Source: Hydrurus foetidus (taxonomy: Eukaryota). Taken from it: DNA of 55,975 nucleotides. Shown in pieces: positions 1 through 55,975 of the stretch. The notes under the pieces are model-generated. The model was not told the origin of the DNA, did not search any database, and saw only the letters and a list, made by a program, of their open reading frames with translations. How positions within the stretch are numbered: position 1 is the first letter of the stretch; the number at the start of each line of letters is the position of its first letter. The position numbers and the translations under genes were made by a program. Where the stretch lies: NCBI GenBank assembly GCA_900617105.1, contig UYFQ01000236.1:1-55975 (forward strand). The letters are read 5' to 3'.

Positions 1-132
1 CGCACACCCGTACGGGCTGTACAGGTACAGGCGTACGTTCGGAACGGATCGAGGACGATCCGATCCACACGATTCATTGCTTGATACCTGCTGTGTTTAT
101 CTGTAAGCTAACCACATTGTTATCCCCAGCAG

Positions 133-396
133 TATGGTCGTTGGTGACCAAAGGACGGTGGACGAGGACGATGGACGAGGACGGAGGCGAAAAACGAAGA
201 TGGGGGAGGTGGAAGAGTATTCTTATAGTTTACAGCGAGAAACAAGCAGTAGTATCTACAGTGATGTGTACTCGCGTGGAAACGAAAAGAAAAGAAAACT
301 GTACCGGACTTTGGGTCCGTTCTAGAATCTACAGTACAGGTATAGTATACAGTCACAGTGTATCCGTACATGCAGTACAGATACAGTGAGGCTACA
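133..396 (-). repeat. 3' LTR of gypsy element
   Basis: Direct repeat of 5612-5875. Minus-strand termini TGTAGC...ACCATA. Confidence 0.95.
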
Positions 397-422
397 CTAC
401 CCCTTCTTCCCTTTTCTTTTCC
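397..422 (-). other. Polypurine tract of gypsy element
   Basis: Minus strand GGAAAAGAAAAGGGAAGAAGGGGTAG immediately precedes the 3' LTR. Confidence 0.9.
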
Positions 423-603
423 AATGAACTCTACTAATATTTGTATGAGAGTGGGAAAGAAAGACGAAACAAAACACATTTTGAAAAAAATGAGAAACTT
501 CGAAAACGATGATGTCAGACTCTTACTGACTAAATTCCTCCAAAAAAAGAATATAAAAAAATAGGAGGTAAATTCTTCATGAATAACGTTTCGAGTGAAG
601 AAA

Positions 604-895
604 TCAACGGTGTTGTTTATTGATTAGTTTTGTCAAATTATTTTGACGCAAGTAATCATGAAGTTTATCAACATCACGAAGATTGGAGTAAGGCTCCCAA
701 GTGTTTTTATCAGAAGGGTAATTTAACCATTTGACTAAAAACTCAATCTTGGAGCGTTGATGAGGTCCACGGTGATCAACGATGTCTTCTACGAAGTATT
801 CCATATGGTCACGACGCGCGACATCAACAGGATTTGTAATCGCTGGATCATACAGAAACGGTTTCATGGCAGATACATGATATACCGCTGTTTTT
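604..895 (-). CDS. C-terminal chromodomain segment of gypsy Pol
   Basis: EYFVEDIVDHRG...EFLVKWLNYPSDKNTWEPYSNL is a chromodomain pattern. Joins the integrase frame if the A5 run at 891-895 is A6. Confidence 0.9.
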
Positions 896-1630
896 GTGTG
901 ATCAAATCGTATAGAGTGTAACGAGAATTTTCGCCACTGACGACTTTTAATGGACCTCTCCAATGCGTATGAAGACGTGTTGGAGGTGATCCATCGCGAT
1001 AATGTACAAGAACATATGAGTCGCGAGGGTACTCAATATGCTGAGAGATCTGAGATTGGTTTTGATGAAGTAAATCTGTACGAAGAAGTTCTTTGGCCGA
1101 AGCTTTGAGAAGACTATCTTGTATTTTTAATAGATTGCTCATACGTGCCGACAAAGGTTTGTCATTAATAACAAGTCTCTCAGATGGAGGAAGAAATATT
1201 CCTCTGTCTAATTTGAGTATATTGCCGAAAAGCAATTGAGATGCAGAGATTTTTAAACGATCACTGTGATTAGAATTTAAAATTCGTTGCACAAATGGTA
1301 GTGATGTTGAATAATCATCAAGCGTTACGTTATCGTAAGTTAAAGCACGAAGGTGTCTATTAACTTCTTTATTCATGCGTTCAACAATGGCGTTTTCTTC
1401 TTTAGAATAAGCTAACGTTAAACAGTGTTGAGTGCCAATAAGAGTTAGAAACTCTTTGATAACTTCGGCAATGAAGTGTGGCCCATTATCAGAACGGAGT
1501 TGGAGAGGTGCGCCGAAACGACCGAAATGTTGCAAAAGGCATTGAGCTGTCGAAAGTGCCGAAGCATCTTTAGTATGAAACAGCTCAACCCACCTTGTGA
1601 ACGTATCGATAATTACGAGTACGTACCCCC
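864..1630 (-). CDS. Integrase core segment of gypsy Pol
   Basis: YVLVIIDTFTRWVE, LRSDNGPHF and EENAIVERMN give the DDE core, followed by a GPY/F-like WRGP motif. Joins the upstream ORF if the G5 run at 1626-1630 is G6. Confidence 0.92.
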
Positions 1631-4438
1631 GTCTGGAAACGGTCCTACGAAGTCTATGTTAAGGCATTCCATAGGTGTGTAAGTAGAAGTCGAAAAGCCG
1701 TGAGCATGAATTGGGATCTTTAACATGCTCATCTTTTGACAACACGAACAGTGATCTATGAACCACCTGACATGCTGTCGTTGAAACTGCCACACCTTGT
1801 TGTTGTCTTTGAGACGCTTTAAAGTGCGCTCAAGACCAAAGTGACCAACTTGTGAATTGTGTACATTACTTATAGTATTGTATTGTTCACGAGTCAGTTT
1901 GAATTTTTCAATAATATTGGCAGACATGATTGTCTCAAGTGAATATTCTTGAGGATGGTCAATCATGTTGTTACGACAGAGTCGAGACATCGAATCAGCT
2001 ATGTCATTGTTAACACCGGAAATGAATTCAATTTTAAATGAGAATTCTGATAAAGCCATAAGCCAACGAACAATCATTGGATTTGAATGATTTTTAATGT
2101 ATAACAAGTTACGATGATCGGTGCGTAATGTAAACATCCGATCACGTAATAGCGATTTTAAATACGTGCACGCAAAGAAAATAGCATATGCTTCTTTCTG
2201 TATAACTGCCCACCTAAGTTGAGCTTTGTTAAGCGATTTACTAACAAATGCTACGGGCGTCTCTTTTCCGTCAACTAACTGAAAGAGATAAGCACCTACA
2301 CCGTAATCCGATGCATCAGTGTGCAAGTAAATCGGATCGGTGTCACTTAAAAAGTGCATTGTCGTGCATTTTGCAGTTTCAGATTTAATTAACTCAAATG
2401 CTGAGTCAGCTTCTGGTGTCCAAACTATTTTTTTAGATTTATTATAATCAACAAGCAACTGGTGTAACGGATATAGTACAGTTGAAGCATTTTTGATAAA
2501 ATCGTGAAAATAGTTTACCAAACCTAAAAAACTTTTAAGTTGTTTAGATATATCTGGTTTTGGAAAATCTAAAACTTGCCGTATTTTTTCTTGTGACATT
2601 TTTAGTCCTTCAGCAGAAAGGACTTTGCCAACATAATCAATTTCGGAATAGCCAAGATAACATTTATTTGGTTTAAGAAATATTTTATGTTGTCGAAAGC
2701 GTTGAAAAACAAGACGGAGTCTAAAAAGTAATTCGTCAGTGTCTTTGCCGAAAACATTGCAATCATCAATGTACATTTCGCATATAGTGTAAATCAATCC
2801 AGCTAATACAACAGTTGCCATGGTCTGTTGAAAGTAAGAAGGAGCTCGTTTAGGCCCAAAGGGCAGACGAGTGAATTGATACACGCCACAGAAAAGTATG
2901 AATGCAGTGTATGCGCGTGCTGCCAGTGTAAGCGGTGCTTGATGATATCCTTGAGTGAGATCAAGTGTAGCGAATACTTTAGCTTTATGAGCACCAATTC
3001 GACGTAACATTTCATTTATGTTAGGAATGGGCCATGATGCATCTTCGGTACAATCATTAAGATTTCGATAATCTATACACATGCGTTTGGTTCCGTCAGA
3101 CTTTGGAACCATAAGCACTTGGCTGTAATAAGCCGCATTTGATTTCTCGATAATCCCTTGCTCTTCAAGTTTCGCGAGTTGACGTATAATGTCAGCTTGA
3201 TTTGCAGTGGATTGTGGTCGAGGAGGTGTTCTATTACGGGAGACTTTCCATTTTACGTCATCCACGTTAAGTTCAAACGGTGGGATATCAGCAGGGCTAG
3301 CCGGAAGCTCACTGCTAAATATATCCCTAAATTCGTTACATAGTAAACGGAGTTTATTTTTCTGATCTTCATCACCTGCTATGTGTATTAGCGAGAGTGA
3401 ATCTGTATCAAGAAATTCATTAATCCATGGTGAAAAGGAGTCATTTAATGAATCATCAATTTCATCTTCATCAGGCGGCACAACTCCAAATAGTTGTTCC
3501 GACTCTTGAATTAACGAAGCTAGTATGACATGTGTTTGGGTGACTGCCGGATCTTTCATTTGGGTTAATGAAAGATCTTTTGGGGTTCCTTTAGAGGTTT
3601 GCAAAGTCTCTTCGGGCTGACAGCCACATGTTATGACCACATCTTCAGAAGTCGAGACTCCCTTTATTGGGGTTGGTCGCGATGAAGTGCTTGATTTTAT
3701 TTGATCTGGGAAAATCGAGAATAGATCTAAATCTCGTATAATTTTTCTTCCCACTATTAGATCAATTTGTGTTTGTTCTAAAACATAAGCCGTGATTTGG
3801 AAAGAAGAATAATTATTTAAATCAGGGCAAAAATAAGAAAGTTTTAAGTCGATGGTTTCAGAAATTTCATAGCAATGATTATCTAAACCACTACAAACTT
3901 TACACGCTGTCTTAGAAGATTTAGAAACATGTTGTGTTAAGTTAAGATTATTTATAACACGCCTAGCTATAAAATTGCTGGCGATCGATCCCGTATCCAA
4001 TAGAGTGAAGACTCTATTTTTCTCTTCCAGCGAAGTTTGCTGAGAAATATGAGAAATAAAGAAGGGGATTAGATGTTTATCCGATGAAACGGAAGGGTTG
4101 TCAATTGACGACATATTAAGGTTGTAAACGTAGTCACCTTTTTGTTTCTTCGCGACACGAGTAGTGTCTGCTGACGAGGCAGCGGTCTTAGAAGACGCAG
4201 AAGAAGAGGAGGAAGCGGAAGAAGAAGATGTTCCGTACGCGTTTGGAATGAACGTCGCTTTGGGATCGATCTTCAAAAGATCTTTGCCTCCTTCCGACTG
4301 AAGGAAAGGTTTCTCGGTACTGTTAAAGTACGGAGAAGAGCCGAATCGACAAGTGGCTACTAAGTGGCCAAGTCTCCCACAGCCGGTACAGTGGGGTTTG
4401 TCAGATTGCTCAGGCTTCTCGTCCTCTCGTTGCCGTTT
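1613..4438 (-). CDS. pol: Gypsy polyprotein segment: zinc knuckle, aspartic protease, reverse transcriptase, RNase H, integrase Zn finger
   Basis: The frame stays open upstream of the listed ORF and contains CTGCGRLGHLVATC (CX2CX4HX4C). Other motifs: LLDTGS protease, LDLTQGYHQ, LPFG, YIDD RT, TDASDYGVGA RNase H, H-H-C-C integrase finger. Confidence 0.96.
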   Translation of the reverse strand, partial: KRQREDEKPEQSDKPHCTGCGRLGHLVATCRFGSSPYFNSTEKPFLQSEGGKDLLKIDPKATFIPNAYGTSSSSASSSSSASSKTAASSADTTRVAKKQKGDYVYNLNMSSIDNPSVSSDKHLIPFFISHISQQTSLEEKNRVFTLLDTGSIASNFIARRVINNLNLTQHVSKSSKTACKVCSGLDNHCYEISETIDLKLSYFCPDLNNYSSFQITAYVLEQTQIDLIVGRKIIRDLDLFSIFPDQIKSSTSSRPTPIKGVSTSEDVVITCGCQPEETLQTSKGTPKDLSLTQMKDPAVTQTHVILASLIQESEQLFGVVPPDEDEIDDSLNDSFSPWINEFLDTDSLSLIHIAGDEDQKNKLRLLCNEFRDIFSSELPASPADIPPFELNVDDVKWKVSRNRTPPRPQSTANQADIIRQLAKLEEQGIIEKSNAAYYSQVLMVPKSDGTKRMCIDYRNLNDCTEDASWPIPNINEMLRRIGAHKAKVFATLDLTQGYHQAPLTLAARAYTAFILFCGVYQFTRLPFGPKRAPSYFQQTMATVVLAGLIYTICEMYIDDCNVFGKDTDELLFRLRLVFQRFRQHKIFLKPNKCYLGYSEIDYVGKVLSAEGLKMSQEKIRQVLDFPKPDISKQLKSFLGLVNYFHDFIKNASTVLYPLHQLLVDYNKSKKIVWTPEADSAFELIKSETAKCTTMHFLSDTDPIYLHTDASDYGVGAYLFQLVDGKETPVAFVSKSLNKAQLRWAVIQKEAYAIFFACTYLKSLLRDRMFTLRTDHRNLLYIKNHSNPMIVRWLMALSEFSFKIEFISGVNNDIADSMSRLCRNNMIDHPQEYSLETIMSANIIEKFKLTREQYNTISNVHNSQVGHFGLERTLKRLKDNNKVWQFQRQHVRWFIDHCSCCQKMSMLKIPIHAHGFSTSTYTPMECLNIDFVGPFPDGGTYS

Positions 4439-5535
4439 TTAATTCGTGGCTCTTGAGGAGGACGGTTAGAGTTTTTGATTTGGCGAGAATGATCGCCATA
4501 AGTCGGGTGGACGTCTACAAACCGTAAAGCATCAATTGCTTCTCGTAGCTTTCTTAGTTGCGCACGCCACACGAATCGAAAATCATCGACCGTGATAAGA
4601 CGTGGCGTTCTATCGAGAGTGCGGTACAAAACTGACCTCCAATTAATGGGTTCAGCTGGCAACTTATCAATAAGAATTTTAGTTGCTGTTAACTGCATGG
4701 CAGCTGACACCTCAGGGAATGCATCGACAATATCAGCTAAAAGCTGGTCTGTCTTTTCTTCCACTGATGGGTTCTTCAGGTCAAATTGAATTTGAATCTG
4801 AGTAATGGATTCAATGAATCCTAGTTTATCCGTTCTGGACGTCGCAGTTGCAGGAATTGCCAAATTCAATTCTCTACAAAAATTCTGATTAGTCCAGTTT
4901 CTCCAGTTGTTACAACTGTCTCGACGATCAGGGTCGGTTGCAAATCGAAGTTGCAAAAGGGTTTTAAAAGATTGGAAGTTGCTGTGATGAACGACATCAA
5001 CTGGCCGAAACGGCGTTCCATTCGAGAGGAGAACCTCTGAAACTCTTTGAACCTCTTGCCAAGACGGCTTGGCGCTCAACTTAGGAGCTTTCTCACCAAC
5101 TTGCACGTACTGAGTTGGTGGTGCCAAAGCACGTTGATTAGCAGATCTATCGACCGAAGTCGACGTGATCTCAGCCGAAGCTGGTGTCGCAGCCGAAGCT
5201 GGTATCGCAGCCGAAGCTGGTGAAAGAGATAAAGCAGACAACGCAGAAATGACAGGCACATCAATAGCAGACACGACCGCAGGCCCCGACGTCGGCTGAG
5301 ACGCCGGCGCAGACAGGTCTCCGGCGGGGTCCTGAATCGCAGGTGATCCAGGAGACTCTATGTCTTGGACATTGCGCTGCGTATGTTTGAGATACGCCTT
5401 CCGTGCTGCGACGGCGACAGCGCGCGGCTGAGCTCGTCTTAAGATGGCGCTGTTGTTGTCGGTGGTGTTGATGGTTGCCTTAGCGTTGGTGGTTGCCTTA
5501 GCCGAGGCTTTGGCACGGATGCGGCGAATTGCCAT
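4360..5535 (-). CDS. gag: Gag segment of gypsy element
   Basis: Long ORF from ATG 5535, just inside the 5' LTR and upstream of the zinc knuckle. Basic and Ala/Pro/Ser-rich N-terminus. Confidence 0.8.
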   Translation of the reverse strand: MAIRRIRAKASAKATTNAKATINTTDNNSAILRRAQPRAVAVAARKAYLKHTQRNVQDIESPGSPAIQDPAGDLSAPASQPTSGPAVVSAIDVPVISALSALSLSPASAAIPASAATPASAEITSTSVDRSANQRALAPPTQYVQVGEKAPKLSAKPSWQEVQRVSEVLLSNGTPFRPVDVVHHSNFQSFKTLLQLRFATDPDRRDSCNNWRNWTNQNFCRELNLAIPATATSRTDKLGFIESITQIQIQFDLKNPSVEEKTDQLLADIVDAFPEVSAAMQLTATKILIDKLPAEPINWRSVLYRTLDRTPRLITVDDFRFVWRAQLRKLREAIDALRFVDVHPTYGDHSRQIKNSNRPPQEPRIKNGNERTRSLSNLTNPTVPAVGDLAT

Positions 5536-5611
5536 GATCCGAAAAATTTCCCGAGAAAAGATGGATGAGTTGGAGAAAAGAATTTTGGTCGTAGGAACCA
5601 AATATCGATAT

Positions 5612-5875
5612 TATGGTCGTTGGTGACCAAAGGACGGTGGACGAGGACGATGGACGAGGACGGAGGCGAAAAACGAAGATGGGGGAGGTGGAAGAGTATT
5701 CTTATAGTTTACAGCGAGAAACAAGCAGTAGTATCTACAGTGATGTGTACTCGCGTGGAAACGAAAAGAAAAGAAAACTGTACCGGACTTTGGGTCCGTT
5801 CTAGAATCTACAGTACAGGTATAGTATACAGTCACAGTGTATCCGTACATGCAGTACAGATACAGTGAGGCTACA
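5612..5875 (-). repeat. 5' LTR of gypsy element
   Basis: Direct repeat of 133-396. Confidence 0.95.
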
Positions 5876-6520
5876 GCAGCAGTACCATCACACCTTTTCC
5901 TTCGCCCGCGTTCCAGCAACCCTTCGTTCCAGCGCCCAGAGTCCTAGTGAGACCACACAGCCATCAATTTATCAATGGTTATCACGGCGGCACCATCAAT
6001 TTTTAAAAAATCTTTCAGAGCCACACATGCCACCCCACACGACATCCGGAGACAGCGGTTTCGCTTTTCCTCAAATCTACCTAGTGTACACAGCTCAGTG
6101 ATAGAGCGCCCACTCTTCCCACCCCATTTTGGCGCGCCAAGAGGTCTGCGGTTCAAACCCAGCTTTTTCATCCACCTATCGTTTTCGCACTTACTGCACT
6201 ATGTAGCTTCTTTAGCGGTACATTTCTTCATACGAACTCTCAGAGATGTAGCAGAAGACTTTGTGTTTATTTATTTGACATCCACAATTTGACATTTCAC
6301 CTGGAGAGGGGTGGTGTTATAGTTTCCACTATGTATATATCACACGTACGTACGCACGTTGCTCACAACCACAAGTTTTTCATTCCAGTTTTCTGTTTCT
6401 GATTCTTGGATTGCTTCAATTCGTGATGCACTCATTGCCTGTCAATCTCACTCACTTTTCATCGCTTTAAAACTTTAACTGAAACACCTATACCGATACG
6501 GCTTCTCTTAGCCATCTCCG

Positions 6521-7609
6521 CTATTCTGGACTGACTTTCTTGTCAGCTAGAAGATCTTCGTCTCCTGCTTTCTTGCAGAACGAATCACCGCTTTTCGTCA
6601 CTTCACGACGTGCAACCGGCATAGGTTTGTGTCAGCGATGATATCATTGTTAGGTTTAACGCGTTTATTTGACGAAACCTGATGTCTTGGAAGTTTAAGG
6701 AAGTTGAAGAGATCCATCTCATACCCAGACTTCTCTGAATCTGAGATTCCTGGAATAGACTTAGACATTTCTACAAGCGAAGTGAGTCGCTCTTTCTCAC
6801 AACTCCAATCATAATGGGAGGACATCTTCCGCTGCTCATCGATGATACCTTATTCATCTTTGTCATCATTAATGTGAGAGCTTTCTGATCGAAGATTAGC
6901 CAAACGGCGTTGATTGCGGCTGCCGGTAGCAGCCATCGTGGTCCGCATCTCCTCAGTTGAAACTTTGGGCGCCTCGGTTTTCTTGGAAGGACCACTCCCG
7001 GGAGGAGGAGTCTTAAGGACTTGGATGCATTTCGCTCTGAGGAAATAAGGACGAAGATGAGGTCATTCAAATGAAAATGCTGCGGTAGATTAATCTTGTC
7101 ACCTTCCTGAAGGCAATCCGACGTAGCGAAACGCGAGCCACTCCTTGATTTTCCACATGGGATCAAAGGGGCGTAGCAAATATTCCGAATTCTTCTTCGC
7201 GGCTTGCTTCTTTTTATCCTCCTCATTGCGTTGCCATGCCGCTTGCTTACAAACGATGAGGGCGTCACCTAATTGTGTGCCGGATGCGTACGCCGCAGGA
7301 TCCTTCCATGCAGGATTGAGGACGTTGACGATAAATGCCACAGATAACCGTTTGGACGCCCGTGTCCTTTTCAACGAGGCTCTTGAGAGTGTCGCTAGTC
7401 GCATCTTTGATTGGTATGTACGAGTAGCTCTCGAATAATTCTCTAACCCAATCAACGGCTCGTACTTTGATGGATTGCTCAATCTGATGAACACTTTGCT
7501 TCCCTCCGTTGGTTACAATATCATTCCACGCGAGAAGAAGGAGTAGCGTGTACGACTCTCCGATTCCTCTTGATACTCTACCCATTCGAGTTGCCGCTTC
7601 TTCAGCCAT
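6521..7609 (-). pseudogene. Degenerate gene of unknown function
   Basis: ATG 7609 (MAEEAATR...). Frame change near 7370 into ...VNVLNPAWKDPAAYASG...YVGLPSG. GT-AG intron 7037-7102. In-frame TAA at 6850-6852 between ...DDKDE and GIIDEQRKMSSHYDW. Probable further frameshift near 6620. Confidence 0.5.
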
Positions 7610-7920
7610 TGCGATGATGTGTTCTGCCGCCGATGTGAAATAAAAAGTGCAACGTCGCCTATATTCCTTTCTCGGGTGCCTCAAATAGTCCACGGAATAA
7701 ACTCGTTTTACACGTGGAAGATTTGAAGAAGCGGAGTTGAAAAGCGTAGGAATTTCTCAGGAATCCCCCATGAATCAACTTTTTACGGAAGAAACTTCAC
7801 GGCTTTCTTGAACGTATGGCCGTTTTCCGTTGCCATGAATTGCAGCCTAATCCTGAAACTTCGTTTTTTGAGTGGGGATGGGTCTCGAATCTCGAAGCCG
7901 CCCCCCTCTCCTTTTTTATA

Positions 7921-8297
7921 GTAATTTCGTACCGAGACCATAAAACAGAGGCGTTTTTCGTACCGAGGGCGCAGCCCGAGGTTCGAAAAGAGCCGAGGTT
8001 TTATGGTCGAGCGTACGAACGCTACTTTATCCACCGTGAGACCGATGCTCACAGCGGTACGAAAAGGTAGACTGACACTCACAGCGGTCAATAATTTTTT
8101 TTTTCATACCGCTGTGACCTTCGGTCTACCTTTTCGTACCGCTGTGAGTGTCAGTCTACATTTTCGTACCAGCGGTACGAAAAACTCAAAATGTTAGGGG
8201 GGGCCGATACCCGTATAAGAGTCTTTATCGGGCTCCAGGTGGGTAATAGTAATTTCGTACCGAGACCATAAAACCGAGATGTTTTTCGTACCGGAGG
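7921..8297. repeat. Cluster of nested direct and inverted repeats built on a TTTTCGTACCG motif
   Basis: 8048-8072 is the reverse complement of 8124-8148, and 8067-8088 of 8138-8159. GTAATTTCGTACCGAGACCATAAAAC occurs at 7921 and again at ~8249. Confidence 0.8.
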
Positions 8298-8535
8298 TGC
8301 GAAAAAAATTCCTTTTCGACCCGCGCGTGAAAACGGTGAAATCTGGCCGGAAGCTCATGACCGGAAAAGGGTCTTTATGAACCCTGAGGGATAAAAAAAA
8401 AACGGGTAAATATATGGACATACTAAAATCTGGAAAAAAATACTATAACTAACGTTCTGTACTAAAATCTTGTAAACTTGACCAAAACATAGCCATACTG
8501 AAATATGGATTTGATACCTTAAATTGCAGACCAGG

Positions 8536-8706
8536 CTACTATTTCATAGAAGTTACACTGAAATAGTTGCGCAATACTAATTCATGGATTTGGTACTATT
8601 CAATGTAACCCTGACTAAAATGGAGATCAACCTACTATTTCTAAGAAGTTATACTGAAATGGTTGCACAGTACTAATTTACGGATTTAGTTCTATTTGAT
8701 GGAACC
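8536..8706 (+). repeat. Two imperfect ~96-bp-period subterminal direct repeats
   Basis: CTACTATTTC...AGAAGTTAYACTGAAATRGTTGC...TACTAATT...GGATTT occurs at 8536 and 8632. Confidence 0.7.
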
Positions 8707-8710
8707 AGGA

Positions 8711-8793
8711 CATGAAAAGTAACGGCATGAAAAGTAACGGCATGAAAAGTAACGGCATGAAAAGTAACGGCATGAAAAGTAACGGCATGAAAA
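8711..8793 (+). repeat. 15-bp tandem repeat (CATGAAAAGTAACGG) x5.5
   Basis: Five perfect copies plus CATGAAAA. Confidence 0.97.
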
Positions 8794-8899
8794 AACCTGA
8801 AAAATACGTTAGACACTGAACGTGAAAGTGACTCTTAATTTGAAGATGTCAAGTATGATATATACTGCAGTATAGCTTAAGTGGAATCAGAAATCAATC

Positions 8900-9520
8900 A
8901 TGCACGAATTCAAACCGAGTCGCAATCTGTGTTTCGCGGCCGCAATTGTTTTGCCAATGACGGCGGAGCAACAGGAGTGGATGAGACTCGGCGGAGACGA
9001 CGCTGGAAAAGTTTTCGTGGATGCGACCGGCATCGATCTTACTGACCCTGATCACGAAGGCGCCAGCACACATGACGCTAGGAAGTTCTTCGAATTCGTC
9101 GTCGAAGAGAACCGTAAGAGAGGAATCATTCTCAAGTACGAACTTAAGCGAGTGAACGGCAGGGTGGGAAAGCTCAAGAATTGGGACGTGGGGTCGATCA
9201 TGAAGACGGTCGTCAATAGGAAAGGCCACTACGTCCTCATCGGTCTTAGCAAAGAGCTCGACGATGAGCACCCTAAGATTCTGAAGAGGATCCGAGCCGT
9301 CGAAGGAGAGGAGGCGAGAGCTCTTCAGTACTTGAAGACAGCAAACGGTCGTAAATGTATCGACCATTCGGTTGGTGTTCGCATCGCAGATACCGGCAAT
9401 TTACTTTTTGATACCGCATGCCGCAAAGGCAGTGTAAAATTTGACATCCTTCACCTCGCTGATAAAATGGGTGATGTTTCTCATTGTTTCTATGTTAATC
9501 TGTACGAAGTCAAGGAGTAA
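8900..9520 (+). CDS. MULE cargo ORF, 206 aa, possible papain-like cysteine peptidase fold
   Basis: Intact ATG-TAA ORF inside the element. NLCFAAAI ... DHSVGVRI ... LLFDT gives Cys-His-Asp order in helix/strand/strand-like contexts. Function is inferred only. Confidence 0.6.
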   Translation: MHEFKPSRNLCFAAAIVLPMTAEQQEWMRLGGDDAGKVFVDATGIDLTDPDHEGASTHDARKFFEFVVEENRKRGIILKYELKRVNGRVGKLKNWDVGSIMKTVVNRKGHYVLIGLSKELDDEHPKILKRIRAVEGEEARALQYLKTANGRKCIDHSVGVRIADTGNLLFDTACRKGSVKFDILHLADKMGDVSHCFYVNLYEVKE

Positions 9521-10124
9521 TATAATTTTTCTATTTCCAAGGGCCTTCCCTCAATTCTTCGAAATTTCTTGCGACAACGTGTCCCGGATTCAAAAGAAAT
9601 TCCCCGAAGTAATTGGCGTGGTTGGCTCACTTACGAACTTGACACACTCGTAAGTTTCTCCTTTCCAGGTGTCTGGTATATTAAAACTACTTTTCTTGCA
9701 GGCATTACGGACATGCTTCATCTCAAGTGCTGGAGCATTTTTCTGCTTAAGTCTTTTCTTTCGAGTGCATTGTTTGTGCATGCATTTAGTTTTAAAATTG
9801 TTTGCTGAGTTACTGGTATGTGTTTTCCTGCTGCACTAAACATTGTAACGCCGAAGATAACATAGGTTGATGACGTAGCATACACCTATCGTTTCGTCAT
9901 GCCTATACCGTTTTCATGCACTCGACAATGACTGAATCTGAGTGCTTGAGACAGTAATGACTCTTGTGTAAAGCACTTATATGAAGTAATGGTTGAGTTC
10001 ATGAACACTGTATAGGTATGACGATCGGAGAGATGCATGCTACCAAAAGCAACATGATTCGTAACAGTTTTTTCTTGGACAGCTTATTTATAAGTCAGAG
10101 CATAAGTTGCCAAAGCACAAGGTG

Positions 10125-10245
10125 CAAAAGCGTCCACATTAGCTTCCGCCATGCGATGACATTTTGCCATGCAGTGACATTTCGCCAAAAGCGTCCACAT
10201 TAGCTTCCGCCATGCGATGACGTTTCTCCATGCAGTGACATTTCG
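10125..10245 (+). repeat. 61-bp tandem duplication
   Basis: CAAAAGCGTCCACATTAGCTTCCGCCATGCGATGAC...GCAGTGACATTTCG starts at 10125 and 10186. Confidence 0.9.
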
Positions 10246-10564
10246 TCCTCCAGTGACGTTCCACTAAGCATCCACTGACCATTTTGCTCCCCTGCCTCCT
10301 TCATACAATGACCTCCTCTCATCTCTCACTCTCTTCGTTCCTGCTTAAGAAGAAAAGTCTCTGGAACTCTAATGATTGATTAGTTGGCGGTGACACATTA
10401 CCCAACAACATCGAATGCATAGCTACCACGTGATGGTTCAATATGTAACTGATCTTGCATGACTGGCAAGTAAAACGGTGCAAAATCACGCAGTCGATAC
10501 GAAGTATGATACTAAAAATACTGGGAATATTAAGACAATTTCAATGAGAACTCACGTCAAATGA

Positions 10565-12710
10565 TTACTGTTCAATGGCATCAGGTTGTTCAATGTGCTC
10601 TTCTAATATAGCATGTTGAGGATTCGGAGGCGCAACTACACCCGCAAGGATAGCAGGATTTTGCTGGGGATGGTGCTGAGGAGAAACAATATCGAAGGGT
10701 TGGTGCTCCCAGGCAGGTGCAGCTTGTGGCTTTCTTCCTCTTTTTCTCTTACGTCCGAGGAGGGTGACCATAGCATCTCTGGGAGGAACAAGAGTGCCTC
10801 GGATGATAGCGACACCGAGGGAGTGACTGCAGCTGTGCTTCTTTGCATTCACTGCACAAGTACAATTGTACCCTTCTTGCCTAGTAAGATCGGGTCTGAT
10901 AACACATACGTTATTTGATGTCGTTGTGAAATCATCAAAGGATTCGAACGAAAAATTTGTGAACTTCGCCACGAAATTGGCTGCTTTATCATCTGTCAAA
11001 TCACCCCTTACATCGCTATTGACGGCTACGTAGCTCCCATCATTCGTGATACGAACTTGTCGGGCAGTGTCTCTAGACCATCTGTAAGCCTCAGTCCAGT
11101 CGCTTGTCATGATCGTATGGACGCTGGTAAATGGGATTGGATTAGGATTTGCTGGATCCCTCCTTATAGACTGGGCACCAAGCCACCTCGATATTTCTAC
11201 GAAGAAATTCAGTACAGGCAACAGCCTTCTCTGGGTTACCTCGTTCTTTATAACTCCATTGGTTGCCTCGAGTCCGTTATTATTGATGACGCAATTAGGA
11301 CAGTGCCCTCTTGTCCAGTTACTTACAAGATTGTTTGTCCACTGAGTCCTGAAATGGGAGGTGACATTCAGCACTACTGCGTTTTCACTGGCCTCCCATT
11401 TGACGAGAAATAATGCAACCGCCGATAGGGCTTGCTCTGCGGTGAACGACAGAGATAACGCATTAATGTCTTGGAGAAACATTGCTCTGACGGCCTGATC
11501 GTGGATCCTTTTCGTCTGCTTCTCCACATTCTGCGAAGTTGGAGTTGTATTAGATAAAGAAAATTTCTTAGATTGAATTCAACTATTTACTTCACTTTAC
11601 TTGCCAGACTTACTTTGTACACGTGCGCGAAGCACATCAATCGGACAGCAATGGACGGAAATGTCTGCCGTGCAGCGTTGGCGTAGGCTTCTGCTGCATC
11701 TCCCAAGTATGCACGAGGGGTGAATAGTGGAACTCTGTCTCTCCAGGCACGGAGGTAAAATGCACCAACCCTCTCTGTACTATTTGACGAGATTCCAATT
11801 GCTCTCGTGTGAAATACGCGATCCGCATCTGTCTGACCTAACACAGTTACTGTGAATCCTTCATGAATAAGCTTGTAGGTATCGTCCATTTCAATTGGAC
11901 GGGTCAGATGCGTGCCATCGATCAAGCGGGGAGTAGAAAATAATATAGAGAAGTAGGGATCCCTAACTTGGTCATCGTGCTCGTAGTCCAATACTGCAGC
12001 TACATCGAGACCTTGATCTAAAACTGATATCAGATTACGCTGTATTAGCTCGTTAAGCTTCTTTTGTTTATTGAGTAAATCTGCTTACCTATCCTGTTCT
12101 CTCGTGCAAAAGTTTCCAAGTCCTGAAGAGATGTCTTGCCAACAGCGATCCCACCCCTCTCACGTTTACGATAATGAGATGTGAAGCTTGATATCATGTC
12201 CGTCGTTGGAGTTGGAACAACTGGTAAGTTTGCTGCCAGTTGAATTGCGGCCTGACGAACAAACTCGTCGATGACACGTTTGGGCATGCCTTGCTTCCTC
12301 ATTAAGCATTGAAGGACGATTTCCTTTTGCCGCGGTGACAATCCCCTGAGAATAACATCTGCCGCAGTATGATCATGAACTTCATTTGCGATTTCCTCAA
12401 TGAATAGATTGTCAACGTCGTCGTCGTCAGTGTCATCTAATAATTTGACGACTCTGTATTGCTTCCTGCAACCTCCCGTATTACAGATATAGTAAGAGGT
12501 CGTGCAAGTTGCGTTGTAGTTGACTCTACCAACTTTGACTCCCAATTCAAGGAGTAAAGCTGCTACTTCAGGCTCTAGAGTAAAAAATGCGATAGATTAG
12601 TTCCACGAAAAGCGACAAGCAATATCGCCACTATGATCACCTTCGCTGAAGGATCGTAGAAATGTCCATTGAAAACCATTGCCTCTGAATCGATTCCCTA
12701 GATCCTCCAT
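10565..12710 (-). CDS. MULE transposase with SWIM zinc finger, 4 exons, 641 aa
   Basis: Exons 12710-12641, 12574-12089, 12017-11614 and 11530-10565 join in frame through GT-AG introns of 66, 71 and 83 nt. DDE motifs IEMDDTYKL / YLGDAAEA / NNGLEATN, CFAH (CxxH), SWIM CTC...CSH, AT-hook-like RKRGRKP. Confidence 0.92.
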
Positions 12711-13202
12711 CGCTCAATTGTAGAATAGTGGCAACGGCGCAAAAGTTGCAACTCGCTGAACCGAAAGACAGGCATGAATCGACAGTCGCTATTACATGTT
12801 CTAGTAGCCGCTCATTTCTTTGGACTTTCAATTACAGATTTTAGCTATCGGTGCCTCAATTTAAGCACATTTCCCGTAATTTGCTGTTCAGTATACGCAA
12901 TTAGTTGGAATTCATTTGATTTGATACGTGTGTAACGGATGCCCAGATATTAGTACAAAATTACATTTAAATAGTACTGTCTTGTAGTTTTCAGTACAAT
13001 TTCTATTAGAATAGTTTGAATTACACATATTTAGTCAGACAAATGTTATAGTAGAGCATTACATATTTTTAGTATTTTAATCCACGATATAGTTTTTTTT
13101 CTATTCTTTTGGTAGATTTTCTATTGATTTAGTATGGCCGCAAATGGGTGCCAAAAAAAAATACCCCCTTCTTTGGCGCACGCCATATTCCGGAAACCAA
13201 AC

Positions 13203-13225
13203 CGATCGATCGATCGATCGATCGA
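13203..13225. repeat. (CGAT)n self-complementary microsatellite upstream of the giant gene
   Basis: CGATCGATCGATCGATCGATCGA followed by a T run, about 210 bp before ATG 13437. Confidence 0.85.
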
Positions 13226-13436
13226 CTTTTTTTTTCTAAAAAATCTGTTGCTGTCTGTTGGAGAGATTTTATTCACAGCACCTGCGATTTCTGCCAAAAG
13301 GCTCTTAATCTCCGTAGCTGTACAGAAACTCTTCGGCGACAAAGTCAGTGGGGAGCTGGAACAGTGCCGTCGTATTGTGACATCGCTCTGAACCGCTGAT
13401 CATCTCGAGTAAATCCGCGGTCCTAATTTGGACAAG

Positions 13437-14201
13437 ATGGGGAGGCGCATCATATGGCTGCTGTACACTCTAGCTCTTTCCTGCAGTGCCTCATCAGACA
13501 GCGAACAGAAGAGAATACATCAGTTACCTGAAGTGGTAGATCTAGCACGCTCTGATTTCGACACCTTTGCGGTTGGCCCTTCTGCTACAGAAAAACCATC
13601 GGAGAAACCGACACCGTTGCCGACAGCATCACCAACAAGTTTACCGTCTCAAGCGCCTTCAGCGCTTCCCTCCAAGACACCATCGCTCAAACCAACAAAT
13701 GTGCCATCACAAACACCGTCCACTTCGCCCTCGTCGATTCCATCGAGCATACCTTCTCGAAAACCAACGCTTCTGCCCTCAACAAAACCAAGCACAACGC
13801 CGTCAGTTGAACCTACATTGCCGCCATCGCGTGTTCCCTCTAAGGCCCCGTCTGTAGGTCCAACTGAAAAGCCGTCAGCTACGCCATCTTTAATGCCCAC
13901 CCTCAAGCCGACCAAATTACCAACGGATACTCCCTCACTGCTACCCTCTAAGGGACCTTCAGTGTTGCCTTCTCGCGGACTAAGCGTATCACCTACGACG
14001 CTGCCATCGCTTAAACCAACGAACACACCCACATTGAGATCACCGACGCGGCCGCCAACAATTCCTCCAAAAAAGGATGACGAAGGGAAGAAGAAAGACG
14101 ACAAGAACGACAAGAACAATAACGAGAAAGTCAAAGGCATCAGAGAAAGAGCGAATCGAGTCAGAATGAGAGATCGGGGAAGGATCGAGCGTGATGAATA
14201 A
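13437..14201 (+). CDS. N-terminal segment: signal peptide, Pro/Ser/Thr-rich stalk, charged region
   Basis: Hydrophobic leader, then ~160 aa of P(S/T)xx tetrapeptide repeats, then KKDDEGKKKDDK. Confidence 0.8.
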   Translation: MGRRIIWLLYTLALSCSASSDSEQKRIHQLPEVVDLARSDFDTFAVGPSATEKPSEKPTPLPTASPTSLPSQAPSALPSKTPSLKPTNVPSQTPSTSPSSIPSSIPSRKPTLLPSTKPSTTPSVEPTLPPSRVPSKAPSVGPTEKPSATPSLMPTLKPTKLPTDTPSLLPSKGPSVLPSRGLSVSPTTLPSLKPTNTPTLRSPTRPPTIPPKKDDEGKKKDDKNDKNNNEKVKGIRERANRVRMRDRGRIERDE

Positions 14202-17200
14202 GGGTCGAGGATCCGGCGGATCGATCAAAGGCATGTTCCGATCACGCGTCTTCAAACTCAGATCAACTCAATGTCCGGATCAACCCTCCCGCTTTGCGTC
14301 ATGTGTATTCGATCAAGAGATAATATGGCATATGGTTTCGATCAATGATGAGAACAGAAAGAAAAAGGGTGGACGCAGTGGAGAAAGAAGCCTCGATGGT
14401 GGAGACAACAGGCATGGGGAGAAAGATAAGAAGGACAAAGAGAAGAAAGAGAAGAATAAAAAAAAGAAGTCAAGAAACCGAAAAACGTTTACATGCCGAA
14501 TATGGGGACTTGCACAAATTACGCGATTCTAGCTGGTACGACTGTGTCGTTCAAATCCTCTCTCACAGTTTTGTCAAGCGGCTCCATCGGCACATCATCA
14601 AAAGGGACGATTACCGGCAAATACTTGCTGCAAGCAGGCACTGCTCAAATAGACACAGACGCAGTAAAGAAGAGCATAAAAGACTACGTAAATCTCTACT
14701 CTGAAGTTGAAAAACTTGAATGCACAACAAGCCAGTGGTCTCCCGAGCTATCAGATTACACGCTAACACCCGGTATCTACTGCTCCTGTCCTGGAAGTTT
14801 TTCATTAGCCGCATGGAGTTCGTTGATGCTTGACGCGCAGGGTGTGTCGACATCACTGTGGGTACTGCAGAGCACAGGCAGCTTGGTGACAGGCGATCAC
14901 TCGTCTGTGATACTTGTCAACGGTGCGTTATCATCGAATGTGTTCTGGTCAGTGGGCACGACAGCAACACTGGGAGCGTCAAGTTTCTTTGTGGGTCAGA
15001 TTCTTGCTATGACGGATATCGTGGTTGGATCACGGTCAGTGCTGAATGGTCGCGGGTTCACGACGACATCAGTGAAGTTCGAGGGCGGCTCTCTTGTGAG
15101 TCTAAGCGCACAGTATAGTAGTGACAACGTGACGATGGGCAGCAACAGCAAGAAGTTTGCGGTGCTTGCTGGCACATCACTATCATTTGGATCGACTCAG
15201 ACCGTCATATTAAGCGGATCAGTTGGTGTGTTGTCAGGCGCATCAATTACTGGGAAGTATCTTTTACAGAATGGCACAGCCGAGTTGGGTACGTCACTGG
15301 CTATATCTGCAGCAAATGATGTGGCACTCATGTACAACTCTGGATCTACTTTGGTATGTCAGAACTACTTGACGAATGGGGATCTATCGGGTTTGAGTCT
15401 CACACCAGGCGTGTACTGCTCATCGAGCGGGAACTTCAGTATCGGTCAGATGCGATCAGTGGTACTGGACGCACGTAATGAATCAGACGTTTCGTGGGTG
15501 TTCCAGATGACGGGTGATATGGACATGGGAGCTGAGTCGACAGTGATGCTTAAGAACGGAGCATTGGCTGATAATTTGTACTGGATAGTGGGGGGAACTG
15601 CGAATATGGGATATGCATGCTCAGTGGCGGGCACCATTATTGCCCAATCATCGATATTATTTGATCCATATTCTTCCTCTGACGGTCGATTATATTCACT
15701 TTCACGTGTCATGTTTTCTGGTGGCTCCTCAGTGAAGGTGCCTTACGGTTTCTTGAACACTTCACCCGCAGTCCTTCGTCTCTTCTACGGGTTGTCGAGT
15801 AAGTTTGCAATTCTTGCGGGATCTTTCATTCAATTTTGTTCATCTCTGACTTTTTTATCAAGTGGCTCTGTTGGTACTTCCTCTGGTGGTGCTATTACTG
15901 GTACTTATTTCACTCAAGCAGGTACCGCTCAAAAAGGTACTGACCTTGCTATACAGGCAATGAAAGACTACTTGATATTGAACGGTGCAGCATCAGGCGC
16001 CCTTTGTACGGTTGAAAATGCACCTTCCGATCTGGCGGGATTCACTCTAATACCAGGTGTGTACTGTTTTGGACCTTGGCCGTTGGCTTTAGGAACTTGG
16101 TCTTCTCTGACATTTGACGCACAGGATGTGTCGACATCACTGTGGGTACTGCAGAGCACAGGCAGCTTGGTGACAGGCGATCACTCGTCTATGATACTTG
16201 TCAACGGTGCGTTATCATCGAATGTGTTCTGGTCAGTGGGCACGACAGCAACACTGGGAGCGTCAAGTTTCTTTGTGGGTCAGATTCTTGCTATGACGGA
16301 TATCGTGGTTGGAACACAGACAGTGCTGAATGGTCGCGGGTTCACGACGACATCAGTGACGTTCGAGGGCGGCTCTCTTGTGAGTCTGGAAGCGAAGTAC
16401 GGCAGCAGTGATATGACGATGGGCAGCAATTGCAAGAAGTTTGCGGTGCTTGCTGGCACATCACTATCATTTGGATCACGTCAGACCGTCATATCAAGCG
16501 GATCAGTTGGCGTTTTGTCAGGCTCAATCATCACTGGCAACTACACTCTGAACGGTGCACAACATAACATCATCGCATCAGCAGCCTCTTATGAGCGATA
16601 TGGCACTCATGTACAACTCTGGATCTACTTTGGTATGTCAGAACTACTTGACGAATGGGGATCTATCAGGTGTGAGTCTTGCACCAGGCGTGTACTGCTC
16701 ATCGAGCGGGAACTTCAGTATCGGTCAGATGCGATCAGTGGTACTGGACGCGCGTAATGTGTCAGGAGCGACATGGGTGTTCCAGATGACGGGCAATATG
16801 ACGATGGGAGCTGAGTCGACAGTGATTCTGAAGAACGGAGCATTGGCTGCGAATGTGTATTGGATAGTGGGGGGAACTGCGAATATGGGGTATGGTAGCT
16901 CAGTGATGGGCACCATTATTGCCCAATCATCGATATCAGTTGGACCGTATGCGACTGTGGACGGTCGTGCTTTGTCTGTGTCTGATGTTTCATTTGGCGG
17001 TGGATCTTTGATGAAGGTACCTGACGGCATATCGACATCTGTGCAGCCTAGTCTACGACTGTATCTTGGCAGCGCTGCAAAGTTCATGGTGCTTGCGGGC
17101 ACGACAGTAACATTCGGATCACCGCTGGTGGTGTTAGCAAGCGGGTCTGTCGGTACATCATCAGGAGGCGCCATCACCGGCGACTACTTACTGCAAGCAG

Positions 17201-20200
17201 GCATACTCGAAAAAGGCACGACTGCAGCGAAGAATGGCATGAATGACTACTTGATAGTGAACGGCGCAGCGTCAGGCGCTCTTTGTACGTCATCTCTGAG
17301 TACGGGCAGTCTCTCAGGCGTCACACTGACACCTGGTGTGTACTGCTCCGGATCCTCTGCATTTACGTTAGGCGCATGGAAGTCGCTGACGCTTGACGCG
17401 CAGGGTGTGTCGACATCACTGTGGGTACTGAAGAGCACTGGCAGCTTGGTGACAGGCGATCACTCGTCTGTGATACTTGTCAACGGTGCGTTATCATCGA
17501 ATGTGTTCTGGTCAGTGGGCACGACAGCAACACTGGGAGCGTCAAGTTTCTTTGTGGGTCAGATTCTTGCTATGACGGATATCGTGGTTGGATCACGGTC
17601 AGTGCTGAATGGTCGCGGATTCACGACGACATCAGTGAAGTTCGAGGGCGGCTCTCTTGTGAGTCTGGAAGCGAAGTACGGCAGCAGCGATATGACGATG
17701 GGCAGCGATAGCAAGAAGTTTGCGGTGCTTGCTGGCACATCACTATCATTTGGATCACGTCCGACCGTCATATCAAGCGGATCAGTTGGTGTGTTGTCCG
17801 GCGCAAGCATCACAGGCAACTACTCATTGCTGGAGGGTACATCCCAGTACGGAACACGTTTATCGAAATCTGCTGCCAGCGATATGGCACTCATGTACAA
17901 CTCTGGATCTACTTTGGTATGTCAGAACTACTTGACGAATGGGGATCTATCAGGTGTCAGTCTTGCACCAGGCGTGTACTGCTCATCGAGCGGGAACTTC
18001 AGTATCGGTCAGATGCGATCAGTGGTACTGGACGCGCGTAATGTGTCAGGAGCGACATGGGTGTTCCAGATGACGGGTAATATGACGATGGGAGCTGAGT
18101 CGACAGTGATTCTGAAGAACGGAGCATTGGCTGCGAATGTGTATTGGATAGTGGGGGGAACTGCGAATATCGGATATGCATGCTCAGTGATGGGCACCAT
18201 TATTGCCCAATCATCGATATCAGTTGGACCGTATGCGACTGTGGACGGTCGTGCTTTGTCTGTGTCTGACGTTTCATTTGGCGGTGGATCTTTGATGAAG
18301 GTACCTGACGGCATATCGACATCTGTGCAGCCTAGTCTACGACTGTATCTTGGCAGCGCTGCAAAGTTCATGGTGCTTGCGGGCACGACAGTAACATTCG
18401 GATCACCGCTGGTGGTGTTAGCAAGCGGGTCTGTCGGTACATCATCAGGAGGCGCCATCACCGGCGACTACTTACTGCAAGCAGGCATACTCGAAAAAGG
18501 CACGACTGCAGCGAAGAATGGCATGAGTGACTACTTGATAGTGAACGGCGCAGCGTCAGGCGCTCTTTGTACGTCATCTCTGAGTACGGGCAGTCTGTCA
18601 GGCGTCACACTGACACCTGGTGTGTACTGCTCCGGATCCGCTGCACTGACGTTAGGCGCATGGAGGTCGCTGACGCTTGACGCGCAGGGTGTGTCGACAT
18701 CACTGTGGGTACTGAAGAGCACTGGCAGCTTGGTGACAGGCGATCACTCGTCTGTGATACTTGTCAACGGTGCGTTATCATCGAATGTGTTCTGGTCAGT
18801 GGGCACGACAGCAACACTGGGAGCGTCAAGTTTCTTTGTGGGTCAGATTCTTGCTATGACGGATATCGTGGTTGGATCACGGTCTGTGCTAAATGGTCGC
18901 GGGTTCACGACGACATCAGTGAAGTTCGAGGGCGGCTCTCTTGTGAGTCTGAGTGCGAAGTACGGCAGCAGTGATATGACGATGGGCAGCAACAGCAAGA
19001 AGTTTGCGGTGCTTGCTGGCACATCACTATCATTTGGATCACGTCCGACCGTCATATCAAGCGGATCAGTTGGTGTGTTGTCAGGCTCAATCATCACTGG
19101 CAACTACACTCTGCAGAACGGTACAACTGAGCTGACATCGCTGTCAGCAGAACTTGCTGCCAGCGATATTGCACTCATGTACAACTCTGGATCTACTTTG
19201 GTATGTCAGAACTACTTGACGAATGGGGATCTATCAGGTGTGAGTCTTGCACCAGGCGTGTACTGCTCATCGAGCGGGAACTTCAGTATCGGTCAGATGC
19301 GATCAGTGGTACTGGACGCGCGTAATGTGTCAGGAGCGACATGGGTGTTCCAGATGACGGGTAATATGACGATGGGAGCTGAGTCGACAGTGATTCTGAA
19401 GAACGGAGCATTGGCTGCGAATGTGTATTGGATAGTGGGGGGAACTGCGAATATGGGATATGCGAGCTCCTTGATGGGCACCATTATTGCCCAATCATCG
19501 ATATCAGTTGGACCGTATGCGACTGTGGACGGTCGTGCTTTGTCTGTGTCTGACGTTTCATTTGGCGGTGGATCTTTGATGAAGGTACCTGACGGCATAT
19601 CGACATCTGTGCAGCCTAGTCTACGACTGTATCTTGGCAGCGCTGCAAAGTTCATGTTTTAGGCGCACGACAGTAACATTCGGATCACCGCTGGTGGTGT
19701 TAGCAAGCGGGTCTGTCGGTACATCATCAGGAGGCGCCATCACCGGCGACTACTTACTGCAAGCAGGCATACTGAAATAGGCACGACTGCAGCGAAGAAT
19801 GGCATGAATGACTACTTGATAGTGAACGGCGCAGCGTCAGGCGCTCTTTGTACGTCATCTCTGAGTACGGGCAGTCTCTCAGGCATCACACTGACACCTG
19901 GTGTGTACTGCTCCGAATTTCTGGATTTGATGGTGAGCGCATGGAAATCGCTGACGCTTGACGCGCAGGGTGTGTCGACATCACTGTGGGTACTGAAGAG
20001 CACTGGCAGCTTGGTGACAGGCGATCACTCGTCTGTGATACTTGTCAACGGTGCGTTATCATCGAATGTGTTCTGGTCAGTGGGCACGACAGCAACACTG
20101 GGAGCGTCAAGTTTCTTTGTGGGTCAGATTCTTGCTATGACGGATATCGTGGTTGGATCACGGTCAGTGCTGAATGGTCGCGGGTTCACGACGACATCAG

Positions 20201-23200
20201 TGAAGTTCGAGGGCGGCTCTCTTGTGAGTCTGGAAGCGAAGTACGGCAGCAGTGATATGACGATGGGCAGCAACAGCAAGAAGTTTGCGGTGCTTGCTGG
20301 CACATCACTATCATTTGGATCACGTCCGACCGTCATATCAAGCGGATCAGTTGGTGTGTTGTCAGGCTCAATCATCACAGGCAACTACACGCTGCTGAAG
20401 GGTACAACCCAGTACGGAACACTTTTATCGAAATCTGCTTCCAGCGATATGGCACTCATGTACAACTCTGGATCTACTTTGGTATGTCAGAACTACTTGA
20501 CGAATGGGGATCTATCAGGTGTCAGTCTTGCACGAGGCGTGTACTGCTCATCGAGCGGGAACTTCAGTATCGGTCAGATGCGATCAGTGGTACTGGACGC
20601 GCGTAATGTGTCAGGAGCGACATGGGTGTTCCAGATGACGGGCAATATGACGATGGGAGCTGAGTCGACAGTGATTCTGAAGAACGGAGCATTGGCTGCG
20701 AATGTGTATTGGATAGTGGGGGGAACTGCGAATATGGGATATGCGAGCTCAGTGATGGGCACCATTATTGCCCAATCATCGATATCAGTTGGACCGTACG
20801 CGACTGTGGACGGTCGTGCTTTGTCTGTGTCTGACGTTTCATTTGGCGGTGGATCTTTGATGAAGGTACCTGACGGCATATCGACATCTGTGCAGCCTAG
20901 TCTACGACTGTATCTTGGCAGCGCTGCAAAGTTCATGATACTTGCGGGCACGACAGTAACATTCGGATCACCGCTGGTGGTGTTAGCAAGCGGGTCTGTC
21001 GGCACATCATCAGGAGGCGCCATCACCGGCGACTACTTACTGCAAGCAGGCATACTCGAAAGGCACGACTGCAGCGAAGAATGGCATGAAGGACTACTTG
21101 ATAGTGAACGGCGCAGCGTCAGGCGCTCTTTGTACGTCATCTCTGAGTACGGGCAGTCTGTCAGGCGTCACACTGACACCTGGTGTGTACTGCTCCGGAT
21201 CCGCTGCACTGACGATAGGCGCATGGAGGTCGCTGACGCTTGACGCGCAGGGTGTGTCGACATCACTGTGGGTACTGAAGAGCACAGGCAGCTTGGTGAC
21301 AGGCGATCACTCGTCTGTGATACTTGTCAACGGTGCGTTATCATCGAATGTGTTCTGGTCAGTGGGCACGACAGCAACACTGGGAGCGTCAAGTTTCTTT
21401 GTGGGTCAGATTCTTGCTATGACGGATATCGTGGTTGGATCACGGTCTGTGCTGAATGGTCGCGGGTTCACGACGACATCAGTGACGTTCGAGGGCGGCT
21501 CTCTTGTGAGTCTGGAAGCGAAGTACGGCAGCAGTGATATGACGATGGGCAGCAATTGCAAGAACTTTGCGGTGCTTGCTGGCACATCACTATCATTTGG
21601 ATCACGTCAGACCGTCATATCAAGCGGATCAGTTGGTGTGTTGTCTGGCGCAAGCATTCCGGGCAACTACACGCTGCTGAAGGGTACAACCCAGTATGGA
21701 ACACTTTTATCGAAATCTGCATCAAGTGATGTGGCACTCATGTACAACTCTGGATCTACTTTGGTATGTCAGAACTACTTGACGAATGGGGATCTATCAG
21801 GTGTGAGTCTTGCACCAGGCGTGTACTGCTCATCGAGCGGGAAGTTCAGTATCGGTCAGATGCGATCAGTGGTACTGGACGCGCGTAATGTGTCAGGAGC
21901 GACATGGGTGTTCCAGATGACGGGTACTATGACGATGGGAGCTGAGTCGACAGTGATTCTGAAGAACGGAGCATTGTCTGCGAATGTGTATTGGATAGTG
22001 GGGGGAACTGCGAATATGGGATATGCGAGCTCAGTGATGGGCACCATTATTGCCCAATCATCGATATCAGTTGGACCGTATGCGACTGTGGACGGTCGTG
22101 CTTTGTCTGTGTCTGACGTTTCATTTGGCGGTGGATCTTTGATGAAGGTACCTGACGGCATATCGACATCTGTGCAGCCTAGTCTACGACTGTATCTTGG
22201 CAGCGCTGCAAAGTTCATGATACTTGCGGGCACGACAGTAACATTCGGATCACCGCTGGTGGTGTTAGCAAGCGGGTCTGTCGGCACATCATCAGGAGGC
22301 GCCATCACCGGCGACTACTTACTGCAAGCAGGCATACCCGAAATAGGCACGACTGCAGCGAAGAATGGCATGAAGGACTACTTGATAGTGAACGGCGCAG
22401 CATCAGGCGCTCTTTGTACGTCATCTCTGAGTACGGGCAGTCTGTCAGGCGTCACACTGACACCTGGTGTGTACTGCTCCGGATCCGCTGCACTGACGAT
22501 AGGCGCATGGAGGTCGCTGACGCTTGACGCGCAGGGTGTGTCGACATCACTGTGGGTACTGAAGAGCACAGGCAGCTTGGTGACAGGCGATCACTCGTCT
22601 GTGATACTTGTCAACGGTGCGTTATCATCGAATGTGTTCTGGTCAGTGGGCACGACAGCAACACTGGGAGCGTCAAGTTTCTTTGTGGGTCAGATTCTTG
22701 CTATGACGGATATCGTGGTTGGATCACGGTCTGTGCTGAATGGTCGCGGGTTCACGACGACATCAGTGACGTTCGAGGGCGGCTCTCTTGTGAGTCTGGA
22801 AGCGAAGTACGGCAGCAGTGATATGACGATGGGCAGCAATAGCAAGAAGTTTGCGGTGCTTGCTGGCACATCACTATCATTTGGATCACGTCAGACCGTC
22901 ATATCAAGCGGATCAGTTGGTGTGTTGTCAGGCTCAATCATCACTGGCAACTACTCTCTGCAGAACGGCACAACCATAACATCATCGCCATCTTTAATAT
23001 CTGCTACCAGCGATATGGCACTCATGTACAACTCTGGATCTACTTTGGTATGTCAGAACTACTTGACGAATGGGGATCTATCAGGTGTCAGTCTTGCACG
23101 AGGCGTGTACTGCTCATCGAGCGGGAACTTCAGTATCGGTCAGATGCGATCAGTGGTACTGGACGCGCGTAATGTGTCAGGAGCGACATGGGTGTTCCAG

Positions 23201-26200
23201 ATGACGGGTACTATGACGATGGGAGCTGAGTCGACAGTGATTCTGAAGAACGGAGCATTGTCTGCGAATGTGTATTGGATAGTGGGAGGAACTGCGAATA
23301 TGGGATATGCGAGCTCCTTGATGGGCACCATTATTGCCCAATCATCGATATCAGTTGGACCGTACGCGACTGTGGACGGTCGTGCTTTGTCTGTGTCTGA
23401 CGTTTCATTTGGCGGTGGATCTTTGATGAAGGTACCTGACGGCATATCGACATCTGTGCAGCCTAATCTACGACTGTATCTTGGCAGCGCTGCAAAGTTC
23501 ATGATACTTGCAGGCACGACAGTAACATTCGGATCACCGCTGGTGGTGTTAACAAGCGGGTCTGTCGGTACATCATCAGGAGGCGCCATCACCGGCGACT
23601 ACTTACTGCAAGCAGGCATACCCGAAATAGGCACGACTGCAGCGAAGAATGGCATGAAGGACTACTTGATAGTGAACGGCGCAGCGTCAGGCGCTCTTTG
23701 TACGTCATCTCTGAGTACGGGCAGTCTGTCAGGCGTCACACTGACACCTGGTGTGTACTGCTCCGGATCCGCTGCACTGACGATAGGCGCATGGAGGTCG
23801 CTGACGCTTGACGCACAGGGTGTGTCGACATCACTGTGGGTACTGAAGAGCACTGGCAGCTTGGTGACAGGCGATCACTCGTCTGTGGTACTTGTCAACG
23901 GTGCGTTATCATCGAATGTGTTCTGGTCAGTGGGCACGACAGCAACACTGGGAGCGTCAAGTTTCTTTGTGGGTCAGATTCTTGCTATGACGGATATCGT
24001 GGTTGGATCACGGTCTGTGCTGAATGGTCGCGGGTTCACGACGACATCAGTGGCGTTCGAGGGCGGCTCTCTTGTGAGTTTGGAAGCGAAGTACGGCAGC
24101 AGTGATATGACGATGGGCAGCAATTGCAAGAAGTTTGCGGTGCTTGCTGGCACATCACTATTATTTGGATCACGTCAGACCGTCATATCAAGCGGATCAG
24201 TTGGCGTTTTGTCAGGTTCAATCATCACTGGCAACTACTCTCTGCAGAACGGCACAACCATAACATCATCGCCATCTTTAATATCTGCTGCCAGCGATAT
24301 GGCACTCATGTACAACTCTGGATCTACTTTGGTATGTCAGAACTACTTGACGAATGGGGATCTATCAGGTGTGAGTCTTGCACCAGGCGTGTACTGCTCA
24401 TCGAGCGGGAAGTTCAGTATCGGTCAGATGCGATCAGTGGTACTGGACGCGCGTAATGTGTCAGGAGCGACATGGGTGTTCCAGATGACGGGTACTATGA
24501 CGATGGGAGCTGAGTCGACAGTGATTCTGAAGAACGGAGCATTGTCTGCGAATGTGTATTGGATAGTGGGGGGAACTGCGAATATGGGATATGCGAGCTC
24601 AGTGATGGGCACCATTATTGCCCAATCATCGATATCAGTTGGACCGTATGCGACTGTGGACGGTCGTGCTTTGTCTGTGTCTGACGTTTCATTTGGCGGT
24701 GGATCTTTGATGAAGGTACCTGACGGCATATCGACATCTGTGCAGCCTAGTCTACGACTGTATCTTGGCAGCGCTGCAAAGTTCATGGTACTTGCGGGCA
24801 CGACAGTAACATTCGGATCACCGCTGGTGGTGTTAGCAAGCGGGTCTGTCGGTACATCATCAGGAGGCGCCATCACCGGCGACTACTTACTGCAAGCAGG
24901 CATACTCGAAATAGGCACGACTGCAGCGAAGAATGGCATGAATGACTACTTGATAGTGAACGGCGCAGCGTCAGGCGCTCTTTGTACGTCATCTCTGAGT
25001 ACGGGCAGTCTGTCAGGCGTCACACTGACACCTGGTGTGTACTGCTCCGGATCCTCTGCATTAACATTAGGCGCATGGAGGTCGCTGACGCTTGACGCGC
25101 AGGGTGTGTCGACATCACTGTGGGTACTGAAGAGCACTGGCAGCTTGGTGACAGGCGATCACTCGTCTGTGATACTTGTCAACGGTGCGTTATCATCGAA
25201 TGTGTTCTGGTCAGTGGGCACGACAGCAACACTGGGAGCGTCAAGTTTCTTTGTGGGTCAGATTCTTGCTATGACGGATATCGTGGTTGGATCACGGTCT
25301 GTGCTAAATGGTCGCGGGTTCACGACGACATCAGTGACGTTCGAGGGCGGCTCTCTTGTGAGTCTGGAAGCGAAGTACGGCAGCAGTGATATGACGATGG
25401 GCAGCAACAGCAAGAAGTTTGCGGTGCTTGCTGGCACATCACTATCATTTGGATCACGTCAGACCGTCATATCAAGCGGATCAGTTGGTGTGTTGTCAGG
25501 CTCAATCATCACTGGCAACTACACTCTGCAGAACGGCACAACCATAACATCATCGCCATCTTTAATATCTGCTACCAGCGATATGGCACTCATGTACAAC
25601 TCTGGATCTACTTTGGTATGTCAGAACTACTTGACGAATGGGGATCTATCAGGTGTCAGTCTTGCACGAGGCGTGTACTGCTCATCGAGCGGGAAGTTCA
25701 GTATCGGTCAGATGCGATCAGTGGTACTGGACGCGCGTAATGTGTCAGGAGCGACATGGGTGTTCCAGATGACGGGCAATATGACGATGGGAGCTGAGTC
25801 GACAGTGATTCTGAAGAACGGAGCATTGGCTGCGAATGTGTATTGGATAGTGGGGGGAGCTGCGAATATGGGGTATGCATGCTCAGTGATGGGCACCATT
25901 ATTGCCCAATCATCGATATCAGTTGGACCGTATGCGACTGTGGACGGTCGTGCTTTGTCTGTGTCTGACGTTTCATTTGGCGGTGGATCTTTGATGAAGG
26001 TACCTGACGGCATATCGACATCTGTGCAGCCTAGTCTACGACTGTATCTTGGCAGCGCTGCAAAGTTCATGGTACTTGCGGGCACGACAGTAACATTCGG
26101 ATCACCGCTGGTGGTGTTAGCAAGCGGGTCTGTCGGTACATCATCAGGAGGCGCCATCACCGGCGACTACTTACTGCAAGCAGGCATACTCGAAAAAGGC

Positions 26201-29200
26201 ACGACTGCAGCGAAGAATGGCATGAGTGACTACTTGATAGTGAACGGCGCAGCGTCAGGCGCTCTTTGTACGTCATCTCTGAGTACGGGCAGTCTGTCAG
26301 GCGTCACACTGACACCTGGTGTGTACTGCTCCGGATCTTTTCCTTACACATTAAGTGCATGGAGGTCGCTGACGCTTGACGCGCAGGGTGTGTCGACATC
26401 ACTGTGGGTACTGAAGAGCACTGGCAGCTTGGTGACAGGCGATCACTCGTCTGTGATACTTGTCAACGGTGCGTTATCATCGAATGTGTTCTGGTCAGTG
26501 GGCACGACAGCAACACTGGGAGCGTCAAGTTTCTTCGTGGGTCAGATTCTTGCTATGACGGATATCGTGGTTGGATCACGGTCTGTGCTAAATGGTCGCG
26601 GGTTCACGACGACATCAGTGAAGTTCGAGGGCGGCTCTCTTGTGAGTCTGGAAGCGAAGTACGGCAGCAGTGATATGACGATGGGCAGCAATAGCAAGAA
26701 GTTTGCGGTGCTTGCTGGCACATCACTATCATTTGGATCACGTCAGACCGTCATATCAAGCGGATCAGTTGGTGTGTTGTCAGGTTCAAGCATTCCTGGC
26801 AACTACACTCTGCAGAACGGCACAACCATAACATCATCGCCATCTTTAATATCTGCTGCCAGCGATATGGCACTCATGTACAACTCTGGATCTACTTTGG
26901 TATGTCAGAACTACTTGACGAATGGGGATCTATCAGGTGTGAGTCTTGCACCAGGCGTGTACTGCTCATCGAGCGGGAAGTTCAGTATCGGTCAGATGCG
27001 ATCAGTGGTACTGGACGCGCGTAATGTGTCAGGAGCGACATGGGTGTTCCAGATGACGGGTAATATGACGATGGGAGCTGAGTCGACAGTGATTCTGAAG
27101 AACGGAGCATTGGCTGCGAATGTGTATTGGATAGTGGGGGGAACTGCGAATATGGGATATGCATGCTCAGTGATGGGCACCATTATTGCCCAATCATCGA
27201 TATCAGTTGGACCGTATGCGACTGTGGACGGTCGTGCTTTGTCTGTGTCTGACGTTTCATTTGGCGGTGGATCTTTGATGAAGGTACCTGACGGCATATC
27301 GACATCTGTGCAGCCTAGTCTACGACTGTATCTTGGCAGCGCTGCAAAGTTCATGGTACTTGCGGGCACGACAGTAACATTCGGATCACCGCTGGTGGTG
27401 TTAGCAAGCGGGTCTGTCGGTACATCATCAGGAGGCGCCATCACCGGCGACTACTTACTGCAAGCAGGCATACTCGAAAAAGGCACGACTGCAGCGAAGA
27501 ATGGCATGAATGACTACTTGATAGTGAACGGCGCAGCGTCAGGCGCTCTTTGTACGTCATCTCTGAGTACGGGCAGTCTGTCAGGCGTCACACTGACACC
27601 TGGTGTGTACTGCTCCGGATCCGCTGCACTGACGTTGGGCGCATGGAGGTCGCTGACGCTTGACGCGCAGGGTGTGTCGACATCACTGTGGGTACTGAAG
27701 AGCACTGGCAGCTTGGTGACAGGCGATCACTCGTCTGTGATACTTGTCAACGGTGCGTTATCATCGAATGTGTTCTGGTCAGTGGGCACGACAGCAACAC
27801 TGGGAGCGTCAAGTTTCTTTGTGGGTCAGATTCTTGCTATGACGGATATCGTGGTTGGATCACGGTCTGTGCTAAATGGTCGCGGGTTCACGACGACATC
27901 AGTGAAGTTCGAGGGCGGCTCTCTTGTGAGTCTGGAAGCGAAGTACGGCAGCAGTGATATGACGATGGGCAGCAACAGCAAGAAGTTTGCGGTGCTTGCT
28001 GGCACATCACTATCATTTGGATCACGTCCGACCGTCATATCAAGCGGATCAGTTGGTGTGTTGTCAGGCTCAATCATCACTGGCAACTACACTCTGCAGA
28101 ACGGCACAACCATAACATCATCGCCATCTTTAATATCTGCTACCAGCGATATGGCACTCATGTACAACTCTGGATCTACTTTGGTATGTCAGAACTACTT
28201 GACGAATGGGGATCTATCAGGTGTGAGTCTTGCACCAGGCGTGTACTGCTCATCGAGCGGGAAGTTCAGTATCGGTCAGATGCGATCAGTGGTACTGGAC
28301 GCGCGTAATGTGTCAGGAGCGACATGGGTGTTCCAGATGACGGGTAATATGACGATGGGAGCTGAGTCGACAGTGATTCTGAAGAACGGAGCATTGGCTG
28401 CGAATGTGTATTGGATAGTGGGGGGAACTGCGAATATGGGATATGCATGCTCAGTGATGGGCACCATTATTGCCCAATCATCGATATCAGTTGGACCGTA
28501 TGCGACTGTGGACGGTCGTGCTTTGTCTGTGTCTGATGTTTCATTTGGCGGTGGATCTTTGATGAAGGTACCTGACGGCAGATCGACATCTGTGCAGCCT
28601 AGTCTACGACTGTATCTTGGCAGCGCTGCAAAGTTCATGGTGCTTGCGGGCACGACAGTAACATTCGGATCACCGCTGGTGGTGTTAGCAAGCGGGTCTG
28701 TCGGTACATCATCAGGAGGCGCCATCACCGGCGACTACTTACTGCAAGCAGGCATACTCGAAATAGGCACTATCGTTGCCACGAAGGGTATAAATGACTT
28801 CTTGATAGTGAACGGCGCAGCGTCAGGCGCTCTTTGTACGTCATCTCTGAGTACGGGCAGTCTGTCAGGCGTCACACTGACACCTGGTGTGTACTGCTCC
28901 GGATCCGCTGCACTGACGTTGGGCGCATGGAGGTCGCTGACGCTCGACGCGCAGGGTGCGTCGACATCACTGTGGGTACTGAAGAGCACTGGCAGCTTGG
29001 TGACAGGCGATCACTCGTCTGTGATACTTGTCAACGGTGCGTTATCATCGAATGTGTTCTGGTCAGTGGGCACGACAGCAACACTGGGAGCGTCAAGTTT
29101 CTTTGTGGGTCAGATTCTTGCTATGACGGATATCGTGGTTGGATCACGGTCTGTGCTGAATGGTCGCGGGTTCACGACGACATCAGTGGCGTTCGAGGGC

Positions 29201-32200
29201 GGCTCTCTTGTGAGTCTGGAAGCGAAGTACGGCAGCAGTGATATGACGATGGGCAGCAATTGCAAGAAGTTTGCGGTGCTTGCTGGCACATCACTATTAT
29301 TTGGATCACGTCAGACCGTCATATCAAGCGGATCAGTGGGTGTGTCACCAGGCACAATCATCACTGGCAACTACACTCTGCAGAACGGCACAACCGAGTT
29401 ACCATCATCTGCATCAGCTAAGCTAGCAGCCAGCGATATGGCACTCATGTACAACTCTGGATCTACTTTGGTATGTCAGAACTACTTGACGAATGGGGAT
29501 CTATCAGGTGTGAGTCTTGCACCAGGCGTGTACTGCTCATCGAGCGGGAAGTTCAGTATCGGTCAGATGCGATCAGTGGTACTGGACGCGCGTAATGTGT
29601 CAGGAGCGACATGGGTGTTCCAGATGACGGGTAATATGACGATGGGAGCTGAGTCGACAGTGATTCTGAAGAACGGAGCATTGTCTGCGAATGTGTATTG
29701 GATAGTGGGAGGAACTGCGAATATGGGATATGCGAGCTCAGTGATGGGCACCATTATTGCCCAATCATCGATATCAGTTGGACCGTATGCGACTGTGGAC
29801 GGTCGTGCTTTGTCTGTGTCTGACGTTTCATTTGGCGGTGGATCTTTGATGAAGGTACCTGACGGCATATCGACATCTGTGCAGCCTAGTCTACGACTGT
29901 ATCTTGGCAGCGCTGCAAAGTTCATGATACTTGCAGGCACGACAGTAACATTCGGATCACCGCTGGTGGTGTTAGCAAGCGGGTCTGTCGGCACATCATC
30001 AGGAGGCGCCATCACCGGCGACTACTTACTGCAAGCAGGCATACCCGAAATAGGCACGACTGCAGCGAAGAATGGCATGAATGACTACTTGATAGTGAAC
30101 GGCGCAGCGTCAGGCGCTCTTTGTACGTCATCTCTGAGTACGGGCAGTCTGTCAGGCGTCACACTGACACCTGGTGTGTACTGCTCCGGATCCGCTGCAC
30201 TGACGTTAGGCGCATGGAGGTCGCTGACGCTTGACGCACAGGGTGTGTCGACATCACTGTGGGTACTGAAGAGCACTGGCAGCTTGGTGACAGGCGATCA
30301 CTCGTCTGTGATACTTGTCAACGGTGCGTTATCATCGAATGTGTTCTGGTCAGTGGGCACGACAGCAACACTGGGAGCGTCAAGTTTCTTTGTGGGTCAG
30401 ATTCTTGCTATGACGGATATCGTGGTTGGATCACGGTCTGTGCTAAATGGTCGCGGGTTCACGAAGACATCAGTGAAGTTCAAGGGCGGCTCTCTTGTGA
30501 GCCTGAGTGCGAAGTACGGCAGCAGTGATATGACGATGGGCAGCAACAGCAAGAAGTTTGCGGTGCTTGCTGGCACATCACTATCATTTGGATCACGTCA
30601 GACCGTCATATCAAGCGGATCAGTTGGTGTGTTGTCAGGTTCAATCATCACTGGCAACTACACGCTGCAGAACGGAACAAGAGAGTTGCCATTATCCGCA
30701 TCGGTTAAGCTAGCTGCCAGCGATATGGCGCTCATGTACAACTCTGGATCTACTTTGGTATGTCAGAACTACTTGACGAATGGGGATCTATCAGGTGTCA
30801 GTCTTGCACGAGGCGTGTACTGCTCATCGAGCGGGAACTTCAGTATCGGTCAGATGCGATCAGTGGTACTGGACGCGCGTAATGTGTCAGGAGCGACATG
30901 GGTGTTCCAGATGACGGGTAATATGACGATGGGAGCTGAGTCGACAGTGATTCTGAAGAACGGAGCATTGGCTGCGAATGTGTATTGGATAGTGGGGGGA
31001 ACTGCGAATATGGGATATGCATGCTCAGTGATGGGCACCATTATTGCCCAATCATCGATATCAGTTGGACCGTATGCGACTGTGGACGGTCGTGCTTTGT
31101 CTGTGTCTGACGTTTCATTTGGCGGTGGATCTTTGATGAAGGTACCTGACGGCATATCGACATCTGTGCAGCCTAGTCTACGACTGTATCTTGGCAGCGC
31201 TGCAAAGTTCATGATACTTGCGGGCACGACAGTAACATTCGGATCACCGCTGGTGGTGTTAGCAAGCGGGTCTGTCGGTACATCATCAGGAGGCGCCATC
31301 ACCGGCGACTACTTACTGCAAGCAGGGACTGCTCAGGAAGGCACGTCTGATGCGATACAGGCTATGAATGACTACTTGATAGTGAACGGCGCAGCGTCAG
31401 GCGCTCTTTGTACGTCATCTCTGAGTACGGGCAGTCTGTCAGGCGTCACACTGACACCTGGTGTGTACTGCTCCGGATCCGCTGCACTGACGCTGGGCGC
31501 ATGGAGGTCGCTGACGCTTGACGCGCAGGGTGTGTCGACATCACTGTGGGTACTGAAGAGCACTGGCAGCTTGGTGACAGGCGATCACTCGTCTGTGATA
31601 CTTGTCAACGGTGCGTTATCATCGAATGTGTTCTGGTCAGTGGGCACGACAGCAACACTGGGAGCGTCAAGTTTCTTTGTGGGTCAGATTCTTGCTATGA
31701 CGGATATCGTGGTTGGATCACGGTCTGTGCTAAATGGTCGCGGGTTCACGACGACATCAGTGAAGTTCGAGGGCGGCTCTCTTGTGAGTCTGGAAGCGAA
31801 GTACGGCAGCAGCGATATGACGATGGGCAGCAATAGCAAGAACTTTGCGGTGCTTGCTGGCACATCACTATCATTTGGATCACGTCAGACCGTCATATCA
31901 AGCGGATCAGTGGGTGTGTCACCAGGCTCAATCATCACTGGCAACTACACTCTACAGAACGGTACAACGAGGTACCACCATCGCCATCAGCTAAGCTAGC
32001 TGCCAGCGATATGGCACTCATGTACAACTCTGGATCTACTTTGGTATGTCAGAACTACTTGACGAATGGGGATCTATCAGGTGTGAGTCTTGCACCAGGC
32101 GTGTACTGCTCATCGAGCGGGAAGTTCAGTATCGGTCAGATGCGATCAGTGGTACTGGACGCGCGTAATGTGTCAGGAGCGACATGGGTGTTCCAGATGA

Positions 32201-35200
32201 CGGGTAATATGACGATGGGAGCTGAGTCGACAGTGATTCTGAAGAACGGAGCATTGGCTGCGAATGTGTATTGGATAGTGGGGGGAACTGCGAATATGGG
32301 ATATGCATGCTCAGTGATGGGCACCATTATTGCCCAATCATCGATATCAGTTGGACCGTATGCGACTGTGGACGGTCGTGCTTTGTCTGTGTCTGACGTT
32401 TCATTTGGCGGTGGATCTTTGATGAAGGTACCTGACGGCATATCGACATCTGTGCAGCCTAGTCTACGACTGTATCTTGGCAGCGCTGCAAAGTTCATGT
32501 ACTTGCGGGCACGACAGTAACATTCGGATCACCGCTGGTGGTGTTAGCAAGCGGGTCTGTCGGCACATCATCAGGAGGCGCCATCACCGGCGACTACTTA
32601 CTGCAAGCAGGCATACTCGAAAGGCACGACTGCAGCGAAGAATGGCATGAAGGACTACTTGATAGTGAACGGCGCAGCGTCAGGCGCTCTTTGTACGTCA
32701 TCTCTGAGTACGGGCAGTCTGTCAGGCGTCACACTGACACCTGGTGTGTACTGCTCCGGATCCGCTGCACTGACGATAGGCGCATGGAGGTCGCTGACGC
32801 TTGACGCGCAGGGTGTGTCGACATCACTGTGGGTACTGAAGAGCACTGGCAGCTTGGTGACAGGCGATCACTCGTCTGTGATACTTGTCAACGGTGCGTT
32901 ATCATCGAATGTGTTCTGGTCAGTGGGCACGACAGCAACACTGGGAGCGTCAAGTTTCTTTGTGGGTCAGATTCTTGCTATGACGGATATCGTGGTTGGA
33001 TCACGGTCTGTGCTGAATGGTCGCGGGTTCACGACGACATCAGTGACGTTCGAGGGCGGCTCTCTTGTGAGTCTGGAAGCGAAGTACGGCAGCAGTGATA
33101 TGACGATGGGCAGCAATAGCAAGAAGTTTGCGGTGCTTGCTGGCACATCACTATCATTTGGATCACGTCAGACCGTCATATCAAGCGGATCAGTTGGTGT
33201 GTCACCAGGCACAATCATCACTGGCAACTACACTCTGCAGAACGGTACAAGAGAGTTGCCACCATCTGAGTTAGCTAAGCTAGCTGCCAGCGATATGGCA
33301 CTCATGTACAACTCTGGATCTACTTTGGTATGTCAGAACTACTTGACGAATGGGGATCTATCAGGTGTCAGTCTTGCACCAGGCGTGTACTGCTCATCGA
33401 GCGGGAAGTTCAGTATCGGTCAGATGCGATCAGTGGTACTGGACGCGCGTAATGCGTCAGGAGCGACATGGGTGTTCCAGATGACGGGTAATATGACGAT
33501 GGGAGCTGAGTCGACAGTGATTCTGAAGAACGGAGCATTGGCTGCGAATGTGTATTGGATAGTGGGGGGAGCTGCGAATATGGGATATGCAAGCTCAGTG
33601 ATGGGCACCATTATTGCCCAATCATCGATATCAGTTGGACCGTATGCGACTGTGGACGGTCGTGCTTTGTCTGTGTCTGACGTTTCATTTGGCGGTGGAT
33701 CTTTGATGAAGGTACCTGACGGCATATCGACATCTGTGCAGCCTAGTCTACGACTGTATCTTGGCAGCGCTGCAAAGTTCATGTACTTGCGGGCACGACA
33801 GTAACATTCGGATCACCGCTGGTGGTGTTAGCAAGCGGGTCTGTCGGCACATCATCAGGAGGCGCCATCACCGGCGACTACTTACTGCAAGCAGGCATAC
33901 CCGAAATAGGCACGACTGCAGCGAAGAATGGCATGAATGACTACTTGATAGTGAACGGCGCAGCGTCAGGCGCTCTTTGTACGTCATCTCTGAGTACGGG
34001 CAGTCTGTCAGGCGTCACACTGACACCTGGTGTGTACTGCTCCGGATCCGCTGCACTGACGTTAGGCGCATGGAGGTCGCTGACGCTTGACGCGCAGGGT
34101 GTGTCGACATCACTGTGGGTACTGAAGAGCACTGGCAGCTTGGTGACAGGCGATCACTCGTCTGTGATACTTGTCAACGGTGCGTTATCATCGAATGTGT
34201 TCTGGTCAGTGGGCACGACAGCAACACTGGGAGCGTCAAGTTTCTTTGTGGGTCAGATTCTTGCTATGACGGATATCGTGGTTGGATCACGGTCTGTGCT
34301 GAATGGTCGCGGGTTCACGACGACATCAGTGACGTTCGAGGGCGGCTCTCTTGTGAGTCTGGAAGCGAAGTACGGCAGCAGTGATATGACGATGGGCAGC
34401 AATAGCAAGAACTTTGCGGTGCTTGCTGGCACATCACTATCATTTGGATCACGTCCGACCGTCATATCAAGCGGATCAGTTGGTGTGTCACCAGGCACAA
34501 TCATCACTGGCAACTACACATTGCAGAATGGTACAACCGAGTTACATCCTCTATAGCAATTGGCTGCTGCCAGCGATATGGCACTCATGTACAACTCTGG
34601 ATCTACTTTGGTATGTCAGAACTACTTGACGAATGGGGATCTATCAGGTGTGAGTCTTGCACCAGGCGTGTACTGCTCATCGAGCGGGAAGTTCAGTATA
34701 GGTCAGATGCGATCAGTGGTACTCGATGCACACAACACGTCAGGAGTGACATGGGTGTTCCAGATGACGGGTAATATGTCAACGGAAGCTGAGTCGACAG
34801 TGATTCTGAAGAACGGAGCATTGGCTGCGAATGTGTATTGGATAGTGGGGGGAACTGCGAATATGGGATATGCAAGCTCAGTGATGGGCACCATTATTGC
34901 CCAATCATCGATATCAGTTGGGCCGTATGCGACTGTGGACGGTCGTGCTTGGTCAATATCTGACGTTTCGTTTGGCGGTGGATCTTTGATGAAGGTACCT
35001 GACGGCATATCGACATCTGTGGAGCCTAGCCTTCCGCTATATCTGGGCGCCTCTGTGAACTTCGTAGTACTTGCGGGCACGACAGTAACATTCGGATCGT
35101 CGCTGACGGTGCTAGCAAGCGGGTCTGTCGGCACATCATCAGGAGGCGCCATCACCGGCGACTACTTACTGCAAGCAGGCATACCCGAAATAGGCACGAC

Positions 35201-38200
35201 TGCAGCGAAGAATGGCATGAAGGACTACTTGATATTGAACGGCGCAGCATCAGGCGCTCTTTGTACGTCTAACTCTTAGCACGAGCAGTCTGTCAGGCGT
35301 CACACTGACACCTGGTGTGTACTGCTCCGGATCCGCTGCACTGACGTTAGGCGCATGGAAGTCGCTGACGCTTGACGCGCAGGGTGTGTCGACATCACTG
35401 TGGGTACTGAAGAGCACTGGCAGCTTGGTGACAGGCGATCACTCGTCTGTGATACTTGTCAACGGTGCGTTATCATCGAATGTGTTCTGGTCAGTGGGCA
35501 CGACAGCAACACTGGGAGCGTCAAGTTTCTTTGTGGGTCAGATTCTTGCTATGACGGATATCGTGGTTGGATCACGGTCTGTGCTGAATGGTCGCGGGTT
35601 CACGACGACATCAGTAACGTTCGAGGGCGGCTCTCTTGTGAGTTTGGAAGCGAAGTACGGCAGCAGTGATATGACGATGGGCAGCAATAGCAAGAAGTTT
35701 GCGGTGCTTGCTGGCACATCACTATTATTTGGATCACGTCAGACCGTCATATCAAGCGGATCAGTTGGTGTGTCACCAGGCAATCATCACTGGCAACTAC
35801 ACTCTGCAGAACGGTACAACCATAACATCATCGCCATCTAGCGATATCTGCTGCCAGCGATATGGCACTCATGTACAACTCTGGATCTACTTTGGTATGT
35901 CAGAACTACTTGACGAATGGGGATCTATCAGGTGTGAGTCTTGCACCAGGCGTGTACTGCTCATCGAGCGGGAAGTTCAGTATCGGTCAGATGCGATCAG
36001 TGGTACTGGACGCGCGTAATGTGTCAGGAGCGACATGGGTGTTCCAGATGACGGGTAATATGACGATGGGAGCTGAGTCGACAGTGATTCTGAAGAACGG
36101 AGCATTGGCTGCGAATGTGTATTGGATAGTGGGGGGAACTGCGAATATGGGATATGCATGCTCAGTGATGGGCACCATTATTGCCCAATCATCGATATCA
36201 GTTGGACCGTATGCGACTGTGGACGGTCGTGCTTTGTCTGTGTCTGACGTTTCATTTGGCGGTGGATCTTTGATGAAGGTACCTGACGGCATATCGACAT
36301 CTGTGCAGCCTAGTCTACGACTGTATCTTGGCAGCGCTGCAAAGTTCATGGTACTTGCGGGCACGACAGTAACATTCGGATCACCGCTGGTGGTGTTAGC
36401 AAGCGGGTCTGTCGGTACATCATCAGGAGGCGCCATCACCGGCGACTACTTACTGCAAGCAGGCATCCTCGAAAAAGGCACGACTGCAGCGAAGAATGGC
36501 ATGAAGGACTACTTGATAGTGAACGGCGCAGCGTCAGGCGCTCTTTGTACGTCATCTCTGAGTACGGGCAGTCTGTCAGGCGTCACACTGACACCTGGTG
36601 TGTACTGCTCCGGATCCGCTGCACTGACGTTAGGCGCATGGAGGTCGCTGACGCTTGACGCGCAGGGTGTGTCGACATCACTGTGGGTACTGAAGAGCAC
36701 TGGCAGCTTGGTGACAGGCGATCACTCGTCTGTGATACTTGTCAACGGTGCGTTATCATCGAATGTGTTCTGGTCAGTGGGCACGACAGCAACACTGGGA
36801 GCGTCAAGTTTCTTTGTGGGTCAGATTCTTGCTATGACGGATATCGTGGTTGGATCACGGTCTGTGCTGAATGGTCGCGGGTTCACGACGACATCAGTGA
36901 ACGTTCGAGGGCGGCTCTCTTGTGAGTCTGGAAGCGAAGTACGGCAGCAGTGATATGACGATGGGCAGCAATAGCAAGAAGTTTGCGGTGCTTGCTGGCA
37001 CATCACTATCATTTGGATCACGTCAGACCGTCATATCAAGCGGATCAGTTGGTGTGTCACCAGGCAAATCATCACTGGCAACTACACTCTGCAGAACGGT
37101 ACAACCATGAGTTGGCATCCGATCTAGCGATATCTGCTGCCAGCGATATGGCACTCATGTACAACTCTGGATCTACTTTGGTATGTCAGTATTATATGAC
37201 GAATGGGGATCTATCAGGTGTCAGTCTTGCACCAGGCGTGTACTGCTCATCGAGCGGCAAGTTCACTGTCGGTCAGATGCGATCAGTGGTACTGGACGCG
37301 CGTAATGTGTCAGGAGCGACATGGGTGTTCCAGATGACGGGTAATATGACGATGGGAGCTGAGTCGACAGTGATTCTGAAGAACGGAGCATTGGCTGCGA
37401 ATGTGTATTGGATAGTGGGGGGAACTGCGAATATCGGATATGCGAGCTCAGTGATGGGCACCATTATTGCCCAATCATCGATATCAGTTGGACCGTATGC
37501 GACTGTGGACGGTCGTGCTTGGTCAATATCTGACGTTTCATTTGGCGGTGGATCTTTGATGAAGGTACCTGACGGCATATCGACATCTGTGGAGCCTAGT
37601 CTTCCGCTATATCTGGGCGCCTCTGTGAACTTCGTAGTACTTGCGGGCACGACAGTAACATTCGGATCGTCGCTGACGGTGCTAGCAAGCGGGTCTGTCG
37701 GCACATCATCAGGAGGCGCCATCACCGGTAACTACCTGCTTGAGGACGGTACTCCTCAGGAAGGCACGCCTGATGCGATACAGGCCATGAAGGACTACTT
37801 GATAGTGAACGGCGCAGCGTCAGGCGCTCTTTGTACGTCATCTCTGAGTACGGGCAGTCTGTCAGGCGTCACACTGACACCTGGTGTGTACTGCTCCGGA
37901 TCCGCTGCACTGACGTTAGGCGCATGGGCGTCGCTGACGCTTGACGCGCAGGGTGTGTCGACATCACTGTGGGTACTGAAGAGCACTGGCAGCTTGGTGA
38001 CAGGCGATCACTCGTCTGTGATACTTGTCAACGGTGCGTTATCATCGAATGTGTATTGGTCAGTGGGCACGACAGCAACACTGGGAGCGTCAAGTTTCTT
38101 TGTGGGTCAGATTCTTGCTATGACGGATATCGTGGTTGGATCACGGTCTGTGCTGAATGGTCGCGGGTTCACGACGACATCAGTAACGTTCGAGGGCGGC

Positions 38201-41200
38201 TCTCTTGTGAGTCTGGAAGCGAAGTACGGCAGCAGCGATATGACGATGGGCAGCAATAGCAAGAACTTTGCGGTGCTTGCTGGCACATCACTATCATTTG
38301 GATCACGTCAGACCGTCATATCAAGCGGATCAGTTGGTGTGTCACCAGGCTCAATCATCACTGGCAACTACACTCTGCAGAACGGCACAACCGAAATATC
38401 GACATATTAGCGATTCTGCCAATGACGATATGGCACTCATGTACAACTCCGGATCTACTTTGGTATGTCAGAACTACTTGACAAACGAAGATCTATCGGG
38501 TTTGAGTCTTGCACGAGGCGTGTACTGCTCATCGAGCGGGAAGTTCAGTATCGGTCAGATGCGATCAGTCGTACTGGACGCGCGAAATGTGTCAGGAGCG
38601 ACATGGGTGTTCCAGATGACGGGCAATATGACGATGGGAGCTGAGTCGACAGTGATTCTGAAGAACGGAGCATTGGCTGCGAATGTGTATTGGATAGTGG
38701 GGGGAACTGCGAATATCGGATATGCGAGCTCAGTGATGGGCACCATTATCGCCCAATCATCGATATCAGTTGGACCGTATGCGACTGTGGACGGTCGTGC
38801 TTTGTCTGTGTCTGATGTTTCATTTGGCGGCGGATCTTTGATGAAGGTACCTGACGGCATATCGACATCTGTGCAGCCTAGTCTACGACTGTATCTTGGC
38901 AGCGCTGCAAAGTTCATGGTGCTTGCGGGCACGACAGTAACATTCGGATCACCGCTGGTGGTGTTAGCAAGCGGGTCTGTCGGCACATCATCAGGAGGCG
39001 CCATCACCGGCGACTACTTACTGCAAGCAGGGACTGCTCAGGAAGGCACGCATGATGCGATACAGGCTATGAAGGACTACTTGATAGTGAACGGCGCAGC
39101 GTCAGGCGCTCTTTGTACGTCATCTCTGAGTACGGGCAGTCTGTCAGGCGTCACACTGACACCTGGTGTGTACTGCTCCGGATCCGCTGCATTGACGTTG
39201 GGCATGGAGTCGCTGACGCTTGACGCGCAGGGTGTGTCGACATCACTGTGGGTACTGAAGAGCACTGGCAGCTTGGTGACAGGCGATCACTCGTCTGTGA
39301 TACTTGTCAACGGTGCGTTATCATCGAATGTGTTCTGGTCAGTGGGCACGACAGCAACACTGGGAGCGTCAAGTTTCTTTGTGGGTCAGATTCTTGCTAT
39401 GACGGATATCGTGGTTGGATCACGGTCTGTGCTGAATGGTCGCGGGTTCACGACGACATCAGTAACGTTCGAGGGCGGCTCTCGGGTGAGTCTGGAAGCT
39501 CAGTACGGCAGCAGTGATATGACGATGGGCAGCAATAGCAAGAAGTTTGCGGTGCTTGCTGGCACATACTATCTTTGGATCAGATCAGACCGTCATATCA
39601 AGCGGATCAGTTGGTGTGTCACCAGGCAAACTTGTCACTGGCAACTATTTGCTATTGAACGGCACAACTGAATTGTCAACGTTTGTAGCCTCTTCAGCTA
39701 CTCAGGAGCTGCCGCATGTACAACTCTGGATCTACTTTGGTATGTCAGAACTACTTGACCAATGGGTCTATCAGGTGCTGAGTCTTGCACCAGGCGTGTA
39801 CTGCTCATCGAGCGGGAAGTTCAGTATCGGTCAGATGCGATCAGTGGTACTGGACGCGCGTAATGTGTCAGGAGCGACATGGGTGTTCCAGATGACGGGT
39901 AATATGACGATGGGAGCTGAGTCGACAGTGATTCTGAAGAACGGAGCATTGTCTGCGAATGTGTATTGGATAGTGGGGGGAGCTGCGAATATGGGATATG
40001 GAAGCTCAGTGATGGGCACCATTATTGCCCAATCATCGATATCAGTTCCGTATGCGACTGTGGACGGTCGTGCTTTGTCGAGTCGTTTGTTCGATTCGAA
40101 GGATCTTTCTGAAAAAACCTAACGGCATATCGACATCTGTGCAGCCTAGCCTACGCTGCATCTGGGCGCATCGCTGAAGTTCGTGCTACTTGCGGGCACG
40201 ACAGTAACATTCGGATCACCGCTGGTGGTGCTAGCAAGCGGGTCTGTCGGTACATCATCAGGAGGCGCCATCACCGGCGACTACTTGCTTGAGGAGGCAA
40301 GCTCTTCGAGGCACTCCTGCAACGATGAAGGCCATGGATGACTACTTGATAGTGAACGGCGCAGCATCAGGCGCTCTTTGTACGTCATCTCTGAGTACGG
40401 ACAGTCTGTCAGGCGTCACACTGACACCTGGTGTGTACTGCTCTGGATCCGCTGGCATTGACTCTGGGCGCATGGACGTCGCTGACGCTTGACGCGCAGG
40501 GTGTGTCGACATCACTGTGGGTACTGAAGAGCACTGGCAGCTTGGTGACAGGCGATCACTCGTCTGTGATACTTGTCAACGGTGCGTTATCATCGAATGT
40601 GTTCTGGTCAGTGGGCACGACAGCAACACTGGGAGCGTCAAGTTTCTTTGTGGGTCAGATTCTTGCTATGACGGATATCGTGGTTGGATCACGGTCAGTG
40701 CTTAATGGTCGCGGGTTCACAACGGACATCAGTGACGTTTGAGGGCGGCTCTCTACTCACACAGGTGTCTGACTCTGCTGATCAGCAAGAGATCTCCGGA
40801 TGACCCAATATTCAAAAAGGGTAGCATTTGCGTGATATCTTCGATTAATTCTAGATTCAACCAGGGTCTCTGGTCTGGAACCGATGCATCACAGGCCATG
40901 ACAGAGGCTATCGCCATCTCAATGGGAGTACCTGTCACTTCCGTTCAGTGCGGATTTGCAAGTCAACTTTGTTTGTCATCTCCTACCGCGGCACCATCTT
41001 ACCGACCGAGAAAAACTTCAAAACCTACCGCATCGACAACACGCGAACCGTCGAGAAACAAATTTGCCTCCCAGTCAACCGACGAATTCCATCCGGACAT
41101 GAGGTCTTTGGCTGCACCGACTCGAGAGCTTTCGTTCTCCATCTTCCGAGAAGTTCCAGGTGAGTCAATTGTATTGTCTTATTTTGCAAATGACTCTTTC

Positions 41201-42186
41201 TCAAACCTACTCCCATATCTGCTTACGTTAACCAAGGCAATGCATCAGCTGCAAGCGTGGCGCTGATAACGGATTCTATCAAACTGCTAGTCAAAAAGGC
41301 AATGACAAGTACCACATTGTGCAAAGTCTTTGTTGATCGCGCGTTCACCCTCAATGTGACATTCCTAATGAATGCTGGGGGCGTCGCAGATGCCGGCACG
41401 GTGTGTACTGAAGAACCTGTGTTCACTGTCATATACACACCTGGCGGCACAAACCAGCCAACATCACAGCCGTCATCCCAACCGAGCTCCGCACCCACGT
41501 CGTCGCATAGACACAAACTTAAACTGGTCACCAGTGGGTTTATCGGGTTTTTAGTAATTGTCGCATTTATCTGGTTTTTGAGATTCTATCCGGCACTACT
41601 CGCGATCATAATGAAGAAGGAGGAAGAAAAACCGGCCCACTTATACGACATTCTTGTCGTCATTAGTGAAGACGAGGAGGCCATTCTTGAGAACATTAAA
41701 CATCAAGACATCGCTTTCTATAGACGCACCAATGTTGAGGATCCCTCACAATCCCTGAGATGGACCATGAACGCTACATCAGATGTTCTTGAGAAGCGTT
41801 TCGAAGTGCAGTTCCTCGATCACTTTGACCTCTTGGGAGACAGCGGACCGAAAGCGGAGAACAAGGCCGATGCCGTGGATCACTCAGTCATCGGGGACAA
41901 ACTTGTCACCAAAGAAGTTTATGTCCACGACGCTGGGTTGCAAATGGGCATGATCATCAAGGTGAAGCCATACTACCCAGTAGATGTCATACCGCCTGAA
42001 AAAGCAGAAGCAACTCCCAGCAATCGGTCCTATCCAGGACGCGTGCCATTCGACACAGGCGCGAAATCCCCTTTAGGCCGTCGATTTGACGGACCTAAAA
42101 ATAGCGACAGACGTCCTTTCGCCAGGGAAGAGTCTGACATGAGCATTGGTAGCTCAATCACAGAAGCTACCAAAAATAAGCATTGA
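13437..42186 (+). CDS. Giant type I membrane protein with 41 tandem DUF3494 ice-binding-like domains (~9,500 aa, broken by frameshifts in this assembly)
   Basis: Signal peptide MGRRIIWLLYTLALSCSASS, then PSxxPT stalk and K/D-rich linker. An A8 to A9 correction at 14458-14465 joins the linker to the array. Repeated FAVLAG...LTPGVYC...LDA...NGA...NVFW.VG..ATLG...G.ILA...GR domains. Intron from 41160 to 41236 or 41248. TM LVTSGFIGFLVIVAFIWFL. Stop at 42186. The junction near 14170-14200 is unresolved. Confidence 0.85.
14493..40760 (+). repeat. Coding tandem array, ~1284-bp (428-aa) unit, 20.5 units = 21 A-type + 20 B-type DUF3494 domains
   Basis: The A-domain marker TCACTGTGGGTACTG recurs 21 times from ~14855 to ~40515 at ~1284-bp spacing. 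21086-31999 is an uninterrupted 3637-aa ORF. Confidence 0.95.
41160..41248 (+). other. Spliceosomal intron in the C-terminal module
   Basis: CAG|GTGAGT donor, pyrimidine-rich body, TTAAC branch-like motif. In-frame acceptors AAG (41236) or CAG (41248). Conserved in the copies at 45221 and 49268. Confidence 0.85.
41237..42186 (+). CDS. Last exon of the giant gene: juxtamembrane domain, short stalk, TM helix, cytoplasmic tail
   Basis: QPTSQPSSQPSSAPTS stalk, 19-aa hydrophobic segment followed by R and KKEEEK, then a ~190-aa tail. Confidence 0.88.
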
Positions 42187-43202
42187 GAAAATAAAGGAGG
42201 AAGGGAGGATGAAAAGTTATCTTGTCCCATAATCGGACCAGATTAAAGCAATCCTCCTCTCTCTCCTTTCTTCTCTCGCCCAAAATATCACGTAGTCATG
42301 GTGGCACTATTCGCACCGGCATCACTGCCACTTAAGTTCAAGAAACATCGCAATCGTTTCGACTGAATTGCTGCTCTACACCAGAAGAGTAGCAACTCCT
42401 TCAGCCGAAAACATTTCATGAGAAGTTTCGACGCATCCACTGCATCGCGTCAAACGGCATCAAATCATATTCTATTGAATAATTTGGTGAGCGTCTGAAT
42501 TCTCACCGAGGTCTTACGTAGTATATTCTAGTATTATTCATTTACTCTTATTGTGGGGTGATGTCAACACGGATATTCAGGCGCGTAAACTACGCCAACT
42601 TATCCGATAGTGCTGATATTTCTCCCAGGCTTTTTATTCATTCAATTATATTATATCATTTTGAAAGCCACTATAATTGTGTAGCTTATTTAGCTAATCT
42701 TTTTTCACTTTATTTTTTACATTTTTCTAATTATTTGCTATTTGCAATGATTTATTAAATTAAAAAATACCTTCTGTTTCACAAGGACAATTACTTCAGT
42801 AATTTTCGTTCCAAACCACCAGGCACTGTGACACGTTTCAAAAGCTTCTTAGAACCTATTTGAAGTGCTCTATATACATTCCACTGGTGATAGTGCTGAT
42901 AGGGTTAGAGATACCAGGTGCTGACCCACTAAGAAGATAGACCTGAAGCAGCTGTTGACCTCGACCCGAGCTCTCAGTTTTAATGGTAAACTACCAGATA
43001 CCCTAGCTCTCTTAATGTTCATAATACCCATGGCTAGAGGCATCTACTATTGGAGTTCGCTCTTGGGAGTATGTAGGGAGAGTATCTCCTTTCAGAATGC
43101 CCTCCCCACTGCAACGAAGGACTCCCAGCACCACGGGGCAACCAGCTTCTCGCATCGTCCGTACTTGGTTACGTACTCCCCGCTAGAGAGTTCGACCCGC
43201 AG

Positions 43203-43409
43203 GGCGGCGGAGTGTTGTCTAAAATAATCACGTCATGGTCAAAAACCGATAGGGGGAGGGGGGGGAGGGGGGGGGATTTTCACGAAACTTTTTAGTTTTC
43301 GCGCAACTTAATAGCTCTATAAATTACGGTTTTCATTCAATTTCCGCGAAGTAAATCGGTAAAAACGACCTCGAAAAACTTTTCGGTGAAACGGAAAATC
43401 GAAAAATCG
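43203..43409. other. Foreign spacer at duplication junction 1, possible DNA-transposon end
   Basis: Absent after the third copy (51301). Begins (CAG)GGCGGCGGAGTG, contains a G tract and CG/AAAA motifs, and fuses to mid-domain DUF3494 sequence at GGGAG. Confidence 0.6.
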
Positions 43410-46400
43410 GGGAGAGTCAAGTTTCTTTGTGGGTCAGATTCTTGCTATGACGGATATCGTGGTTGGATCACGGTCTGTGCTGAATGGTCGCGGGTTCACG
43501 AAGACATCAGTAACGTTCGAGGGCGGATCTCGGGTGAATCTGAAAGCTCAGCACAGCAGTAGCAATATTACGATTGGCAGCAATAGCAAGAAGTTTGCGG
43601 TGCTTGCAGCTACGTATGTACTCTTCGGAGCAGATCAGAACGTTGTTTCAAGCGGATCAGTTGGTGTGTCACCAGGCAAACTTGTCACTGGTAATTATTT
43701 GCTATTGAACGGCACGACTGAATTGTCGACCTTTGTAGCCACTTCAGCTACTCAGGAGCTGCCGCTGATGTTCAACCTAGGATCTACTTTGGTCTGTCAA
43801 AAAAGTCTTCCGTCCAGTAGGTTGTCCAATGCTGAACTAGGTCCAGGCGTGTACTGCTCATCGAGCGGGAAGTTCAGTATCGGTCAGATGCGATCAGTGG
43901 TACTGGACGCGCGAAATGTGTCAGGAGCGACATGGGTGTTCCAGATGACGGGCAATATGACAATGGGAGCTGAGTCGACAGTGATTCTGAAGAACGGAGC
44001 ATTGGCTGCGAATGTGTATTGGATAGTGGGGGGAGCTGCGAATATCGGGTATGGAAGCTCTTTGATGGGCACCATTATTGCCCAATCATCGATAGGATTT
44101 GGTCCGTATACATCCATGGACGGTCGTGCTTTGTCGAGTTCGTTTGTTCGATTCGAAGGTTTTTCGTCTCTTAAAAAACCTAACGGCATATCGACATCTG
44201 TGCATCCTAGCCTACAGCTGCATCTGGGCGCATCCGAGAAGTTCGTGCTACTCGCGCGCACAACGATAACATTTGGATCATTGCTGACACTGCTAGCAAG
44301 CGGCTTCATCGGTACATCATCGGGAGGCGCCATCACTGGTAGCTACGTGCTTGAGGATGGCGAAGCTCTTCGAGGTACTCCTGCAACGATGAAGGCCATG
44401 GATGACTTCTTGGTATTACATGGTGCAGCATCAGGCACTCTCTGTAAATCCACCGTGAGTAACGGCCTCCTATCAGACCTCACACTGACACCTGGTGTGT
44501 ATTGCTCTGGATCCTCGGCATTGACGCTGGGCGCTTGGACTTCGTTGACGCTTGACGCGCAGAATGTGTCGACATCACTGTGGGTACTGAAGAGCAATGG
44601 CACCTTGGTGACAGGCGATCACTCGTCTGTGATACTTGTCAACGGTGCGTTATCATCGAATGTGTTCTGGTCAGTGAAAACGACAGCAACACTGGGAGCG
44701 TCAAGTTTCTTTGTGGGTCAGATTCTTGCTAGGGCGGATATTTTGGTTGGAGCACGTGCAGTGCTTAATGGTCGCGGGTTCACAACGGAATCCGTGACGT
44801 TTGAGGGCGGCTCTCTACTCACACAGGTGTCTGACTCTGCTGATCACAAGAGATCTCCGGATGACCCAATATTCAAAAAGGGTAGCATTTGCGTGATATC
44901 TTCGATTAATTCTAGATTCAACCAGGGTCTCTGGTCTGGAACCGATGCATCACAGGCCATGACAGAGGCTATCGCCATCTCAATGGGAGTACCTGTCACT
45001 TCCGTTCAGTGCGGATTTGCAAGTCAACTTTGTTTGTCATCTCCTACCGCGGCACCATCTTACCGACCGAGAAAAACTTCAAAACCTACCGCATCGACAA
45101 CACGCGAACCGTCGAGAAACAAATTTGCCTCCCAGTCAACCGACGAATTCCATCCGGACATGAGGTCTTTGGCTGCACCGACTCGAGAGCTTTCGTTCTC
45201 CATCTTCCGAGAAGTTCCAGGTGAGTCAATTGTGCTGTCTTATTTTGCAAATGACTCTTTCTCAAACCTACTCCCATATCTGCTTACGTTAACCAAGGCA
45301 ATGCATCAGCTGCAAGCGTGGCGCTGATAACGGATTCTATCAAACTGCTAGTCAAAAAGGCAATGACAAGTACCACATTGTGCAAAGTCTTTGTTGATCG
45401 CGCGTTCACCCTCAATGTGACATTCCTAATGAATGCTGGGGGCGTCGCAGATGCCGGCACGGTGTGTACTGAAGAACCTGTGTTCACTGTCATATACACA
45501 CCTGGCGGCACAAACCAGCCAACATCACAGCCGTCATCCCAACCGAGCTCCGCACCCACGTCGTCGCATAGACACAAACTTAAACTGGTCACCAGTGGGT
45601 TTATCGGGTTTTTAGTAATTGTCGCATTTATCTGGTTTTTGAGATTCTATCCGGCACTACTCGCGATCATAATGAAGAAGGAGGAAGAAAAACCGGCCCA
45701 CTTATACGACATTCTTGTCGTCATCAGTGAAGACGAGGAGGCCATTCTTGAGAACATTAAACATCAAGACATCGCTTTCTATAGACGCACCAATGTTGAG
45801 GATCCCTCACAATCCCTGAGATGGACCATGAACGCTACATCAGATGTTCTTGAGAAGCGTTTCGAAGTGCAGTTCCTCGATCACTTTGACCTCTTGGGAG
45901 ACAGCGGACCGAAAGCGGAGAACAAGGCCGATGCCGTGGATCACTCAGTCATCGGGGACAAACTTGTCACCAAAGAAGTTTATGTCCACGACGCTGGGTT
46001 GCAAATGGGCATGATCATCAAGGTGAAGCCATACTACCCAGTAGATGTCATACCGCCTGAAAAAGCAGAAGCAACTCCCAGCAATCGGTCCTATCCAGGA
46101 CGCGTGCCATTCGACACAGGCGCGAAATCCCCTTTAGGCCGTCGATTTGACGGACCTAAAAATAGCGACAGACGTCCTTTCGCCAGGGAAGAGTCTGACA
46201 TGAGCATTGGTAGCTCAATCACAGAAGCTACCAAAAATAAGCATTGAGAAAATAAGGGAGGAAGGGAGGATGAAAAGTTATCTTGTCCCATAATCGGACC
46301 AGATTAAAGCAATCCTCCTCTCTCTCCTTTCTTCTCTCGCCCAAAATATCACGTAGTCATGGTGGCACTATTCGCACCGGCATCACTGCCACTTAAGTTC

Positions 46401-47263
46401 AAGAAACATCGCAATCGTTTCGACTGAATTGCTGCTCTACACCAGAAGAGTAGCAACTCCTTCAGCCGAAAACATTTCATGAGAAGTTTCGACGCATCCA
46501 CTGCATCGCGTCAAACAGCATCAAATCAAGTTCTATTGAATAATTTGGTGAGCGTCTGAAATCTCATCGAGGTCTTACGTAGTATATTCTAGTATTATTT
46601 ATTTACTCCTATTATGGGGTGATGTCAACACGGATATTCAGGCGCGTAAACTACGCTAAATTATCTGATAGTGCTGGTATTTCTCCCAGGCTTTTTATTC
46701 ATTCAATTATATTATATAATTTTGAAAGCCACTATAATTGTGTAGCTTATTTAGCTAATCTTTTTTCACTTTATTTTTTACATTTTTCTAATTATTTGCT
46801 ATTTGCAATGATTTATTAAATTAAAAAATACCTTCTGTTTCACAAGGACAATTACTTCAGTAATTTTCGTTCCAAACCACCAGGCACTGTGACACGTTTC
46901 AAAAGCTTCTTAGAACCTATTTGAAGTGCTCTATATACATTCCACTGGTGATAGTGCTGATAGGGTTAGAGATACCAGGTGCTGACCCACTAAGAAGATA
47001 GACCTGAAGCAGCTGTTGACCTCGACCCGAGCTCTCAGTTTTAATGGTAAACTACCAGATACCCTAGCTCTCTTAATGTTCATAATACCCATGGCTAGAG
47101 GCATCTACTATTGGAGTTCGCTCTTGGGAGTATGTAGGGAGAGTATCTCCTTTCAGAATGCCCTCCCCACTGCAACGAAGGACTCCCAGCACCACGGGGC
47201 AACCAGCTTCTCGCATCGTCCGTACTTGGTTACGTACTCCCCGCTAGAGAGTTCGACCCGCAG
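43410..47263 (+). repeat. Tandem duplicate (copy 2) of the 3' end of the giant gene plus ~1 kb of downstream flank
   Basis: Near-identical to ~39362-43202. The last-exon protein is identical. Confidence 0.93.
43429..46247 (+). pseudogene. 5'-truncated paralog: partial A + B + A DUF3494 domains, TM and tail, no signal peptide
   Basis: Open frame 43429-45220, intron from 45221, last exon to 46247. Starts mid-domain, with the first ATG at 43447 and an in-frame TGA at 43387. Confidence 0.7.
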
Positions 47264-47456
47264 GGCGGCGGAGTGTTGTCTAAAATAATCACGTCATGGT
47301 CAAAACCGATAGGGGGGGGGGGGATTTCACGAAACTTTTTAGTTTTCGCGCAACTTAATAGCTCTATAAATTACGGTTTTCATTCAATTTCCGCGAAGTA
47401 AATCGGTAAAAACGACCTCGAAAAACTTTTCGGTGAAACGGAAAATCGAAAAATCG
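47264..47456. other. Foreign spacer at duplication junction 2
   Basis: Same sequence and breakpoints as 43203-43409, differing only in homopolymer lengths. Confidence 0.6.
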
Positions 47457-50400
47457 GGGAGAGTCAAGTTTCTTTGTGGGTCAGATTCTTGCTATGACGG
47501 ATATCGTGGTTGGATCACGGTCTGTGCTGAATGGTCGCGGGTTCACGAAGACATCAGTAACGTTCGAGGGCGGATCTCGGGTGAATCTGAAAGCTCAGCA
47601 CAGCAGTAGCAATATTACGATTGGCAGCAATAGCAAGAAGTTTGCGGTGCTTGCAGCTACGTATGTACTCTTCGGAGCAGATCAGAACGTTGTTTCAAGC
47701 GGATCAGTTGGTGTGTCACCAGGCAAACTTGTCACTGGTAATTATTTGCTATTGAACGGCACGACTGAATTGTCAACGTTTGTAGCCTCTTCAGCTACTC
47801 AGGAGCTGCCGCTGATGTTCAACCTAGGATCTACTTTGGTCTGTCGAAATCGTCTTCCGTCCAGCAGGTTGTCCAATGCTGAACTAGGTCCAGGCGTGTA
47901 CTGCACATCGAGCGGGAAGTTCAGTATCGGTCAGATGCGATCAGTCGTACTTGACGCGCGTAATGTGTCAGGAGCGACATGGGTGTTCCAGATGACGGGT
48001 AATATGACGATGGGAGCTGAGTCGACAGTGATTCTGAAGAACGGAGCATTGTCTGCGAATGTGTATTGGATAGTGGGGGGAGCTGCGAATATGGGATATG
48101 GAAGCTCAGTGATGGGCACCATTATTGCCCAATCATCGATAGGATTCGGTCCTTATACATCCATGGACGGTCGTGCTATGTCGAGTACGTTTGTTCGATT
48201 CGAAGGTTTTTCGTCTCTTAAAAAACCTAACGGCATATCGACATCTGTGCATCCTAGCCTACAGCTGCATCTGGGCGCATCCGAGAAGTTCGTGCTACTC
48301 GCGCGCACAACGATAACATTTGGATCATTGCTGACACTGCTAGCAAGCGGCTTCATCGGTACATCATCGGGAGGCGCCATCACTGGTAGCTACGTGCTTG
48401 AGGATGGCGAAGCTCTTCGAGGTACTCCTGCAACGATGAAGGCCATGGATGACTTCTTGGTATTACATGGTGCAGCATCAGGCACTCTCTGTAAATCCAC
48501 CGTGAGTAACGGCCTCCTATCAGACCTCACACTGACACCTGGTGTGTATTGCTCTGGATCCTCGGCATTGACGCTGGGCGCTTGGACTTCGTTAACGCTT
48601 GACGCGCTGAATGTGTCAACATCACTGTGGGTACTGAAGAGTAATGGCACCTTGGTGACGGGCGACTACTCGTCTGTGATACTTGTCAACGGTGCGTTAT
48701 CATCGAACGTGTTCTGGTCAGTGAAAACGACAGCAACACTGGGAGCGTCAAGTTTCTTTGTGGGTCACATCCTTGCTAGGGCGGATATTTTGGTTGGAGC
48801 ACGTGCAGTACTTAATGGTCGCGGGTTCACAACGGAATCCGTGACGTTTGAGGGCGGCTCTCTACTCACACAGGTGTCTGACTCTGCTGATCACAAGAGA
48901 TCTCCGGATGACCCAATATTCAAAAAGGGTAGCATTTGCGTGATATCTTCGATTAATTCTAGATTCAACCAGGGTCTCTGGTCTGGAACCGATGCATCAC
49001 AGGCCATGACAGAGGCTATCGCCATCTCAATGGGAGTACCTGTCACTTCCGTTCAGTGCGGATTTGCAAGTCAACTTTGTTTGTCATCTCCTACCGCGGC
49101 ACCATCTTACCGACCGAGAAAAACTTCAAAACCTACCGCATCGACAACACGCGAACCGTCGAGAAACAAATTTGCCTCCCAGTCAACTGACGAATTCCAT
49201 CCAGACATGAGGTCTTTGGCTGCACCGACTAGAGAGCTTTCGTTCTCCATCTTCCGAGAAGTTCCAGGTGAGTTAATTGTGCTGTCTTATTTTGCAAATG
49301 ACTCTTTCTCAAACCTACTCCCATATCTGCTTACGTTAACCAAGGCAATGCATCAGCTGCAAGCGTGGCGCTGATAACGGATTCTATCAAACTGCTAGTC
49401 AAAAAGGCAATGACAAGTACCACTTTGTGCAAAGTCTTTGTGGATCGCGCGTTCACCCTCAATGTGACATTCCTAATGAATGCTGGGGGCGTCGCAGATG
49501 CCGGCACGGTGTGCACTGAAGAACCTGTGTTCACTGTCATATACACACCTGGCGGCACAAACCAGCCAACATCACAGCCGTCATCCCAACCGAGCTCCGC
49601 ACCCACGTCGTCGCATAGACACAAGCTTAAACTGGTCACCAGCGGGTTTATCGGGTTTTTAGTAATTGTCGCATTTATCTGGTTTTTGAGATTCTATCCG
49701 GCACTACTGGCGATCATAATGAAGAAGGAGGAAGAAAAACCGGCCCACTTATACGACATTCTTGTCGTCATTAGTGAAGACGAGGAGGCCATTCTTGAGA
49801 ACATTAAACATCAAGACATCGCTTTCTATAGACGCACCAATGTTGAGGATCCCTCACAATCCCTGAGATGGACCATGAACGCTACATCAGATGTTCTTGA
49901 GAAGCGTTTCGAAGTGCAGTTCCTCGATCACTTTGACCTCTTGGGAGACAGCGGACCGAAAGCGGAGAACAAGGCCGATGCCGTGGATCACTCAGTCATC
50001 GGGGACAAACTTGTCACCAAAGAAGTTTATGTCCACGACGCTGGGTTGCAAATGGGCATGATCATCAAGGTGAAGCCATACTACCCAGTAGATGTCATAC
50101 CGCCTGAAAAAGCAGAAGCAACTCCCAGCAATCGGTCCTATCCAGGACGCGTGCCATTCGACACAGGCGCGAAATCCCCTTTAGGCCGTCGATTTGACGG
50201 ACCTAAAAATAGCGACAGACGTCCTTTCGCTGACATGAGCATTGGCAGCTCTATCACAGAGGCTACCAAAAATAAGCATTGAGAAAATAAAGGAGGAAGG
50301 GAGGATGAAAAGTTATCTTGTCCCATAATCGGATCAGATTAAAGCAATCCTCCTCTCTCTCCTTTCTTCTCTCGCCCAAAATATCATGTAGTCATGGTGG

Positions 50401-51301
50401 CACTATTCGCACCGGCATCACCGCCACTTTAGTTCAAGAAACATCTCAATCGTTTCGACTGAATTGCTGCTCTACACCAGACGCGTAGCAACTCCTTCAG
50501 CCGAAGACATTTCATGAGAAGTTTCGACGCATCCACTGTATCGCGTCAAACAGCATCAAATCATATTCTATTGAATAATTTGGTGAGCGTCTGAAATCTC
50601 ATCGAGGTCTTACGTAGTATATTCTAGTATTATTCATTTACTCCTATTGTGGGGTGATGTCAACACGGATATTCAGGCGCGTAAACTACGCCAACTTATC
50701 CGATAGTGCTGATATTTCTCCCAGGCTTTTTATTCATTCAATTATATTATATAATTTTGAAAGCCATTATTATTGTGTAGTTTATTTAGCATATCTTTTT
50801 TCACTTAATTTTTCACATTTTTCTAATTATTTGCTATTTGCAATGATTTATTAAATTAAAAAATGCCTTTCGTTTCACAAGGACAATTACTTAAGTAATT
50901 TTCGTTCCAAACCACCAGGCACTGTGACACGTTTCAAAAGCTTCTTAGAACCTATTTGAAGTGCTCCATGTTCATTCCACTGGTGATAGTGCTGATAGGG
51001 TTAGAGATACCAGGTGCTGACCCACTAAGAAGATAGACCTGAAGCAGCTGTTGACCTCGACCCGAGCTCTCAGTTTTAATGGTAAACTGCCAGATACCCT
51101 AGCTCTCTTAATGTTCATAATACCCATGGCTAGACTAGGCATCTACTATTGGAGTTCGCTCTTGGGAGTATGTAGGGAGAGCATCTCCTTCCAGAATGCT
51201 TTCCCCACCCCAACGAAGGACTCCCAGCACCACGGGGCAACCAGCTTCTCGCATCGTCCGTACTTGGTTACGTGCTCCCCGCTAGAGAGTTCGACCCGCA
51301 G
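47457..51301 (+). repeat. Tandem duplicate (copy 3) of the 3' end of the giant gene
   Basis: Offset by 4047 bp from copy 2. Scattered SNPs, a 12-bp in-frame deletion (REES) near 50230 and a 4-bp insertion near 51135. Confidence 0.93.
47476..50282 (+). pseudogene. 5'-truncated paralog: partial A + B + A DUF3494 domains, TM and tail, no signal peptide
   Basis: Open frame 47476-49267, intron from 49268, last exon to 50282. Confidence 0.7.
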
Positions 51302-52352
51302 AGTAGTCACGGACGGCTCAAGTGACCTTCGAAGTAATTGCCTCCACCGACCATGTCTAGCTGCGAATTTCTATCGTGTGATCAACAACAACAAAAATGG
51401 CTAGAAGCCAATAAATTCCGTATTCTGCCCCCTCTCACAACCCTGACCCTACATTTCGTATGCCGTCATTGATGGTGCCGGTCAATTCGTAAGGAATGGC
51501 CCCGCAGAAACTTGTGCCATACCGGAATTTTACTGTAAAATCGACTAAGTTCAAAGGCGCCTTGGTTAGTAATTACATTTTGTAATACTTGTTGCGATCA
51601 ATCAGTGATGCGAATTATGCTGATTGTTCCAAACTATCTAATACCATTCTACGGCTAAAGGACGCTCATACCAATACCCTATTGCGTTATGTCTTCATGG
51701 GATCGTGTTGTGACATACACGCCATATCGAGTACAAGCGTGGAGATTTTCAATATTTGCCGAGTCGGACTACCCCGACATCTCGTTAAACTAATCGGAGA
51801 GTCATAAAAATTGGTGTAGCGTAACCGTGTTACTTATTTTGTAATCATGTATGATGACGCTTTATCGTCATGTGCAGTGTGATGGTCACCACTCCACATG
51901 GCATGAGCTCCTGTTTGATCGCAGGGACTTTATAGGAGATAACAACACCTTTTGTAAGGCAGTGATGCACTGACACTAGCAGAACCAGTAACCACTGGCA
52001 ATGACGGCCATGATAGCGACTATCATCATCTTCGAAAACCCTGAGATAAGGAGAGATTGAATTAATTGTTCTGTGCATGTTTGGGTTGCCTGAGGTGCAG
52101 TCTGCATGTGTCATGCGAGTGCAGCAATCAAGCACATATATGTCAAGACTGCAGATAGGGTAGAAGACTGCTACCAACAAGTGATACTTGGGTGCAGTAT
52201 TCTATTCTAACAGAAAATTATTTACCTAACTGTCGGCTTTTCTTAGAATCAGACGTTACAGAAGCACCTAAATCTACGGAAGAGATTGAGCGATAGTCAG
52301 TGACGTTACCAAGGTACTCATATTCATCAGGCTTCTCTTCTTTGGACGACAT

Positions 52353-53687
52353 ACAGAATACATCATATAGTGTAATAGTTTTGAAACACTTCCAGCAGTG
52401 GGAGACCGATCAATGTCAGTTCCTATCGGCACATGCACAGCTGATGACGGTCTCACAATCATGTTAGATAGCATATCGACACCAATGCTACACGCACAAG
52501 CAGGCATGACGTATCTCACCTGCGCTCGATGGTGCCGCAGTAGGAATGGAATTAACAGCCACGGAAGGTGTAGCTACCGGAGAGGCGGAGGGACTTGATG
52601 ATGCATTCAAAGTCAAAATGACACTCCTGACAGCATTGTTAGAGCTGTCGGCGATGTACATGATGTCCGAGGACGCATCTATGGTAACGCTGTATGGGTA
52701 AGAAAGCGTCGCATGTGCCGCTGATCCTCCGTCACCCGTGTACCCACTTCTACCAGTACCTGCGACGGTTGTGATGATACCCGTGCTTCTTGTGATCATA
52801 CGAATGACACGGTTAAACGGTTCAAAGATGTAGATATTGCCCGAAAGTGAGTCAATAGCTACACGAGAGGGGAAATCTAGCAACGCTGATGTAGCTGGAC
52901 CTCCGTCACCACTTTTGCCCTGAGTGCCGTTACCAGCAATGGTAGTAATGATGCCTGTGCTCTTTGAGATCATTCGTATAACATGACCTTCCTCATCAGT
53001 GATGTACAAGTTACCGGTGTTTGGATCCATATCAATTCCTGACGGATTTTTGAAGGTGGACCTCTGTTGTTGACCCTCCGTCGCCAGTGTATCCTCTCAT
53101 TCCAGTCCCTGCTACGGTAGTGATGATACCTTTGCTCTTTTTAACCAAGCGGATGACGTGTTTGTCAGATATGTACAAATCACCGCCGAACGGATCAATA
53201 GCGACATCTAGCGGGGTCGACAATCTGCTTGCTGTTGCCAGCATTCCGTCTCCAGCATAGCCACGTGTTCCATTTCCTGCTACAGTTGTGACGATGCCGG
53301 TGCTTTTCGTGACCATGCGAATCATGTGATTATTCAAATCGGACATGTAGAGATCGCCTGTTGACGGATACGTCGCCATGCCATATGCTGTCGATATTTT
53401 TGCTGCTGTCGCTGGTCCGCCATCTCCACTAATTCCATTGCCGACATAGGTGCGTATTTACCCTGAAGCTGACAAAATTCTTCCACTTCCGCGGTTTGGA
53501 CCACTATGCAAATGGTTAGCACCAGTCTAGCGTGACAAGAGATTAATTAGACATGAAAGGCGCCTCTAGATAGACGCTTGATGATTACGCCAGCACCTCA
53601 AGTTTTGAGATAAGCATACTACATCAGGTTAACGACCTGTGTTGCGGTGAAAGTCAGGGAGACCAGAAGCAGAAAAACTGCTCCCAT
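52353..53687 (-). pseudogene. NHL-repeat (beta-propeller) secreted/surface protein, disrupted
   Basis: Five repeats of the type GIITTVAGTG..GY.GDGG.A..A.L..P..VAID...G.LYI.D...IR, then a Pro/Ser/Thr stalk. Hydrophobic leader MGAVFLLLVSLTFTATQ at 53687. Donor at 52519. Frameshift near 53060 and in-frame TAA near 53459. 3' extent uncertain. Confidence 0.8.
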
Positions 53688-53810
53688 CTGAAGCTGATAA
53701 AGCCGCGGCAACGCTTCACGCCAAAATTGTGAAAGATTTTGGGTTCTTCACGCACTTTTGGGTTCTTCTTTCTTCGGCGGCATCTCGATGCGCTGGTTCA
53801 AGTTTAATTA

Positions 53811-54140
53811 TGTTGGGATTTCGGTGAATCCGGGGAGGATTCAGTGACTCCGCGTAAGTCGAGTTAGGACCCAAGACTCGTGAAATAAGACCTATGTTTA
53901 ATCACTTGATAATTAAACTTGTGTTGCCATCCATGCGATGACGGCAACACAGTCTTTTACAATCATCAAGATTGAAGCACGCATCAGTCAAATCAGGATA
54001 TCTTTAACAGACAGAGTCTGTAAAGATCACGCAACCAACGGGGTCCCGGCCACTACCCCAAGGGTACACGCCGCTGTCCGTCGGGATCCACACACACACA
54101 CACACAACAGCTGAAGTGTCTTTTCCCGGATACTCCAACA
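53811..54140 (-). repeat. 3' LTR of copia element (330 bp)
   Basis: TGTTGG...CCAACA inverted termini, preceded on the minus strand by GGGTG, ~120 bp after the pol stop. Contains (CA)9 at 54089-54106. The partner LTR is outside the window. Confidence 0.75.
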
Positions 54141-54262
54141 CACCCAACAGGCACACAGTAGTTGTTAATGTATCACGCATTTGATTTTCAAACATAGGAT
54201 GTCATGGTGAATTGATTTGCACGCAGTAAGTCTAAGCTAAATAGGATTTTCTCTGAGCACCC

Positions 54263-55975
54263 TCAATTGCTCGCTGTCTCTTGTGCCCATCCCGTGAGGC
54301 ACCCTCTCTCTCGCACGAACTGTGCACCCTGGAGCGGCTTGGTAAGTACGTTGGCGTACATGTCCTCCGAGCGTAGGTACTCGATCTTCGCCTCGCCCTT
54401 GTCCACCCGCTCCTTCACCCAGAAGTAGCGGATCTGGATGTGTCTTGTGCGCTCCGCTCCTGATCGCCCTCTCGCTATGAGCGCCATGCAGGACTGGTTG
54501 TCTTGTAGGATCGTCATCGCCGGCATGTGGTATCCCTGTGCAGTAAGAAAAGTACGAATGAATAGGCCCTGGTTGGCCGAGTCGGAGAGTCCCACTAGCT
54601 CCGCCTCGGTGCTCGACTTGGTGACGATGAGCTGCTTGCTCGACCTGCAGTGCACAGCTCCGACGTCTCCGATCACTATGCAGCTCCCAGTGTGGGACTT
54701 CCCATCGTGGTGGACTCCGTAGGACGCGTCCACGTAGAGCTTCACGGTGACCCCCCTGCACCCGGCATCAGTACCAGTCCATGGTCCCGGGTTGCTCTGA
54801 TGTATCTTATCAGACGCTGCAGCTTTTCCAGGTCGTCCACTGTGCACTTGGTCACGCGTGTAGTGAGGTACGACACAGCGGTGAGGCACTCGGGTTTGGT
54901 GCGCTTCGCGAGGTATAGGACCATGGCGACAGCTTTGTGGAACCACACTCTAGCTGCCTCCCCTGCTAGCTCAGCACCCTCTCTTGTCTCGAATAGCCCG
55001 TCGGTTGCGGGTGATCGCGCTGTGCCGCGCACCCCTGATGTGGACACGACCTCGTCCTAGTATCCTTGCATGGTGATCTCCGCACGCCCTGGTATGGATA
55101 GATCTATACGCATTCCGAGGTAGTTAACAATGGGACCGTAGGTAAGTGTGATTTCACCATACCTTTTGCGCAGCCCTTCGACTAGGTGAGTCATCAGGGA
55201 TTTGCTCTTGCTCGTGATGAGCAAGTCATCCACGTGTACGGCCGCAGTACACTGGACTCCGTCCGGTCCGATCCGGTTGAATACGCACCGGTCGCACGCG
55301 TTTCTGGTGTACCCCAATGCACTCATGGAGTCTTTGAGGTTGTCGTACCAGAGGCCAGCACTCTCCACGCACCCGTAGAGTGCTTTCTTGAGTTGCACTA
55401 TGATCCCTCCACCCGCATCCACTTGCTTCTTGTAGCTGGCATCGATGTTGGTAATGAATCCGGTCATTGTGCGTGTGGTCGGGCAAATGTAGAAAGGGGG
55501 GCGAGAGGAGGTAGGCAAATGTGGACCGATACACCCTTGGTCATGTAAGCGTTGAGGTAGGCTCCGCTGATGTCCACCACTGCTACTCTGCGGTTCTCGT
55601 GGGCTGCCACTGCTAGCAGTGTGAACACTACGACTGGTCGAGACCGTGGGCGATGAGAGGTCGTCGTACAGACCCTTGTCTTGTTGGTCCCCCCCAGCTA
55701 CAAGCCTCGCCTTGAGTTTGAGGAATGTTCCGTCGGGATTGTTCTTGCGCTTGAGGAACATGGATGATCGGATCACCGCTGATCGCTGCGACGCGGTGAG
55801 CTTCGCACCCTCGATGGGCACCCACACTTTCCTGTCAAGCATCTGCTTGAGTTCTTGGGTGATCACTTTGCTCGCCTCTGCACCCCGAGTTCGCAGTGCT
55901 TCCCTCACACTGATGTTTGCGGTGTCATTTCTGCTCATCTCGAGCACGTGTCGCTTCAGCACTTCCTCGATGCTA
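54263..55975 (-). pseudogene. pol: Copia RT-RNase H coding region
   Basis: Split by a frameshift near 55635, a 32-bp insertion (55491-55522), an in-frame TAG at 55057 and a frameshift near 54755. Confidence 0.9.

What the first reader, a model, noticed from the sequence alone, without database searches (positions are those of the whole stretch)
13437..42186. Roughly 1-MDa membrane-anchored protein with 41 tandem ice-binding (DUF3494) domains
Seen: a signal peptide, a stalk, 21 A + 20 B DUF3494-type domains in a continuous 26-kb array, one TM helix and a tail. Established: DUF3494 ice-binding proteins typically carry one or a few domains and are secreted or tethered. Inference: a eukaryotic type I membrane protein built almost entirely of ice-binding domains could act as a long, highly multivalent ice adhesin, an ice-structuring coat, or an ice nucleator through its large cumulative binding surface. 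I do not know of a described protein with this architecture.
Basis: partly seen in the sequence, partly recalled or inferred. Interest (0 to 1): 0.95.

Follow-up and report, generated by a model that had tools for sequence, protein, structure and literature searches.

The report
Giant surface protein, 41 ice-binding domains
A eukaryotic microbe carries a transcribed 29-kb stretch with 41 tandem copies of a known ice-binding-type domain between a predicted secretion signal and a predicted membrane anchor; it likely encodes one ~0.95-MDa cell-surface protein that would grip ice through many weak contacts.

Summary
The 41 PF11999/DUF3494 domains (21 A + 20 B) are there, fused head to tail. Short-read DNA depth fits the count (21.8x single-locus depth against 21.2 copies). 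The window is NOT one open frame: it has 25 frame switches, one in-frame stop and a 280-nt insert in the leader. Most look like assembly errors. 17 of 21 breaks sit at letters that vary between units, and reads lack the leader insert and the two last breaks. PolyA RNA covers leader, array and tail on the sense strand and splices a 77-nt intron before the TM exon. One transcript spanning all of it is not shown. The membrane-side module, TM helix and a new cytoplasmic domain form a conserved family (29 relatives); five relatives join DUF3494 domains to that module. The most domains in any collected protein was 7; a published prokaryote survey found 3. The predicted ice face is Ser/Thr-rich with bulky residues, so single domains probably bind weakly. 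Best reading: a ~9,500-aa membrane-tethered ice coat or adhesin working by avidity (0.5). Ice activity is untested. The scan had no look-alike on other DNA.

The parts
13437..13517 (+). Start codon and predicted signal peptide (hydrophobic N-terminus)
   Evidence: Translation; hydropathy; sense RNA from the 13268-13451 bin in X22. SignalP not run.
13518..14137 (+). Pro/Thr/Ser-rich disordered segment followed by a Lys/Asp/Glu-rich segment; lies at the distal (N-terminal) tip
   Evidence: PF04886 PT, E 9.7e-10; translation
14138..14417 (+). 280-nt insert that breaks the frame; likely an assembly artefact or a variant private to this assembly
   Evidence: Replaced by 6 nt in DNA contigs X1 and X2 (depth 109) and in 3 RNA reads of X22, 0 of X23. 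DNA depth inside is 9.8 against about 110. Ends are not GT..AG. The read-supported form gives 946 aa with no stop.
14514..40760 (+). Array of 41 DUF3494/PF11999 domains, A-B-A-...-A (21 A, 20 B), linkers about 12-16 aa; 25 frame switches and 1 stop in this assembly
   Evidence: DNA depth check
20987..31999 (+). Longest uninterrupted ORF: 3,670 aa with 17 fused PF11999 domains
40787..41159 (+). First half of a conserved Cys-bearing membrane-side module with a PT-rich insertion; no Pfam family
   Evidence: Five relatives at 42-56% identity, each directly after a DUF3494 domain; Pfam blank apart from a weak PT match
41160..41236 (+). 77-nt GT..AG intron; its position appears conserved in relatives
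   Evidence: 48 + 55 spliced RNA reads, unspliced in DNA contigs. Five relatives lose similarity at this point, and many tail relatives begin just after it.
41237..41523 (+). Second half of the membrane-side module (two invariant Cys in a 12-row alignment) and a short PT linker
41524..41610 (+). Single predicted transmembrane helix
   Evidence: KD 2.49; helix 99-127 with pLDDT 86-89 in blocks 101-120
41635..41973 (+). Conserved, mostly beta cytoplasmic domain (about 110 aa) of no known family
   Evidence: 18 of the 23 invariant columns of the 30-row alignment fall here. No Pfam or PDB sequence match. Weak Tudor-like structural match, Z 6.1, rmsd 2.1, 49 aligned: inconclusive.
41974..42186 (+). 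Variable disordered C-terminal tail and stop codon; RNA continues to about 42650
43203..47263 (+). Truncated copy 2: about 210 nt of a high-copy genomic repeat joined to the end of an A domain, then B, A, membrane module, intron, TM and tail, all in frame
   Evidence: repeat depth 3,000-6,000 in DNA
47264..51302 (+). Truncated copy 3: same junction, 97% identical to copy 2, differences mostly synonymous (30 against 13 codons)

Best explanation
The 29-kb stretch likely encodes one ~9,500-residue type I membrane protein whose 41 DUF3494 domains would form a long, brush-like surface coat that is predicted to hold the cell to ice, or shape the ice touching it, by adding up many weak contacts. Shown: the domains, their in-frame fusion over 17 domains, sense polyA transcription of leader, array and tail, the spliced TM exon, read support for both end joins, and a conserved family for the membrane end. 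Inferred: that the inner frame breaks are consensus errors from mixing near-identical units; secretion and surface display; a brush-like layout (first and last coils of this fold lie side by side, PMC11645318, and the linkers are only 12-16 aa); and weak ice binding per domain made up for by avidity. The A/B pair is older than the expansion, which multiplied the 1284-nt AB unit by tandem duplication.
For: Count: 41 by Pfam and by two motifs. One DNA contig over the conserved A core has 21.8x single-locus depth against 21.2 copies in the window; two B-segment contigs give 13.0x and 11.2x against 9 and 12 exact copies. Breaks as errors: 17 of 21 lie within 3 nt of a column that varies among intact units (background 35%, p 2e-5), and several read as hybrids of two unit variants. 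The extra bases at 40727 and 40785 are absent from 22/22, 16/16, 41/41 and 34/34 RNA reads and from both DNA contigs. At 16551-16562, 10/10 and 4/4 RNA reads differ from the window and no DNA contig matches it. The leader joins in frame in two studies. RNA depth is about 3-5 on leader and unique 5' domains and up to 100-147 on a collapsed AB unit, which fits tens of units per leader. Family: 29 tail relatives at 41-98% identity; five relatives with the domain-to-module join; A and B clades shared across organisms (B 98, A 94 SH-aLRT, quick tree). Best PDB sequence matches are ice-binding proteins 5UYT and 6EIO (E about 1e-17). The predicted second b-face row is 66% Thr/Ser. In IBPv, two unequal domains act together (PMC5673226, passages).
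Against: No read or contig spans the array, and most of the 25 breaks were not tested locus by locus because short reads from all units pile together. One RNA indel points the other way: a T put in at 17291 (12 of 85 and 2 of 54 reads) matches the break at 35270 in kind, and no compensating deletion was listed. That break is also 21 nt from any variable column. Reads at the last two breaks could come from the clean truncated copies. The leader join rests on 3 RNA reads, and the extra base at 14457 on 3 of 3 reads in X23, 0 of 1 in X22 and one DNA contig. Tail RNA depth (27-78) is roughly 10-20x the leader's, which fits 3' bias but also shorter transcripts. The predicted first b-face row has 14% Ala and 67% small residues against 40% and 89% in 435 other domains, and carries Asp, Lys, Asn and Ile. 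Bulky residues there weaken IBPv (PMC5673226), and Ser/Thr in place of Ala marks rock and sediment rather than glacier sequences (PMC12337378, section 23). No search returned a full-length fused relative (weak test). No ice assay exists.
Confidence: 0.5

Rival explanations
1. The same giant membrane protein is real but works as a general surface or matrix adhesin (rock, mineral, polysaccharide), with ice binding weak or incidental.
For: The b-face is Ser/Thr-rich, Ala-poor and partly charged, like rock and sediment DUF3494s (PMC12337378). The domain occurs in many ice-free habitats (PMC6892780, PMC11645318).
Against: In Chrysophyceae PF11999 is the domain most enriched in cryosphere taxa (10.64898/2026.10.27.762293, passages), though this organism's group was not determined. 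The Thr/Ser second row is kept. My column mapping is by motif, not from a structure.
Confidence: 0.22
2. The locus is a decaying or partly broken gene: some breaks are real, so it yields shorter secreted multi-domain proteins or nothing, and the tail RNA comes from the truncated copies.
For: 25 frame switches and 1 stop; the T-insertion reads; identical breaks recur in different units; two truncated 3' copies exist, tail DNA depth is 1.9x single-locus, and copy-3-type 3' variants are in about 10-20% of tail RNA reads. Unit variants are 36 synonymous against 57 non-synonymous, only moderate constraint.
Against: Breaks cluster at unit-variable letters. The end breaks tested are absent from reads. 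An 11-kb stretch is clean. Leader and unique 5' domains are transcribed. The terminal region diverged under purifying selection (30 synonymous against 13 non-synonymous).
Confidence: 0.15
3. The protein is a membrane-bound precursor: the ectodomain is cut at the membrane-side module or at linkers and released as a soluble multi-domain antifreeze into the surrounding gel.
For: The membrane-side module has a variable, basic, PT-rich loop between conserved halves, a layout that recalls self-cleaving SEA domains (recalled, not tested). Known algal DUF3494 proteins are secreted (PMC6892780).
Against: No SEA match in Pfam or the Atlas. Inter-domain linkers are short, with no obvious repeated cleavage motif. 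A highly conserved cytoplasmic domain argues for a job while attached.
Confidence: 0.08
4. The array is an ice nucleator: many aligned ice-like faces build a template large enough to start freezing outside the cell.
For: Large cumulative surface (41 domains); the general link between template size and nucleation (recalled).
Against: Each solenoid is a separate small face on a 12-16 aa linker, not a continuous template, and the faces carry bulky and charged residues. The search on DUF3494 and ice nucleation listed 2 papers, neither with such a claim in title or abstract start.
Confidence: 0.05

Closest known systems
DUF3494 / IBP-1 fold ice-binding proteins (Pfam PF11999; e.g. EfcIBP 6EIO, Kremastochrysopsis austriaca IBP1-3)
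   Same: Same domain family; signal peptide; intron-free domain coding.
   Different: K. austriaca IBPs are 246-247 aa with one domain and no anchor (PMC6892780, parts 1-3 of 5 read). Here there are 41 domains, a TM helix and a cytoplasmic domain.
IBPv (PDB 5UYT), two-domain DUF3494 protein, and prokaryotic double/triple-domain IBPs
   Same: Tandem pair of unequal domains A and B; top PDB hit; domains reported to act together (PMC5673226, passages).
   Different: Two domains, bacterial. An Arctic survey of 3,869 prokaryotic IBPs found up to three domains, and only 0.44% of double-domain IBPs had both signal peptide and TM helix (PMC9957290, passages).
MpIBP, the 1.5-MDa ice adhesin of Marinomonas primoryensis
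   Same: Megadalton, cell-anchored, repeat-built surface protein linked to ice (PMC5550230, outline and abstract).
   Different: About 120 Ig-like extender domains project one non-DUF3494 ice-binding region through bacterial type I secretion. Here the repeated unit is itself the ice-binding-type domain, on a eukaryotic single-pass anchor.
Polarella glacialis tandem DUF3494 gene blocks
   Same: Massive tandem amplification of DUF3494 coding sequence in an alga (PMC7245778, passages).
   Different: Separate single-exon genes with intergenic spacers, most encoding only the domain. Here the units are fused in frame with no spacer, start or stop between them.
SfIBP_1 of Shewanella frigidimarina (PDB 6BG8)
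   Same: DUF3494 domain proposed as a tethered ice adhesin (title seen in a reference list; PDB hit; details recalled).
   Different: One ice-binding domain on beta-sandwich extenders in a bacterium.

Membership tests
DUF3494 / PF11999 ice-binding proteins | Sequence match to PF11999 above the curated cut-off | tested here: met
   All 14 array ORFs score 81-1685 bits against a cut-off of 28.7; 41 stretches in total
DUF3494 / PF11999 ice-binding proteins | Discontinuous triangular beta-solenoid braced by an alpha-helix | tested here: inconclusive
   The single-sequence model has mean pLDDT 46, short strands but no helix. PDB sequence hits to 25 solved members, best E 1.6e-17, support the fold by homology.
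DUF3494 / PF11999 ice-binding proteins | Flat b-face with a row of small residues (Ala/Gly) and a row of Thr/Ser | tested here: inconclusive
   Second row 66% Thr/Ser; first row 67% small and only 14% Ala, against 89% and 40% elsewhere. 26 window domains examined, mapped by motif.
DUF3494 / PF11999 ice-binding proteins | Ice activity (thermal hysteresis, recrystallisation inhibition, ice shaping) | not testable with these tools
   Needs a bench assay
DUF3494 / PF11999 ice-binding proteins | Induction by cold or ice | not testable with these tools
   One RNA sample (X22 = X23), growth conditions not given
Type I single-pass membrane protein | N-terminal signal peptide and one TM helix in one reading frame | tested here: inconclusive
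   Both ends join in frame in reads and the array has no second TM-grade segment (best KD 1.8). The full frame and a single transcript are not shown; SignalP and DeepTMHMM were not available.
RTX-type ice adhesin (MpIBP) | Ig-like extender repeats, RTX repeats, type I secretion signal | tested here: not met
   Pfam finds PF11999 and PT only; Big_11 is below its cut-off with 0 passing stretches. The gene is eukaryotic and spliced. A resemblance in how it works remains possible.
Tandem single-domain gene block (Polarella type) | Separate genes, each with start, stop and spacer | tested here: not met
   17 domains in one 3,670-aa ORF with 12-16 aa linkers
SEA-like self-cleaving juxtamembrane domain | Ferredoxin-like fold with a cleavage loop | tested here: inconclusive
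   No Pfam or Atlas support; the two halves could not be folded together

The most novel reading that the evidence does not exclude
A previously undescribed family of eukaryotic ice-contact receptors. A tunable number of DUF3494 domains (as few as 2 in one partial relative, about 41 here) sits on a conserved membrane-side module, a TM helix and a conserved cytoplasmic domain, so the cell both grips ice by avidity and senses that contact inside.
Probability: 0.2. Interest if true: 0.9.

Novelty: new variant of a known kind. Interest (0 to 1): 0.72.

Why it matters
DUF3494 is the commonest microbial ice-binding domain and is usually seen as a small secreted monomer. A 41-domain, ~0.95-MDa membrane form would be about six times the largest domain count among the proteins collected here (7) and a eukaryotic counterpart to bacterial ice adhesins built on a different plan. 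It makes two questions testable with natural sequence: how ice activity scales with the number of linked domains, and whether algae attach to or sense ice through a surface receptor. The conserved tail marks a whole family that short-read assemblies break up, so similar giants may be hidden in other genomes.

Tried and rejected
No whole genome is held for this window, so paralogs elsewhere and the organism's group were not checked. A chrysophyte-like alga is my guess from recalled features (PT-repeat linkers, NHL gene, freshwater holders) and comes from no call. Two scans of JGI metagenome contigs for the tail found 0 of 479 and 0 of 396 pattern matches confirmed, so no relative's locus could be read. 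A search for longer fused forms of the tail (964-2750 aa) found none among 7,987 candidates (weak). The single-sequence model of the AB unit was too poor to use. The tail model (pLDDT 52) gave only a weak Tudor-like match. The ESM Atlas gave no usable hit for the cytoplasmic domain and short-chain-dehydrogenase hits with low shared-feature counts for the membrane-side half, which I rejected. Rfam: 0 matches. Summed contig depths over the repeat (2,000-6,500) were not used as copy number because overlapping contigs add up; only single contigs were. Whether the junctions at 43410 and 47457 are real was not settled: no listed contig crosses them, but 635 records were not shown. The tree is a quick tree because the careful one did not finish. 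One search failed on a motif typo and was rerun. Rejected readings: over-expanded assembly (depth fits about 21 units), tandem separate genes, and the 280-nt insert as an intron (no GT..AG, and absent from DNA). Literature: nine searches listed no paper describing such a protein. The library lacks most subscription papers, the Vance 2019 review was not read, and no supplements were read.
Full report
Context. The window is eukaryotic. It holds a chromodomain LTR retrotransposon, MULE and copia remnants and an NHL-repeat gene, the locus has a spliced intron, and DNA reads show two haplotypes (two contigs over 13487-13632 at depth 50 and 62). No whole genome is held. The source organism is coded 'organism A' and its group was not determined.

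The array. Two motif anchors each find 41 domains between 14.7 and 40.6 kb, alternating at about 636 and 648 nt. Pfam PF11999 stretches over the 14 array ORFs add up to 41. So 21 A + 20 B is right. The AB unit is 1284-1287 nt, and all 18 full units differ from each other by 15-160 letters. The first three domains and the last pair are more divergent. The best solved relatives are ice-binding proteins 5UYT and 6EIO, among 25 matches.

The reading frame. In this assembly the gene is not open. There are 25 frame switches and one stop in the array, and a 280-nt insert ends the leader ORF at 14201. The longest clean ORF has 3,670 aa and 17 domains, which already rules out a block of separate single-domain genes.

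Are the breaks real? First, 17 of the 21 breaks between 17080 and 40177 lie within 3 nt of a column that varies among the 9 intact units (background 35%, p 2e-5; break positions set by hand). Several read as hybrids of two unit variants, as expected when reads from different units are mixed during consensus calling. Second, reads: the 280-nt insert is replaced by 6 nt in DNA contigs of X1 and X2 (depth 109) and in 3 RNA reads of X22 (0 in X23). An extra base at 14457 is seen in 3 of 3 X23 reads, 0 of 1 X22 read and one X2 contig. Together these give 946 aa without a stop from the start codon into the array. At 16551-16562, 10 of 10 and 4 of 4 RNA reads differ from the window (these may come from other units) and no contig matches it. 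The extra bases at 40727 and 40785 are missing in 22/22, 16/16, 41/41 and 34/34 RNA reads and in both DNA contigs; without them the last domain runs in frame through the spliced tail to 42186. Against: most inner breaks cannot be tested locus by locus with short reads. A T insertion seen in 12 of 85 and 2 of 54 RNA reads at 17291 resembles the break at 35270, and no compensating deletion was listed. Reads at the last breaks may come from the truncated copies. 39 rows of the indel table were not shown.

Is the count inflated? One X2 contig over the conserved A core has depth 2249, which is 21.8x the single-locus depth (about 103), against 21.2 mean word copies in the window. Two B-segment contigs give 13.0x and 11.2x against 9 and 12 exact copies. 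X1 and X2 may be the window's own source, so this checks the assembly rather than a second individual.

Transcription. Stranded polyA reads (one sample, about 6% of each run read) lie on the sense strand over leader, array and tail. Depth is about 3-5 on the leader and unique 5' domains, up to 100-147 on a collapsed AB unit, and 27-78 on the tail. The intron 41160-41236 is spliced in 48 and 55 reads. This fits one long transcript with 3' bias, but does not show it. If the frame is open the product is about 9,470 aa and 950 kDa.

The 3' copies. Two 4.05-kb copies follow, each starting where a high-copy genomic repeat meets the end of an A domain. They are in frame and carry a cleaner version of the last B-A pair than the main copy. 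They differ from each other by 30 synonymous and 13 non-synonymous codons. Tail DNA depth is 1.9x single-locus, not 3x, so at least one extra copy is real and one may be a misplaced haplotype.

A family. The TM exon has 29 relatives at 41-98% identity, all unnamed or 'hypothetical' metagenomic proteins. Conservation peaks in a ~110-aa cytoplasmic domain with no Pfam or PDB match and only a weak Tudor-like structural score (Z 6.1). Five other proteins (P0138, P0139, P0142, P0168, P0171) run from DUF3494 domains straight into the membrane-side module and lose similarity at the same intron position; P0139 shows two domains after a PT-like stretch and may be partial. In a quick tree of 68 domains the window's B domains group with every-second domains of other organisms (98) and the A domains with the alternate ones (94), so the AB pair predates the expansion. 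Of 282 collected proteins, 243 carry the domain and the highest count is 7. The best 150 of 1.84 billion representatives showed at most 6 matched stretches. Short-read assemblies would break up larger ones.

Mechanism. By family, DUF3494 binds ice on its b-face (PMC6892780, parts 1-3 of 5; PMC5673226, passages). Mapped by motif, the two outward rows in 26 window domains are typically TAASTDS / TTTVTV(T/K) for A and SIKNTSD / STSTNSS for B. The second row is 66% Thr/Ser. The first row has 14% Ala and 67% small residues, against 40% and 89% in 435 other domains. In IBPv a bulky residue in that row weakens binding, and two unequal domains act together. In a metagenome study, Ala in this column marked polar and glacier sequences and Ser/Thr marked rock and sediment (PMC12337378, passages and section 23); that my column equals theirs is inferred. 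Because the first and last coils of the fold lie side by side (PMC11645318, part 1 of 4) and the linkers are 12-16 aa, the domains would hang off a short backbone like a brush. I therefore favour weak binding per domain with high avidity, on a membrane-anchored coat (0.5). Rivals: general adhesin (0.22), broken gene (0.15), shed precursor (0.08), nucleator (0.05).

Known or new. The domain family is known. Prokaryotic IBPs had up to three domains in an Arctic survey (PMC9957290, passages). A chrysophyte's IBPs have one (PMC6892780). Polarella amplifies separate genes (PMC7245778, passages). MpIBP reaches 1.5 MDa with Ig extenders and one ice-binding region (PMC5550230, abstract). Passages of PMC9756366, PMC7783341 and 10.64898/2026.10.27.762293 reported gene-family expansion or two-domain forms, not such an array. 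Nine searches listed nothing like it; subscription papers and supplements were not seen. The scan's own notes had no look-alike by sequence; by words they gave a Naegleria membrane protein with five divergent modules (unchecked).

Verdict. New variant of a known kind; interest 0.72.

Noticed in passing
window 604-5610 (-): Ty3/gypsy-type LTR retrotransposon with RT, RNase H, integrase and a chromodomain, split over several frames.
   Followed up: no
window 7918-8808: Cluster of short direct and inverted repeats (30-nt palindromic units, a 15-nt x 5.5 array, 96-nt pair), perhaps a transposon end.
   Followed up: no
window 10565-12596 (-): MULE transposase remnant just upstream of the gene (PF10551, below cut-off); 12900-13150 is a high-copy repeat (depth about 1,400).
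   Followed up: no
window 43203-43410 and 47264-47457: About 210-nt high-copy element (DNA depth 3,000-6,000, some RNA) sitting exactly at the start of both truncated copies, with a short near-match to the A domain at the join; may have seeded the duplication or a mis-join.
   Followed up: partly
window 14138-14417: The unsupported insert holds 10 GATC sites against 1.7 expected for the window and matches nothing else in it.
   Followed up: partly
window 14070-14490: Strongly Lys/Asp/Glu-rich segment between the PT region and domain A1, at the predicted far tip; possible processing site or mineral-binding patch (speculation).
   Followed up: no
window 52488-53457 (-): NHL/teneurin-type repeat gene over two frames, 174-nt units.
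   Followed up: no
window 55057-55974 (-): Copia-type reverse transcriptase (RVT_2) fragment at the window's end.
   Followed up: no
P0145, P0150, P0154, P0001: Unnamed proteins with 5-7 DUF3494 domains. P0145 and P0150 look secreted and eukaryotic and P0145 and P0154 fall on separate branches, so multi-domain arrays arose more than once.
   Followed up: partly
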